A DNA stretch of 58,312 nucleotides from an uncultured Erysipelotrichaceae bacterium (GTDB lineage Bacteria > Bacillota_I > Bacilli_A > RF39 > UBA660): positions 1-58,312 of the forward strand of contig CADCIN010000006.1 in assembly GCA_902801525.1 (NCBI GenBank). Direction: 5' to 3'. Below, piece after piece: positions 1 through 58,312 of this stretch. A program made the position numbers and the translations under genes. Under the pieces are notes generated by a model. The model was given only the letters and a program-made list of their open reading frames with translations. It had not been told where the DNA came from and searched no databases. Each line of letters begins with the position of its first letter. Positions within the stretch are counted from its first letter, which is position 1.

Positions 1-17
1 TGCCCTTTTGTAGCCAT
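1..17 (-). CDS. 5' end of a gene running off the window (MATKG...)
   Basis: AGGAG Shine-Dalgarno at 26-30 (minus strand) 8 nt upstream of an ATG at 17; only 5 codons visible. Confidence 0.5.
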
Positions 18-159
18 TTTTTCATCTCCTTTATTAAATTATAACAAAAATAAAAGCATACACTTTTTTTTCGTGTACACTTTTATATTACAACTTCAAA
101 TAATTATGTCTATTTTCTTTTGATTTTAATATTTTTTTTTTAAATCATTATCTGCTCTC

Positions 160-702
160 TTATAAACTTACTTTTTTAATAAAAAAACTAGGAGAAAGAA
201 GTAAATCATCTATATCTAAATGTTTATTTAAACACTTACCGATTTGACTTAAAGCATAATCTCCAAACAAATAGCAAAAATTATCATTAATTTTTTTAAA
301 TCCATCAAGACCAATAAAAATAAAATCAAAACTTTCATTATTACTAATAGACTTATATAAGTATTCATCCAACTTTTTATTAAATAAATCTTTATTAGGT
401 AAATTAGTTAACTTATCAAACTGATAAGCTTCTTCTCCTTTTTTTAAATTACTTACATCAAAAATATAACTAACATCATGAAATTCATTATCTTTTTTAT
501 CATAAATAGAAACTATTTTTGCATCGTACCATTAATTTAAATTATATAAAAAATAACAATTATCCATATATAAAGAATTATTAATAATCTCACTATAGAT
601 ATTTCTATCTTTTCTAGTAACATTGTAAACAATTTCACTATTTTTATTCTTATATATAATAATCAAGTTAGAGTTCCTTATTAACTCTATCAGTGATAAC
701 AT
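160..702 (-). pseudogene. Degenerate PAS/PAC-GGDEF diguanylate cyclase
   Basis: One frame from ATG 702 with an in-frame TAA at 532-534; downstream reads WYDAKIVSIYD...DVSNLKKGE (PAC-like), then FDKLTNLPN and GLDGFKKINDNFCYLFGD (GGDEF N-terminal motifs); ends before any GGDEF motif. Confidence 0.75.
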
Positions 703-714
703 TTATACACCCAT

Positions 715-1326
715 TTATTCCTGGTATTTTTTAATTGCATTATATAATCTTTGCATTTTTTTATCTAATAAAATTATGTCATTTGAACAAATTAACATTT
801 CGTTTTCTAATTCTTCTGGGATATTAATTGGAAATTTATATCTTAATTTATGATCAGAACTTGCCCAAAAATCCATTGCAACTGTTCTAATTTGTATTTC
901 AGCTTCTACATATTCAACTTTTTTCTCCCAATATATAGGTACTAATATATTTAAATGATAACTAACATATCCAGATGTTTTAGGACATTTAATATAATCA
1001 CTCTCATCTAAGATTTTAAATTGTCCACTATTTTTAATTAAATTAACAAGTTCATACACATCTGCTAAAAAGGAACAAACAATTCTAATACCAATCATAT
1101 CATGAACATGTTTTACTAAATTATCACAAGTTATTGGAAGATTTTTTCTTTTTAGCTTACCAATTGCACTCTCTTCAGATTTAATTCTAGATTTAACATG
1201 CTCTACAATAGTATATTCATTTTTTAATTCATATTCACTAACTAAACAATCAAGTTTAACTTCCAAAGTTTTTTTCGCAAAAATATATTTAAGCATAATT
1301 TCTTTATAACTTTCTTCTTCTAACAT
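715..1326 (-). CDS. Small alarmone synthetase (RelP/RelQ-type GTP pyrophosphokinase)
   Basis: RIKSxxSxxxK, DMIGIRIVC, GYxSYH, EIQIRT-MDFWAS motifs; single domain, 203 aa. Confidence 0.92.
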   Translation of the reverse strand: MLEEESYKEIMLKYIFAKKTLEVKLDCLVSEYELKNEYTIVEHVKSRIKSEESAIGKLKRKNLPITCDNLVKHVHDMIGIRIVCSFLADVYELVNLIKNSGQFKILDESDYIKCPKTSGYVSYHLNILVPIYWEKKVEYVEAEIQIRTVAMDFWASSDHKLRYKFPINIPEELENEMLICSNDIILLDKKMQRLYNAIKKYQE

Positions 1327-1342
1327 TTTTCTCCTCCTAAAT

Positions 1343-1370
1343 AAAAAAAGGCCTGTAATTTTACAGCCTT
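1343..1370 (-). terminator. Intrinsic terminator after the asnS operon
   Basis: Minus strand AAGGCTGTAA-AA-TTACAGGCCTT hairpin followed by a T-run. Confidence 0.6.
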
Positions 1371-1403
1371 CATATTATAACACAAAAATATTTAAAAAAC
1401 CAC

Positions 1404-1673
1404 TTATTTATTAGTATTCCAGTAATAATCTCTCTCTGAAATAGATGAACATACGTTATCTAAATCATCTAAGTTATATTCATACTCATCTAAATAATAC
1501 TCTATTTTAAAAATCAACTCTTTTAAATCAATACATGATTTATAATCTATATTATATTTATCTAAGATACTAACCTCACTATTAGTAAGTAAAATACCAT
1601 GTCCAAAATCATTAAACTTAAAAGAATTAAAATCAATATTATCAACTAAATCTGAAACATTATACTCTTCCAT
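1404..1673 (-). CDS. Hypothetical acidic protein
   Basis: ORF in operon context; likely start MEEYN at 1673. Confidence 0.7.
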   Translation of the reverse strand: MEEYNVSDLVDNIDFNSFKFNDFGHGILLTNSEVSILDKYNIDYKSCIDLKELIFKIEYYLDEYEYNLDDLDNVCSSISERDYYWNTNK

Positions 1674-1674
1674 A

Positions 1675-2205
1675 TTATTTACACACATACTGATTATTTC
1701 TAAGATGAGATTCTAAATCACCAAGTAAATAACTATCTCCAACTTTTAAAGATAAATTATCCCTATCATTATCAATAACTACATTGAAGTTATCAGACTC
1801 ATCTTTACTAATTAAAATATTATTAAGATTGATTTTCTTACTAGAATCAACTGACTTAATAATAACTTTATTATCATTTATTTTAACACTAATTGATTTA
1901 TTGTCTTTATAATTATTAACAACAGAATATTTAATAGAGTCCAATAACTTATCATCATTAATTAAATACTCTTCTGGTACTTTAATAGTCTTAACAAATA
2001 CCATATTAGAAATGTGATTACCATCTATTTTAACTTCTAACTTATCATTATATGAAATATTATATGTATCTGTATAATTCTTAGAACAAGTAAAACTATT
2101 ATTACTATTATCAAGTAATAAATATATAAAAATTATAAGTATAAGTAAAACTAAAATAAATGGCCAAATAACTATACTTTGTTTTTTCTTAGTATTCTTT
2201 TTCAT
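1675..2205 (-). CDS. Membrane-anchored protein with a YehR/DUF1307-like extracellular domain
   Basis: Basic N-terminus, one TM, FTCS motif and C-terminal YVCK; pattern shared with 51607-52410. Confidence 0.6.
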   Translation of the reverse strand: MKKNTKKKQSIVIWPFILVLLILIIFIYLLLDNSNNSFTCSKNYTDTYNISYNDKLEVKIDGNHISNMVFVKTIKVPEEYLINDDKLLDSIKYSVVNNYKDNKSISVKINDNKVIIKSVDSSKKINLNNILISKDESDNFNVVIDNDRDNLSLKVGDSYLLGDLESHLRNNQYVCK

Positions 2206-2229
2206 ATTTTCACCTCTAAGTTTAAAAAC

Positions 2230-3609
2230 TTAAAAATCACATGATCCTGGTGTTCTTGGATAGGGAATAACATCACGAATATTTTCAACGCCTGTTAAAT
2301 AAATTAATAATCTTTCAAATCCCATACCAAATCCTGAGTGTACACATCCTCCAAATTTACGTAAGTTAATATACCAGTCAAGTACAGATTTATCCATGTC
2401 TAGTTCATCCATTCTCTTAAAAAGTTTATCATAATCTTCTTCTCTTTGCGAACCACCCATTATTTCACCTGCACCAGGCACTTCCAAATCAACAGCAGCA
2501 ACTGTTTTTCCATCTGGATTTTCTTTCATATAAAATGATTTAATATCTTTTGGCCAATCTGTTATAAATACTGGTCCATTAAAATATTCTGTAATATATT
2601 TTTCATGTTCCTTTGCAATATCTTCACCTTGTTTAGGTTCAAATTCGAATTTAACTTTTGCTTTTTGTAAAATATCAATACATTCTTTATGAGTAATCTT
2701 AGTAAATTTAGAATTTACAAGTTTAGTAAGTTTTTCAATTAGTCCTTTTTCAACAAATCCATCTAAGAATTTCATTTCAGATTTACAGTTTTCAAGTACA
2801 TATAAAACGACATATTTTAGCATTTCTTCCATAATATTCATATCTTGTTCTAAATCACAAAAAGCAATTTCAGGTTCAATCATCCAGAACTCATTAGCAT
2901 GAACTTTAGTATTAGAATTTTCTGCTCTAAATGTTGGTCCAAATGTATAAGTCTTTTTATATGCAAGTGCAAAACTTTCAGCTTCTAACTGACCTGAAAC
3001 AGTAAGACCAGCTTGTACACCAAACATATCACGAGAATAATCAACTTCTCCATCCTTCATTGGTACTTTATCTAAATCAAATGTAGTAACATGGAACATT
3101 TCTCCAGCTCCCTCACAGTCACTCGCAGTAATAAGTGGTGCATGAAAATAAACATAACCTCTATCTTGGAAATATTTATGAATTGCGTATGCAGTTACAC
3201 TTCTAACTCTAAATACTGCTTGAAATAAGTTAGTTCTAGGTCTTAAATAAGCTTGTTCTCTTAAGAACTCTCTAGAATGTCTCTTAGGCTGAATTGGATA
3301 ATCTTCTGGACAATCACCAAGCAAAACAACATCTTTAGCATGTATTTCAAATTTTTGACCTTCCTTAGGAGATTCAACAACTTCTCCAACAACCTTAATC
3401 GCACATCCTACACCAAATTTACTAATTTCAGAAAAGTTACTTAACTTGTTATCATAAACAATCTGAATATGATCAAAACAAGTTCCATCACTAAAATCAA
3501 TAAAGCCAAATTCTTTTTGCTTTCTATGATTTCTAATCCATCCTTGTAAAGTAACCTCTCTACCTAAATATTTTTCACTATCTTCAAATAATACTTTATC
3601 ATCTATCAT
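2230..3609 (-). CDS. asnS: Asparaginyl-tRNA synthetase
   Basis: OB-fold GWIRNHR, LTVSGQLEAE, motif 2 GPTFRAENSNT, motif 3 GFGMGFERL. Confidence 0.98.
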   Translation of the reverse strand: MIDDKVLFEDSEKYLGREVTLQGWIRNHRKQKEFGFIDFSDGTCFDHIQIVYDNKLSNFSEISKFGVGCAIKVVGEVVESPKEGQKFEIHAKDVVLLGDCPEDYPIQPKRHSREFLREQAYLRPRTNLFQAVFRVRSVTAYAIHKYFQDRGYVYFHAPLITASDCEGAGEMFHVTTFDLDKVPMKDGEVDYSRDMFGVQAGLTVSGQLEAESFALAYKKTYTFGPTFRAENSNTKVHANEFWMIEPEIAFCDLEQDMNIMEEMLKYVVLYVLENCKSEMKFLDGFVEKGLIEKLTKLVNSKFTKITHKECIDILQKAKVKFEFEPKQGEDIAKEHEKYITEYFNGPVFITDWPKDIKSFYMKENPDGKTVAAVDLEVPGAGEIMGGSQREEDYDKLFKRMDELDMDKSVLDWYINLRKFGGCVHSGFGMGFERLLIYLTGVENIRDVIPYPRTPGSCDF

Positions 3610-3628
3610 ATGTAATCCTCCTTAATTA

Positions 3629-4204
3629 TTATATCATATTTTTTATTTTCATTTTATTATCATTTTTGTTATTTTTACTAATAACATTAATTAAATTAAA
3701 ATCTCTAGAAATAAGTTTTAAATATTTAATACATTCACTAGGTCTTATAAATAAACTTAAATCTTTATATACAGGATAAAAAACAAGTTCATCTGCATTA
3801 ATTAAGTCATTATCTATTATTAAATTAATATTATTATTTAAATCATTTATTAATCTAAATAAAGAAATATCATCATTCTCTTCATTATAATATTCCAAAT
3901 TTAAGGAATCTAAATCAATATCCTTATTATGATCAGTAATTAATAAATAAATACTATTAGAATTATCCTTACTCTTTAACAATAAATTATTACAAACAAC
4001 TAAATCAGAAGAATAATTTCTATATTTATTAAATAATTCTTCATTTTTTTTATGAAAATGAAACTCATCTTTCATAATTAATCCTTCAAATATAATCCCA
4101 CTTTTACTTAGATAATGACAAAGTGAATAAATATCATTAACTTTTCTAACATCATAATTTACATGATTATATAAAGAATTTCTTAAATCGATATTATTTT
4201 TCAT
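3629..4204 (-). CDS. Degenerate PrdX/ProXp-ala (YbaK-superfamily) deacylase-like protein
   Basis: CNNLLLK (cf. CKNLFL), IYLLI..K.IDL, SLFRLIND, LIIDNDL, LVFYP (cf. FHP); GGAGG RBS. Confidence 0.55.
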   Translation of the reverse strand: MKNNIDLRNSLYNHVNYDVRKVNDIYSLCHYLSKSGIIFEGLIMKDEFHFHKKNEELFNKYRNYSSDLVVCNNLLLKSKDNSNSIYLLITDHNKDIDLDSLNLEYYNEENDDISLFRLINDLNNNINLIIDNDLINADELVFYPVYKDLSLFIRPSECIKYLKLISRDFNLINVISKNNKNDNKMKIKNMI

Positions 4205-4217
4205 AACAAACCTCCTG

Positions 4218-4492
4218 TAAAAAAAATACTAGTATCATCCCACTATATTCCTATAGTAAGGGACGAAAACTAGTATTCCGCGGTACCACCCTATTTATTA
4301 TAAATTAAATATTTTATAATCACTTTAAATTCTAACAAATCTAGTATTTATAACGTAATACCCACGGCTTAGTCTACTATTATTTCTTTAAGCACTCAGA
4401 AATGTTATTCAATATTAACTATTTATCAGGCTTCCACCAATACCCAACTCTCTTTAAAAATCGCTAATATTTACTTCTTTTCCTCAACGTTT
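4218..4492 (-). promoter_or_regulatory. T-box riboswitch with Asn (AAC) specifier
   Basis: Minus strand: AGTA, GAGAG and GGTGGAA stem I motifs, specifier loop GAATAACA (AAC at 4404-4406), T-box AATAGGGTGGTACCGCG (4279-4295), antiterminator partner TCGTCCCT, terminator with T-run. Confidence 0.95.
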
Positions 4493-4508
4493 ATACATAT
4501 ATATTATT

Positions 4509-4970
4509 CTATTTCTTCTTCCTTGTCAATAAATCGCTTTCAAAAGCAGAATAATCATATTCTTTTTTAACCCATTCTATTGATTTTTTCACAGAAGAAG
4601 AAATATTGTTAAATGATGAAAAATCAGTATTTATTAAATCATCAATAGTTACTAAATTATATTCTTTAATAATTTTCTCCACCTCATAAGGAAGAGATAA
4701 ATCTTTTAATTTAATTTTTTGATTGATAGTAAGATTATGAGAACAATCTTTTTTTTCATCTTCTTCATTAATATTTGTTAATGAAATATTTTTTTCAACA
4801 TTTTCATTTTCCTTATCATCAATATCAATCATTAACATTGAAACCTTATTAGATTTAACATAACTAATTTCTTTATTAAGTTCTATTATTCCTTTAATAG
4901 TTTTGATTTTTTCACTTAATAACTCTAATTCATTTATTTCTAATTTTTTTAAAAAATCATAATCTCCCAT
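4509..4970 (-). CDS. Hypothetical protein with a C-terminal RNAP alpha-CTD-like helical motif and basic tail
   Basis: LKDLSLPYEVEKIIKEYNLVTIDDLI resembles alpha-CTD IEELxLSVRxxNxLKxxGIxTIxDL; ends TRKKK. Confidence 0.6.
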   Translation of the reverse strand: MGDYDFLKKLEINELELLSEKIKTIKGIIELNKEISYVKSNKVSMLMIDIDDKENENVEKNISLTNINEEDEKKDCSHNLTINQKIKLKDLSLPYEVEKIIKEYNLVTIDDLINTDFSSFNNISSSVKKSIEWVKKEYDYSAFESDLLTRKKK

Positions 4971-4983
4971 AAAAACCTCACTT

Positions 4984-5811
4984 CTATCTTTTTCTTTTCT
5001 TCGTTAATTTTTTACCTTCATTTTTATTTTCACATAAAGATTTAAATTCATTATTTTGTGTTAAAAACAAATAAATAAAATCACTATTATGAAACCATTT
5101 TTCAACATAACTGTTTATATAACTACCAGCTTCATCTTTTCTAAATAATTTTTTATATATTTCTTCAACATTATATTCTTCTTTTAAAATACTAACAATT
5201 TTTAATCCAAATTTAAAATTTTCTTTAATAGAATTATCAACCGCATCAAGTACTAAAAATTTACTATCTGAGTTACATAAAGCACTTTCAACAATTTCGT
5301 TATTAACTTTAATATTATTTCCAAATGACTCCAATAAATTTCCATCGACATTAACAACTGTATATGCAAAATTTAAATCCTTCTTAGAATCATCACTCAT
5401 TAATGAAAAGAAAAAATAAGATGAATATGAAGGATCATTTAATAACTTTTCATATAAACTAAAATATTTATTATTTAATGCTTTAATAAAATCATTTTTA
5501 TTCATTGAATCACTATTATATAAATAATTCATTATTAATAATTTAGATAAAACATTTTTTTCCTCGTTAGGTGAAAAATTCTTAATAAAAAAAGATCTAT
5601 TCCAGTCTTTACTATATGTATAATTACTACACATTTTATTAAGAATTCTAGCTTCATTATCATCTAATTCTAAATCGCAAATTATATTTGATTCATTAGT
5701 ATCTCCATATGCAATAAGTAAATTATTAATATTTTTAAAAGTCTTACCATCATTATTTGGTTTATTATTTCTAATAACTGCATTACATAGTCTATCATAA
5801 AAATTTGCCAC
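4984..5811 (-). CDS. Hypothetical protein with DUF4116-like helical repeats and basic tail
   Basis: KKDLNFAYTVVNVDGNLLESFGNNIKVNNEIVESAL pattern; GTG start with GGGGTG RBS; ends KKLTKKRKR. Confidence 0.65.
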   Translation of the reverse strand: MANFYDRLCNAVIRNNKPNNDGKTFKNINNLLIAYGDTNESNIICDLELDDNEARILNKMCSNYTYSKDWNRSFFIKNFSPNEEKNVLSKLLIMNYLYNSDSMNKNDFIKALNNKYFSLYEKLLNDPSYSSYFFFSLMSDDSKKDLNFAYTVVNVDGNLLESFGNNIKVNNEIVESALCNSDSKFLVLDAVDNSIKENFKFGLKIVSILKEEYNVEEIYKKLFRKDEAGSYINSYVEKWFHNSDFIYLFLTQNNEFKSLCENKNEGKKLTKKRKR

Positions 5812-5837
5812 ATAATCACCCCTATAAAAGTAGACAA

Positions 5838-5866
5838 ATTATAACATAATTATTTGAATTTGTCAA
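5838..5866 (-). promoter_or_regulatory. Consensus sigma-A promoter for 5811-4509
   Basis: TTGACA-17 nt-TATAAT with extended -10 TG. Confidence 0.8.
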
Positions 5867-5900
5867 TAAATATGCTAAAATACAAAAAGGAAGTGATAAA

Positions 5901-6902
5901 ATGAAAACAATATTAACAGGTCTTAGACCAACAGGAAATCTACATCTAGGACATTATTTTGGAGCATGTCAAAATTATTTAAAATATCAAGGTAAATATG
6001 ATTTTTATTTAGAAGTTGCCGATGTTCAAGCATTAACAGACAATTTTAACAATCCAGAAAAAGTAAGAAAAAATGTAAGAGAAATTACAATTGATTTATT
6101 ATCAATTGGCCTAGATCCAGAAAAAGTTAATTTCTTTATTCAATCAAAAATACCTGAAATTGCTGAATTAACAGTTTACTATTCAAACTTAGTAACAGTT
6201 GCAAGACTACAAAGAAATCCAACTGTTAAAACAGAAATGTCTCAAAAAAAAGAACTTTTTGGAAATAATGGTGAAAGTATAACTTATGGATTCTTAGGAT
6301 ATCCAGTAAGTCAAGCCGCTGATATTACTTGCTTTGATGGGAAATTAATTCCAGTTGGTGAAGATCAACTACCTCTTCTAGAACAATGCCGTGAAATTGT
6401 AAGAAAATTTAATTCTATTTATGGTGAAACACTTAACGAACCAGAGCCAATTCTAAGTGAAACAAAAAGAATTAAAGGTTTAGATGGAAATGACAAAATG
6501 GGAAAAAGTCTTGGAAATGCAATTTTCTTAGTAGATGATGATGAAAAAATAAAAGAAAAAGTAATGGGAGCCATTACTGATCCAAGTAAGATTAAAAAAG
6601 ATGATCCTGCAAATCCTGATATTTGTATGGTTTATTACTATCACAAACTAGTCTCACCTGAAGAAGATGTAAAAAAAGTATGCTCAGAATGTAAAAAAGG
6701 AGCAAGAGGATGCGTAGCATGTAAAAAAGAATTAATTAAAAATATGAATGAGTTCTTAAATCCAATTAGAGATAAAAGAAAATTCTATGAAGAAAATACT
6801 AAAGTAGTTGATGAAATTCTAAATAAAGGAACAGAAAAAGCTAGAGAAAAAGCAAAGGAACAAATGAAAAAAATTAAACATTCTATGATGATTGATTATT
6901 AA
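5901..6902 (+). CDS. trpS: Tryptophanyl-tRNA synthetase
   Basis: RPTGNLHLGH (HIGH), YPVSQAADI, VGEDQ, KMGKS (KMSKS). Confidence 0.98.
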   Translation: MKTILTGLRPTGNLHLGHYFGACQNYLKYQGKYDFYLEVADVQALTDNFNNPEKVRKNVREITIDLLSIGLDPEKVNFFIQSKIPEIAELTVYYSNLVTVARLQRNPTVKTEMSQKKELFGNNGESITYGFLGYPVSQAADITCFDGKLIPVGEDQLPLLEQCREIVRKFNSIYGETLNEPEPILSETKRIKGLDGNDKMGKSLGNAIFLVDDDEKIKEKVMGAITDPSKIKKDDPANPDICMVYYYHKLVSPEEDVKKVCSECKKGARGCVACKKELIKNMNEFLNPIRDKRKFYEENTKVVDEILNKGTEKAREKAKEQMKKIKHSMMIDY

Positions 6903-6918
6903 GATAAGTTAAATTAAC

Positions 6919-7572
6919 TTATCTTTTTTTTGAATAACTCAGTCTAACAGTATCATAAAGATGATCAAATCTCTTATCATAATTATTAATAATCTCTGAA
7001 ATAAAATTATTATAATTAATAGAAATATCATCGTTATAATTATCAAATATTTCAAGAAATAAAAATTTAAATTTATCTTTCATATTATTTTTATATAAAT
7101 AATTAATCTCAGAAATTAAATATTTTTGTTTAAATGCCTCACTTCTAGTCAAAAATATAGAAGATAAATTATCACTATTTTTTTTATAAATTTTATAATC
7201 TATATCTATATATTCTAAAGAATAAGCATCATTACATACATCATCTTCTTCATCAACAATTAAAAAACTTTTATATATACTTTCACCTAAATCATTAAAT
7301 TCAACTGCCACTACTCTATTATTATCACTAAATAAACATCCATATAAAATAATATTTTTATTTTTATATACTAAAGTCTTTCCCTTAATCTTTTCTATAA
7401 AATCACAAGTTACTAAAAAATCATTATTAATAAAATCATCAATAGTTTTACTATTAACTCTATATAATGGAATTTTTTTAATATGATCTATTAAATCATC
7501 TTCCTTCCACTCATAAAAATTAAATATTTTACCATCAGTAAAATTTAATAAAATATCATAAACATACATCAT
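6919..7572 (-). CDS. YjbA/DUF3603-like protein
   Basis: MYVYDILLNF...FYEWKEDD.I.HIKKIPLYRV signature. Confidence 0.65.
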   Translation of the reverse strand: MMYVYDILLNFTDGKIFNFYEWKEDDLIDHIKKIPLYRVNSKTIDDFINNDFLVTCDFIEKIKGKTLVYKNKNIILYGCLFSDNNRVVAVEFNDLGESIYKSFLIVDEEDDVCNDAYSLEYIDIDYKIYKKNSDNLSSIFLTRSEAFKQKYLISEINYLYKNNMKDKFKFLFLEIFDNYNDDISINYNNFISEIINNYDKRFDHLYDTVRLSYSKKR

Positions 7573-7573
7573 A

Positions 7574-7774
7574 TTAATCCCTCCTATATACAGTAAATAT
7601 TATTAAAAATAAACCAATAAAAAAATAGTAAAATTCAAATCTTCCAACTAAATATTTAAAATAATCATAAAAACTATAACCAAAGGAAAATAAGTTAAGA
7701 TATAAAATTAAATACATAAAACTTGTAGACATAAAACAAATACCTATAATATAAAAAAATAACTTAAATAACAT
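7574..7774 (-). CDS. Small two-TM membrane protein
   Basis: 66 aa hydrophobic ORF abutting the next gene. Confidence 0.7.
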   Translation of the reverse strand: MLFKLFFYIIGICFMSTSFMYLILYLNLFSFGYSFYDYFKYLVGRFEFYYFFIGLFLIIFTVYRRD

Positions 7775-7848
7775 ATTAAATTATATGAACTATCTAAAAA
7801 TAGTATACAAAAAAAATAAAAAATTATACAAAAAAAGTAGACTTTAAT

Positions 7849-8934
7849 CTACTCTATTTCATTATTAATATTTGAATCATTAATTTTAGCAACTTCAACT
7901 TTATTAATTATTTCAAATTTTTTAGTTATTTTATCAGTAGTAATAGAAATATTTTCAGCATCTTTATTAACAGCTTGAATACTTCTCGCAAGTTTATCCC
8001 AACGTTCTCTATATCTTGAAAATTCAAGACCAAGTTTATTAAGTTCTTCATGAATAATTGATGTATATTTATCTCTTTCAATATTTTTAACAATCATCTC
8101 GATAACTGTTAAAGTTGAAATAAGTGTTGTAGGACTTGTAATCCAAACACGTTTTTTATATGCATAATCAATAATATCAGAATGATATGCATTTACTTCT
8201 GCGAATATAGCTTCAGCCGGTAAGAATAAGATAGCTTGATCTGCAGTTTCTCCAGGAATAATATATTTACTACTAATAGCATCAATATGTTTCTTCATAT
8301 CCATTTTAAATAGTTTTTCATAATGTTGTCTAACTTCAATTGAATTTCCTCTATCAACCATTAATTGATAATGTTCAAGTGGAAATTTTGAATCTATTGC
8401 AATAGTACCAAGTGGTTCAGGAGCAAATACAACGGAATCAGCAATAACACCTGTACTTAAAGTGTGTTGTAATCTATAAAGTCTATCATTTTTTTCACCA
8501 AAAACACTAACTAGTATATGTTTTAAATTAACCTCTCCAAATATACCCCTAGTCTTCTTATCGGTTAATATACTTTGTAAACTAACAATATCACCAGATA
8601 AATTTTCTATCTTTCTTTGAGCTTCATCTATCTTAGAAAGTCTTTCAATAACATTCATAAAAGTTTTATTAGTTTTTTCAAAATTATCATCCAATCTAGA
8701 ATTAACCTTCTCATTTATTAGTAAGAGTCTCTTCTCAACTTGTTCATTAAGTAAAGTAAAGTCATTACCAAGTTCTCTACTTAAATCAGATTTAAAGTCA
8801 CCCATTTCTTTAATCATATTAACTTCAAGTTTACCAAGTCTTTCAGTAATATAACTCTCATTAATATTCTTAAAAATAGATATAATACCAATAATCAAAT
8901 TAATAACTAATAACGTAATAATAATATATTCCAT
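7849..8934 (-). CDS. rmuC: DNA recombination protein RmuC
   Basis: KTRGIFGEVNL, IDSKFPL, KYII, LFLPAE, SPTTL; start MEYII with GAGGTG RBS. Confidence 0.93.
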   Translation of the reverse strand: MEYIIITLLVINLIIGIISIFKNINESYITERLGKLEVNMIKEMGDFKSDLSRELGNDFTLLNEQVEKRLLLINEKVNSRLDDNFEKTNKTFMNVIERLSKIDEAQRKIENLSGDIVSLQSILTDKKTRGIFGEVNLKHILVSVFGEKNDRLYRLQHTLSTGVIADSVVFAPEPLGTIAIDSKFPLEHYQLMVDRGNSIEVRQHYEKLFKMDMKKHIDAISSKYIIPGETADQAILFLPAEAIFAEVNAYHSDIIDYAYKKRVWITSPTTLISTLTVIEMIVKNIERDKYTSIIHEELNKLGLEFSRYRERWDKLARSIQAVNKDAENISITTDKITKKFEIINKVEVAKINDSNINNEIE

Positions 8935-8993
8935 AAACACCTCTACTATATATGATAAAATAATTATATCATACATTTGTTTTATGTCAATTA

Positions 8994-9557
8994 CTAATTA
9001 AGTTCAAATTTACTACCTATATATTTAGAAATAATATATGCTAAAACAAGTAAAAAAGATATAAAAACAATAACTCTTATATCTTTAATACTATTAATAA
9101 AACTATCACCAATAATAGACCAAAAAATAACCATAAACATTTTTCCAATTAAAATAGATAATATAAATTTAAAATATTTTATTTTGGAAAATGCACATAA
9201 AATATTTATTAAAAATGAAGGTGAAAAAGGTAATGCAATAATTAGAACAAGATTAGAAAAAGATATATTAGATAATTTAATACTTAATTTTTTATAATAA
9301 TTGAATAAATTACAATTAGAAGTTATAAAAAAATTATTAAATAATAATCTGAAAAAGAAAAAAGATATAATTGATCCAATACAAGTTGCAAGCCAAGATA
9401 TAATAAAACCAATAATTAAGCCAAAAGAATTAACATTTAAAGCAACAAAGAAATTAAGAGGTAATATGGGAATAAAAGACTCAAGTATTATTATAAAGAA
9501 ACCTAATAAATATCCACCATTACTGATAATACTACTTAAATAATTAATATAATTCAT
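8994..9557 (-). CDS. TVP38/TMEM64 (VTT domain) membrane protein
   Basis: ESFIPILPL, G..ISW...IGS, PFSPSFLIN motifs; multi-TM. Confidence 0.85.
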   Translation of the reverse strand: MNYINYLSSIISNGGYLLGFFIIILESFIPILPLNFFVALNVNSFGLIIGFIISWLATCIGSIISFFFFRLLFNNFFITSNCNLFNYYKKLSIKLSNISFSNLVLIIALPFSPSFLINILCAFSKIKYFKFILSILIGKMFMVIFWSIIGDSFINSIKDIRVIVFISFLLVLAYIISKYIGSKFELN

Positions 9558-9581
9558 ATTATCACCTTATCTAATTAAATA

Positions 9582-9869
9582 TTATTTTTCTAATAAATAT
9601 TTGTTATAACCACCATCTATACTAATAGTATTATATCCAAAACTATTAAGTTTATTAACTAAATTTAAACTGCTAATCCCACTATTACAATAAATATAAT
9701 AAGTCCTATTTTTATCTAAATATTTAGAAAAATTATAAATTAGATAATTACTAGGTATATTAATAGAACCACTAATATGTCCTCTTCTATAATCAAAAGT
9801 ATTTCTAATATCAATAATATTAATATTATCAAAATCTAGTTTTAAAAATTCTTTAATATCAATATTCAT
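9582..9869 (-). CDS. Rhodanese-like domain protein
   Basis: IIDIR..DY..GHISGSINIP, YCNSG active-site loop, DGGY. Confidence 0.9.
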   Translation of the reverse strand: MNIDIKEFLKLDFDNINIIDIRNTFDYRRGHISGSINIPSNYLIYNFSKYLDKNRTYYIYCNSGISSLNLVNKLNSFGYNTISIDGGYNKYLLEK

Positions 9870-9900
9870 AATTACACCTCCATTATATTTTAAGACAAAC

Positions 9901-9924
9901 AAAAAAATCTGTATAAACAGATTT
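9901..9924 (-). terminator. Intrinsic terminator at the 3' end of the Tad-T4SS locus
   Basis: AAATCTGT-4 nt-ACAGATTT inverted repeat followed by a T-run on the minus strand. Confidence 0.7.
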
Positions 9925-9934
9925 CTTATTTTAA

Positions 9935-11215
9935 TTATCTAACTTTATAAGGATTTTTTTCAGTTCCCTTACCACTAACATATAATGCATCTTTAGATAA
10001 ATGAACAACAGGTCTTACAAATAGATTTGCTTGAACATTAGCTGAGTAAACACCTTCACCAACACCATAAGCAAAATTAGATTTTAAACCTGATCCATTT
10101 GCAAGCCACCAATAATAATCTTTTATAATTAAATAATTATAATTTTGACAAGAACCAGAAGTAGTACTAGTACAATTTTTATCTATACTAGCATTTAAAA
10201 AATCATTAACTGGAAGTAAAGACATATTTTGATCACCCGCTAGAACAGAACACTCAATTGATCCATCATTAATAGTTTCTTGTTCTCCTCTTACTCCAAC
10301 ACAAGCATCAAACTTTACAAAAGATTTTTTTTCATCTTTAGTTAAAGAAAAATTATAACCCTCTTCAGAAACACCAGATTTATATAATTTTTTTAAATAA
10401 TTTTGAATAGTACTTAAAGAAAACTCATTAAAACCAGTATTAGAGTTTAAATCAGAATTATATCTATCATCCCATAAAGATTTATAAGCTAAGTTTGATA
10501 AAATTAATTCCACTGAATTATCTTGATAAACTTTAACAATTCTCCAAGTATCATCACCAATAGAAATATAATTGTTAACATCTGAACCTCTAAATACTAA
10601 AGAACCATTCATATCATATAGACCAAAACCAGATGTAACAACTCCATTATCATTTTTTAATTTATCAATAAAACTAGTCGTAGTATAATCCTTTCCACAA
10701 TCAAGTTTAGGAACATATTTATAATTACCCTGTTCCATTTTAACAGTTACACTACCTTTACATGAAGTAAATTTAGAATCATATTTTCCAAATTCTTTCA
10801 TATATTCACCTGAAATTAATGAAGAAGATTCAACTATGGAAGGACTGTCTTCATTAGCAGGTAATTTACTCTTATTATCCTTATAATAACTAACAGCTGA
10901 TTCTTTTAATATATTTTCAATATCAGCATAACTATACTTTTTCTTAAAGAAAACAGATAAAACAAATAATAATAAAATAATAACCAAAGATATTACAATA
11001 ACTATACCAAGTAATTTTAAAATTTTACTTCTAAATTCATCTTTATGATTAGAATCATGATTACTATTATAAATAGAAATATTTTTATCATCACTTAAAG
11101 ATTCTTCATTATCACTTAATATATAATCTAAATCTTCATCATTTACATCTTCCTCTTTTATTTCTTTATTTTCTTCATTTATTTTTTCATATTTATCATA
11201 ATTATTACCATTCAT
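9935..11215 (-). CDS. Membrane-anchored surface protein: pilin-like disulfide domain plus DUF6273-like domain
   Basis: Acidic N-terminus, one TM, C..LDCG pair, NNY....WRIV, WWL, VRPVVHL, G.GT..NPY; paralog of 33078-34841. Confidence 0.7.
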   Translation of the reverse strand: MNGNNYDKYEKINEENKEIKEEDVNDEDLDYILSDNEESLSDDKNISIYNSNHDSNHKDEFRSKILKLLGIVIVISLVIILLLFVLSVFFKKKYSYADIENILKESAVSYYKDNKSKLPANEDSPSIVESSSLISGEYMKEFGKYDSKFTSCKGSVTVKMEQGNYKYVPKLDCGKDYTTTSFIDKLKNDNGVVTSGFGLYDMNGSLVFRGSDVNNYISIGDDTWRIVKVYQDNSVELILSNLAYKSLWDDRYNSDLNSNTGFNEFSLSTIQNYLKKLYKSGVSEEGYNFSLTKDEKKSFVKFDACVGVRGEQETINDGSIECSVLAGDQNMSLLPVNDFLNASIDKNCTSTTSGSCQNYNYLIIKDYYWWLANGSGLKSNFAYGVGEGVYSANVQANLFVRPVVHLSKDALYVSGKGTEKNPYKVR

Positions 11216-11226
11216 ATAAAGACCTC

Positions 11227-13452
11227 CTAATTATCAAAAAAATCATCAAAAAAATCATCATCTTCTTCATCATCTTCTTCATCAAGTGAAAGTACATTTT
11301 GTTTGTTACTATCTGAATAAGTTGGAATTTCAGATTTAGTATCTAAAGGATTACTTTCAAAAGTAATATCTTTATTATCACTTATATTTTCACTAGTTTC
11401 AGAAGAATCAGTTTTATTATCATTTTTATGCTTTTCAGCTTCCTCATCCATTTCAGCGATTCTAGCATCTATTTTTCTAAGTAATTCATCTACATCAAAT
11501 CCAAATCCATCATCTTCACCTTCGTCTTGTTCATCATCAATTGGATTAATATGAGGAACTTCTTTAGGTAATTCTCTAATTGGTTCTCTAGCTGCAGGTA
11601 AATTATTAGTAAAGTTTGGAGTTTGACTAAAGAATGGAGGAAAAGGAACTCTAGGAGCAGATTCATTAGAAACTGAACTACTGTGAACATCATCAAGAGT
11701 ATCAGAATCATCATCAGCTACATTCATCATTTCTAATATTTTCTTTTTCTTTTGATCTTTTACAAATTCCTTAATATCAAAAACATGAACCTTTTGTTTT
11801 TCACGATGAGGATATTTAGCTAAAGGATATTTCTTACCCCAATTGATCTTCCAATCAGGAGTAAAATGAGTTTTAAAAGGATTCATACGAAGTCTCATTA
11901 AAATAATATCATTTTCTTTCATTCTCTGAAGATCAGATACAGTAACGAGAGGTGTAGAATCAGTTTTATCATCTTTCTTAGATTTAACGTTACCACACAT
12001 CTTAGAAATTTCTTCCAAAGCTTTTAACTCAGTTGTAACTAAATAAATCATATTACCACAGTTACCACGAAGAGTTTCAGCATCTTCTTTTCCATAAACA
12101 CTATCAAGCTGTGCAAAGTTCTGAATAATCATTGTAAATCTAATTTGTCTACTTCTTGCAGCAGTAATCATTGTAGTAACATCTTTTAAAGGAGGCATGT
12201 TAGCAAACTCATCAAGTAAGAAGTTAGTTCTAATAGGTAATTTACCACCATGTTTTTGTGCACATCTAATTAATGTTTCATATATTTGCTTTAATAAAAT
12301 AGTTACTAATGAATGATATGTTTTCTTTTCATCTTGAATAACAATAAAAACAGCAGTTGGTTTTTCTCCGATAGAATCTAAATCAACATCACTATGTGAA
12401 AGCATCTCACTTAAATTTTCACGAGAAGCAAATAATTTAACTTTACCCTTAAAAACAGAAAGAATAGAACCTTTTGTTTCATTAGGTGCAGTAACTGTTG
12501 AATAAGCATTAACAGCAGCTGCACTAGCAGGATCCTTCATATTAAAATATTCTTTAATATATGTAGAACCACCAAATTTATCTTCACCCTCAGTAGTAAC
12601 TAAGTTAACACTACTAATATTAATTTCCTCTTCTTTAGCATCTTCAAATAATCCAAGAGAAACACCAGAAAAATAATCAGCAGCAGTTTTTTCCCAGAAA
12701 GGATCAGCATTTTTATTTGAAGGGTCATATAAAATATTTAAAGCAAGGTCATCTAATAACTCAATAGCTTTATCTTGATTTCCATCTTTATACATTTTAT
12801 AAGGAAGAGACATTGGATTCCAAGAATTACCGTTTTGAGGATCACGAAAGTTTAATAGAAGTATTTGATATCCTTTATCTCTAAGCATTTCTGAAGTTTT
12901 TTCATAAATTTCACCTTTAGGATCAGTAATAATCATACTCTCACCCTTTTTAGATAAAATCTTGACTGTTGGTAAAATAATTAACTGAGTTTTACCTGAA
13001 CCAGTAGCACCTAAAACTAGTGTATGATTCTCACCATTATCAACCCAAATTTTATCTCCTTTATACATTAAAGGAGTCCCAGCCGCAGTAGTTTTTTCAT
13101 CATTAACATCAATTACTTCTACATTTTTTTGAGTTTGAATTTCTTTATCTTTAGCCCATCTAGAATAACCTTTATCTTTTTTTTCAGTAGTTATACCAAA
13201 TCCCTTTTCTCTATCAAAAAAATAAGAATTAACACTAAAAAACATGGCAGCTAGAATAATCAAATAAAATACAAAAGTTGGTACAAAAAGACCATAAGTA
13301 AAAACAGGTAAAATATTAATACCAGATAAGTATCCCGTTCTAAAAACACTTGCAATATTAGAAACAACAAGTGAAACTACAAAAAATAAGAATACAGCAA
13401 AAATAGCAAAAATCAAAACATCATCTTTATCAGCTCTAAATTTAAATTTCAT
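11227..13452 (-). CDS. virD4: Type IV coupling protein (VirD4/TraG family) with long acidic C-terminal tail
   Basis: Two N-terminal TMs, Walker A GATGSGKT, DPKGE, WNP, Walker B LLDEFAN, ARSR, IIQ..AQL..VYG. Confidence 0.93.
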   Translation of the reverse strand: MKFKFRADKDDVLIFAIFAVFLFFVVSLVVSNIASVFRTGYLSGINILPVFTYGLFVPTFVFYLIILAAMFFSVNSYFFDREKGFGITTEKKDKGYSRWAKDKEIQTQKNVEVIDVNDEKTTAAGTPLMYKGDKIWVDNGENHTLVLGATGSGKTQLIILPTVKILSKKGESMIITDPKGEIYEKTSEMLRDKGYQILLLNFRDPQNGNSWNPMSLPYKMYKDGNQDKAIELLDDLALNILYDPSNKNADPFWEKTAADYFSGVSLGLFEDAKEEEINISSVNLVTTEGEDKFGGSTYIKEYFNMKDPASAAAVNAYSTVTAPNETKGSILSVFKGKVKLFASRENLSEMLSHSDVDLDSIGEKPTAVFIVIQDEKKTYHSLVTILLKQIYETLIRCAQKHGGKLPIRTNFLLDEFANMPPLKDVTTMITAARSRQIRFTMIIQNFAQLDSVYGKEDAETLRGNCGNMIYLVTTELKALEEISKMCGNVKSKKDDKTDSTPLVTVSDLQRMKENDIILMRLRMNPFKTHFTPDWKINWGKKYPLAKYPHREKQKVHVFDIKEFVKDQKKKKILEMMNVADDDSDTLDDVHSSSVSNESAPRVPFPPFFSQTPNFTNNLPAAREPIRELPKEVPHINPIDDEQDEGEDDGFGFDVDELLRKIDARIAEMDEEAEKHKNDNKTDSSETSENISDNKDITFESNPLDTKSEIPTYSDSNKQNVLSLDEEDDEEDDDFFDDFFDN

Positions 13453-13474
13453 AAATAAACTTCCTCTCATAATA

Positions 13475-13503
13475 ATTATACCTTAAATAATCAATTATGT
13501 CAC
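13475..13503 (-). promoter_or_regulatory. Internal sigma-A-type promoter upstream of virD4
   Basis: GTGACA-17 nt-TATAAT. Confidence 0.6.
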
Positions 13504-14282
13504 TATTTATTAGTAGTTACAAGCGTATCAAAACCACCATTTTTATATTTTAAAATTGAAACAATAGGTTTACCATCACTATATTTTCCACAATTAACAA
13601 AAATCTCATATTTATTATCATTATCCAAATCGACTATATTACTAATATAAGCTTTACAAGATCTATAATTATCATCAGAAGAATTATAAAATAATCTACT
13701 AAACTTTCCATTTTTAACCATAAAAACAAGAGAATAATATTTTTTTGCAGTAAAATCATCAGCAAAGGAATTACTAACTACATATATTGATTCATCAATA
13801 CCATCATTATCAATATCAAAAATTTTACGATATAGAGATGTATAATTATTATCGATATCAATTTTATATAATTTAAGAGCTTTATTTAAATTTTTATCTG
13901 AATAATCAACTATAGTATCATCAACATTAAGATATTTAATATCATAATCGTATGTATTATGAATACCTAATAAAGGATCTGAATAATTAATAGGATTATG
14001 TTTAAGATCAAATAAATACCATTTTTCATCAAACCATAAAATTTTTTTTCCAATAGAATTTCCATTTAAATAAACATTATACTTTTTCCAACTATAATCA
14101 TTTATATTCCTACTATTTAATATAATATTATACCATTTTTTATTATCATAATTAAAAACCGCATAATTATCAACAACAACAAATAATTCTTTTTTCTTTT
14201 TATTAGAAAAATAAAAAAACATAAGAAGACCATAAAAAAATAAAATAGAAAATAATATTAAATATTTATAATTTTTTTTCAT
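13503..14282 (-). CDS. Membrane-anchored protein with DxDxDG calcium-blade (FG-GAP-like) motifs
   Basis: One TM; DIDNDGIDE and DLDNDNKYEI; start MKKNY with GGGGTG RBS. Confidence 0.7.
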   Translation of the reverse strand: MKKNYKYLILFSILFFYGLLMFFYFSNKKKKELFVVVDNYAVFNYDNKKWYNIILNSRNINDYSWKKYNVYLNGNSIGKKILWFDEKWYLFDLKHNPINYSDPLLGIHNTYDYDIKYLNVDDTIVDYSDKNLNKALKLYKIDIDNNYTSLYRKIFDIDNDGIDESIYVVSNSFADDFTAKKYYSLVFMVKNGKFSRLFYNSSDDNYRSCKAYISNIVDLDNDNKYEIFVNCGKYSDGKPIVSILKYKNGGFDTLVTTNK

Positions 14283-14286
14283 ATAA

Positions 14287-16641
14287 TCACCCCACTTTAT
14301 AATAAGCAAATTTACTAGTATTATTTGATGGATATTGATCCCACATAACTTTTGCTGAAGAAGCAGGATCAAACATTAATACTTGATCTCCATCGATTTT
14401 ATCTAACGCCACCCAGTGCTGACCCGTATTACCTTTTACCTCAACAACAATAGCATATCCCTGATTAGAATATTGTCTCAAAATGTTTAGCTTTTCATAC
14501 TGAGGCATACCGGAAAGATTAACTTTACCACCATAAACAAAATTAGGAGCAATTTTTGTTACGGAACCCCATAGAAAATTACCGCCACCATCTAGACCAC
14601 CAATTTGATTTAATTTGTTAACAAAAGTACCAGGATTAAGTTCACCATCAACATTCACTTGAATCCCACTTCGAGCAAGTAACATTGAAATAGAAGTAAC
14701 AAGGCATCCAGAAGATGCAATAGTATTTGAACTTCCACCTAGATGAATAGAAGACCAAGATTGCTTGGATTGTTTCCAATTACTAAAATCACCTTGAGAG
14801 CCAGTACCAGCATTTGAAATACAATTACTTTGACCATTTGTATTACAAGTCATTTTTTTTATATTATAGCCACCATATGTACTTGCCAAAATTTGTTTAT
14901 AATCATAATTACTATTTGCTAATTTAGCCCATTTATTTTGAACTTTGGAAGCATAAGTTGCCTGTAATACATGATCAGTAGAATCAACAAGTACTTCACC
15001 AATTACAGTTGGAGCAATAGATCTAAGCCTATTATTCGCAGGAAGAGGATCTTTATATTTATATTTAGCAGTATTTGAACCAGAATATAAATATCCCCAT
15101 TGATTACTTGCAGGAACATTTTTAGAACAACCCTTATCGGGATCACAATAAACCTGATCACTTACACAGTTAGTAATTTGTAAAATCCAATTACCATTTT
15201 CATTTTCAATTTTTCTACCGTTTCCACCAATCATGGCTCTACCAAGTGAAAAACTTCTTGCAGCAATTATCTGTGCTTTAATAGCTTCATCAGGATTATT
15301 ACCACTTTCACCAGAAGCAACACCCATAACATATTTTTCAAAATCAACTAGTTCTTCACCCTCAATTGGAACCCCATAAGTTCCTCCACAAGAATGACCA
15401 GAAACATTACCAGCTTGCATCAAACGAACTTTAATATTAGAGGCATTTATAGGATTATTAATTACTCTAGATCCATTTGTAGTACCATTTAAAATATAGT
15501 TACAAGAACCTAAAGCAGTACAAGAAGAATCATTAGAATTTGAATCATCTTTAAATTCATACCCAAAAGAATTATATGTTGATTTTATATTTTTAACAAC
15601 TTCTTTAATTTGAGAATCATCATAATCAGTAAAATAATCGCTTTCTAAAATGTCTTTAATCTTTTCATAAAATTTTTCTTCATTATAACTACCATTCTCA
15701 TACATAGCATCAACTACTTTTTTTATCTGATCAGTAGTAAAACTATTTAAGTCATAACTATCATCTTCATCACAAATAGATTGAAACGTTGCAAAAACAA
15801 GATATACATTAATTTTTCTTGAAGAATATGAATCATCTTTCACCTTTTTAACATTATTTATAAATGCTTCATCTTCTTTAAAAACGTCAGAATCAGATGG
15901 ACTTATCTCATCTGCAAAAGCAGTCACACCATTCACATAACTATCAAGATACATAACAACTTCTTCCTTAACAGTTTCAAAGAAAGTTTGAACAATATTT
16001 GAAACAATAGTTGAAACAAAAACAAAAGCAATAATTACAATAGGAACAAATATTAAATAAGGATTTAACTTAAAAATTAATAATACTATATCTTTAATTT
16101 TCTTTAGAGAATTACTAACAACCTCTGATCCTTCAAATCCATTATCTACTTCAGCATTTACATCACCATTTGCTTCACTATCTTCTCTATTAAAAAAATT
16201 TTTAAATCCATTTTTTAAAGAATTTTTCCCCTTAGAAGTCATAGAATCGAGTTTACTATTTGAATTTTTTTCAGAAGCTTTAATATTTCTATTATCTGAA
16301 TTAGCTTTTTGATTATTTTTAAAATTATTATTTTTTTTAAAATCACTATTTTCCGGATTATCTACTTTATTATTATTTGGCGATACAATACCACTTTTAT
16401 TAGAAGAATTATTTCCATTAACTTTATCAAGCCCATCTGCTAATTTGTTTCTTGAAAAATTTTTCGATAATTTATTAACACCAAAGTTTCCAGGACTAAA
16501 TTTACCACCATTATCTTTAACAGCTTTATCTGCAAATGTTTTTGGAACACCAAGTTTAGTTAAAACATTACTAGCAGCACCATCAATTTTATCATCAACT
16601 TTTTTTCTTGAATCACTTTTAGATTCTTTGTCATTAGGCAT
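14287..16641 (-). CDS. T4SS-associated cell-wall hydrolase: SpoIID/LytB-like lytic transglycosylase plus C39-like cysteine peptidase
   Basis: EKYVMGVASGE..EAIKAQIIAARSF and SDQVY (SpoIID); WKQ...W...TIASSGCLVTSISM and HWV (C39-like Cys-His); one TM after a basic N-terminal region. Confidence 0.85.
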   Translation of the reverse strand: MPNDKESKSDSRKKVDDKIDGAASNVLTKLGVPKTFADKAVKDNGGKFSPGNFGVNKLSKNFSRNKLADGLDKVNGNNSSNKSGIVSPNNNKVDNPENSDFKKNNNFKNNQKANSDNRNIKASEKNSNSKLDSMTSKGKNSLKNGFKNFFNREDSEANGDVNAEVDNGFEGSEVVSNSLKKIKDIVLLIFKLNPYLIFVPIVIIAFVFVSTIVSNIVQTFFETVKEEVVMYLDSYVNGVTAFADEISPSDSDVFKEDEAFINNVKKVKDDSYSSRKINVYLVFATFQSICDEDDSYDLNSFTTDQIKKVVDAMYENGSYNEEKFYEKIKDILESDYFTDYDDSQIKEVVKNIKSTYNSFGYEFKDDSNSNDSSCTALGSCNYILNGTTNGSRVINNPINASNIKVRLMQAGNVSGHSCGGTYGVPIEGEELVDFEKYVMGVASGESGNNPDEAIKAQIIAARSFSLGRAMIGGNGRKIENENGNWILQITNCVSDQVYCDPDKGCSKNVPASNQWGYLYSGSNTAKYKYKDPLPANNRLRSIAPTVIGEVLVDSTDHVLQATYASKVQNKWAKLANSNYDYKQILASTYGGYNIKKMTCNTNGQSNCISNAGTGSQGDFSNWKQSKQSWSSIHLGGSSNTIASSGCLVTSISMLLARSGIQVNVDGELNPGTFVNKLNQIGGLDGGGNFLWGSVTKIAPNFVYGGKVNLSGMPQYEKLNILRQYSNQGYAIVVEVKGNTGQHWVALDKIDGDQVLMFDPASSAKVMWDQYPSNNTSKFAYYKVG

Positions 16642-16686
16642 TATATCACCACCAAACTAACTACATTTAAAAATTAAAGAAAAGAA

Positions 16687-18474
16687 TTAGAATCCTCCTC
16701 CACTACCGAATGAATCTAATTCGTCCTTTGAAACCATAACATTAATTCTCATTCGTCTATTACCACAAACAAACAAAGCTTCACCTTGAGAATATGTCTT
16801 AATACTATCCATTTCATTATCATTTAAATCAATTAATAAACTTAAATCTTCAACAGCTTGTTTTTTTAGTCCCATAATTAGATAATATGAAGCATTATCA
16901 AAAATAGCTTTACCATGCATAAGAACATTAGGTGCAGCAAAATCACTAGGTTGTTGAGTAATAATTATAGTTCCTGTATTATATTTTCTAGCACGTCTTT
17001 GAACTTGTGCTAAGAATTCGGCACCAAGTTCATTATTTGAACCAAGTAAAACATGTGCTTCATCAACCATCATAACAGTATTAACTTTAGGATTTAAACA
17101 TAAGCCCCAAGCGTATTTTAAAACGTTAAAGAATAAAGCATTTCTAATATTTGAATCACTATTCATTAACTCTTTTATATTAAAAACAATAAAGTCACTA
17201 TCACGACGAATAGTAGTATGACCATTAAAATAAAAACTTAATTCTTTTGTAAAAGGTCTAATTTCAAGTTCAAGTCTTTCCATAATTTCACGTTCTTGAG
17301 TTTGATCAGTCATTGATAAAAGTCTACCTTTAATAGTAGCATAAACATCTGAAAAAATAGGAAAATCATTAGAAGTAAAACTTGAAAAATCAGAATCAAA
17401 ACTAATACCAAAACGCTTATATGTATCTTGAACAACATCACTAAACATTGTTAAAACATCTTCTCCTACAGATGGATCATAATATCTTAAAAATGCTTTT
17501 AAAAATTGTAAAGTTCTACTTAAAACAGTATAACCTAATCCTTGTTTAATCTCTTCTTCATCAGCATCAATAACTACTTCAAGTGGATTAATTAAACCAA
17601 ATTTTCCACCTTTACCCATATCAATAGTGTCTCCACCACATACTTCAGTAATTTCTCTAAGTTCATTTTCAGGATCGATTGCAACTATTTGACAACCATT
17701 TCTAATATGTGTTCTTAAAAGTAATTTAGCAGCAGTAGATTTACCAGAACCAGAAGTACCAAGAATAATCATATTAGCATTATTTCTATTATTTTCTTTT
17801 CTAATTTCATATAAGAATTGATTAAATAAAATAACACCACCAGAAAAATCAACACCTAGTAAACATGAAAGTCCAGGATCCTTAATACTATCAAAAATAA
17901 ATGGATACATAGCAGCAATTGTAACACTTGGAATTGGAGTACCAATTCTTTGTTCAATTTCTTGTGAAGGAAAGATTGGTAAAATAGATTTAAAAATCTT
18001 TTCTTGTTCAAATCTTAAAGGAATAGCACGTAATTCCATAGCATCTAAATAATTACGAACATTAGTCTTTTTAAGTTCAAGTTCATCTTTAGTATCAGCT
18101 GTAATCATAATATGTAATTGAAAATCATAAATATTATCTTGGTTTGCAGCAAGCATAGAAGTAAAATATTGTAAACTTTCTGCATCTTGTTTTATTCTCT
18201 CTTTAGTAGTTAAATCATGTTCATTACGATATTGATCTTGTAAATCAACAACTTGTTTATTAAGCATTTTTGACATAGATGAAAATGGAACAGGAATATG
18301 TTTAATAACAACTTTAATACCTGGCATGCTAGTTAAATTAGCAAGATAACCAGGAGAAATATATTTTGGATAAGAAACAACAGATAAAATAGTTGCATAT
18401 TTATCGCTTATAACAAAATCACTTGGATTAAAATGTAAGCCCTTAGGTGCAAGTTCACTTCTAATTAAACTCAT
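16687..18474 (-). CDS. virB4: VirB4-family T4SS ATPase
   Basis: NANMIILGTSGSGKS, IDPENE, INPL, MVDEAH, RRARKY, ITQ, GEAL. Confidence 0.93.
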   Translation of the reverse strand: MSLIRSELAPKGLHFNPSDFVISDKYATILSVVSYPKYISPGYLANLTSMPGIKVVIKHIPVPFSSMSKMLNKQVVDLQDQYRNEHDLTTKERIKQDAESLQYFTSMLAANQDNIYDFQLHIMITADTKDELELKKTNVRNYLDAMELRAIPLRFEQEKIFKSILPIFPSQEIEQRIGTPIPSVTIAAMYPFIFDSIKDPGLSCLLGVDFSGGVILFNQFLYEIRKENNRNNANMIILGTSGSGKSTAAKLLLRTHIRNGCQIVAIDPENELREITEVCGGDTIDMGKGGKFGLINPLEVVIDADEEEIKQGLGYTVLSRTLQFLKAFLRYYDPSVGEDVLTMFSDVVQDTYKRFGISFDSDFSSFTSNDFPIFSDVYATIKGRLLSMTDQTQEREIMERLELEIRPFTKELSFYFNGHTTIRRDSDFIVFNIKELMNSDSNIRNALFFNVLKYAWGLCLNPKVNTVMMVDEAHVLLGSNNELGAEFLAQVQRRARKYNTGTIIITQQPSDFAAPNVLMHGKAIFDNASYYLIMGLKKQAVEDLSLLIDLNDNEMDSIKTYSQGEALFVCGNRRMRINVMVSKDELDSFGSGGGF

Positions 18475-19025
18475 TAAATCATCACCATCCCAAATTGATC
18501 TTTTTTACCACCATTCAAGAAATTATCAAGAATAACTCTTAAATCATCATTATTAGCTTGAGCTGAAGAAAGACCACATAAACTTAAATTATTAATTAAT
18601 GATCTAACTTTTTTCATAATACGTTCATCATCATTATCTTTAAATAAAATATAATACTCAGTATCAACAACATCATTACGCATAAATTGTGTACCTTTGT
18701 CCATATCCTGTTGAATAAACTTTCTCATAGCAGGAGTTTTAGCATTATTATATAAAAGTTGTAATTGAGACATATAAACAGAAATATCAACAGGTCTATC
18801 AGCAACTACAAGCCAAAATTCATAATCAATTGTATTATAAAAGTTTTTTAATTGTATCATAACATTATTTTGTGTTTGAACATCTAATATAAAAATATTT
18901 CTTGGAATAATTTTTACACCAGCAACTTTATAATTACCATATGTATATATCATATTATTTTTTATTCCTTTAACAGGAATCCAATTTTCTGTAAATAATT
19001 TACCTTTTGTTTTTGTTTGACCCAT
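18474..19025 (-). CDS. TrsD/TraD-like soluble VirB4 partner
   Basis: Position between VirB3-like and VirB4; IPVKGIKNNMI, VKIIPRNIFIL pattern. Confidence 0.6.
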   Translation of the reverse strand: MGQTKTKGKLFTENWIPVKGIKNNMIYTYGNYKVAGVKIIPRNIFILDVQTQNNVMIQLKNFYNTIDYEFWLVVADRPVDISVYMSQLQLLYNNAKTPAMRKFIQQDMDKGTQFMRNDVVDTEYYILFKDNDDERIMKKVRSLINNLSLCGLSSAQANNDDLRVILDNFLNGGKKDQFGMVMI

Positions 19026-19320
19026 CTTTAAAACACCAACCTTTCCATTCGAACTTTCTTTGATTAGAGAAAAAATAATAAATATCTATAATCAGACATA
19101 ATACATTGTGATAATTTGGAATAGGAATAACTAAAAAACCACAAATAAGTGCAGGAGCTAAAGAAAACAAAGCCCCCTGCAAAGAAGATAATTGCATTGT
19201 AAGCAACATAATCAAAGAAACACCAATACCAGATACAAAAAGTATCAAATCAAAAGGTCTAAATATACTAAATATTAATAAACCTTTCTTAGTATTAGCA
19301 GGAATTAAATAATTGTTCAC
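19000..19320 (-). CDS. VirB3/PrgI-like small membrane protein
   Basis: YLIPAN.K...IF, two TMs, canonical position upstream of virB4. Confidence 0.7.
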   Translation of the reverse strand: MNNYLIPANTKKGLLIFSIFRPFDLILFVSGIGVSLIMLLTMQLSSLQGALFSLAPALICGFLVIPIPNYHNVLCLIIDIYYFFSNQRKFEWKGWCFKDGSNKNKR

Positions 19321-19338
19321 TATAAATCACACCCTTTT

Positions 19339-21444
19339 TTATTTCGAACGATTAGAATTATTTTTATTAATAGAAGATTGCATACTTGTTTTATCATTAT
19401 TAAGTATTTGACGACGACTATTTAATTCATCACTCGCACTACTATTGGCAGCAGAGGCAGTACCAAAACTTGCTTTCAATGAACCAAAATTATCCTCAAT
19501 GGTAGTGCCACTTAGATCATTAAATGCATCAATATCAGCAGATATAGAGGCATCACGATAACTTGTTGAACCTTGATTATTACGATCTGCATATGCCTTT
19601 GCATAATAATCTTTAGCGTTATCATCAAGTAATCCTAAATCAATACTTTGTGCCTCAGCTAAACTAACTCTTTGTCCATTAAATTCAAAATATTTATTTC
19701 CACGACCATCATCATGAACACCAACACCTTGATTCATAGCTGCAGTATAAGCAGAATGATATGCACGATAATTACCACTAATTTTATTACCTTTACTATC
19801 AATAAAAGAACCAGTTGTGTAAGTACTATCAACAGCTTTCGATTTAGCTCTATCCATAATAGATTTTCTATGGGCATTAATATCCTGTTGATGTTTTAAA
19901 GCTAATTCATCATTTTTAATACGTTCCTCTTCAGCATCCCAATTAGCTTGTTGAGCTTCATAAGCTGTTTGACCAGAAAATAACGCTCTTAAATCTTGAC
20001 CAGTACTACGTAAAAATGTTTTATGATTAGCACGATCTTGATTGTGTTTACTAATATTATCCATAACACTACCAATAGAATTACCATCTTTTGAATTATG
20101 TAAACCCTTTGCTCCAGCATAACCACCACCTAAACTGCCAAGAATAGCAGATCCAGCATTACGACCATAATATCTTAATTTATTATTATCTTTCAAATCT
20201 GCGTTTTCTTTAGAAGCAGCTCTCCATCCGGTTACACCTGAACCAATCATACCACCAGCAAGTGCTCCAACGCCAGCCAAAGTACCAATATTTCCAAATA
20301 AACTACCATCACTTTTAATGTCAAACATATCCATAAAGAATTTAGGAGCTTGTTTAGCAAAAACAAATAAACCAATATATACAAAAATTTTAGTTAAGAA
20401 TGATGATTTTGCATCAATAGATTCATCTATGATTAAACATAAATCAACAATAAATACTATAATAGCTATTCTTAAAAATAAATCTAAAAAGGTTTTAATT
20501 GTTAATTTTAACCATGATTCAAAAGCACTGCTTTTACCAGGTGAAAGTAATGAAATAATAGGAATAGGTGCAATAATTCTAAGTAAAACAAGTTTAATAT
20601 ATCTAATTGCAATATCTACACAGAAACCAGCAACTACAAATATTAAAATAACACCACATATCATTGAACCTAATGGAATGTAATTAAAAGCATAATAATC
20701 ATGTCTCTCACCATCAGTACCCATAACTTCATCATCACATTTTTTCATAATATCTCTATTAATTATCAAAGAATAATCGTCTGTATCATTATGAGTTATA
20801 TAAATAGCGTCACCTCCATTAGGAGTACATAGAGCTTTACTAGGATCATCAGGATTCGTAGCCGGATAAACAAAAGATCTAAGGATTATCGATATCAATT
20901 GACCAGATTGTTTATCAACATCAGAGGTATATTCTTCACCTCTCCCTAAAATAATTTTAGGAATAATATTTTGATTAATAACACTTTCTTGTACAAGTTG
21001 TAAAGTACCAAATAAAATACCATAATTTCGCAAATAATAATTATATGTACGTACATCCTTGCCATTAACATTTTCATGATCAGAAGATTCAGGAATACCA
21101 CTCATTGGAATTAGCGAAGTAATTAAAACTAAAACTAACATAATATTAAGAATTAATTTTTTTGCTCCTACTTTAGAATCTTTAATTTTATCAGGATCCA
21201 CAATATAATTTAAAATAGCAATAGAAATTCTAAAAACGATAAATAAACTTAAAAGAAGTTCAACATTATGTATTAAAGTATTTACTATAGTATTATCTTT
21301 CATTTCCAATTTACATAAATCAAAAAAAATTTTAAAAATCAAATCTAAAATAAAATAAATAAATCGATCAACAAATTGACAAATTACTCTAAGAGTCAAA
21401 ATACCTTTACCTTTAAGACCATCTGTATACCCAGGAGTCCACAT
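19339..21444 (-). CDS. Extended VirB6-like polytopic channel protein
   Basis: About 6 TMs, R.IKL..L..IAPIPI.S, F..W.K, QAPKF, then Gly-rich segment and long hydrophilic tail. Confidence 0.8.
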   Translation of the reverse strand: MWTPGYTDGLKGKGILTLRVICQFVDRFIYFILDLIFKIFFDLCKLEMKDNTIVNTLIHNVELLLSLFIVFRISIAILNYIVDPDKIKDSKVGAKKLILNIMLVLVLITSLIPMSGIPESSDHENVNGKDVRTYNYYLRNYGILFGTLQLVQESVINQNIIPKIILGRGEEYTSDVDKQSGQLISIILRSFVYPATNPDDPSKALCTPNGGDAIYITHNDTDDYSLIINRDIMKKCDDEVMGTDGERHDYYAFNYIPLGSMICGVILIFVVAGFCVDIAIRYIKLVLLRIIAPIPIISLLSPGKSSAFESWLKLTIKTFLDLFLRIAIIVFIVDLCLIIDESIDAKSSFLTKIFVYIGLFVFAKQAPKFFMDMFDIKSDGSLFGNIGTLAGVGALAGGMIGSGVTGWRAASKENADLKDNNKLRYYGRNAGSAILGSLGGGYAGAKGLHNSKDGNSIGSVMDNISKHNQDRANHKTFLRSTGQDLRALFSGQTAYEAQQANWDAEEERIKNDELALKHQQDINAHRKSIMDRAKSKAVDSTYTTGSFIDSKGNKISGNYRAYHSAYTAAMNQGVGVHDDGRGNKYFEFNGQRVSLAEAQSIDLGLLDDNAKDYYAKAYADRNNQGSTSYRDASISADIDAFNDLSGTTIEDNFGSLKASFGTASAANSSASDELNSRRQILNNDKTSMQSSINKNNSNRSK

Positions 21445-21459
21445 AAAATCACCTCTTTT

Positions 21460-22362
21460 TTATAAATTACACTTGCTTGCAGTAAAACCAAAAATATCTA
21501 AGAATCCACTTACAAGTGTAGGGATAATAAGCAATGCTAAAATACATATTAACCTAGTAATAAATCTTTTATAAGTCTTCTTCATTGATTCCTCATCACC
21601 AAAGAAAGATTTAATAAAATCAATAGCAGATAAAACTAAAGTTAATACAGGTCCTAAAATTCTAATATATGCTAAAATTCTTTTTATTATCCAACCAACA
21701 CTATACTTATCAGTACCTAAAATTGCTTCACAATTTTTATATTTAGTATTATTTTGTATTACATTTTTTGTATACCAAGGTTTATTATTATTAGAATTGC
21801 CATTTTTATTAACAGGATCAGAAGATTGATTGCTCGATAGAACAAAACCTTCTTTTAAAGCAGATTCTTCAAAACTTAATGCAAGGGAACCATTACTAAA
21901 ATTAGTATATAATTTAGGACAACGAGCAAGTAACTCATATTTAGTTTTAGTTTTAGAACTTTCAGGAACCATATATAAGGAATTACTTAAAGGAGCTGTC
22001 AAAGTACTGCCATGAAAAAGTTCATCTTGCCAATCAGAATCAACTAAAACATTTGCAGTACCATCGCCACAACTACTTATAAATAAATGTATATCTCCGC
22101 CCATATGTGTAGAGCCAGTAATACAACCACCACCAAAAACAGCATTAGCCACATCCCCAATAATTTCACCCCAACTATCGTCTGTGCTAATACCGCATCC
22201 AGAACCTGAAATATGATAACTGCATGATATTTGTGCTGCATTTGCATCACAAACTTGAGGATCACCACTAGTTTTGATTACAGTTTCTGCAAAAACACTT
22301 TTTGGTAATAATAAAAATATAAAAATAAATATATATATAAATAATAATCCCTTTTTTTTCAC
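21460..22362 (-). CDS. Secreted Cys-containing head domain fused to a C-terminal VirB2/TrbC-like pilin hairpin
   Basis: Signal peptide ending VFA; C-terminal YIRILGPVL..IDFIKS..K...KRFITRLI..IPTLV; GTG start at 22362 after TTGATA-17-TATACT promoter. Confidence 0.7.
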   Translation of the reverse strand: MKKKGLLFIYIFIFIFLLLPKSVFAETVIKTSGDPQVCDANAAQISCSYHISGSGCGISTDDSWGEIIGDVANAVFGGGCITGSTHMGGDIHLFISSCGDGTANVLVDSDWQDELFHGSTLTAPLSNSLYMVPESSKTKTKYELLARCPKLYTNFSNGSLALSFEESALKEGFVLSSNQSSDPVNKNGNSNNNKPWYTKNVIQNNTKYKNCEAILGTDKYSVGWIIKRILAYIRILGPVLTLVLSAIDFIKSFFGDEESMKKTYKRFITRLICILALLIIPTLVSGFLDIFGFTASKCNL

Positions 22363-22416
22363 GTAAATCACCACAATAAAAGTATAACAAATAAAATAAA
22401 AATTATCAATATAAAT

Positions 22417-22442
22417 AAAAAAAAACACATAAATGTGTTTTT
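22417..22442 (-). terminator. Terminator after the VirB2-like pilin
   Basis: AAAAACACA-4 nt-TGTGTTTTT hairpin with T-run. Confidence 0.65.
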
Positions 22443-22452
22443 AAAAGATTAA

Positions 22453-22797
22453 TTAAGCATTATTCCATGCACTAGTCCAACAATTTTTATAAGAACCAGT
22501 ATCACCAGTTTGTGCTTCACCACCAACTGTAACTAAGCTCATAATTAAACTTACTAAATATGGGATTAAGAAAATAATAATTGCATAAATAACACGTTTA
22601 ATTAAATGTCCTTGTGCTTCCTTAATTTTCTTATCATCACTTGAGATAACAGCCTTACCTAAATCAAAAGTACCAAATACTATTAAAGCAATTGGAATAA
22701 AAATATGAACTATTTTAACAACTTTAGCTAAAATTGTTACTATAGGTAAAAGACCTCCACAAGTACCATTAATATTAGCATCTAAAATTTGAAACAT
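22453..22797 (-). CDS. VirB2/TrbC-like pilin
   Basis: Two hydrophobic helices with DLGKAV..DDKKIKEAQ..IKRVI loop, flanking Cys pair; AAGGAG RBS. Confidence 0.75.
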   Translation of the reverse strand: MFQILDANINGTCGGLLPIVTILAKVVKIVHIFIPIALIVFGTFDLGKAVISSDDKKIKEAQGHLIKRVIYAIIIFLIPYLVSLIMSLVTVGGEAQTGDTGSYKNCWTSAWNNA

Positions 22798-22822
22798 AAA
22801 ATCAATCTCCTTCTCTAAAAAT

Positions 22823-22851
22823 ATAATACAATATATGACAGAAAATGTCAA
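22823..22851 (-). promoter_or_regulatory. Dedicated promoter for the VirB2-like pilin
   Basis: TTGACA-17 nt-TATTAT. Confidence 0.65.
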
Positions 22852-22854
22852 TTA

Positions 22855-23934
22855 TTATCTATTAAAAATACTGAAAATACCATTTGTAGTCTCACTATTA
22901 GTATTATCATCACTCTTATCAACTAATCCAAGTTTTGAACATAATTCATTTAAAATACTATTATCTACTCTATCATTTAAAGGCGGTATTTCAAATAAAA
23001 CATCAATACCAGTTTCAGTTTTAAAGTCACTGATATCACCTTTACTTAGTAAGCACTTATTTAAAATAACCTTTTTCTGAGTTAATTTTTTAAGTAAATC
23101 CATTCTATTTCTTACTAACCTATTCATTCTAATAACACTAGGTTCAACCAAATATACTGTATCAGTACAAACAGATTCACTTCTATAATCATTGAAATCA
23201 ACTAGAATAACTTCTGCATCTTGATGACTTCTAATAATAGAAACTAAATTATCACCTGTACAAGCAAACATATTACTATTATTACCAAAATACTGAAAAT
23301 CGTGTCTATTAACTTCTATTGCAACAACTCCACTCTTTCCATATACTTTTTGTAATTCTTTTTGAAGCATATAAATAAGACTAGTAGATCCAGCATGAAC
23401 TGTTGCATTAATAAATCCGATAATTTTTAATTGCTTATTAGCACTTTTTACAACTTTAACTTTCTTCTGTTCAACATCATGTTTTTTATCATTAGAAATG
23501 ATATCTTTATTCTTAGTGTTAACATTTTCATTAACAATAGTTGCACCAGTGTTACTATATTGTAATAAACTAGCAACATTTTCATATGTATTAGACTTAT
23601 TAATTAAAAATTTAATCCCATTAACATTAGTAGTAAAATTATATATACCAAGTTTAACAAAATTACTTAAAAAAGACGGAGAACACACAGTACTATCTTG
23701 TGGCAAAAACAAAATTATTTTATTAAGATCAAAATTATCTTTAAAGAAAGTATAACTATTTGAATCTTCATAATTCTTAAGTGCAGTAACATCTAAAATA
23801 AGTTTATCAAAAAATAAATTTTTAAACATTTCAACTATTTCATTCGCAGTATATTCACCAGTTACATTCTTAATAACATCTAAATCTAAATTAAATAAAA
23901 CATCAGATTGTTTATTAGACACAATAACATTCAT
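22855..23934 (-). CDS. TadZ/CpaE-like protein (receiver-like domain plus degenerate MinD/ParA P-loop)
   Basis: DKLILDV receiver-like strand; KIIGFINATVHAGSTS deviant Walker A; VILVD; LVEPS; VILNK. Confidence 0.6.
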   Translation of the reverse strand: MNVIVSNKQSDVLFNLDLDVIKNVTGEYTANEIVEMFKNLFFDKLILDVTALKNYEDSNSYTFFKDNFDLNKIILFLPQDSTVCSPSFLSNFVKLGIYNFTTNVNGIKFLINKSNTYENVASLLQYSNTGATIVNENVNTKNKDIISNDKKHDVEQKKVKVVKSANKQLKIIGFINATVHAGSTSLIYMLQKELQKVYGKSGVVAIEVNRHDFQYFGNNSNMFACTGDNLVSIIRSHQDAEVILVDFNDYRSESVCTDTVYLVEPSVIRMNRLVRNRMDLLKKLTQKKVILNKCLLSKGDISDFKTETGIDVLFEIPPLNDRVDNSILNELCSKLGLVDKSDDNTNSETTNGIFSIFNR

Positions 23935-23954
23935 ATATTCACCTCCTAGTTAAA

Positions 23955-24404
23955 TTACATACTACAATCCATGGTTTTTGTATTACCTTTTACTTTAAAA
24001 GCCTCCATCTCAGGTATAAAACTTTTTAAAATAGGAATGTCTATATCAACAATAGTAATTACATTGTAGTAACATTTATGTTCATCATTTGAATAAGATT
24101 CAGTAGATGCATCTACATTTTGATAACAAAAGCCTAACCCATCAGGACAACATAAAGCACCTTTATTACATTGAACTTTCTTTTTAATGGAACCAGGACT
24201 ATATCCTAAATTTCTAGAATATTGAACTATTTCTTCCTTAACTTCATTAGTATATCCTTCATTTTTTTCAATTAAATCAATTAATTTATTTTTAACTCTA
24301 AATGCTTTCGAATATCCAATATTAAAAGCTAAAAAACCACTAACTAAAGCTATAAAAACAAAAATAATCATAAAGTTAAAAACACCACCAATAGCATCAC
24401 GCAT
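23955..24404 (-). CDS. TadE/F-like pseudopilin
   Basis: Short N-terminus MRDAIGG, hydrophobic helix, Cys-containing head; follows the Flp-like pilin. Confidence 0.55.
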   Translation of the reverse strand: MRDAIGGVFNFMIIFVFIALVSGFLAFNIGYSKAFRVKNKLIDLIEKNEGYTNEVKEEIVQYSRNLGYSPGSIKKKVQCNKGALCCPDGLGFCYQNVDASTESYSNDEHKCYYNVITIVDIDIPILKSFIPEMEAFKVKGNTKTMDCSM

Positions 24405-24435
24405 TTATAATCACCTCAAATTACTCAATAAAATA

Positions 24436-24464
24436 AATAACTATAATGATTTATTATAGTTATT
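24436..24464 (-). terminator. Hairpin/terminator after the Flp-like pilin
   Basis: Perfect 12-bp stem AATAACTATAAT/ATTATAGTTATT, 5-nt loop, T-rich tail on the minus strand. Confidence 0.7.
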
Positions 24465-24499
24465 CTCATAAATATAAATTAACATATTGAATATTATAA

Positions 24500-24655
24500 T
24501 TATTGTTCTTTTGTACCATTAATTGTATTATTCCATTGTGTGTTAATAGAACTTTTAACATTGTTCCAAAGTCCAAATCTAAAAAATCCTAAAACTAATG
24601 CAATTGCAATTAGAGTAATAACAGTTAATCCTAATTCACCTGAAGCTGCCTTCAT
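24500..24655 (-). CDS. Flp-like major pilin, 51 aa (absent from the ORF track)
   Basis: MKAASGELGLTVITLIAIALVLGFFRFGLWNNVKSSINTQWNNTINGTKEQ; AAAGGA RBS; directly after TadC. Confidence 0.8.
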   Translation of the reverse strand: MKAASGELGLTVITLIAIALVLGFFRFGLWNNVKSSINTQWNNTINGTKEQ

Positions 24656-24714
24656 TATTAAAACACATCCTTTCATATATAATACATAGTAATAACTACA
24701 TACCCTACAATATT

Positions 24715-24742
24715 ATTATAACAAAAATTTAAAAAATAACAA
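24715..24742 (-). promoter_or_regulatory. Promoter for the Flp-like pilin
   Basis: TTGTTA-16 nt-TATAAT with extended -10 TG. Confidence 0.55.
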
Positions 24743-24758
24743 TAGATTTGATAAAATT

Positions 24759-25541
24759 TTACATACTTAATATAGAAACCATAGAAATAAGCATTATAAG
24801 CATGACACCAATACCAGAAACAATTAACATAATCATTGTTTGGTTTTCCATATGAGTAAGTCTAGCTTTATATTTCTTTTCACGTGCTTTATTTTGTAAA
24901 CTAGAAATAGTTCTAGAAAACATCATAAGTCTTTCTTGTTTTTTCTCTTGAGAACCTAAACCTAAACGATATAAAAGTCTCATCATACGAATTGAATCTC
25001 TTACTGGATAAGTATTAGCAAATTCCATATAAGGATCAATTGTTGAATCACCTGAATTAATTCTATCAACTAAAGTTCTAAGCCCTGGTTTAAAAATATC
25101 AGGAGCATCATCCATACTTTTACCTAAAGCAACAGGAACAGTATAGTGTTGAATTAAAATCTCTAAACTTTTTAAATAATAGGGAAGCATAATGTCAATA
25201 TCATTTATATGTTTTTTATAATGTGATTTTAAACTAAAATATGTAGCTTTAAAAGATATAAAAGATAAAATTAAAGCAAGTACTAAATTTATAAAAGAAA
25301 ATGAACTTAAAAACATAGTTAAAAATGCAATTGATAAAACTATCGAATTAGTAACTCTTTTTCTATAAAGTAAATTAACATCTACATCATCACCATACTT
25401 AGAATAAACTAAAAAGTTATAATCTTCTTCTCTAAGTAAATTAAAAAATTCCTCATTATCAATAAAAAACTTATCTTTATCAATTGTTTTATTATAAACT
25501 AAAATAAAAACAATTATAGCGCAAACCAATAATATTTCCAT
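24759..25541 (-). CDS. TadC-like (T2SSF) platform protein
   Basis: TM pair, LPYYLKSLEILIQ..VPVAL, C-terminal TM; second of two platform genes after tadA. Confidence 0.75.
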   Translation of the reverse strand: MEILLVCAIIVFILVYNKTIDKDKFFIDNEEFFNLLREEDYNFLVYSKYGDDVDVNLLYRKRVTNSIVLSIAFLTMFLSSFSFINLVLALILSFISFKATYFSLKSHYKKHINDIDIMLPYYLKSLEILIQHYTVPVALGKSMDDAPDIFKPGLRTLVDRINSGDSTIDPYMEFANTYPVRDSIRMMRLLYRLGLGSQEKKQERLMMFSRTISSLQNKAREKKYKARLTHMENQTMIMLIVSGIGVMLIMLISMVSILSM

Positions 25542-26437
25542 TACTCAGCACCTACATTCTCATTATAAAATTTTTCACCTTTAATTAAAAAGTAAGTATT
25601 AACTATTAATACTAAATGAAGCAAAATTCTAACGAATAATGAATCCAATAAATTTAAATAAGATTCCCTTCCAACTAAATATTGTACAACCATAACCATA
25701 AAATAAATCATAAGACCAAATTGTATAAACTGTTGATGAAACGTTTGTCTATCTATTCTATCTCTATATACACTTTCAACAAGCATATCGATATCATTTT
25801 GCATGTTATCAAGTGATTCAGAAGAATCTTTAGCACCTTCTTTTGTAATTTGTAAAAATAATTGATGCATATTTTTAACAATATAAAATGGATATAAATT
25901 AGCCATATAAGCAAGTGATTCATCAATAGTACCATTTTGATATGCTAAATCTATCATATGTTGAACATCTCTTTTAACTGGATCTTCTAGAATACCTGAT
26001 TCAATAACACCCTCTAATGATTTAACAAAAGATTGAGTTGTAGCAAATTCCATAATAGTATTTGATGTATAAACTTGAATTTGTTCAAAAATAAATTCAC
26101 TATATACTCTCTTACATCTTAAAAATGCAAGATATGGAACAAAAGCAATAGCTACAATAATATAAATAACACTAGTAACTAAATTATAAAAATATAAATA
26201 AGAAACAACTCCAGCAAATCCCCCAAGTAAAACAATTTGAATTAAATATTGACGAGGAGTATATTCCTGACCCAACTCTTTAGTTTTATCTCTAACTTTT
26301 TTAAAAGAATAAGGTGCATATTTATTATAAAAAACTTGAGTTTGCTGAGTAATAAATTTACCCATATTATTACCACTATAATTTCTATAAAAAACTATAA
26401 ATAACGCAATAATTAATAAAAGTAAAAGTTCAATCAT
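25541..26437 (-). CDS. TadB-like platform protein
   Basis: TM pair, helical cytoplasmic domain, two C-terminal TMs; immediately after tadA. Confidence 0.75.
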   Translation of the reverse strand: MIELLLLLIIALFIVFYRNYSGNNMGKFITQQTQVFYNKYAPYSFKKVRDKTKELGQEYTPRQYLIQIVLLGGFAGVVSYLYFYNLVTSVIYIIVAIAFVPYLAFLRCKRVYSEFIFEQIQVYTSNTIMEFATTQSFVKSLEGVIESGILEDPVKRDVQHMIDLAYQNGTIDESLAYMANLYPFYIVKNMHQLFLQITKEGAKDSSESLDNMQNDIDMLVESVYRDRIDRQTFHQQFIQFGLMIYFMVMVVQYLVGRESYLNLLDSLFVRILLHLVLIVNTYFLIKGEKFYNENVGAE

Positions 26438-26447
26438 AAAACACCTC

Positions 26448-28055
26448 CTAAGATAATTCCCCAATATTTAAAACTGGTTGAGAAGATAAAGTCTGTAAGT
26501 TACTTCCTATACTACCAGAAGCACCATTTTCTTGTACAGTATTTTGAGTATTTGGTAAAACACCATTACTTACTACATTATTACTAGTAGAAATAGGTAA
26601 ACCACCATTATTAATTACATTGTTACTAGAAACAGTATCCTTTGTAATATCAGGAGGTGGAATAACAGGATTATTTAAGCTATTACTATCTAAAGTATTA
26701 ACCGTAGGATTCAAACCAGTAACAGGCAAAGTATTACTATCTACTACATTATTTATAACTTGATTAGAAGCTACATCATTAATAGCATTAGTATTATTAT
26801 TAATAGAATCTGTAATAGTATTTAATGTACTATCCACACCATTACCTACTAGATTATTAGTTTTATTAGTAGAAACATCAACACTACTATTTACAGCATT
26901 AGTATTAGTATCATTAACTTGTTCAGTATTATTAGCTTGATTAGTATTAATAGTACTAACTTCTGGAGAATCAAAACTTTCTTCAAAAGGTTTATCTTCA
27001 CTTAACTTATTAGCAATATCAGAAACATCAATATTTTGATTTGATAAATATTCAAGTAAATGAGCACTAGGTTTATACATTACCGGAGATTTACCAAAAA
27101 CTTTACGATAAATAGTATGTGAAACAGGATTATTATCATCATCAACATAAAATTCAGTGACTTCATCTACTTCACGGTGAAATTGACCATATTCTTTACT
27201 ATAATAAGCTTTAATATGAACACCAATTTGTACATATCTATAAATAGTTGTAAGAAACTGATTAACATCAAGATCAGTTTCCATCAAACTATAAAGACGA
27301 TATGGAATAGCAGATGCTTTATCAGCATGTATTGTAGATAAAATATTATGTCCAGAAGAAATAGAGTTACGTACAGCGCTAACTGCTTCAGCACTACGTA
27401 CTTCGGAAAGTAGAATCCATTTTGGATTCTGTCTCATACAAGTAACTAAAACATCAGAATAACTTGCAACGTTATTAGTTTTCATTGAAACTATATCTCT
27501 TTGAGGGAATATTTTATCAAGATGAAGTTCAAGAGTATCTTCAATAGTAATTATCTTCTCTTCAGTTTTAGTATGAGAAGCTAAATATTTAAGAAACTCA
27601 GTTTTACCTGAACCAGTTTCACCACAAACAATTATATTACAATGTCCTTGAACACATCTTATTAAAAAATCATGAATATCATTTGTAAAATAATCTTCTT
27701 TTAATAATTTTTCTTTCTTTAATCTAATTTTAGCTGGAGTTTTACGTATAACCATTGCAATTCCATTAGTAGCAATAGATTGATGTACAAAGTTTAAACG
27801 TAATTCTGAACTTTCAGCATCAAGAAAAGGTTTGGCATTATTAAATGTCGTACCCATAACATTAGAACATTGAAATGCAAGTTTTTCAATGAATTCAGTA
27901 GTAACGCCATCAATTTCAACTCTTAAAGAACCTTGTGTTAAACTACGTACCCAAATTTGACCCCCATTATCAAATGAAATATCTGTAATGTCATCATTAT
28001 CTAGAACTTGTTTTAAAGGTCCAAAATCAAGTTTATCAAAAATACTTTCATTCAT
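26448..28055 (-). CDS. tadA: TadA/CpaF (VirB11-family) ATPase with low-complexity C-terminal tail
   Basis: DDDITDI-type N-domain, Walker A GETGSGKT, TIEDTLEL, MRQNP..ILLSEVR, SGH...STIHA. Confidence 0.9.
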   Translation of the reverse strand: MNESIFDKLDFGPLKQVLDNDDITDISFDNGGQIWVRSLTQGSLRVEIDGVTTEFIEKLAFQCSNVMGTTFNNAKPFLDAESSELRLNFVHQSIATNGIAMVIRKTPAKIRLKKEKLLKEDYFTNDIHDFLIRCVQGHCNIIVCGETGSGKTEFLKYLASHTKTEEKIITIEDTLELHLDKIFPQRDIVSMKTNNVASYSDVLVTCMRQNPKWILLSEVRSAEAVSAVRNSISSGHNILSTIHADKASAIPYRLYSLMETDLDVNQFLTTIYRYVQIGVHIKAYYSKEYGQFHREVDEVTEFYVDDDNNPVSHTIYRKVFGKSPVMYKPSAHLLEYLSNQNIDVSDIANKLSEDKPFEESFDSPEVSTINTNQANNTEQVNDTNTNAVNSSVDVSTNKTNNLVGNGVDSTLNTITDSINNNTNAINDVASNQVINNVVDSNTLPVTGLNPTVNTLDSNSLNNPVIPPPDITKDTVSSNNVINNGGLPISTSNNVVSNGVLPNTQNTVQENGASGSIGSNLQTLSSQPVLNIGELS

Positions 28056-28118
28056 ATTCTCACATCCCAATTTATTCTTTTGTTCTTTTATTATTTATTC
28101 TTTTTTATATTAATAATA

Positions 28119-28916
28119 TTATTGATTATCAGTCCAAACAGTAACATTATTAATCCAGTTTTTAAGGTCATTACTTGAAACAGATATCTTACCTTGTTTT
28201 TCTTTAAGACTTTCATTAGTAGGAACAGGTATCAATGTTGAATCATAAGATCTTAAATATTCTGCCTTTTTAAGTAAAATATAATACTCTTCTGGTAAAG
28301 CAAATATAATCATTGCAGGTTGTCTTTTTTCATCTAAGTTAGCAAATACAGGATTACCTTCACTATCTTTTACAGCAATTACTTTAACATTTTGTAATAA
28401 TTTACCTAACATAATTTTATCAGCATCAGCTGTAACAGCTTGCCCATCAGCTATTTTATTAACAGCCTTTAAATAAATATCTATATAGTTACCTGGAAAA
28501 ACTGAATTACCATAAGTAGATTCAGAATCAACTGCTAAGTTATATAAAACGTAACCTTTAGGATAATCAAGTATTCCACCAGAAGCTAAATTTGCCTTAT
28601 CAACAACACTTCTGGAATAAAATAAACTACCCTCTGGAATAATACTATCATCATTAGAATATTTATCAACAACTTCTCCCTTATTTCTAATGACATTACC
28701 TTTTAACATTGCAGGAGGTACTTCCATAATACCAATCATATCATCAGTTATTTGTGTTCCAGGACTAATTGTTTTAATTGCATAAGGAACAGGTACAGGA
28801 TTAACAGCATTTTTAACCCTCATATTGTATCCAAAATAAATAATTAAAACAGCTAGTATAACACCTAAAACAGTAACAGTATTTTTATTAGTTAATGCTT
28901 TTTTTAAATTACCCAT
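28119..28916 (-). CDS. CpaB/RcpC-like SAF-domain pilus assembly protein
   Basis: TM, VPYA..TI.PGTQITDDMI (SAF), PGNYIDIY, LLQNVKVIAV. Confidence 0.85.
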   Translation of the reverse strand: MGNLKKALTNKNTVTVLGVILAVLIIYFGYNMRVKNAVNPVPVPYAIKTISPGTQITDDMIGIMEVPPAMLKGNVIRNKGEVVDKYSNDDSIIPEGSLFYSRSVVDKANLASGGILDYPKGYVLYNLAVDSESTYGNSVFPGNYIDIYLKAVNKIADGQAVTADADKIMLGKLLQNVKVIAVKDSEGNPVFANLDEKRQPAMIIFALPEEYYILLKKAEYLRSYDSTLIPVPTNESLKEKQGKISVSSNDLKNWINNVTVWTDNQ

Positions 28917-28938
28917 TTTTATCTCTCACTTTCTATTA

Positions 28939-29412
28939 TTAATATTCCTTATCAAATGATTTACCATCATAAATCTTAACATCTTGTCTTGAATTATAAT
29001 TAGTTAAATTATCTTTTTTGTAGTTAGATTCTAATATTGCATCAATATTAGTAGATAACTTAGCAGAAGAACCATTAAATGAAACAGCAGAATCAGAATC
29101 TACTTTAACACTTACTTTAGGTGGAACTTCATTTAAATCATAGAAACGAACATCATATTCTCTAGTATTATCAACAGATTCAGCAAATCTTCTTAAAAAT
29201 GATTCAACAAATTTATCACTATCCATTCTAATAACACCGTTTACACTATAATAATTAAAATCTCTTGCATCAAGCATTGCTGCTTCTGTAGTTTCTTTAA
29301 CTAAATAATAATCTAATTCACTACCAGTGTTAGCACTTGTAATTAAATTAATTAATACAAATGCCATAGCTGATAGTAAAATAATTCCAACTGATAAAAT
29401 AGCTTTATTCAT
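28939..29412 (-). CDS. DUF5411-like pseudopilin
   Basis: N-terminal hydrophobic helix, YYLVKETTEAAM.DA, F...F...F, PPKVSV. Confidence 0.6.
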   Translation of the reverse strand: MNKAILSVGIILLSAMAFVLINLITSANTGSELDYYLVKETTEAAMLDARDFNYYSVNGVIRMDSDKFVESFLRRFAESVDNTREYDVRFYDLNEVPPKVSVKVDSDSAVSFNGSSAKLSTNIDAILESNYKKDNLTNYNSRQDVKIYDGKSFDKEY

Positions 29413-29415
29413 AAA

Positions 29416-32277
29416 TTAATTTTCTCCTTTACAATCATCTCTTACATCATTTTTAGAAAAATGATTACAAGCAAGTTTTCTTGTTCTAACAGGTGTAATT
29501 ATACCTTTACCTCTAAATAAAGGACTTTGATAAGTACGAATTCCATTTTCTACTATGTAAGAATCAGAATCAGAAGCAAAATCACTTAATTTTTTATACT
29601 TATTATAATCACGAATCTTTTTTAAATCTTCTTTAGTTAATTTAAATTCATACTCTAAATAATCATCTGAATAAACTTTATCTTTTAAATTTTCAATTCT
29701 TTCTTTAATAACACTAGGTTTAACTAAATAATCTGAATTATTTAGATTCTCAGCTTGTCTTGTCCAGTTAAATCCAATATCATCACTACTTCTACTTTGA
29801 ATAGTCTCTGAATTAGTATTAAATAAATTTCCGTTGTTTACAGATCTCCAAATGAAATCATCTGTTTGTGGATTTGGATTCTTTGTACAAGCTTCTTCAG
29901 AACCACTAGTATTATCATCTTTAGAATTCTTTATACTATCTGTAGATTTACCAGATGCGAAGAAACAACCAAGGTCAATATCCCATTTAAAATTATCATT
30001 AAATTCTGACCAATCAAAGCCAAAATTTTTAACTGAAGCAGTAATATTATATTTAATACTATCAGTTATTTTTTTATAAACCTTACTATTTGAATTTTCA
30101 GGAATCTTTGAACAACCATACTTTTCGTCATCTTCTTTAACTAAAGTATTCGTATACCAATTAAACCAAGTTTCATTTACAGTGCTCGAATTTAATGGTA
30201 AACAAAATTTATTAGTTCTGACCCAACCAGAATAATCTTTAGGTCTTTGTGTAGTTCTATCATTATGTTTAAAATCAACATATGAATAAGGTAAATTCCA
30301 TTCTAATAAGTATTTATTTTCTTCATCTTTATTACCATAGCACTTAGAATAATCATATATAACACTATCATTTCTAAATGGATAAGATCTTTGGCCATCA
30401 ATTTTATTTGTTAAATAAGTTTCATCTTTATCATTAGTAGCATTTATTTTAACAGTAACTTCCTTAGTATGTTTAGAACATGTTACTGTACCTGTACAAC
30501 TCTTTATTGTTTCATTATATAATTTCATATCATCATCATATTTTTTTTGATCAAAATAAATAGCAGTACCTAATAGTTCATCAGGACAAGAAACATTATT
30601 ACCACGATTACCAGATGAATCATATGCTTCCCATGTACAAGTCTCTTTACAGTTGCTAGCTCTTAAGAAACCGTCTCTAGTATAGTAATATTGACCATTG
30701 CGCAAAATACCCCAAAAACCATTATATGGATGACCAGCCAAATTAGTAAGAGCACGATAAATACGATCTTTTGTTCTAAAATATGCAGAACCAATAGAAC
30801 TATATAAATCATCAGTTACAGATTTCCAAACAATTGAATTACCATTCCAATAATAATAACCATTTTTTTTATAATATTCAATAAGATTTCCATTATTATC
30901 ATAACTAGCATATCTATTAATAATAGAATCTAAATCATTAATCTTAATCTTACAAAAATCACCAGTACATGAAGTTTCATAACCGTCAGGTGATATATCA
31001 ATTCCTAAATTAGTAACTGAATATGTATCAAAAACATTTGTTAATTTATTAGCTTTATTATTTTTTTGTTTACCATACACTTTTTTGTAACAAGTATTTA
31101 TACATTTTTGACTGTACTTACCACCATCACATTTATTTACACAATTATCAAATTCTTCACTTGGACCTGCCTGATCTTTTGTTTTTTCACTAATATAATT
31201 ACAGCTACCAACAACTGAACAACCAGGTATATAGTAATTAGTAATTACCGGTTTAGGAGCTTGCATATTAACATAACCACAAGTAACTTCACTATCAACC
31301 TTAACACGATATTGGAAACAAGCTCCAGCTTTTACAGCAACAGGTGCACCATATCTAACAGTTAATTTTTCAGTACATTTCTTTGTACATGTAAATGTTT
31401 GGCCCTTAGAACCTGTTTTATTAATTACTACTTTCTCATTAGTATGATAGTATCTTTTTGTATTAGCTTCCAAATAATACTTATCACCATCTAAAGGATT
31501 TGTATTATGTTTTTTATCACTAGCCCATGAATCTGACTCAAAACTAGAAGTGCGACTTAATCCATTACGTGCCCAGGGATCACATTTTAAACTAATTTTA
31601 CCATTATTAACAAGTGTAAAGCCATTAGTATTAACATTATTCATTTTTTCTATATTAGCATCAATCTTTGATTGAGTATCATAAAACTTAAAAAAAGATA
31701 TAATAGAATTTACTAACTGTAATTCACTAATTGGCTTATCTGATACACTATCACATAATGATATAAAGTCTTTATCATTTAAAACATCAGATTTATGAGG
31801 ACCAAATAAAGTTAAAGAACTTTTAATATTATTTTTAGCTCTGTCATTGCTTATTGAATTAATAATATCACTATAATTACCATTTTTAAAGCCATTACAA
31901 ATATTAACAGCTTTTTGATTATTAATTTTAGTTGTTTTAATTGATTGAAAACTTGCTGGAAAAGTAAATTCACAATTAGAATAACTAGCAATTAATGTAA
32001 AGACGCAATCTTTATCATTAGGGCAAGTAAATGTCACCTTGTCACCAGCATTTACTGAACCTTTTTCATTAGTTTCATCACCATCAATATACTTTTTAAT
32101 TTCATAATCAGCATCAACTTTAGGAGAAAAAATTAAGTTTCTACCCTTTTGACTAAACACGTCTTCTTCTGGAGCACAAGCATTTGTTTCAGCATTAACA
32201 ATACTATAATTACATAAAGTAAAAATACATATTAAGCTAAATAAAACAACCCCTATTCTATGCTTTATTATTTTCAT
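29416..32277 (-). CDS. Large Cys-rich secreted protein, putative adhesin
   Basis: Signal peptide ending VNA; about 30 Cys, several CxxxC pairs; no C-terminal TM. Confidence 0.75.
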   Translation of the reverse strand: MKIIKHRIGVVLFSLICIFTLCNYSIVNAETNACAPEEDVFSQKGRNLIFSPKVDADYEIKKYIDGDETNEKGSVNAGDKVTFTCPNDKDCVFTLIASYSNCEFTFPASFQSIKTTKINNQKAVNICNGFKNGNYSDIINSISNDRAKNNIKSSLTLFGPHKSDVLNDKDFISLCDSVSDKPISELQLVNSIISFFKFYDTQSKIDANIEKMNNVNTNGFTLVNNGKISLKCDPWARNGLSRTSSFESDSWASDKKHNTNPLDGDKYYLEANTKRYYHTNEKVVINKTGSKGQTFTCTKKCTEKLTVRYGAPVAVKAGACFQYRVKVDSEVTCGYVNMQAPKPVITNYYIPGCSVVGSCNYISEKTKDQAGPSEEFDNCVNKCDGGKYSQKCINTCYKKVYGKQKNNKANKLTNVFDTYSVTNLGIDISPDGYETSCTGDFCKIKINDLDSIINRYASYDNNGNLIEYYKKNGYYYWNGNSIVWKSVTDDLYSSIGSAYFRTKDRIYRALTNLAGHPYNGFWGILRNGQYYYTRDGFLRASNCKETCTWEAYDSSGNRGNNVSCPDELLGTAIYFDQKKYDDDMKLYNETIKSCTGTVTCSKHTKEVTVKINATNDKDETYLTNKIDGQRSYPFRNDSVIYDYSKCYGNKDEENKYLLEWNLPYSYVDFKHNDRTTQRPKDYSGWVRTNKFCLPLNSSTVNETWFNWYTNTLVKEDDEKYGCSKIPENSNSKVYKKITDSIKYNITASVKNFGFDWSEFNDNFKWDIDLGCFFASGKSTDSIKNSKDDNTSGSEEACTKNPNPQTDDFIWRSVNNGNLFNTNSETIQSRSSDDIGFNWTRQAENLNNSDYLVKPSVIKERIENLKDKVYSDDYLEYEFKLTKEDLKKIRDYNKYKKLSDFASDSDSYIVENGIRTYQSPLFRGKGIITPVRTRKLACNHFSKNDVRDDCKGEN

Positions 32278-33067
32278 TTTCAACATCTCCCTCTAAAATC
32301 TTACTAATTTTTTTATAGTTAGATTTTTTAGTTATTTTATATTTATTTCTAAACTCATTCTTATGAACTAATCTAGCATCTATTTTAAACATATAATCAG
32401 AATATTCACCAAACATTCTTGTACATGTTAATAAAGTAATGACCTTATCATCTTTTGATACAGAAACATCATATTTATAAAAACTATCTTTTAATGATTT
32501 ATTAATATATTTATTTAATTCATCTTTACTAAAACTATTCGAATAATAATCAACATCACTATCATGAACAAATGATATAGAAAATATTTTATAAACATAA
32601 TCTCTACCATCAATAGTAAACTGAACATATTCATTATCTTTAGCAAAGTCATAATAAACAAAAGAAAGTAATTGTTCAAATCTTGTATGATTTTTATCAG
32701 TAATAAGAGGCTGTGAAGAAGAATTTAAAATATTATGTCCTATTACAAACATTCTATTTTCCAATTTTTTACTATTCTTATTAGTCCAAAGAAAATCATC
32801 TAAATTAAAAGAATCAACCGAATAATCATCTGAATTATAAATAACCGGATAATTAATATTAGTTCCTTGAACCTTTAACCAACCAACAACATCTGTATCA
32901 AACTTTTTCTTATTAACTGTATTATTTACACTCTTAATACCACTTGTAAATATTTTAGGATATAAAATATTTTTAATAGTGAAAAAAGAAAGAATAATTA
33001 TTACAATAATACACAAAATCAAAGAAAAAACTTTTAATTTTTTCTTTGAATTATTCATCTTTTTCAT
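32258..33067 (-). CDS. srtB: Class B sortase
   Basis: N-terminal TM, DVVGWL.V.GT.INYPV, GHN (His), YKIFS, TLLTC (Cys). Confidence 0.85.
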   Translation of the reverse strand: MKKMNNSKKKLKVFSLILCIIVIIILSFFTIKNILYPKIFTSGIKSVNNTVNKKKFDTDVVGWLKVQGTNINYPVIYNSDDYSVDSFNLDDFLWTNKNSKKLENRMFVIGHNILNSSSQPLITDKNHTRFEQLLSFVYYDFAKDNEYVQFTIDGRDYVYKIFSISFVHDSDVDYYSNSFSKDELNKYINKSLKDSFYKYDVSVSKDDKVITLLTCTRMFGEYSDYMFKIDARLVHKNEFRNKYKITKKSNYKKISKILEGDVENENNKA

Positions 33068-33077
33068 TAAATCACCT

Positions 33078-34841
33078 CTATTTAACTATAATATAAGGAT
33101 TATATAAAGTACCATTTCCACTCTTAATAGTAACGTCATTTTTTAAATAAGTAACCAAACTCACATCATATTCTTCATCATCATAATTAATATAATTTAA
33201 ATCTCCATTAGAAGAAGTATTAAATGACACATTTTTATTTTTGGAAGAATTAATCATCCAACATCCTTTACAAGAAGTAGAAAATAAATCATAAATATTT
33301 GCTGCTGCAATATTAGTTTTATATGTATCTTCTCTCTTATGATCATTATATTTAGCATATTTATTATAAACAGGAACTTTAATATTTTTCTTAGCTAAAT
33401 AAGAAGTATCTAAATTTTTAGTCATATCATTAGATATAAAATATCCAACATTACCTTTAGTTTTAGGATTATAAATCTTTACTTTAGAATCATTATATTT
33501 TGTAGAAATAATACTGTAATTAGAACTTAATATAATCTTTGAAGTACTATCTACATCTTTTTCAATAAATCTCCAAATCGAATTTGAATATCTAATATAT
33601 TCACCTGTATTAATTGTATTAACTTTATCTCCAGGATTTGCTTTTTTACTTGATTCAAATTTATAAGGACTAGTTATTGTACCATTTCCACCAGTTAATA
33701 ATATGTTACCTTTAATTGCAATCATAGGATAAATAGCATAATTATAATTATTACCAAGTGAAATAAATCTCTTGCCATAACTATCGCCCACAAAAACATT
33801 TTTTGTAATTAAGATTTTATTATCTTTTGTATTAGGTAATATAGTTAATACTCTAGGTGACAAGTAAGAAAAACCATCTTTATCATATGAATTATTATAA
33901 TCAACAATAGAAGGAATATATACATTTCTTGCTTTTGTATATTTACTACACTTAGTAGTATTTAAATCATTAACTTCACCAGTACAATATTTACTCTTAA
34001 CTACATATTTTTTAGCAGAATTTGATAAATGATCATAAAAATTATCAGACCAGTTATCTATACCATCATAATCAATATAAGAAATAGCATCATTGCTAAC
34101 TATTTTGACATTACCATTTTCATCCACACCATATATTCTAAATAACATATTAGAAAACTCAATATAATTATTATTAACATTACCTTTATAAGTATTACCA
34201 TTATTTGTATCTTTCTTAATAACATTTTTAAGTCTTAATACAACTTTAATATTTCTAGTTTTAACTGTTTTGTTATCTAAACTATCAATAGCAGTATATT
34301 TAATCTTATAAGTACCAATTTTATTAGTATTAACCTTACCAGTAATATCAACTTCTTTAGTATTAATTTCACCATCTGTATTATCACTAACTTTTTTAAC
34401 ACCAAGTTCTGTATACTTATCACCTTTATTAATAACTATTGAATCTTTTCCATTAAGCTCAATATTAGGGCCATCATGATCAACTATTGATGAATATATA
34501 CCACATCTTAAATATGTATAATATTTTAAATTACCAGATTCATTTTTAATTTTAACAAAACTTGAATCAACATTACATAACTTACTAGAAAGGGGCACTT
34601 TTAAATCATTTTCAATTAATTTAGCACTATATAAAGTAGAAAGTTTAATAGTTCTAACTCTACTTCCTGTAGGAGCTAATTCACTATTAACTTCTAAATA
34701 TCTTTTTGCAGCATTTAATAAAACCTTTTCATTATTCTTAAACTTAGCAAATGGATAAATAACAAATAAACATAAACAAAAAATAACTAAAGCAAAAATA
34801 ATAATTAATTTTAAATTTTTCTTTATCTTCTCTAATTTCAT
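33078..34841 (-). CDS. Surface protein: pilin-like domain, DUF5011/Ig-like domain, two DUF6273-like repeats
   Basis: TM; D..GP.I.L.G...DNTDG...GTY.I.Y.A.DS..N Ig motif; two GNGT..PY-ending repeats. Confidence 0.75.
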   Translation of the reverse strand: MKLEKIKKNLKLIIIFALVIFCLCLFVIYPFAKFKNNEKVLLNAAKRYLEVNSELAPTGSRVRTIKLSTLYSAKLIENDLKVPLSSKLCNVDSSFVKIKNESGNLKYYTYLRCGIYSSIVDHDGPNIELNGKDSIVINKGDKYTELGVKKVSDNTDGEINTKEVDITGKVNTNKIGTYKIKYTAIDSLDNKTVKTRNIKVVLRLKNVIKKDTNNGNTYKGNVNNNYIEFSNMLFRIYGVDENGNVKIVSNDAISYIDYDGIDNWSDNFYDHLSNSAKKYVVKSKYCTGEVNDLNTTKCSKYTKARNVYIPSIVDYNNSYDKDGFSYLSPRVLTILPNTKDNKILITKNVFVGDSYGKRFISLGNNYNYAIYPMIAIKGNILLTGGNGTITSPYKFESSKKANPGDKVNTINTGEYIRYSNSIWRFIEKDVDSTSKIILSSNYSIISTKYNDSKVKIYNPKTKGNVGYFISNDMTKNLDTSYLAKKNIKVPVYNKYAKYNDHKREDTYKTNIAAANIYDLFSTSCKGCWMINSSKNKNVSFNTSSNGDLNYINYDDEEYDVSLVTYLKNDVTIKSGNGTLYNPYIIVK

Positions 34842-34852
34842 AAATATCTCCC

Positions 34853-36424
34853 TTATTTTAAAACATAAACATATTTTTTGTTTCTAATAGTAATATTAAT
34901 TTTAATAGACTCTGAACTAACTAACTCATCTGGAACATAAGTATATAAATACTTTCCATAATAATTTGTTTCAATTGGATTTTCAACTGCTATTTTCCTG
35001 TTACTACCTTTACTATCTTTATATACAATTTTACCATATTTAGATAAAATGTCAATCAATTCTTTACCATCAGAGTAATCAGATGAAAAAGAAATTTTCA
35101 TAATCTTTTTACCAGGTATACTATTAACATTTAATTCAGAAACTTTACATTCATCAAATGTACAAACATTCTTATAATAACTTGCATTATCACCAAAAAC
35201 ATAATCTCTTAAAGTAAAATCATAATCATCATCAAGTAAACCAAAAGAAATATTTTCATTCATTTTTTTCTCTTTTTGTTTAATTATTTTAGATACATCT
35301 TTAACTTTAATCTTAATTTTTCTAAGTTGTGTCATATTAAATCCATTAATTTCTTGATAATATAATACAAACTTATCATTTTCTAAATCTTTAGAAACTT
35401 TATAAATTAAAGTAAATTTAGATGTTTGACCACTTCTTAGTGTAAAATTATCAACTATATTATCAAAATCTTCAAAATCAGTCGCATAATTATCAGAAGT
35501 ATAAGTATATGAATCTACGCCATTTTTAATATGGAATTTATTAAAGTCAACTTCTCGATCATCATTAATAAGATTTTTAATATTAACTTCTAGTATTAAA
35601 AACTTATTATTATGATCAATTACATTTCCTGTATAATCTTTATCTGTAATATATGCATTACTAATATTAATTAAAAAATTATTAGATTGAAAATCCTGTC
35701 CTTGTTTATAAACCTTATTAATAATAAATATATTTCTGTAAATTAAAAATGAAATAAATAATAAACCTATAAATAACGAAAAACTAATTTTAAATTTATG
35801 TTCTTTATATACATAAGTTAAATTTCTAAATAATCTTTTAATACTTCTTTTAATAGAATGTTTATCAAATTCAAAGTTAATTTCAATCTCTTCTCTATCT
35901 TCACTACTAAGATCCAAATATTCTTTATCATTTTGAAAACTGAATTTGGAAAGATCAAGTCCAATAATTCTAACAAGTAAAAATACAAATACTGGATAAT
36001 TTAAGAAATATGTTATAAAAAATAAATCTCTAAGCGCTCTTATATTTGTTGTATCAGACATATTTCCTGTATAACCAGTAAAAAAGTTATATGTAAATAT
36101 ACAAGTTAAGCCAAATAATAAATAAGTTCCAATTGGAAGTATATATAACTTCCAAGGTTTTTTCTTATATCTTAAAAGAAATAATAAAACTCCAAACAAG
36201 AAAAAAAGTAAAAATAAATCCAGTACAAGCCATATATTAATATACTTACTAATTGGATCACTTATTTGATCATAAGTTTGAAACTCCATAAATTGTCTTA
36301 CAAAGTCTCTTAAAGTTATATTAATATAAAATATAAATACAGATAATATTAATAAAGCAATATGAATCTTACGAAAATGTTTTATTAAAAATGCATAAGG
36401 TTTTCTAATAATCATATTAAACAC
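34853..36424 (-). CDS. Multi-TM membrane protein with extracellular beta-rich (DUF4352-like) domain
   Basis: About 5 TMs, then KFLILEVNIKN-type strands; first gene of the long co-oriented run. Confidence 0.65.
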   Translation of the reverse strand: MFNMIIRKPYAFLIKHFRKIHIALLILSVFIFYINITLRDFVRQFMEFQTYDQISDPISKYINIWLVLDLFLLFFLFGVLLFLLRYKKKPWKLYILPIGTYLLFGLTCIFTYNFFTGYTGNMSDTTNIRALRDLFFITYFLNYPVFVFLLVRIIGLDLSKFSFQNDKEYLDLSSEDREEIEINFEFDKHSIKRSIKRLFRNLTYVYKEHKFKISFSLFIGLLFISFLIYRNIFIINKVYKQGQDFQSNNFLINISNAYITDKDYTGNVIDHNNKFLILEVNIKNLINDDREVDFNKFHIKNGVDSYTYTSDNYATDFEDFDNIVDNFTLRSGQTSKFTLIYKVSKDLENDKFVLYYQEINGFNMTQLRKIKIKVKDVSKIIKQKEKKMNENISFGLLDDDYDFTLRDYVFGDNASYYKNVCTFDECKVSELNVNSIPGKKIMKISFSSDYSDGKELIDILSKYGKIVYKDSKGSNRKIAVENPIETNYYGKYLYTYVPDELVSSESIKINITIRNKKYVYVLK

Positions 36425-36482
36425 TCCTATTTTATTCTTATTTAATTATAAAACAAAAAGGTAAAAAAAAAAAGACTAACGT

Positions 36483-37328
36483 CTAATATTTTTTAAGTTT
36501 AAATTCTAAATATCCATACAATTTATAAGTTTTAAAAGACTTAGTATAATACCTAGTATTTTTTAAAATAGATAAGTAATAATTACTTTTAAAATCATCT
36601 TTAAAATCCAAAAAATTATACTTTTTATTATTAAATTTAACAATAATTGCATTACTATAAAAATAATCATATCCAAGTTTAATTAACTTATCGCTAGATT
36701 CACTCACATCACATACTTCTCCATCAAATATATCTTTTAATATGTACTGATCAAAATCATAAATACTATCATAACTACTATTATATTTATTATTATAATA
36801 ATCTAAATAATAAGAATCTAAACTAGTATAACCATTATCTTTAAGTTTAGAATTTATCATATTTTCATCAAGTAAATTACAAGAAAATTCTTTTTTAAAA
36901 AGACTTTTTATTGCATCATTATAACTTCTATTAAAGTAGTATTCTCTATATATTTTACTATTATTACTAACAAGTCCAGTATCATGTATATATTTAGTAT
37001 ATCTATTTAAATCATCAGGCATAATCTTAAGTGTTTGCCTCTTATACTTGTATTTATATTTTGATAAATTATTTATATTTATTCTAATATCTAATTTATT
37101 AATATCAGTATTAATTAAACTATCATTAACTAATTCAAATATATGAGGAACAAGTACAATTTCTTTTTTATTATAATTCTTATTTATAATAAATTTAACT
37201 TTTATTAATCTTTTATTCTTATTAAAAGTTATTTTCTCATCAATACCTCGACTTGTATTAGAATATCCATATGTAATTGTATAACTAAATAAATATAATA
37301 ATATTAGTAAATAAAATAATTTCTTCAT
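36483..37328 (-). CDS. Hypothetical secreted protein
   Basis: MKKLFY signal-like N-terminus with GGAG RBS. Confidence 0.65.
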   Translation of the reverse strand: MKKLFYLLILLYLFSYTITYGYSNTSRGIDEKITFNKNKRLIKVKFIINKNYNKKEIVLVPHIFELVNDSLINTDINKLDIRININNLSKYKYKYKRQTLKIMPDDLNRYTKYIHDTGLVSNNSKIYREYYFNRSYNDAIKSLFKKEFSCNLLDENMINSKLKDNGYTSLDSYYLDYYNNKYNSSYDSIYDFDQYILKDIFDGEVCDVSESSDKLIKLGYDYFYSNAIIVKFNNKKYNFLDFKDDFKSNYYLSILKNTRYYTKSFKTYKLYGYLEFKLKKY

Positions 37329-37395
37329 AAAAATCTCCAAAAAAAAACTTATAAATTAATTATAAGTTTAATAACATAAATATTTTGTCGAATAA

Positions 37396-37872
37396 TTATT
37401 TAATAGCTGTAATTTCAACTTCATAAGAACCATTTGGAGAATTAACAGTAACCACATCTCCTACTTTATGATTAAATAAAGCTTGTGCAATTGGACTTTC
37501 ATTAGAAATTCTACTTTCAAATGGATCAGCTTCTTGACTTCCAACTATCTTGTATTCATCTTCATCGTCATCATCTACATATTTAATTGAAACTGTATTT
37601 CCGATTCCAACAAAATCAGTAGAAACTTTAGAAATAATTGAAACATTCTCAAGCATTTTTTCGATTTGTTTAATACGTCCTTCAATTTCAGCTTGTTCAT
37701 TACGAGCAGCATCATATTCTGCATTTTCTGATAAATCACCTAAGCTTCTAGCTTCTTTAATAGCTTGAACATTTTCTGGTCTTCTAACATTTATTAAATT
37801 ATCTAATTCTTCTTTTAATGAATCTAACCCTTCTTGAGTTAAATATACTGTATTATCTTTTTTACTAGCCAT
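37396..37872 (-). CDS. greA: Transcription elongation factor GreA
   Basis: GDLSENAEYDAA, ISNESPIA. Confidence 0.98.
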   Translation of the reverse strand: MASKKDNTVYLTQEGLDSLKEELDNLINVRRPENVQAIKEARSLGDLSENAEYDAARNEQAEIEGRIKQIEKMLENVSIISKVSTDFVGIGNTVSIKYVDDDDEDEYKIVGSQEADPFESRISNESPIAQALFNHKVGDVVTVNSPNGSYEVEITAIK

Positions 37873-37933
37873 AATATCACCTCATAATCATAATAACGTT
37901 TTAAATTTTACTATATAAAAACCTGTTTGTCAA

Positions 37934-38347
37934 TTACTTTTTATATTTTGGTTTTTTTGAATTAAACATTTCAGCTCTAGTATTTAAATATAGATTAAAT
38001 TTATTAAATGAATAATTTTCAAGATAACCAGGTAAACTAGGATTAGAACCTTTATTCTTATCAAATTCTAGTTTATTTAAATCATTTAAATCAGATTTAT
38101 TGATACATAAAGTACCTTCAAAAAAATTAATATCTTGTTTAGCTCTTTTAGCAGAAAATTCATCAAATACATATTTTAACTCATCTGATGAATAACTAAA
38201 TACGTTAACATTAACGTTAGATATTAATTCTCTAACAGTATCTTTGTCACTATCATGTTCAACAATAATTAAATCAACAGGATTAGCTTGTATAATACTA
38301 TTGATATCAGAAACCTCATATAAATTTACTTTGTATAAATTTTTCAT
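37934..38347 (-). CDS. Orphan hypothetical protein with basic C-terminal tail
   Basis: GAGGGGG RBS, own promoter; ends SKKPKYKK. Confidence 0.75.
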   Translation of the reverse strand: MKNLYKVNLYEVSDINSIIQANPVDLIIVEHDSDKDTVRELISNVNVNVFSYSSDELKYVFDEFSAKRAKQDINFFEGTLCINKSDLNDLNKLEFDKNKGSNPSLPGYLENYSFNKFNLYLNTRAEMFNSKKPKYKK

Positions 38348-38373
38348 ATTATATACCCCCTCAAAGTGACCAA

Positions 38374-38402
38374 ATTATATCATATATTTTTTTTTTTGTC
38401 AA
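38374..38402 (-). promoter_or_regulatory. Consensus sigma-A promoter with poly-A spacer
   Basis: TTGACA-17 nt-TATAAT with TG; 11-nt homopolymer at 38387-38397. Confidence 0.75.
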
Positions 38403-39526
38403 CTATATCTTTTAATTTCACTGAAAAAGAACTCATCAGTCATCCCAGCAATAAAATCAATAACTTTTCTTTTATCACAAGTATTGTCTAAATATCTATC
38501 AGATTGATGATTTAAAAATATAGTATAAATATAATTATCTGTATCTTTATTTTTAATCGCATCTAAATATACATTATAAATATTATTCATACCTTTTCTA
38601 TAATATTCTATTTCATCACTACCCATACTTTTACTATAAATATACTCATAATTATATTTCTTTAGCTTATTTAATGCTTCAAAAATTTCTTTACTCATCA
38701 TAATATATGGTTTATCTAAACTATTATGAATAATATCTAATATAATATTATTAACTATATCATGATTATTATTCCCAAGTACTTTAGTAATATCTTCAGG
38801 TAGATCACATCGATCAAGTAATCCTAAGTTAATTGCATCTTCAATATCTCTTCCAATATATCCAATAATATCACTTATTCTAACTACACATCCTTCTAAA
38901 GTCATAGGTCTATTTTTATTAAATGATTCTTTATCCACATAACTTTCTTTATATTCTCTAATAAATTCAGCTTTATCTTTTCTTTGAACTTCATATTTAT
39001 TTGAAAGCATTTCTCCATTATGACACATAATTCCATCTAAAGTCTGAACAGCTAAATCAAGACCATTTCCATTATTTTCAACTTCCATGTAATATCTAAC
39101 GCCTTGAATATTATGCATAAAATTTTCACCAAGTTCTCTTTTAGATATTTCATTTAAGAATGCTTCACCTGTATGGCCTAAAGGAGTATGTCCAATATCA
39201 TGTCCAAGTGCAATAGCTTCAATTAAATCAGTATTTAGACGAAGAGCCCTTCCAATTGTTCTTGCAATTTTACTAACAAGTTGAACATGCACCATTCTCT
39301 TAGATATATGATCATTCATTTTAAATGAATAAACCTGTGTTTTACCTTCATATCTAGTATAACTAAGTGAATGAATAATTCTATCAACATCTCTAAAAAA
39401 GATTGGTCTTAAATCTTCTTCTAAGTAACTCATTCTAAATCCATCACAGCTTTTAGTAGCATATTCACTAAAGAATTCTTCTCCTAGTAAAAAGTTCTTC
39501 TTCGCAGTCTTAATAATTTCATCCAT
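38399..39526 (-). CDS. HD-domain dGTP triphosphohydrolase-like protein
   Basis: F.RD.DRIIHS, KTQV, GHDIGHTP.GH.GE, TLEG, DFIAGMTD. Confidence 0.92.
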   Translation of the reverse strand: MDEIIKTAKKNFLLGEEFFSEYATKSCDGFRMSYLEEDLRPIFFRDVDRIIHSLSYTRYEGKTQVYSFKMNDHISKRMVHVQLVSKIARTIGRALRLNTDLIEAIALGHDIGHTPLGHTGEAFLNEISKRELGENFMHNIQGVRYYMEVENNGNGLDLAVQTLDGIMCHNGEMLSNKYEVQRKDKAEFIREYKESYVDKESFNKNRPMTLEGCVVRISDIIGYIGRDIEDAINLGLLDRCDLPEDITKVLGNNNHDIVNNIILDIIHNSLDKPYIMMSKEIFEALNKLKKYNYEYIYSKSMGSDEIEYYRKGMNNIYNVYLDAIKNKDTDNYIYTIFLNHQSDRYLDNTCDKRKVIDFIAGMTDEFFFSEIKRYS

Positions 39527-39528
39527 TA

Positions 39529-40713
39529 CTATTCAACAACCTTTCTAATCATAGAATACTTAACTATAGAAATATCACTATCTAAATATAAGTAATATAC
39601 TTCGTCTGGATGACGAGCAACATCCTCTTCTACCATGTCTTTATTATATAGTTTAGTAACTTTAAATTCTACCTCATCACCATTAGGTGAGAATAATAAG
39701 ACTGTATCACCTACTTCAAAATAATTTCTTTCAAGTATTTTAACTAAATGTTTATTCTTATCATATTCAAGTACTTGACCTAAATAATCTTGATTAGATA
39801 CTTCTACTCTACCTGTGTAATATTGATCATTCTTATCAGCTTCTTTAAGATAGTAATGAGTAGATACATCCCTATTTGCAACACGTGATAATGTTTTTTC
39901 ATAATTTTCCATCTTTTCATCTGTTAAAGTCCCATCATAATAAGAATCAATTAACTTACGATAAGTACCAATAACAGTTGCTAAATAATATAAGGATCTC
40001 ATTCTTCCTTCGACTTTAAAACTTCTAGCTCCAGATTCTATTAAATTAGGTATTAATCTAGCCATATTTAAATCTTTAGTAGCCATAGTAAATTCTAAAT
40101 TCTTATCTGTATTAAAACTAAATCTACAAACTTGACTACATCCACCTCTATTAGCATCACGATTAGTTACATAATTAGAAAGAGCACACCTACCAGAATA
40201 ACAAGTACACATCGCACCATGAATAAATACTTCTAAATCTATATCTACTTTTTCAGATATTTCTTTAATTTCTTTAATAGATACTTCTCTAGCAAGAACT
40301 ACCCTATCACATCCTTCTTCTTTATAGTACTCAATAGCTTTAATATTAGAAGTAGAAGCTTGTGTTGAAACATGAACTTCAACTTCAGGATGTTTAGATT
40401 TAATATATGAAATAATAAAAGGATCACTAACAATAAAAGCATCAATTCCAGCATCACAAACATCATCTATATATTCATATACACCATCAATATCTTCATT
40501 ATGAAAAACAATATTTAAAGTTAAATGAACCTTTTTACCAAGTTTATGTGCAAATTCACAACCTTCACGAATTTCATCTAACGAAAAATTAGTAGCATTA
40601 GCTCTTAAAGAATATTTTTTACCACCAATAAAAACAGCATCCGCACCATATAATAATGTAACTTTTAATCTCTCTAAATCTCCCGCAGGAGATAATAATT
40701 CAACTTTTCTCAT
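39529..40713 (-). CDS. yrrO: U32 family tRNA hydroxylation protein, large subunit
   Basis: ELLSPAG, HGAMC..YSGRC, NRGGC.Q.CR, KVEGRM. Confidence 0.9.
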   Translation of the reverse strand: MRKVELLSPAGDLERLKVTLLYGADAVFIGGKKYSLRANATNFSLDEIREGCEFAHKLGKKVHLTLNIVFHNEDIDGVYEYIDDVCDAGIDAFIVSDPFIISYIKSKHPEVEVHVSTQASTSNIKAIEYYKEEGCDRVVLAREVSIKEIKEISEKVDIDLEVFIHGAMCTCYSGRCALSNYVTNRDANRGGCSQVCRFSFNTDKNLEFTMATKDLNMARLIPNLIESGARSFKVEGRMRSLYYLATVIGTYRKLIDSYYDGTLTDEKMENYEKTLSRVANRDVSTHYYLKEADKNDQYYTGRVEVSNQDYLGQVLEYDKNKHLVKILERNYFEVGDTVLLFSPNGDEVEFKVTKLYNKDMVEEDVARHPDEVYYLYLDSDISIVKYSMIRKVVE

Positions 40714-40714
40714 A

Positions 40715-41572
40715 TTACTTCACCTTATAGATAGACTTTTTAAATAAAAAGTTTGTCTCCTCTCCAATGATATCTTTATATTTATCTAAATCATTAGATA
40801 CAAGTCCAGAATTAATATAATTAACTGTATCAGAAATAACATCTAAAAATAATTCATGTTCAATCCCAAACTCTCCAAATACTAAATATGGAAAACTATT
40901 ATTATATAAAGTCTTAATAGAAGAAAGACAATTAAGTACTTTATCTAAATAAAATACAGTACCACTCTTCTCTTCTAATAATTTATAATTTTCATGACTT
41001 ACTTTCTCATTAATTTCTAATTTACTAGTTTTTTCCAAATTAAAGTTATCTTCAAAATTACTAATTAGCTTACGTCTAGTATATGCAACATTACTAAGTC
41101 CAAATATATATACAAATGGAGTAATTTCGCTCTTTTCATTAATTTCTAATACTTCATCTAATGTAATCTCTTTAGATAAATATACGTATTTAACACCCTT
41201 ATCATGATAATAATTACAAGTATTATAATTAGTAGTCATATGCTCTTGACCCCAAACTAAATCAAAAGAATAATTATTATCTCTTTTTAATTTTAAAATA
41301 GCAATATCATAAAAAATAACACCCTTAATATTAATATCATTAAGCTTATTTAGCATATCTTCCAAATCTATTAAATCACTATTAAAAAAGTTCTTATTCA
41401 TAGATACAAATACTTCGGTATTATAATCTATGGTAATATTCTTAATCTCATCATAACTAAAATATACACTTGATCCAACACTAAAACCCTCAAGTGATAA
41501 AATAAATCCATTAATACCTTTATCAATATATGATTTAATATCTTTTGTTGCAACTTCACAAAGTATATTCAT
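40715..41572 (-). CDS. yrrN: U32 family partner subunit
   Basis: TTNY, LSKEITLDE, RRKLISNF; paired with yrrO. Confidence 0.8.
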   Translation of the reverse strand: MNILCEVATKDIKSYIDKGINGFILSLEGFSVGSSVYFSYDEIKNITIDYNTEVFVSMNKNFFNSDLIDLEDMLNKLNDINIKGVIFYDIAILKLKRDNNYSFDLVWGQEHMTTNYNTCNYYHDKGVKYVYLSKEITLDEVLEINEKSEITPFVYIFGLSNVAYTRRKLISNFEDNFNLEKTSKLEINEKVSHENYKLLEEKSGTVFYLDKVLNCLSSIKTLYNNSFPYLVFGEFGIEHELFLDVISDTVNYINSGLVSNDLDKYKDIIGEETNFLFKKSIYKVK

Positions 41573-41623
41573 TTAAATCACCTCACAAAGATTATATATC
41601 AAAAAAAAAAAAAAAGAAACTTA

Positions 41624-42220
41624 TTATTTCTTTCTTACACTAACTGCAACTCCATCTCCTACGTTGTGAAATCTAGTTACATAGTCTTCATTATTTTCTA
41701 AAAACACTTTATAGTTTTTAACTTTTCTAACTAATGCTCTTAAGTCTTTACTTTTAATTTCACCTTCATCTTTAAATACTAATCCATGAAAGTTCATATT
41801 ATCAGTAATAATTGACCCATCCTCATTTAAATTCTTAGAAAACATTTCAAAGAATTTTTGATTTTGACTCTTAGCAGCATCTATAAATACTAAATCAAAT
41901 TTACCATCTATTTTAACATCTAATGCATCATGATAAATTAAAGTAATTTTATCTTCTAATTTAAACTTCTTAATATTTTTTAATGCTTCTATATATCTTT
42001 TTTCATCTCTTTCGATAGTTGTAACTTTAACATTTGGTTGAGATAAACACATCATAATAGCTGAAAAACCAATAGCAGTTCCAATTTCTAATATATTATG
42101 TATATTATTTTTAATAATATATGTAGTCAAAAAATTAATTCCTTCATCTTGCATAATAGGAACATTATTTTCATCAGCATAATCTCTAATTTCCTTTATC
42201 ATGGCATAATAATTTACCAT
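41624..42220 (-). CDS. trmR: tRNA 5-hydroxyuridine O-methyltransferase (YrrM)
   Basis: VPIM, ILEIGTAIGFS, FIDAAK, DN, GDG; synteny with mltG and the U32 pair. Confidence 0.85.
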   Translation of the reverse strand: MVNYYAMIKEIRDYADENNVPIMQDEGINFLTTYIIKNNIHNILEIGTAIGFSAIMMCLSQPNVKVTTIERDEKRYIEALKNIKKFKLEDKITLIYHDALDVKIDGKFDLVFIDAAKSQNQKFFEMFSKNLNEDGSIITDNMNFHGLVFKDEGEIKSKDLRALVRKVKNYKVFLENNEDYVTRFHNVGDGVAVSVRKK

Positions 42221-43293
42221 ATCCAGTCACCTCTTGCTTTTATTTCACTAACAATTTTCTCATGCTCACTAATTGTCTTCGAATAATAAATTTTTCCCTT
42301 TTTATCCGCAACAAAATAATAATAATCATTACTACTAGGATTAATACTAGCCTCTATAGCAGACAAACTAAAATTACAAATTGGTCCAATTGGAAGCTTA
42401 CCTCCCATATTACTAGCTCTAGTATTATATGGATTAATAGTAGCAAATTGTGCAGTAGTTAAATCACTTGTCATAGGATATTGTAGTGCATAATAAGTAG
42501 TAACATCACTACCTAAATTCATATTAGCTTTAAGTCTATTATTAAATACACCTACAATCATCTTACGATTAGTAGTATTAGTACCTTCAAGTTCAACAAT
42601 AGATGCCATAGTAATATAATTATGAATCGAACCTGTCATACTATTTTTATATTTAGATAATACTTTATCTGTTTGATCAAGCATAACTTCAACAATTTTT
42701 TTAATAGATACATCTTTATCACTAAATTGATAAGTATCTGGTGCTAAATAACCCTCTAGTGGATAATAAATATCTTCATTTAATATTTCACTAGTCAAAA
42801 ACCAATATTTATTAATTAACTCATTAATATAAACTTTATCATTTAAAGTACTAATAACTTCTTCATAAGTATGATTAGTATTATTGCTAATTTCTAATGC
42901 ATAATCAGTTATTCTTTCTCCCTCTTTAAAAGTAATTTTAATATTATTTTCGTTATAATTATTTCCATTATTAAGTACTGAAACTATCTCTTTTAAATTC
43001 ATACTTCTATTAAAAGTATATGTAGAAGCTTTTAAAGAATTTAATCTATGAAATTTAACGTAGAAAAAGAAGTAAGCTTCACTTCTAATTAAATTATCTT
43101 TCTTTAAAGTATCTGCAATATTCTTAGTACCAGTACCACTCTTAATAACAACTTCAATATCCTTTTTATCACTAGAGTCTACTGGTAAACAAAAAATAAA
43201 ATTAATAATTCCAAATAAAATTAATAATATTATGAAAACAATAAAAGTTATTAATAAAATACGAGGTCCTTTTTTTAATTTTAATTTTGTCAA
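42214..43293 (-). CDS. mltG: Endolytic transglycosylase MltG
   Basis: LEGYL.PDTY, ASIVELE (catalytic Glu), VF.NRL, PYNT, LP.GPI. Confidence 0.95.
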   Translation of the reverse strand: MTKLKLKKGPRILLITFIVFIILLILFGIINFIFCLPVDSSDKKDIEVVIKSGTGTKNIADTLKKDNLIRSEAYFFFYVKFHRLNSLKASTYTFNRSMNLKEIVSVLNNGNNYNENNIKITFKEGERITDYALEISNNTNHTYEEVISTLNDKVYINELINKYWFLTSEILNEDIYYPLEGYLAPDTYQFSDKDVSIKKIVEVMLDQTDKVLSKYKNSMTGSIHNYITMASIVELEGTNTTNRKMIVGVFNNRLKANMNLGSDVTTYYALQYPMTSDLTTAQFATINPYNTRASNMGGKLPIGPICNFSLSAIEASINPSSNDYYYFVADKKGKIYYSKTISEHEKIVSEIKARGDWIW

Positions 43294-43318
43294 TTACTTC
43301 CCCTCCAAAAACAAACAA

Positions 43319-43606
43319 TTACTGTTCATCATCACTATCCTTTTTTTGTATTTCTTCTTGTAAAGTACTTAAAATAGTCTCAATTACTTTCCATTCTTTT
43401 TCAGTAGTAATTGGATCTAATCTACTATCTTCTTCTTCTGGATAATAAATTGATGCAAAAACTCTAACATTACCAGTCTCATCAACACTATTATCAGTAT
43501 ACACTATATAATTTTTATTTGTTTCTTCACTTTCAAATGTAAATAAAACATCATAAAATACTTCTTTTCCTTCTTCTGTCATCATTGAAAATCTATTCTT
43601 TTTCAT
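43319..43606 (-). CDS. DUF1292 (YrzB) family protein
   Basis: VLFTF.S....K.YIVY, L.PI.TE.EW; synteny. Confidence 0.85.
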   Translation of the reverse strand: MKKNRFSMMTEEGKEVFYDVLFTFESEETNKNYIVYTDNSVDETGNVRVFASIYYPEEEDSRLDPITTEKEWKVIETILSTLQEEIQKKDSDDEQ

Positions 43607-43609
43607 TCT

Positions 43610-44020
43610 TTATCTCCTATCTAAATAACTTTGTAATATAATTGTAGCAGCTAAAGAGTCAACAACTTTCTTTCTATTTTTTCTAGAAGTTCCACCCTTT
43701 ATTAAAACATCTGTAGCTTGTTTTGTAGTTAATCTCTCATCCTGTAATATAACTGGAATATCAAGAAGTTTTTCTAATTCTTCTTTGAATTTAATAGAAA
43801 GTTCTCCTTTAGGACCAACCGTATTATTCATATTTTTTGGATAGCCTAAAATAATAGTTTCTATTTTATTCTCATTAACTAACTTATTAACTTCACCAAG
43901 TAAAAACTTATAATCTTCATTATGCCTAATTGTTCCATGACTACTCGCAATAATACCTAAACTATCACTCATAGCAACACCTAGCGTACGACTGCCTAAA
44001 TCAAGTCCTAAGTAACGCAT
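43610..44020 (-). CDS. ruvX: YqgF/RuvX pre-16S rRNA nuclease
   Basis: GLDLG..T.GVA.SD, DERLTT, VD.LAA.IILQ. Confidence 0.95.
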   Translation of the reverse strand: MRYLGLDLGSRTLGVAMSDSLGIIASSHGTIRHNEDYKFLLGEVNKLVNENKIETIILGYPKNMNNTVGPKGELSIKFKEELEKLLDIPVILQDERLTTKQATDVLIKGGTSRKNRKKVVDSLAATIILQSYLDRR

Positions 44021-44022
44021 AA

Positions 44023-44268
44023 TTAAATACCTTTAAAATTTCTAAGTAATACTTCTATAATCTTTTCACGATCAATTTCTTGAATCTTACCTCTAGCATT
44101 TTTATAACTAGAAATATAACCAGGATCACCACTAATTAAATAACCAACGATTTGATTAGTTGAATCATATCCTCTTTCATCAAGCGCATCACTAACATAA
44201 TTAATAATTTCATGAATTTCTTGTGTGTTTATATCTTTAATTGAAAATAAACTTGTTTTATCAGACAT
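44023..44268 (-). CDS. ireB: IreB/ReoM (YrzL) regulatory phosphoprotein
   Basis: DKT..F, AL.ERGY...NQIVGYLISGDP.YI. Confidence 0.92.
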   Translation of the reverse strand: MSDKTSLFSIKDINTQEIHEIINYVSDALDERGYDSTNQIVGYLISGDPGYISSYKNARGKIQEIDREKIIEVLLRNFKGI

Positions 44269-44339
44269 ATAATCACCTCTCTACAATATAATAACTATAA
44301 TAATTTTAACACTAACAAAATATAATTACAATAAATTTA

Positions 44340-45491
44340 TTATTTACTTGCATAAACAAAAGTCATAAAAATAACAAATAATAAGAAAAGTAAACTAATA
44401 ATTAAACCATTAAATCTTTCAAAAGTACTTCCCTTATCTTTAACTCCTAAACCAGTAGAAATAATAAATCCACCAAGTAAGCCACCAATATGTGCAAAGT
44501 TATCTACACCAGTTAAAATAAATCCAAGAATTAAGTTCATAATAATAAGTGGTATAATTTGACTTTTAACTACATTTCCTAAATATACTCTGTAATAATA
44601 ACCAAAATAAACAAGTGAACCAAGTAAACCAAATATCGCACCAGATGCTCCAATAGATGCTGCATTTTGATTAAATAAAATAGAAAATAAAGATCCACAT
44701 AATCCACTAAAAAAATATATTAACAAATATTTAAATTTACCATAAAAGCTCTCTATTTGAGTACCAATAACATATAAAGAATAACAATTAAATGCTAAAT
44801 GAATTATATTTCCATGTAAAAATATACCTGTAATAAGTCTATAATATTCACCCGCTCTAATATCTGGTCCATATATACAAAATTTATTAATAATACTATT
44901 ATAACTACCAAACATAATAGGAATAATATATAAAAGAATATTAATAGCAATTAATAAATAGGTAATCATTGGAAACTTACTACTAAATACTTTTTCAATC
45001 TTAGATGCATCACGTTTATTATGTTCATTAATATCATAAGTTATTTTATTAAATAATTCTACTCCCTCTTCATTATAAATTAAACCATTTTTAATATCAG
45101 GAAATTCCTCTTTAACAACTTTATCTTTTATTACATCATCTATATCATTAACTCTAACCCATTTAATATCCTTATAAGAATTATCTCTTGTAATATTCTC
45201 CCCTAAATCTAAAAATAAACTTAAAGTATGTATATTAAATGACAAAGTCTTTCTCTTAATCTTTTTTATTATTCTTCTAGTTTTAAATATATCAAAATCA
45301 AATTGCTCATCATTATGAATATATCCAGATACAATTCTAATCACTTTATAATCTTCATCTAAGTTTTCAAGCCAAATCTCATTATCTATTCCTTGAATAA
45401 TAATAGGATCATAATTCTTTTCAATAATAAAATAATGAAGTAATTTCATAATCATAATGTTTTTCTTATCTAAAAAAGATTCATTATCCAT
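44340..45491 (-). CDS. Rhomboid intramembrane serine protease (GluP-like)
   Basis: GEYYRL, FLH...HL.FN, GASGAIFG, AHIGG. Confidence 0.93.
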   Translation of the reverse strand: MDNESFLDKKNIMIMKLLHYFIIEKNYDPIIIQGIDNEIWLENLDEDYKVIRIVSGYIHNDEQFDFDIFKTRRIIKKIKRKTLSFNIHTLSLFLDLGENITRDNSYKDIKWVRVNDIDDVIKDKVVKEEFPDIKNGLIYNEEGVELFNKITYDINEHNKRDASKIEKVFSSKFPMITYLLIAINILLYIIPIMFGSYNSIINKFCIYGPDIRAGEYYRLITGIFLHGNIIHLAFNCYSLYVIGTQIESFYGKFKYLLIYFFSGLCGSLFSILFNQNAASIGASGAIFGLLGSLVYFGYYYRVYLGNVVKSQIIPLIIMNLILGFILTGVDNFAHIGGLLGGFIISTGLGVKDKGSTFERFNGLIISLLFLLFVIFMTFVYASK

Positions 45492-45550
45492 ATTAACACC
45501 TCCTAAAACAATAATATTATTATACAATAAATCATAAAATATTAAAAGAG

Positions 45551-46003
45551 GTGATAAACATCAAAAAAATATTGAAGTTTTTAATTATTCTAATGCCATG
45601 GTTTATAACTAGTCTAATAAAAATAGATTATTCTTATTATGATTCTATTAGACTTCCATTCTTCTCTCCTCCAAGAATATTCTATCCAGTAGCTTGGACA
45701 GTAAACTATATTTTAATATCTATAAGTATTTATCAAATATTAAGTATAGAAAAAAATAAAAAGTATCTAAAAATACTTTTATTAAATTATTTATGTAATC
45801 AGTCTTTCCAAATAACATTCTTCTTATTAAAAAATCAATTTCTTGGTTTCGTATCATGTATTACTACATTTATAACAACACTATTTCTATACCAAGAAAC
45901 TGAAAGTATAAATGAAAAAAGTACAAAGTATCTAGATCCTTATGTACTCCTATCACTATTTGCAACAATTCTATCATTAACTATATATGTACTAAATAAA
46001 TAA
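45551..46003 (+). CDS. TspO/MBR family membrane protein
   Basis: Y.....P.FSPP..F..AW, FF, PY; start codon uncertain. Confidence 0.85.
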   Translation: MINIKKILKFLIILMPWFITSLIKIDYSYYDSIRLPFFSPPRIFYPVAWTVNYILISISIYQILSIEKNKKYLKILLLNYLCNQSFQITFFLLKNQFLGFVSCITTFITTLFLYQETESINEKSTKYLDPYVLLSLFATILSLTIYVLNK

Positions 46004-46005
46004 TA

Positions 46006-46899
46006 CTATTGGTTAATAATATTAACTATTTCATTAATAACAAGTTTACTCTCTTTTGATGGAAAAAGCATAAAATTATGTTGCATGTTTTTAAATTCAT
46101 AAAAATTATATTTAATCTTTTCTTTATCCAATTTACTAACTACTTTGTGACAATCCGGATTAAATATTTCACATCCAGAAGTAAAAATACTAAGTAATCC
46201 AATATTATTAAAATCTCCATATATAGGACTAACTAAATAATTATTAGGATCAGCATCACTCCAAATATTAGCTACATAACTAATACCAGTAGTAGACAAA
46301 CACCTGTCAATTTTTTCATAGTTGTTAATTTTAGAATTAGTAAATGTATAATCCATACAAGGAGATATTATAATTATATTATGAGGACACATCTTCTTAT
46401 TATCTCGTAAATACATAGAAAAACTAATTGCCATACTACCACCACAAGAATCACCAATAAAATGAATATTATCAGTATTTTTTAAAATTTTTTCATATAA
46501 ATCATCTAATAATTCAAAACACTTTTTATAATTATTTCTGGGACTTAAAGGATAAACTGAAAATACTAAAGTGGAATCAGTAAGTATAGAAATCTTTTTC
46601 ATAAAATTTAATTGATATCTATTAGCTTCACTAATAAAACTACCACCGTGTAAATAAAGAATAACTCTTCTATTTTTCAGGTTTAAATTGCCATTAAAAG
46701 TATAAATATTCATACCATTATATTCTAAGAATTTAAATCCCATTTTTCTAGGTAAATTATAAATAATTTTAGTACTAAGTTTTTTAATATATTTAGAAGT
46801 ATTACGAGTAGAAATAAAATTTTTCTTTAAATTTAAAAATCTAAATATTATATTATTAAATCTTCCACTAATAGATACTCTGTCATAATATTTTTTCAT
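46006..46899 (-). CDS. HSL-type alpha/beta hydrolase (esterase)
   Basis: HGGSF, GDSCGG, SP, MQH. Confidence 0.92.
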   Translation of the reverse strand: MKKYYDRVSISGRFNNIIFRFLNLKKNFISTRNTSKYIKKLSTKIIYNLPRKMGFKFLEYNGMNIYTFNGNLNLKNRRVILYLHGGSFISEANRYQLNFMKKISILTDSTLVFSVYPLSPRNNYKKCFELLDDLYEKILKNTDNIHFIGDSCGGSMAISFSMYLRDNKKMCPHNIIIISPCMDYTFTNSKINNYEKIDRCLSTTGISYVANIWSDADPNNYLVSPIYGDFNNIGLLSIFTSGCEIFNPDCHKVVSKLDKEKIKYNFYEFKNMQHNFMLFPSKESKLVINEIVNIINQ

Positions 46900-46957
46900 A
46901 AAAGTCACACCCTACGTTAATGATTATACAAAAAAACAAAAAAACAGTAAAGTTTAT

Positions 46958-47845
46958 TTAAAAATTACTGTTTTTTAATTCCTCTAATTTATCTAAAAAT
47001 TCTTTAGGAGCCTCTTGTTCAAAGAATAGTTCTTCACCAGTTCTAGGATGTTTAAATCTAATACTTTTTGAATGAAGCATTTGACCAAAATCAGTGCATT
47101 TACCCTTTCCATATAAAGGATCATTAACAATAGGATAACCAATATAAGCCATATGAACTCTAATTTGATGAGTACGTCCAGTCTCTAATACACATTCAAT
47201 TAATGTATTTTCCTTAAATCTTTCTAAAACACTAAAATGTGTAACTGCATTACGACTGTTTTGGGCAGTAACAGCCATCTTTTGTCTATTATTAAAATCT
47301 CTTCCAATAGGTGCATCAATTGTACCAGAATCATTCTTTATTACTCCAGTAACTATAGCTAAGTAGTGTCTATCTACCCTTTTTTCAGAAATCATACTAG
47401 AAAGTTTTTCAAGAGTAAAATCATTCTTTGCAACTAACATTAAACCACTAGTATCTTTATCTAGTCTATGTACAATACCAGGTCTAAAACTATCTCCGCA
47501 AGACAAATTATATTTATATATTAATGCATTAACTAAAGTACCAGTATAATGACCAGGTGCAGGATGTACGACCATACCAGAAGGTTTATTAATAACTATT
47601 AAATCATCATCTTCATAAACTATATCTAAAGGTATATCCTCGCCTTCTATATTAATAGAATAATCTAAGTCATCATTAACAACAATTTTATCACCTACAT
47701 GAACTAGATATTTAACAGGTTTAATTTCACCATTAACTGTAACTAATCCATCTTTAATTAATTTTTGTACTTTACTACGTGAAAGTTCAAGTTTATTAGC
47801 CAAATAAACATCTAATCTTTCATTTTCTAATTCTATTTCTATCAT
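46958..47845 (-). CDS. rluD: RluA/RluD-family pseudouridine synthase
   Basis: S4 domain, NKP.G.VVHP, HRLDKDTSG, TGRTHQIRVH. Confidence 0.9.
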   Translation of the reverse strand: MIEIELENERLDVYLANKLELSRSKVQKLIKDGLVTVNGEIKPVKYLVHVGDKIVVNDDLDYSINIEGEDIPLDIVYEDDDLIVINKPSGMVVHPAPGHYTGTLVNALIYKYNLSCGDSFRPGIVHRLDKDTSGLMLVAKNDFTLEKLSSMISEKRVDRHYLAIVTGVIKNDSGTIDAPIGRDFNNRQKMAVTAQNSRNAVTHFSVLERFKENTLIECVLETGRTHQIRVHMAYIGYPIVNDPLYGKGKCTDFGQMLHSKSIRFKHPRTGEELFFEQEAPKEFLDKLEELKNSNF

Positions 47846-48308
47846 TACTCTTCCTCCAAATTATAAATTCTCTAATTATTAATAAAATAACACCAACTAC
47901 AATACATATATCTGCTAAATTAAATACTGGAAAATCATACCCAAATATTTTAAATGCTAAATAGTCAATAACCCCATCATATAATAATCTATCTATTAAA
48001 TTACCAAGTATTCCAGCAATTATCATACCATAGTATACTATTAAATGTTTATCTTTTATATTTTCTTTAGTTATATATCTATCAATAATAAATAATATTA
48101 TAAAACTAATTAATATAAGAAATATTCTTTGTCCCTCAAGTATAGAAAATGCTGCACCTTTATTTTCTATATAAAATATAGAGAAAAAGTTAGGAATTAC
48201 TTTAATTTGATCAAGTAAATTCATTTTAGTTTTAATAAACAATTTAATAATTTGATCAAATATCAAAAAAAGTGCAGTCATACTATATATCTTTTCTTTA
48301 TTCTTCAT
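47820..48308 (-). CDS. lspA: Lipoprotein signal peptidase
   Basis: DQ..K, N.GAAFS, GNLIDR, VIDY, FNLAD. Confidence 0.96.
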   Translation of the reverse strand: MKNKEKIYSMTALFLIFDQIIKLFIKTKMNLLDQIKVIPNFFSIFYIENKGAAFSILEGQRIFLILISFIILFIIDRYITKENIKDKHLIVYYGMIIAGILGNLIDRLLYDGVIDYLAFKIFGYDFPVFNLADICIVVGVILLIIREFIIWRKSNDRNRIRK

Positions 48309-51246
48309 TTAATTTTTTTATCCTTTCCACAATAATTTGAATATCACTATATCTTTTTTCAACAGACCCACTAACTTTAAATATATCTCCACGTTTAATA
48401 TCAGAATATAAATTATAAGTCTTTGGAAACATAGTAAATTCAATGCTACCAGTTTCATCACTACCAGTTATAAAAGCCATCTTATCTCCCTTTTTTGTAT
48501 TAATAATTTTAACTTTTTCAGTAAAAACTAATACATCTACTCTTTTAGATAAGTATTTAGAAACATCTCTAATAAGTATACAGTTATCATTATCTTTTTT
48601 ATACATAGTAGTTGGATGACTAGATAAATAGAAACCAAATACATTAAATTCTTTCTCTAAAATAAATTCTTGTGAATATTCAGTCTCCCTTTCTATCTCA
48701 GGTCTCATAACTAAAGAAGGATCAATATCTTTAGTAAGATCTGCATAATTTAGCAAACTATCTAAATTATTAATTAATGTTTGTCTAGAATACTTAAATT
48801 CATCAAATACACCAGCATAAATAAGTGTCTCAAAATTGTTCTTAGTAACACCCTCTATACTAAGTCTGCTAAATGTATCAAAGATATCTACAAATAATTT
48901 ATCTCCTCTAGCTTTAATAATAGAACTAGTAAGAACTCCACCAATAGATTTAATATTAGAAAATGGATAAATAATTTTTCCATTATAAACTTCGTATTTA
49001 TCACTGCTATAATTTATACTAGGTTTAACAATATCTAATTTGATAGATTTAGCTTCCATAATATATTCCTGTGTCTTATTAATACTACCAATAGAATTAG
49101 TAAGTAAATTAGCAAAAAAGTATAATGGATAATGACACTTTAAATAAGCCATTTTATACGCAATTATTGAGTATGCAACTGAATGTGATTTATTAAAACC
49201 ATAACCTGCAAAATTTAGTATCAAAGAAAATATCTTCATAGCCTGATTCTCATCATGTCCAAGCTTAATTGCTCCCTTTACAAATTTTTCTTCTTCATTT
49301 TTTAATAAATCAACTTTCTTTTTAGACATAGCACGTCTTAAAATATCAGCTTCTCCTAAGCTATAACCTGCATAAATAGATGCAGTCTGCATAATTTGTT
49401 CCTGATAAATAAGTATACCATAAGTATCAGCTAATATATTTTTTAAACCATCATCTAAGTAGTGTACTTCTTCTCTTCCAAACTTTCTCTCAATATATGA
49501 ATCAATACTAACATTAGCACCAGGTCTATAAAGTGCAATAGCTGCTACTATATCTTCAAATGAATTAGGCATAAGTCTCTTTAAAAAGTTTCTCATACCC
49601 ATAGATTCAAATTGAAATATTCCACATGTATTCGCATCACTAAATATTTTAAAAGTATCTGGATCATCAAGTGGAATATTAGAAAAATTAATCTTATCTT
49701 TATCATCTAAATCTTTATTAATAAAACTAATAATATTACTAATCATAGTTAAATTTTTAAGTCCTAAAAAGTCCATTTTTAAAAGACCTAAATCTTCAAG
49801 ATATTCAGCTGAATAACTAGTTAAATAAATATTATCACCCATAGTAAGAGGAACAACTTCATCTAAATCAATTTGACTCATTACTATACCTGCAGCATGT
49901 GATGAAGTATGTCTAGGAAATCCTTCTATTTTACAAGAGATAGAAAATAACTTCTTAAGAGAAATATCACTATCAATCATAGTTTTAAAAGATAAATTAT
50001 TGTTATATATATCTTTTAATTTATCATGAGTCATCGCCGGAATATAATGACTTAAATTGTCTATCTTATAAGAAGGAATATTAAGAATTCTGCCAACATC
50101 TCTAATAACTTGTTTAGCACCAAGAGTACCAAAAGTAACTATACCAGCTACTCTTTTATTCCCATATTTATTTCTAACATATGAAATAACTTCATCTCTT
50201 CTAGAATCAGGAAAATCAGAATCTATATCTGGCATAGTAACTCTTTCAGGATTTAAAAATCTTTCAAATAATAAATTATATTTTAAAGGATCAATATCCG
50301 TAATCCCTAGTGTAAAAGATACTAAACTACCAGCCGCACTACCTCTTCCTGGACCAACTAAAATACCATTTTTCTTAGCAAATTTAATAAAGTCATAAAC
50401 AACTAAAAAATAATTAGAAAATCCCATTTTTGTAATAATATTAAGTTCATGACTAAGTCTATTTTTATAATAATCAGGAACATTCCCACCAAGTCTTTTA
50501 TTAAGACCTACTTTACAAAGTTCAAATAAATACTTGTCAGGATCTTCACACTCATAAATAGGAAGTAAATTACGATTCTTAGGAAATTCAATATTACACA
50601 TATCACTAATAATCATTGAATTATTAATTCCAACATTATCAGTTAAACTATTTATATTACTAATATTTAAACTATGATTATATATATCATAATTGCATTC
50701 ATCAGAAACACTCTTACCATCTCTAATATAATATAAATAAGTTAATGTATCAAAATCATCATTATTAATATATAAATTTTCTCTAAAAAATACTCTTTTA
50801 AATTGACTCTTATTTAAAATATCCATCTCTAAAGAATCAGAATAACCCACATATAAGTTGGAGTATATATTTGAAAAGTTTTCATAATAGTCTCTTGATT
50901 TAAATGGTAAAATACATACTAAATCATTTGAATATTTCTTAATTTCATCTATTTTAATTAATCTTTCATTTTGTATTGTAGAAAGTTTCAGTAAATTCTT
51001 ATACCCGTCATAATTCTTAGCATATAAATTAAATGAATATTCTTCTAAAATAACTCTAAGACCAATAATAGACTTAATATTATTATCATTACATAATTTA
51101 ATAAAAGGCATTACACCATACATATTACTATCACAAAGACCGATACTAGTAATCTTATTATCTTTAGCATATGAAACCAAATCAGATATTTTAATTAAAC
51201 TAGAAAGCAATGTATAATTACTTTTATTATTTAATGGAATATACAT
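48298..51246 (-). CDS. dnaE: DNA polymerase III alpha subunit (DnaE)
   Basis: GPGRGSAAGS, FERFLNPER, MPDIDSDF, KMDFLGL, GYGFNKSH. Confidence 0.97.
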   Translation of the reverse strand: MYIPLNNKSNYTLLSSLIKISDLVSYAKDNKITSIGLCDSNMYGVMPFIKLCNDNNIKSIIGLRVILEEYSFNLYAKNYDGYKNLLKLSTIQNERLIKIDEIKKYSNDLVCILPFKSRDYYENFSNIYSNLYVGYSDSLEMDILNKSQFKRVFFRENLYINNDDFDTLTYLYYIRDGKSVSDECNYDIYNHSLNISNINSLTDNVGINNSMIISDMCNIEFPKNRNLLPIYECEDPDKYLFELCKVGLNKRLGGNVPDYYKNRLSHELNIITKMGFSNYFLVVYDFIKFAKKNGILVGPGRGSAAGSLVSFTLGITDIDPLKYNLLFERFLNPERVTMPDIDSDFPDSRRDEVISYVRNKYGNKRVAGIVTFGTLGAKQVIRDVGRILNIPSYKIDNLSHYIPAMTHDKLKDIYNNNLSFKTMIDSDISLKKLFSISCKIEGFPRHTSSHAAGIVMSQIDLDEVVPLTMGDNIYLTSYSAEYLEDLGLLKMDFLGLKNLTMISNIISFINKDLDDKDKINFSNIPLDDPDTFKIFSDANTCGIFQFESMGMRNFLKRLMPNSFEDIVAAIALYRPGANVSIDSYIERKFGREEVHYLDDGLKNILADTYGILIYQEQIMQTASIYAGYSLGEADILRRAMSKKKVDLLKNEEEKFVKGAIKLGHDENQAMKIFSLILNFAGYGFNKSHSVAYSIIAYKMAYLKCHYPLYFFANLLTNSIGSINKTQEYIMEAKSIKLDIVKPSINYSSDKYEVYNGKIIYPFSNIKSIGGVLTSSIIKARGDKLFVDIFDTFSRLSIEGVTKNNFETLIYAGVFDEFKYSRQTLINNLDSLLNYADLTKDIDPSLVMRPEIERETEYSQEFILEKEFNVFGFYLSSHPTTMYKKDNDNCILIRDVSKYLSKRVDVLVFTEKVKIINTKKGDKMAFITGSDETGSIEFTMFPKTYNLYSDIKRGDIFKVSGSVEKRYSDIQIIVERIKKLNEE

Positions 51247-51372
51247 AATAAGATCACCTCTTTCATGAATATTTTATCATAAAATAATGGAAATATGTAG
51301 GTTTTGTTTGACTTTCTATAATATTTATGATAAAGTTAAAAAGCGAATGAAAAAACCGAAGGAGGGATAAAT

Positions 51373-51552
51373 ATGGCAAGAAACATTTCTGAAAGAAAAC
51401 CAAATGTAAAAAACGAAAGATCCCATGCCCTAAATACTACTAAGAGAAAACAAGGATTAAATCTTCAAGTAGTAAGATTAGAAGATGGAACTAGAGTTAG
51501 AATGTCAATGAAAGACAAAAGAACATTATTAAAGAATCAACAAGCTGCATAA
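51373..51552 (+). CDS. rpmB: 50S ribosomal protein L28 (absent from the ORF track)
   Basis: MARNISERKPNVKNERSHALNTTKRKQGLNLQ...; GGAGG RBS; followed by terminator. Confidence 0.9.
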   Translation: MARNISERKPNVKNERSHALNTTKRKQGLNLQVVRLEDGTRVRMSMKDKRTLLKNQQAA

Positions 51553-51586
51553 TAAAAAATCATTTAAATAAATGATTTTTTTTATT
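51551..51586. terminator. Bidirectional intrinsic terminator
   Basis: AAAAATCATTT/AAATGATTTTT inverted repeat between convergent genes. Confidence 0.75.
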
Positions 51587-51606
51587 TATATATAAGTTTA
51601 ATTTTA

Positions 51607-52410
51607 TTACTTATCACATAGGTAACCGGCAAAGGTTACTTTTTCTTTTACTGAATCATAATTTTCATTTTTAGTATAATTAACATTAGTAAATGAATTA
51701 GAAATATGTTCAGGAGTTAAAGTATTAACATCAAATTTCGAAAAATCCACAGTTAATGTTGAATTAAATCCTGTATCTACAATATCAGATTTAATTTCAT
51801 AACCATTAATAGTTGAACCTTCTAACTTCTTGAACAAATTATAATAATTAGTAACATTCAAAGTACCTTGTTCATTACCAGTAGTTGGAATCATATGTAA
51901 TGTTTTAGTGTATTTACTTAATTTACTATTAATAAAATAGAAAGAAATAGCAGTATTTGAATCAGTACCATCACTAGCACCATTACTGGTAACACTACAA
52001 TTTAATTCTATAGAACTAACTTCATCACTAGTATTATCTTGAGAAACACTAGAAATATTTGAATTAACGTTTTCTCCATCTACAAAGTTCATAATCGTAG
52101 GATAAATAAGTCCCATTGTAATTGAAAAAATTCCTGCAATTGTAAGTAAAATAATAGGTTTCTTATTAGCTTTAGCCTCATACATAGCTACCTCTTCTAC
52201 TTCATTATAATTTAATACTTTTGAAGTAGGATCAGCTATCTCTACTACATTACTATTAGCAGAATATTTATCTACATTATTATCATTTATTTCACTAGTA
52301 TTTGTTATATTATTATTTGGCCTTAAAGCATTTTCTTTCGTACCAGCAGTAACATTATTTATTTCATCAACATTGACAACTTGTGCTTCTTCATTTTTTT
52401 GTTGATTCAT
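51607..52410 (-). CDS. Membrane protein with a YehR/DUF1307-like C-terminal domain
   Basis: N-rich N-terminus, one TM, LNCS and C-terminal GYLC. Confidence 0.6.
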   Translation of the reverse strand: MNQQKNEEAQVVNVDEINNVTAGTKENALRPNNNITNTSEINDNNVDKYSANSNVVEIADPTSKVLNYNEVEEVAMYEAKANKKPIILLTIAGIFSITMGLIYPTIMNFVDGENVNSNISSVSQDNTSDEVSSIELNCSVTSNGASDGTDSNTAISFYFINSKLSKYTKTLHMIPTTGNEQGTLNVTNYYNLFKKLEGSTINGYEIKSDIVDTGFNSTLTVDFSKFDVNTLTPEHISNSFTNVNYTKNENYDSVKEKVTFAGYLCDK

Positions 52411-52478
52411 ATTATCAACCCCATTCTACATTAATTATAATAAATTTACTAAAAAAAGGCAAATAAAAAACAACTATT

Positions 52479-54293
52479 TTAGTTGTTTTTTCTTGAATCA
52501 AATTTCTTACGTTCTTCAGTATTAAGTATTTTCTTACGTATTCTAATATTATTAGGTGTAACTTCAACTAATTCATCAGAATTAATATAATCAAGTGCAT
52601 ATTCTAAAGTAATTGGTCTAGGTCTCTTTAATACAACAGTATGATCAGATCCAGAAGCACGTGTATTTGTTAATTGCTTACCTTTAACAACATTAACAGC
52701 TAAATCATTATCACGATTACATTCCCCAATAACCATACCTTCATATACTTCAGTACCAGGCTCAATAAACATTGTACCACGATCTTCTAAGTTACCAATT
52801 GAATAAGCAGTTGATGCACCATTTTCCATAGAAACTAAAACACCAAGTTTTCTTTCACCAATGTCAACACTTTCATATGGCATATAATCTTTAAATGTAT
52901 GATTCATAATACCATATCCACGAGTAAGTGTCATAAATTCTGTAGAGAAACCAATTAATCCACGAGATGGAATTGTATAAAGTAATCTAACTTGACCTTC
53001 AAAATTAGTCATATTTTCCATTTTTCCACCACGAATACCAAGTTGTTCAATAACACTACCTACAGAGTCTTCTGGAACTTCAATTTGTAATTCCTCATAT
53101 GGCTCACATTTAACTCCATCTATTTCTTTAATAATAACTGTTGGCTTAGAAACTTCAAGTTCAAATCCTTCACGTCTCATATTTTCAATTAAAATACCTA
53201 AGTGAAGCTCTCCACGCCCACTTACTAAGAAAGATTCATTAGAGGCTTGTTCAACTTTTAAACTAACATCTTTTTGTGTTTCACGAATTAATCTTTCCTC
53301 AATTTTTCGTGCAGTAACAATCTTACCATCTTTACCAACAAATGGAGATGAATTTGTACCAAAAGTCATTTGAAGAGTTGGTTCGTCAATATGAAGTTGT
53401 GGAAGAGGAAGTACATTACTACTATCACAAACTGTTTCTCCTACTGAAATATCAGCAAGACCAGCAATTGCAATAACATCTCCAGCTTCTGCTTCATTAA
53501 TTTCTACTCTATTATATCCATAGAAACCAAATAATTTTTGAATTCTAAATTGTTTTGTAGAACCATCTAATCTACAACATGTAACCATTTCTCCAGTTTT
53601 AATTTTACCATTATGAACACGTCCAATACCAATTCTTCCAACAAAATCATTATAATCTAATAATGCTGGTTGGAATTGTAACGGAGCATCAATATCACCT
53701 TTTGGTGCAGGAATTTCCTCTAAAATAGAATCAAGTAAAGGATCAAATCCTTCTTTTTGAGTACTTAAATCGTCGCTTAATGAACAAGTACCATTAATTG
53801 CAGATGCATAGATAACTTTAAAATCTAATTGTTCATCATCAGCACCTAATTCAATAAATAAATCTAATACTTCATCAACAACTTGTTTACATCTTGCAGA
53901 TGGTTTATCAACTTTATTAATAACAACAATAGGTTTAACTTTTGCTTCAAAAGCTTTCTTTAAAACGAATCTTGTTTGAGGCATAGCTCCTTCATAAGCA
54001 TCAACAACTAAAATAACACCATCAACCATATTCATAATACGTTCAACTTCTCCACCAAAATCAGCATGTCCCGGTGTATCTAAAATATTAATACGTACAT
54101 CTTTATAATCTAATGCAGTAGTTTTAGCTAAAATTGTAATACCACGTTCTCTTTCAAGATCATTTGAATCCATAGATACATTTGATACATCTTGATTATC
54201 TCTAAACATACCAGAATGTTTTAAGATACCATCAACTAAAGTTGTTTTTCCATGATCGACATGGGCAATAATTGCAACATTTCTTTTTTTCAT
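52479..54293 (-). CDS. typA: Translational GTPase TypA/BipA
   Basis: [36 protein letters not shown]. Confidence 0.98.
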
Positions 54294-54361
54294 ACTTCAC
54301 TCTTCCTTTTCATAACGGCATTAATTATAACATATAAAAAAATAAAATACTAGTATTTTTA

Positions 54362-54976
54362 TTAAAAAAATAAGGTAAAAAAGTAAAATTTCTTCTTTTT
54401 TAAAAATTTATGTATGTAACTTAATATAATTATAAGTAGTAAAATAATAATAGGTATCTTTAATTTAGAAAGATAATTATTAATAAAAGTCCAATTATCA
54501 CCAAGTTTATATCCAAGATATACAAATACAAAAGTCCATGGAATTGAACCTATAAAAGTATATATAACAAACTTAATAAAAGATAATCTGTAAATTCCAA
54601 TAGGAAGAGAAATCAAAGTTCTAACTATTGGAAAATTACGACATACTAAGGCACCAATTAAACCATACTTATTAAACACAAAATTACTTTTAGAAATGTC
54701 TTCTTCTTTCATAAAAAAATACTTACCATACTTCTTAATAAAACTATATCCTCCAAAATAACCTATTAAGTAAATAATAATAGCACAAAAAACACTTCCT
54801 AAAAGTCCAGTAATAAACACACCCCAAAAAGAAAAAACACCTCTTCCTGCAAGTATTCCACCAAATGCAAGAATGGCTTCACTTGGAATAACAATTATAA
54901 CTGCTTCTAAAACCATTCCAAGAAATATTCCAAAATAACCAAAATCAGAAATAAGACCAATCAAAAATGAATTCAA
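54362..54976 (-). CDS. DedA family membrane protein
   Basis: GY.GIF..M.LE, IPSE, P.VRT.IS.P.G. Confidence 0.92.
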   Translation of the reverse strand: MNSFLIGLISDFGYFGIFLGMVLEAVIIVIPSEAILAFGGILAGRGVFSFWGVFITGLLGSVFCAIIIYLIGYFGGYSFIKKYGKYFFMKEEDISKSNFVFNKYGLIGALVCRNFPIVRTLISLPIGIYRLSFIKFVIYTFIGSIPWTFVFVYLGYKLGDNWTFINNYLSKLKIPIIILLLIIILSYIHKFLKKKKFYFFTLFF

Positions 54977-55030
54977 TCTATCACCTATTTAATATTATTC
55001 GAAAAAAATAAAAAAAATTTAAAAAATATG

Positions 55031-55058
55031 TTGACAAGTTAAATATATTTGATATAAT
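55031..55058 (+). promoter_or_regulatory. Promoter of tRNA-Gly
   Basis: TTGACA-16 nt-TATAAT with extended -10 TG. Confidence 0.75.
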
Positions 55059-55107
55059 TGTAAATGTCTACTGATTAGTCAACCAATTTTGGAAGGCTAA
55101 GAAAAGT

Positions 55108-55181
55108 GCGGATGTAGTTTAATGGTAGAACCTCAGCCTTCCAAGCTGACTACGTGGGTTCGATTCCCATCATCCGCTCCA
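55108..55181 (+). tRNA. tRNA-Gly (anticodon TCC)
   Basis: GCGGATG/CATCCGC acceptor stem, TCAGC-CTTCCAA-GCTGA anticodon arm, GTTCGATT T-loop, encoded CCA. Confidence 0.97.
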
Positions 55182-55263
55182 TTTGAATTCAAAGTACGTC
55201 AGAAATGATGTGCTTTTTATTTTTCAAAGTGTTTTCTTTTGTAGAAAGGAGGCACTTTTTTCT

Positions 55264-55551
55264 ATGAAAATAAAACTATTACAAGAGTTAAATCCTAGTC
55301 CACGAACATTAAAATCAATTAGTTCTACTCATCCATATAAGATACAAATAACTAGTGGAAAAATAAATATATTAGAACCTACTAATATTGAAACTATTAT
55401 CCCTATAAGGTATTTATTATTTTATAGAACTAAAATAATTGAGTTTTATGAATATCCTGAAGATCGTGTTAAAGGAAATAATTTTATTAATCATCAAACG
55501 AAACAAACTTTTAACAAAAATGAATTAAAAGCATATATAACAAATTATTAA
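55264..55551 (+). CDS. Hypothetical protein
   Basis: AAAGGAGG RBS upstream of ATG 55264. Confidence 0.6.
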   Translation: MKIKLLQELNPSPRTLKSISSTHPYKIQITSGKINILEPTNIETIIPIRYLLFYRTKIIEFYEYPEDRVKGNNFINHQTKQTFNKNELKAYITNY

Positions 55552-55647
55552 AATTCATTCCCTAAATAAGGAATTGACTTTAATAAATATGAAGTCTATT
55601 ATAAAAAACTAATAACAAGTCTTATTATTTGGAAAGTGAGGTTAAAA

Positions 55648-57412
55648 ATGAATAATAAAGTTGCTATATATGTGAGAGTATCAACTGATGAACAAAGAGA
55701 TAATGGATATTCTATTGATTCACAACTTCGTATGTTAAAAGAATATGCTGATAAAAATAATTATAATATAGTTGGAATATATAACGATGCTGGATATTCT
55801 GGCAAGAACTTAATGCGACCTGAAATACAAAGATTATTAAAAGATATTGAAGATGGTAAAATTGATATTCTTTTGGCTATTAAAACCGATAGATTAACAA
55901 GAGATGGTTATGATGGATATTGGCTATTACATCAATGTGATAAATATAATGTAAGAATTGAATTAACTCTTGAACCATTTGATATATCTACGGCTAATGG
56001 TGAAATGATGTTTGGACTTAATTTAGCCTTTGGGCAAAGAGAAAGAAAAGAAATAAGTGCTAGAACTAAACGAGGATTAGAACAAATGGCTATTGAACAT
56101 AAACATCCTAATAAACCACCATATGGCTATATTAGAGATCCAATAACTAAACATTTAGAAATAGAACCAGTTGAAGCTGAAGTTGTAAAAGATATATTTA
56201 ATATGTCAGTTGATGGAATTCCATATAGGCAAATAGCCGAAAAAATGAGAAATGAAAATAGATATTTAAAACGAGGTAAATGGTCTGATTCTAGAGTATG
56301 CAAAATATTAGATAATGAAATATATATTGGAACTTTTAGATTTGGTAAATATAATCGTAAAAAGGAAGAACAATTAGTAATTGAGAACTATTGTGAACCA
56401 ATTATTAGTAAAGAAATATGGAATAAATCCAGAAAGCAAATTAAAAGAAATTGTCATGAAAACTATGGAAAACATACTCATATATTTTCTAATTTAGTTG
56501 TATGTCCTCATTGCGAAAATATATTAAGTTCTACTTTTTCTCATAAGAAAACTAAAGATGGTTATCAAGACTATTATTTTCTAGTTTGTAAGAACAAAAA
56601 AATGTACTCACAAAGGATTACATTATAGTTGTGATAGATTAGAAAGAACTTTATCTAAATTATTAAATGAATTAATAATCTATATGACTGAAAATCCAGA
56701 GAATATAATTAAACCAAAAATTGATACTAATAAAGATTTTGAGAATATAGAAAAAGCGATTCAAAAATTAAAACAACAAGAAGAAAAATTGATTGAACTA
56801 TATTTATCTAGTAGTTTAGATGTAGAAACTATTAATCGTAAAAATGAAATGATTAAAAATGAGATTACTGAACTTGAAACAAAGAAAAAAGAATTAAACT
56901 ATGAAGAACCATTAGACATTAAAATAGAATTAATGGAATCTTTTAATAATTCTAATTTAAACAATTACTTAATGAATAAAGAATTACCTATTTATCAAAA
57001 GTGGTTAAAGTTAGATCCTGAAACTAAAAAATTAATATTACATAAATTTATAAGACAAATAGAAATTAGCCGTGATGAAGAATATTTTATAGATATAACA
57101 AACATTAAATTTGAAAAACAATATTTTAATAAAAATGCTGATGAATTTTTAAATGATTTAATGCTATCTTTAAGAGAAAATTATAAAGGATTTGAATATA
57201 AACAAATTAGAGATATGGATACATTACTAACTTTATATGAAAACTATAATTCAATTAGTGTAGAAGATTACTTAAATAATAATCATAATATTCATGATGA
57301 CTTTAAAGAACAAATAAATAATCTAGTAGCTAATCAAGGTGTATTAGTTGCTTCAATTATAATAGATAATAAGTTTGTTGATGAAGTCTTATTTATCCCA
57401 AAAATGCCATAA
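55648..57412 (+). pseudogene. Large serine recombinase split by a frameshift
   Basis: YVRVSTDEQ (catalytic Ser), DRLTR, PPYGY, CPHC zinc ribbon; removing one A from A7 at 56596-56602 joins the two ORFs. Confidence 0.85.
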
Positions 57413-57430
57413 TTATTATGGTATTTTTTT
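57400..57430 (+). terminator. Terminator after the recombinase
   Basis: ATGCCATAA/TTATGGTAT hairpin followed by T7. Confidence 0.65.
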
Positions 57431-57651
57431 ATCAGGATAAGATGATGGTACCACCACATACATTTTACCTATATAAAATATATGTTCCCTATGGTACCAA
57501 ACTTATTTTGCACTTGCAAAATTTATCCCAAAACAAGTTTGTAATGTTATTTTTTATTTATATATACTAGGGATATGTATATCCCAATTTAATAAAACTG
57601 ATAAAAATAGTGGGATGTATTATTGCAAATAAAAAGTTGGTTTTTTCCAAC

Positions 57652-57957
57652 TCAATTTTTAATTAAATCACTATAATATATTATTTCCTTTCCAAGTTTT
57701 GTGGCATACTCTATTTCTAAACTTGTACTTTCTCCAATGTAATTATTTACATTCATTACGAGTATAACATCAGATATCTCTATTCTCTTAAAATGTGCTT
57801 TCTTTAAATAATTCAATTGATTATCAGTTATATTTAAATTATTAGATACAGGGTAAGTAGGTGTTAAAACACAATAACCATCTAATGCCATTTTTTCAGC
57901 TATTTCCATCATTTCTTTTTTAAATTTTAAACTTCCACATATTGTCATTATCTTCAT
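57652..57957 (-). CDS. Nucleoside 2-deoxyribosyltransferase-like small protein
   Basis: TICGS.KF, H...I..SD...V.N...YIGEST..EI.YA...GK. Confidence 0.7.
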   Translation of the reverse strand: MKIMTICGSLKFKKEMMEIAEKMALDGYCVLTPTYPVSNNLNITDNQLNYLKKAHFKRIEISDVILVMNVNNYIGESTSLEIEYATKLGKEIIYYSDLIKN

Positions 57958-57982
57958 TATCATCACCTCATTAAAAACTATG

Positions 57983-58312
57983 TTAATAGTTCCATATTCC
58001 TAATTTACCTTTTGCTGGTATTGGCTCATCTAATACTTCTAATACTTTTAATTTCCATGCATATCTTCCTTCAGAATATAATCCATAATCATATTCTGAA
58101 GTTTCTTTATTAATATATTTAATAAATTCATCAGTCATGGGAATACAATCTACTAACTCACATTTGCATAATATAAAACCAGGTTTAATTTCAGATTTTA
58201 AATATTTATTTGCACTTTCTACTCTTTCTGATTTACTTAATGATAAGCTAGCATGAATATATATTTCACCTCTATAATTTGTTTTCCAACTTCTAGTTTC
58301 ATATATTTTTAC
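57983..58312 (-). CDS. ASCH domain protein (5' end outside the window)
   Basis: KIYETRSWKTNYRGEIYIHAS...GRYAW...PAKGKLGIWNY. Confidence 0.9.
   Translation of the reverse strand, partial: VKIYETRSWKTNYRGEIYIHASLSLSKSERVESANKYLKSEIKPGFILCKCELVDCIPMTDEFIKYINKETSEYDYGLYSEGRYAWKLKVLEVLDEPIPAKGKLGIWNY

What the first reader, a model, noticed from the sequence alone, without database searches (positions are those of the whole stretch)
9901..36424. Chromosomally embedded hybrid Tad-pilus plus type IV secretion locus with no mobility functions
Seen: about 21 intact co-oriented genes. A Tad/Flp set (CpaB, TadA, TadB, TadC, Flp-like pilin, two pseudopilins, TadZ-like) runs straight into a Gram-positive T4SS set (VirB2-like x2, VirB6, VirB3, TrsD-like, VirB4, hydrolase, VirD4), with a sortase and large surface proteins. 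The locus sits between greA and rhodanese/rmuC and uses ordinary sigma-A promoters. No relaxase, integrase, excisionase, Rep, ssb, topoisomerase or flanking repeat is recognisable. Knowledge: ICE/plasmid T4SSs come with a relaxase; from memory, the pXO2/pAW63-type Bacillus plasmid transfer regions have a similar VirB11/Tad-like plus VirB4/VirD4 mix. Inference: a domesticated contact-dependent machine in which the Tad pilus grips a target cell and the T4SS moves proteins or DNA. It could support an epibiotic or parasitic lifestyle, by analogy with the relaxase-free T4SS of Saccharibacteria.
Basis: partly seen in the sequence, partly recalled or inferred. Interest (0 to 1): 0.92.

Follow-up and report, generated by a model that had tools for sequence, protein, structure and literature searches.

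The report
Inherited pilus-plus-secretion machine in gut bacteria
A 26-kb block of genes for a thin adhesive pilus and a cell-to-cell transfer channel, of a kind normally carried by conjugative plasmids, is a fixed and vertically inherited part of the chromosome in a whole family of small-genome, uncultured gut bacteria, which points to cell contact and transfer as part of how they live.

Summary
Window 9935-36424 carries 22 co-oriented minus-strand ORFs: a Tad-like set (CpaB, TadA/VirB11-type ATPase, two membrane proteins, a Flp-sized pilin, pseudopilin-like proteins, a TadZ-like protein) followed by a monoderm T4SS set (two VirB2-like proteins, VirB6, VirB3/PrgI, TrsD-like piece, VirB4, wall hydrolase, VirD4), plus a sortase and surface proteins. 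No relaxase, recombinase or bounding repeat lies in it.

It is not an ICE. The VirB4 occurs in 192 of 201 genomes of the order (94 of 99 genera) and in 0 of 218 genomes of 26 other families of the class. It often keeps the same greA and rhodanese/rmuC flanks. Its tree shares 13 of 21 splits with the DnaE tree, and it evolves about three times slower than DnaE.

Its nearest mobile relatives (27-32% identity) are Bacillus pBMB67-type plasmids with the same two-part layout and a MobP3 relaxase.

No relaxase family tested is as widespread as the machine.

Best reading: a domesticated conjugation-derived contact machine, most likely moving DNA. A Saccharibacteria-like host-dependence role is not excluded. 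Function is inferred, not shown.

The parts
9935..11215 (-). 426-aa membrane-anchored surface protein ending in G-x-G-T-x-x-N-P-Y; probably a DUF6273-type domain
   Evidence: ORF and sequence. DUF6273 matched 8 of the 132 orthologue sequences scanned; I did not check which rows, but the 16 homologues of this protein are the likely carriers. Homologues were found at the VirD4 end of the block in 9 of 20 genera. The C-terminal motif is repeated in the 587-aa protein (family D5).
11227..13470 (-). VirD4-type coupling protein (T4CP), 747 aa, with an acidic C-terminal tail; the only one in the genome
   Evidence: PF02534 E 1.4e-59, TraG-D_C, TrwB_AAD_bind. NCBIfam CD1115 family 308.8 bits, above the cut-off of 250. 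It is the sole PF02534 match in G000. PF02534 matched 99 of 101 genera. 31% identical to the pBMB67 VirD4.
13503..14282 (-). About 259-aa protein with an N-terminal membrane helix and an all-beta outer domain with DxDxDG-like motifs; role unknown, not VirB8-like
   Evidence: AlphaFold2 model has pLDDT 84.6 and pTM 0.79. No PDB match at E <= 0.001; best E 8.8e-3, TM <= 0.23. No Pfam or NCBIfam match. The ATG start at 14282 was chosen by reading.
14287..16641 (-). 784-aa wall hydrolase (VirB1 analogue): membrane anchor, SpoIID/LytB domain, C-terminal Cys/His domain
   Evidence: PF08486 SpoIID E 1.2e-6. TIGR02669 SpoIID_LytB. The C-terminal papain-like reading comes only from my reading of the sequence, not from a tool.
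16687..18474 (-). VirB4 ATPase, C-terminal 595-aa part, with Walker A and B intact
   Evidence: NF045975 (mycoplasma ICE VirB4 family) E 9.7e-105, model positions 296-891 of 894. AAA_10 and TraG P-loop. 67-85% identical in 23 of 24 other genera of the family. 28% identical to the pBMB67 VirB4.
18474..19025 (-). TrsD-like protein: the VirB4 N-terminal domain encoded as a separate 183-aa protein
   Evidence: NF045975 positions 99-280, E 2.6e-14. Found next to VirB4 in 20 of 20 and 11 of 11 genomes examined. 28% identical to the pBMB67 ORF in front of its VirB4. The statement that TrsD is a remote homologue of the VirB4 N-terminus is from PMC12102498 (passage).
19000..19320 (-). VirB3/PrgI/TcpE-like small membrane protein, 106 aa
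   Evidence: Among the 132 sequences scanned, which included 28 copies of this protein, PrgI matched 3, TcpE 2 and VirB3 1. Position between VirB6 and TrsD/VirB4 as in pBMB67. Present in 20 of 20 genera.
19339..21444 (-). VirB6/TrbL-like polytopic membrane protein, 701 aa, with a long C-terminal extension
   Evidence: PF04610 TrbL E 7.2e-5, below the cut-off. NCBIfam pLS20_p028 family E 2.2e-6. Found in 20 of 20 genera at 23-31% identity.
21460..22428 (-). 322-aa secreted Cys-rich protein with a C-terminal VirB2-like two-helix hairpin
   Evidence: BLASTP against the 132-aa pilin-like protein: 26% over 62 aa, E 0.001. No Pfam match. A 781-aa protein of plasmid CP074574 has a similar weak C-terminal T4SS_pilin match, E 0.0012.
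22453..22851 (-). VirB2-like T4SS pilin, 132-aa ORF
   Evidence: PF18895 T4SS_pilin E 8.6e-5 for the window copy. 15 sequences of the 132 scanned match, best E 4.8e-7; 23 copies of this protein were in the set. Found in 19 of 20 genera.
22855..23934 (-). TadZ/CpaE-like protein: receiver-like N-domain plus ParA/MinD-like domain with a degenerate P-loop
   Evidence: AlphaFold2 model has pLDDT 82.3. Foldseek: the C-terminal domain matches ParA 3cwq_B (TMt 0.50), HypB 2hf8_A (TMt 0.55) and FlhG; the N-terminal domain matches RcsB-type receivers (prob 0.99). No Pfam match. Found in 17 of 20 genera. That TadZ has this architecture is recalled, not tested.
23955..24404 (-). 149-aa pseudopilin-like protein (short charged leader ending in G, then a hydrophobic helix)
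   Evidence: Alignment of 19 copies shows a conserved M-R/K-D/E-x-x-G-G/x leader followed by a hydrophobic stretch. No family match.
24500..24676 (-). Flp-sized pilin; the likely true start is at 24655 (51 aa), giving MKAA(T/S)GE(L/M)N(L/M)T followed by a hydrophobic helix
   Evidence: ORF. Alignment of 14 copies shows a conserved leader and helix but no EY motif. Found by tblastn in 9 of 20 genera. Processing is untested.
24759..25541 (-). TadC-like platform membrane protein, 260 aa
   Evidence: Atlas structure look-up: TM 0.58/0.72 to a cluster that is 100% PF00482 T2SSF; feature score 0.95 to a GspF-named cluster. 28% identical to the pBMB67 ORF after its ATPase, E 9e-6. Against: no T2SSF match, no PDB sequence match, no hhalign link to the CP074574 T2SSF protein.
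25541..26464 (-). TadB-like platform membrane protein, 307 aa
   Evidence: Atlas features: 0.99 to clusters auto-named TadB (these may be its own cluster), 0.94 to a GspF-named cluster, 0.92 to a cluster with 25% PF00482. Against: no T2SSF match, no PDB match. 54-77% identical across 22 orthologues.
26448..28070 (-). TadA/CpaF/VirB11-type hexameric ATPase (residues about 1-300) with a 240-aa N/S/T-rich tail
   Evidence: PF00437 T2SSE E 2.6e-29. TIGR02788 VirB11 E 1.4e-34 and TIGR03819 TadA-family conjugal-transfer-associated ATPase E 8e-30, both below cut-offs. 28% identical to the pBMB67 ATPase.
28119..28916 (-). CpaB/RcpC-like protein with a SAF domain
   Evidence: PF16976 RcpC 27.6 bits (cut-off 28.8) and SAF 21.3 bits (cut-off 21). 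TIGR03177 CpaB E 1.5e-8. 32% identical to the pBMB67 SAF protein. tblastn hits 363 plasmid records, 357 of them Bacillus.
28939..29412 (-). DUF5411 protein, 157 aa, with an N-terminal hydrophobic helix (pseudopilin-like by position)
   Evidence: PF17424 E 7.7e-46. Alignment.
29416..32286 (-). 956-aa Cys-rich secreted or surface protein; variable accessory part
   Evidence: No family match. 27-29% homologues only in G022, G021 and G001 of 11 genomes. Partial hits in 4 of 20, where the stretches were cut.
32258..33067 (-). Sortase (class B-like)
   Evidence: PF04203 E 1.6e-8. TIGR03064 srtB E 1.2e-14, below the cut-off. No LPXTG-type end was seen by eye in the neighbouring proteins.
33078..34841 (-). 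587-aa membrane-anchored surface protein with an Ig-like domain and two G-x-G-T-x-x-(N/S)-P-Y motifs
   Evidence: PF16403 E 4.5e-18. Motif repeats (D5).
34853..36424 (-). 523-aa polytopic membrane protein with a DUF4352-like domain; upstream end of the block
   Evidence: PF11611 E 2.2e-4, below the cut-off. Homologues in G022, G021, G001 and G003.
9582..9902 (-). Flank: rhodanese, followed by VTT, rmuC and trpS
   Evidence: The same flank is seen next to the locus in G022, G001, G003 and G030; G037 has rhodanese with asnS, and G021 has VTT, rmuC and trpS without rhodanese. Rhodanese is found in 10 of 20 further genera.
37396..37872 (-). Flank: greA
   Evidence: greA lies at the same end of the locus in G022 and G021.

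Best explanation
SHOWN. The block is a two-part machine of conjugative-plasmid ancestry. One part is a Tad-like pilus: CpaB, TadZ-like, TadA-type ATPase, two platform-like membrane proteins and small pilins. The other part is a monoderm T4SS: VirB2-like proteins, VirB6, VirB3/PrgI, TrsD plus VirB4, wall hydrolase and VirD4. It has become a fixed, vertically inherited part of the chromosome of one family of small-genome (0.6-1.6 Mb) gut Bacilli. By the titles of the nearest records this is probably order RF39, family CAG-611. The block carries no relaxase or recombinase of its own. It is under strong purifying selection.

INFERRED. It still works as a contact-dependent transfer machine.
- The Tad-like filament and the surface proteins make or stabilise cell contact, as the homologous module presumably does for pBMB67/pAW63-type plasmids.
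- The hydrolase opens the wall.
- VirD4 recruits substrate to the VirB4/VirB6 channel.
- The most likely substrate is DNA. First, the integrative mobilisable elements that litter these genomes encode a MOBV relaxase but no channel, and would be served in trans. Second, and less certainly, chromosomal DNA may be exchanged between kin without a relaxase, as in mycoplasma chromosomal transfer. That would give the cell itself a benefit (repair and recombination in a shrinking genome) and so explain why the machine is kept where no relaxase is seen.
For: Vertical, core, non-mobile:
- VirB4 orthologues (67-85% identical) occur in 23 of 24 other genera of the family, in 192 of 201 genomes and 94 of 99 genera of the order, and in 0 of 218 genomes of 26 other families of the class.
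- PF02534 VirD4 occurs in 99 of 101 genera, and in 81 of 81 high-quality genomes.
- The greA end is conserved in G022 and G021. The rhodanese/rmuC end is conserved in G022, G001, G003 and G030, and G021 keeps VTT, rmuC and trpS there.
- The T4SS gene order is kept in 20 of 20 further genera.
- The VirB4 and DnaE trees of the same 24 genomes share 13 of 21 splits (label shuffles: mean 0.19, max 2). 8 of 8 strongly supported VirB4 splits are compatible with all strong DnaE splits.
- Median tip length is 0.14 for VirB4 against 0.47 for DnaE. Identity is 67-85% for VirB4 against 43-67% for DnaE.
- GC3 is 0.102 against 0.109, and synonymous-codon usage correlates at r 0.985 with flanking genes.
- No recombinase or relaxase lies in the block and no bounding repeats were found.

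Conjugative ancestry:
- The best plasmid matches are pBMB67-type B. thuringiensis plasmids and Mycoplasmatota plasmid CP074574. Both carry the same hybrid layout.
- Six window proteins from both halves match pBMB67 at 28-32%. pBMB67 has a MobP3 relaxase next to its VirD4.
- The VirB4 falls in the mycoplasma-ICE VirB4 family model.

DNA as substrate:
- G000 has three Mob_Pre genes. Two lie beside serine-recombinase genes and two beside Abi genes; a KilA-N gene adjoins one. It has only one VirD4.
- Mob_Pre occurs in 49 of 101 genera. By my cross-tabulation, 30 of those 49 show a single PF02534 match.
- DNA of one such element matches 180 of 401 family genomes. It is 90-91% identical over 1.1-2.0 kb in G042 and G176, whose VirB4 proteins are only 71-72% identical to the window's. 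These elements therefore move between genera.
- Mycoplasma ICE channels move chromosomal DNA without a known relaxase (passages of PMC12857230).
Against: - No transfer, expression or pilus has been observed.
- The machine is kept in about half of the genera without any of the four relaxase families tested: 50 of 101 by my union. One example is G021 (0.8 Mb, 98% complete). Serving mobilisable elements therefore cannot be the selected function.
- Conservation tighter than DnaE is more than one expects for occasional gene exchange.
- The closest functional analogue, the relaxase-less T4SS of Saccharibacteria, is needed for epibiotic growth, not for conjugation (passages).
- The genome already has ComEC, a second strong T2SSE ATPase and a prepilin peptidase for DNA uptake.
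- MAGs under-sample mobile DNA, and 'matches are not copy numbers'. FtsK/TcpA-type coupling proteins and MOBC/MOBF/MOBH/MOBM/MOBB relaxases were not searched.
- In three genera the Tad and T4SS halves lie apart, and in one the TadA orthologue was not found. The two halves need not work as one.
- G002 has only a VirD4 remnant with stop codons and no VirB4, so loss is possible.
Confidence: 0.5

Rival explanations
1. Host-dependence organ, as in Saccharibacteria. The machine is used to attach to another cell, bacterial or host, and to inject effectors or draw resources from it. These small-genome bacteria would depend on it for growth.
For: - Gene content parallels the Patescibacteria T4SS: VirB4 + TrsD + PrgI/VirB3 + VirB6 + VirB2-like pilins, chromosomal, lineage-wide, without relaxase (passages of PMC12102498). 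There it is essential for epibiotic growth (passage of PMC12857230).
- It is kept in genomes as small as 0.7-0.8 Mb (G060, G021, G048, G041).
- It is conserved more tightly than DnaE.
- It is retained where no relaxase was found.
- Adhesin-like proteins and a sortase lie beside it.
- The lineage is uncultured according to PMC11680825 (passage).
Against: - No effector, and no sign of epibiosis, is known or shown for this lineage.
- All sequence relatives with a known role are conjugative.
- VirD4 is retained and conserved here, whereas in the one tested Saccharibacterium t4cp was not essential (passage).
- The metabolic dependence of this genome was not examined here.
- One genus appears to have lost the T4SS (G002).
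Confidence: 0.25
2. Two machines that are neighbours by descent only. The Tad-like pilus serves adhesion (mucus, food particles, biofilm). The T4SS serves an unrelated role.
For: - In G087 the TadA orthologue lies about 27 kb from VirB4. In G058 and G092 it lies on another contig. In G050 no orthologue was found although VirB4 and VirD4 are present.
- A Tad-like operon without a T4SS is described in another small-genome gut clade, TANB77 (passage of PMC11680825).
Against: - The two halves are adjacent and co-oriented in the window and in most genera examined: 15 of 20, plus G089 just outside the fetched stretch, plus 6 of 10 (G032 left out).
- The same pairing occurs on plasmids as distant as B. 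thuringiensis pBMB67 and Mycoplasmatota CP074574. That argues for a functional unit.
Confidence: 0.1
3. DNA uptake or DNA release system (ComB-like or gonococcal-island-like) rather than cell-to-cell transfer.
For: - T4SSs of these kinds exist without relaxase-dependent conjugation; I recall this and tested nothing on it here.
- Tad pili drive DNA uptake in some bacteria (title and abstract of PMC8513845 in the listing).
- Weak NCBIfam similarity of VirB4 and VirD4 to the archaeal DNA-import proteins CedD and CedB: E 1.8e-10 and 6.9e-5, far below cut-offs.
Against: - A separate ComEC, a strong T2SSE ATPase and a prepilin peptidase are present elsewhere in the genome.
- VirD4 and the surface adhesins fit contact-dependent delivery better.
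- The Ced-like scores are generic P-loop similarity.
Confidence: 0.08
4. An ordinary or decaying integrative conjugative element.
For: - Its components are those of conjugative elements.
- Conventional ICE-like clusters with relaxase, VirD4 and a 780-850-aa VirB4 do occur sporadically in the family, for example G019:C2 and G013:C22.
- G037, of another family (DnaE 39%), carries a 71% VirB4 on a 27-kb contig. This is either transfer or a binning error.
Against: - Near-universal presence, conserved flanks and a tree congruent with DnaE.
- All ATPase motifs intact, and no internal stops in the 25 full-length VirB4 orthologue matches.
- Host-like codon usage, and no recombinase, relaxase or att repeats.
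Confidence: 0.02

Closest known systems
Transfer regions of Bacillus cereus-group plasmids of the pBMB67 type (and, from the literature, the pAW63/pXO2-like tra region)
   Same: Same two-part layout. One part is VirD4, small protein, TrbL/VirB6, PrgI, a TrsD-like ORF and VirB4. The other is a SAF/CpaB protein, an AAA ATPase, a T2SS/T4P/T4SS-family ATPase, two membrane proteins and small pilin-like ORFs. Six window proteins match at 28-32%. pAW63 is described as encoding VirD4, VirB4 and VirB11 homologues (passage of PMC9673590).
   Different: - Those regions sit on plasmids and have a MobP3 relaxase next to VirD4. The window block is chromosomal and lineage-fixed, and no match to that relaxase exists in the genome.
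- Gene order of the two halves is inverted relative to pBMB67.
- The window adds a sortase, large surface proteins and recognisable VirB2-like pilins.
- pBMB67 itself is only a 'putative' conjugative plasmid (passage).
Chromosomal relaxase-less T4SS of Patescibacteria/Saccharibacteria
   Same: Lineage-wide and chromosomal in reduced genomes, usually without a relaxase. Built from VirB4, TrsD, PrgI/VirB3, VirB6 and VirB2-like pilins, with MPF-FATA ancestry (passages of PMC12102498; PMC12857230).
   Different: - Different phylum.
- Here VirD4 is adjacent and conserved, a wall hydrolase is present, and a Tad-like pilus module is fused to it.
- Whether the VirB4 belongs to the Patescibacteria clade was not tested.
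- Essentiality and epibiosis are unknown here.
Mycoplasma integrative conjugative elements and mycoplasma chromosomal transfer
   Same: The best NCBIfam model for the VirB4 is the Mbov_0397 mycoplasma-ICE family, when TrsD-like piece and ATPase are taken together. No canonical relaxase. Related host lineage: the class sample holds genomes that read TGA as sense. A minimal channel moves chromosomal DNA (passage of PMC12857230).
   Different: - Mycoplasma ICEs are mobile, patchy and wall-less systems without a hydrolase (passage).
- This block is fixed and has a wall hydrolase, a sortase and a Tad module.
- The score is below the model's cut-off (351 against 590 bits), because the protein is split and divergent.
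Tad/Flp (type IVc) pili of monoderms, for example the Tad-like operon reported in gut clade TANB77
   Same: CpaB, a ParA/TadZ-like protein, a TadA/CpaF ATPase, platform proteins and several small one-helix proteins in one operon of an uncultured small-genome gut lineage (passage of PMC11680825).
   Different: Here the pilus genes are joined to a T4SS. The pilin lacks the G/XXXXEY motif. T2SSF membership of the platform proteins is not shown by sequence.

Membership tests
Conjugative T4SS of monoderms (MPF-FATA type) | VirB4-family ATPase | tested here: met
   NF045975 E 9.7e-105, CD1110 family E 1.3e-49, TIGR00929 E 3e-24; AAA_10 and TraG P-loop.
Conjugative T4SS of monoderms (MPF-FATA type) | Coupling protein (VirD4 or TcpA type) | tested here: met
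   PF02534 E 1.4e-59. CD1115 family above its cut-off.
Conjugative T4SS of monoderms (MPF-FATA type) | VirB6-like and VirB3/PrgI-like membrane proteins, and a wall hydrolase | tested here: met
   TrbL E 7e-5 and SpoIID E 1e-6. PrgI, TcpE and VirB3 matches in 6 of the 132 sequences scanned, which included 28 copies of the 106-aa protein. All are weak, but the positions are as in pBMB67.
Conjugative T4SS of monoderms (MPF-FATA type) | VirB8-like (PrgL/TcpC/TraM) NTF2-fold protein | tested here: not met
   The only positional candidate tested (13503-14282) folds as a membrane helix plus an all-beta domain, with no PDB match. The other unassigned proteins were not folded.
Conjugative T4SS of monoderms (MPF-FATA type) | Cognate relaxase (and oriT) with the system | tested here: not met
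   - None in the block.
- In G000, PF03432 is below its cut-off, and PF02486 and PF03389 gave no match. The pBMB67 MobP3 protein has no match.
- Mob_Pre is present, but on other contigs in mobilisable elements.
- MOBC, MOBF, MOBH, MOBM, MOBB and oriT were not tested.
Integrative conjugative element | Integrase or recombinase at a border, with att repeats | tested here: not met
   None of the tyrosine-recombinase matches lies in window 9935-36424. The only serine-recombinase match on the window's contig is at 55660-56094. No credible flanking direct repeats were found. The only tRNA is at 55108-55181.
Integrative conjugative element | Patchy distribution and a phylogeny discordant with the host | tested here: not met
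   192 of 201 genomes. 13 of 21 splits shared with the DnaE tree, against at most 2 in 1000 label shuffles.
Tad/Flp pilus (type IVc filament) | TadA/CpaF-type ATPase | tested here: met
   PF00437 E 2.6e-29. TIGR03819 E 8e-30 and VirB11 E 1.4e-34, both below cut-offs, so TadA and VirB11 cannot be told apart.
Tad/Flp pilus (type IVc filament) | TadB/TadC platform proteins of the T2SSF family | tested here: inconclusive
   No PF00482 match among the 132 sequences scanned, 46 of them TadB- or TadC-like. No PDB sequence match. hhalign probability 0.2-1.7%. In favour: Atlas structure TM 0.58/0.72 to a 100% T2SSF cluster, and feature scores 0.92-0.95.
Tad/Flp pilus (type IVc filament) | CpaB/RcpC and TadZ/CpaE accessory proteins | tested here: inconclusive
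   RcpC 27.6 bits against a cut-off of 28.8, and TIGR03177 34 bits against 71. The TadZ-like two-domain model is consistent with the recalled TadZ architecture, but no TadZ entry was among the top 50 hits.
Tad/Flp pilus (type IVc filament) | Flp pilin with the G/XXXXEY processing motif, and a dedicated TadV peptidase | tested here: not met
   The conserved leader is MKAA(T/S)G-E(L/M)N(L/M)T without EY. The only A24 peptidase is a 260-aa ORF on contig C8, not in the block. The canonical motif is recalled.
Patescibacteria-type chromosomal T4SS | Lineage-wide chromosomal locus without a relaxase, built of VirB4, TrsD, PrgI, VirB6 and VirB2-like pilins | tested here: met
   The feature list is taken from passages of PMC12102498.
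Patescibacteria-type chromosomal T4SS | VirB4 inside the monophyletic Patescibacteria clade | not tested
Patescibacteria-type chromosomal T4SS | Required for growth on a host cell | not testable with these tools
   This needs culture and genetics.

The most novel reading that the evidence does not exclude
A second, independent case of the Saccharibacteria solution. In a whole family of uncultured, small-genome gut Bacillota (probably RF39/CAG-611), a plasmid-derived Tad pilus plus T4SS has become a core lifestyle organ, on which the cells depend for living on or with other cells. The same subtype (TrsD + short VirB4 + PrgI + VirB6 + VirB2-like pilins) may be the long-sought monoderm source, or a sister, of the Patescibacteria T4SS. 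The VirB2-like pilins of that system were thought absent from MPF-FATA systems.
Probability: 0.2. Interest if true: 0.9.

Novelty: new variant of a known kind. Interest (0 to 1): 0.72.

Why it matters
RF39-type bacteria are common in human and animal guts, have never been grown alone, and have very small genomes. A 26-kb contact-and-transfer machine takes 2-3% of such a genome and is kept more tightly than the replicative polymerase DnaE. That is a strong pointer to how they live.

If it moves DNA, it is a chromosomally encoded 'public' conjugation channel. It would explain how relaxase-only elements spread through the family. It would also offer a way to introduce DNA into these organisms.

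If it mediates dependence on partner cells, it points to which partners to use for cultivation, and it gives a second lineage in which to study the Saccharibacteria-type T4SS.

It also shows that VirB2-like pilins and the TrsD/VirB4 split occur in a Bacillota T4SS. This bears on the origin of the Patescibacteria system.

Finally, it draws attention to the unstudied Tad-like half of Bacillus plasmid transfer regions.

Tried and rejected
Nothing was used.
- Expression: the look-up of sequencing runs listed 14 runs. Four RNA-labelled runs held only small shares of the sampled words (0.05-0.14).
- BipA/TypA as a species marker: identities are bimodal within the family, 49-53% or 69-91%. It was dropped in favour of DnaE.
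- VirB8-like test of the 259-aa protein: negative.
- T2SSF membership by sequence: negative.
- The promoter claim does not exceed chance, and only one terminator-like site was found, on the plus strand.
- Flanking repeats: only AT-rich or Walker-motif chance families.
- Literature searches found no paper describing a T4SS or this locus in RF39: RF39 + 'type IV secretion' (3 irrelevant papers); RF39/UBA660 + VirB4/VirD4/Flp/Tad; RF39 + T4SS (2 irrelevant); RF39 + pilus (4 papers, only the TANB77 paper relevant); CAG-611 + related terms (none holding CAG-611).
- G037: its 71% VirB4 on a 27-kb contig, in a genome whose DnaE is 39% identical, was left unresolved between transfer and mis-binning.
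- Rows dropped: orthologue ORFs with internal stops were removed before alignment. These were 1 of 8 for the 259-aa protein, 2 of 24 for the pilin-like protein, 2 of 13 for DUF5411 and 1 of 14 for the small pilin. Trees used the 24 genomes that had both proteins. That left out G002, G012, G025, G028, G033 and G038 (no full VirB4) and G032 and G037 (no DnaE locus fetched).
This call repeats it with that field filled.

Full report
**What is there.** The window is one whole contig (C6) of a 1.26-Mb, 51-contig genome with 25% G+C, rated 94.9% complete. Between 9935 and 36424 lie 22 minus-strand ORFs that overlap or are separated by about 100 nt at most.

The high-coordinate, upstream end holds:
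- a 523-aa membrane protein with a DUF4352-like domain;
- a 587-aa Ig-like surface protein;
- a sortase;
- a 956-aa Cys-rich protein.

The Tad-like set follows:
- DUF5411;
- CpaB/SAF;
- a T2SSE ATPase that scores equally as VirB11 and as the 'TadA family conjugal transfer-associated ATPase';
- two polytopic membrane proteins;
- a Flp-sized pilin;
- a 149-aa pseudopilin-like protein;
- a 359-aa protein.

The T4SS set follows:
- a VirB2-like pilin;
- a 322-aa protein with a VirB2-like C-terminal hairpin;
- VirB6/TrbL;
- a VirB3/PrgI-like protein;
- a 183-aa protein;
- a 595-aa VirB4;
- a SpoIID-domain hydrolase;
- a 259-aa protein;
- VirD4;
- a 426-aa surface protein.

The 183-aa protein matches positions 99-280 of the mycoplasma-ICE VirB4 model NF045975, and the 595-aa protein matches positions 296-891. 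VirB4 is therefore encoded in two pieces.

**Checks on the weaker labels.**
- The 359-aa protein models (pLDDT 82) as a receiver-like domain plus a ParA/MinD/HypB-like domain. This is the architecture I recall for TadZ. No TadZ entry was among the top hits, so I call it TadZ-like only.
- The two membrane proteins gave no T2SSF match in Pfam (none among the 46 orthologue sequences scanned). A PDB profile search gave nothing, and profile-profile comparison gave nothing.
- The Atlas look-up places them next to clusters named TadB/GspF. For the 260-aa protein it gives TM 0.58/0.72 to a pure T2SSF cluster. This is a lead, not proof.
- The small pilin has a conserved MKAA(T/S)G-E(L/M)N(L/M)T leader and a hydrophobic helix in 14 genera, but no Flp EY motif.
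- The 259-aa protein between the hydrolase and VirD4 is a membrane helix plus an all-beta domain with no PDB match. No VirB8-like component was identified.
- Promoter-like sites do not exceed shuffled sequence: 139 against 146 +/- 12.

**Is it mobile? No.**
- The block contains no recombinase, relaxase or Rep family. It has no credible bounding repeats. No tRNA lies nearer than 55108.
- Its G+C (0.263 against 0.244 for the rest of the window), its GC3 (0.102 against 0.109) and its synonymous-codon usage (r = 0.985) match the flanking housekeeping genes.
- The VirB4 has orthologues at 67-85% identity in 23 of 24 other genera of the same family. It is found in 192 of 201 genomes, 94 of 99 genera, drawn from the order.
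- In a sample of the class it occurs in 26 of 27 genomes of the family. It also occurs in the single genome of a second family and in 1 of 3 genomes of a third. It occurs in 0 of 218 genomes of 26 further families.
- PF02534 VirD4 is found in 99 of 101 genera, and in 81 of 81 high-quality genomes.
- Two of the eight family genomes without a VirB4 match (G118, G136) do have a core-type VirD4. Some of the misses are therefore assembly gaps.
- G002 has only a VirD4 remnant with stop codons, which looks like a real loss.

**Synteny.**
- In G022 and G021 (other genera) the block lies between greA on one side and VTT, rmuC and trpS on the other. G022 also keeps the rhodanese gene there.
- G001, G003 and G030 keep the rhodanese/rmuC side. 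G037 keeps rhodanese and asnS.
- In 20 further genera, VirD4, VirB4, TrsD-like, VirB3-like and VirB6 are found in the same order in 20 of 20. The pilin-like gene is found in 19, the TadZ-like gene in 17, and TadA/B/C in 15.
- Of the five without TadA in the fetched stretch, G089 has it just outside the stretch. G087 has it about 27 kb away on the same contig. G058 and G092 have it on other contigs. G050 shows no orthologue.

**Trees.**
- The VirB4 and DnaE trees of the same 24 genomes share 13 of 21 internal splits. In 1000 label shuffles the mean was 0.19 and the maximum 2.
- 7 of 8 VirB4 splits with SH-aLRT of at least 95 are identical in the DnaE tree, and all 8 are compatible with its strong splits.
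- VirB4 evolves about three times slower than DnaE: median tip 0.14 against 0.47, and identity to the window 67-85% against 43-67%.
- This is a vertically inherited core locus under strong constraint.

**Who carries it.** The nearest named records are uncultured gut 'Bacilli/Tenericutes' MAGs, 'Mycoplasma sp. CAG:877' and Candidatus Faecimonas gallistercoris (494 relatives were confirmed, of which 80 were kept). Ca. Faecimonas is GTDB genus CAG-877, order RF39, family CAG-611 (passage of PMC8035907). I therefore take the family to be RF39/CAG-611 or its current equivalent. This is an inference from titles, not a classification of the genome.

**Where it came from.**
- tblastn of VirB4 against 72,556 plasmids gives nothing above 30% identity. 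The best hits are a Mycoplasmatota plasmid and B. thuringiensis plasmids of the pBMB67 type.
- Both carry the same hybrid. One part is VirD4, TrbL, PrgI, an ORF and VirB4. The other is a SAF protein, an AAA ATPase, a CpaF-type ATPase, membrane proteins and small ORFs.
- Six window proteins from both halves (VirD4, VirB4, TrsD-like, TadC-like, TadA, CpaB) match pBMB67 at 28-32%.
- CpaB-like genes occur on 363 plasmid records, 357 of them Bacillus.
- pBMB67 has a MobP3 relaxase directly before VirD4. That protein has no match in the window's genome.
- The Tad-plus-T4SS pairing is therefore an old conjugation module. In this family it has lost its relaxase and its mobility.
- A review of B. cereus-group conjugation describes the VirD4, VirB4 and VirB11 homologues of pAW63, and calls pBMB67 a putative conjugative plasmid. 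It never uses the words pilus or pili (0 occurrences). The Tad-like half appears to be undiscussed there.

- The genome does have relaxases: three Mob_Pre (MOBV) genes on contigs C1, C3 and C9. The C3 and C9 copies lie next to serine-recombinase genes. Abi_2 genes adjoin the C1 and C9 copies, and a KilA-N gene adjoins the C3 copy. This is the make-up of integrative mobilisable elements.
- The genome shows 14 serine-recombinase matches but a single VirD4.
- Across one genome from each of 101 genera, Mob_Pre occurs in 49, PF03432 relaxases in 12, Rep_trans in 3 and MobA_MobL in 0. By my union of the lists, 51 of 101 have at least one and 50 have none.
- The PF03432 genes sit beside extra VirD4 and long VirB4 genes, for example G019:C2 and G013:C22. 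These are ordinary ICEs and make a useful contrast with the core block.
- Of the 49 Mob_Pre-bearing genomes, 30 show only one PF02534 match (my cross-tabulation). The tool warns that matches are not copy numbers.
- DNA of the C9 element (Abi, Mob, recombinase) matches 180 of 401 family genomes, 133 of 214 genera. Identity reaches 94% over 2.0 kb and 95% over 1.2 kb.
- In G176 and G042 the matches are 91% and 90% identical, while their VirB4 proteins are 72% and 71% identical to the window's. These elements are therefore moving between genera now.

**How it most likely works.**
- Shown: the parts list, the ancestry, the fixation and the constraint.
- Inferred: that it is still a contact-dependent transfer machine.
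- I favour DNA as the substrate, at about even odds, for three reasons. Every relative with a known role is conjugative. A conserved VirD4 is the sole coupling protein in many genomes. And relaxase-only elements abound and spread in the family, and they need a channel in the donor cell.
- Serving selfish elements cannot explain why half of the genera keep the machine without a detectable relaxase, nor why it is kept more tightly than DnaE. A benefit to the cell is needed.
- Relaxase-independent exchange of chromosomal DNA, as mycoplasma ICE channels perform (passage of PMC12857230), would supply one.

**The main rival.** About one in four: the machine mediates dependence on a partner cell, as the gene-for-gene similar, relaxase-less, essential T4SS of Saccharibacteria does. 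Nothing here separates the two readings. The genome's separate ComEC, second T2SSE ATPase and prepilin peptidase make a pure DNA-uptake role less likely. The occasional separation of the two halves keeps open the possibility that they act independently.

**Novelty.**
- Five searches for RF39 with T4SS, pilus or component names found no description of this locus. Supplements were closed.
- The kinds are known: monoderm conjugative T4SS with a Tad-like module, and lineage-core relaxase-less T4SS in Patescibacteria. What is new is their combination as a core trait of a Bacillota family.
- It also bears on a statement in the literature. The 2025 review says that VirB2 is not found in Gram-positive T4SSs except in Patescibacteria. 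The Patescibacteria paper says that VirB2-like pilins are absent from MPF-FATA. Here PF18895 matches 15 of the sequences scanned, which included 23 copies of the pilin-like protein. The best E is 4.8e-7, mostly below Pfam's cut-off.
- I rate it a new variant of a known kind, of considerable interest, with function unproven.

Noticed in passing
G000 contig C2:1-27400 (loci L115, L116): Downstream of valS lies a probable mobile element. A 295-aa duplicate of the valS 5' part precedes the full gene. The element holds an HTH protein, ParA, ParB, and an 833-aa protein that fuses a thioester domain and a SpaA fold to a VirB4/TraG-type P-loop. It also holds a 1285-aa VWA protein, a reverse transcriptase and a large serine recombinase. 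An adhesin-like domain fused to a VirB4-like ATPase is odd.
   Followed up: partly
window 55108-56628: A tRNA-Gly gene is followed at once by a 330-aa large serine recombinase and unknown ORFs running to the contig end. This is probably the edge of an integrated element.
   Followed up: no
G000, whole genome: There are 14 serine-recombinase matches and 5 tyrosine-recombinase matches in a 1.26-Mb genome. Four large serine recombinases stand in tandem on C2:97.5-102.6 kb. This is a very dense mobilome for so small a genome.
   Followed up: partly
window 52479-54293 (BipA/TypA) and its matches in relatives: Identity to the window's BipA is bimodal within one family: 69-91% in 12 genomes and 49-53% in 11. 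A genome of another family reaches 69%. This suggests replacement by a foreign copy or two ancient paralogues.
   Followed up: no
G037:C76 (loci L032, L033): A genome of another family (DnaE 39% identical) carries the whole locus with a 71% VirB4, together with rhodanese and asnS, on one 27-kb contig. This is either lateral transfer of the block with its flanks or a mis-binned contig.
   Followed up: partly
window 9946-9975, 33092-33121, 33662-33691: The motif G-x-G-T-x-x-(N/S)-P-Y ends the 426-aa protein and occurs twice in the 587-aa protein, including at its end. It may be a sorting, cleavage or assembly signal, perhaps linked to the neighbouring sortase, which has no obvious LPXTG substrate nearby.
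   Followed up: no
window 26448-27170: The secretion ATPase carries a 240-aa C-terminal tail rich in N, S, T and V. The tail is poorly conserved: relatives align over only 63-81% of the protein.
   Followed up: no
G000 C11:8718-9866, C13:25419-26165, C8:19447-19770: A second, canonical T2SSE ATPase (E 2.7e-120), ComEC and a prepilin peptidase lie elsewhere in the genome. This is a separate type IV pilus or competence system beside the Tad-like one.
   Followed up: no
G089:C4, G050:C1, G092:C2: A further T2SSE-type ATPase with a 446-aa frame, 28-30% identical to the window's TadA, is present in three of the five genomes checked. Its system was not examined.
   Followed up: no
window 36483-37340: A 285-aa secreted Tyr/Asn/Lys-rich protein between the block and greA has no family match and no homologue in the 11 relatives examined.
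   Followed up: no
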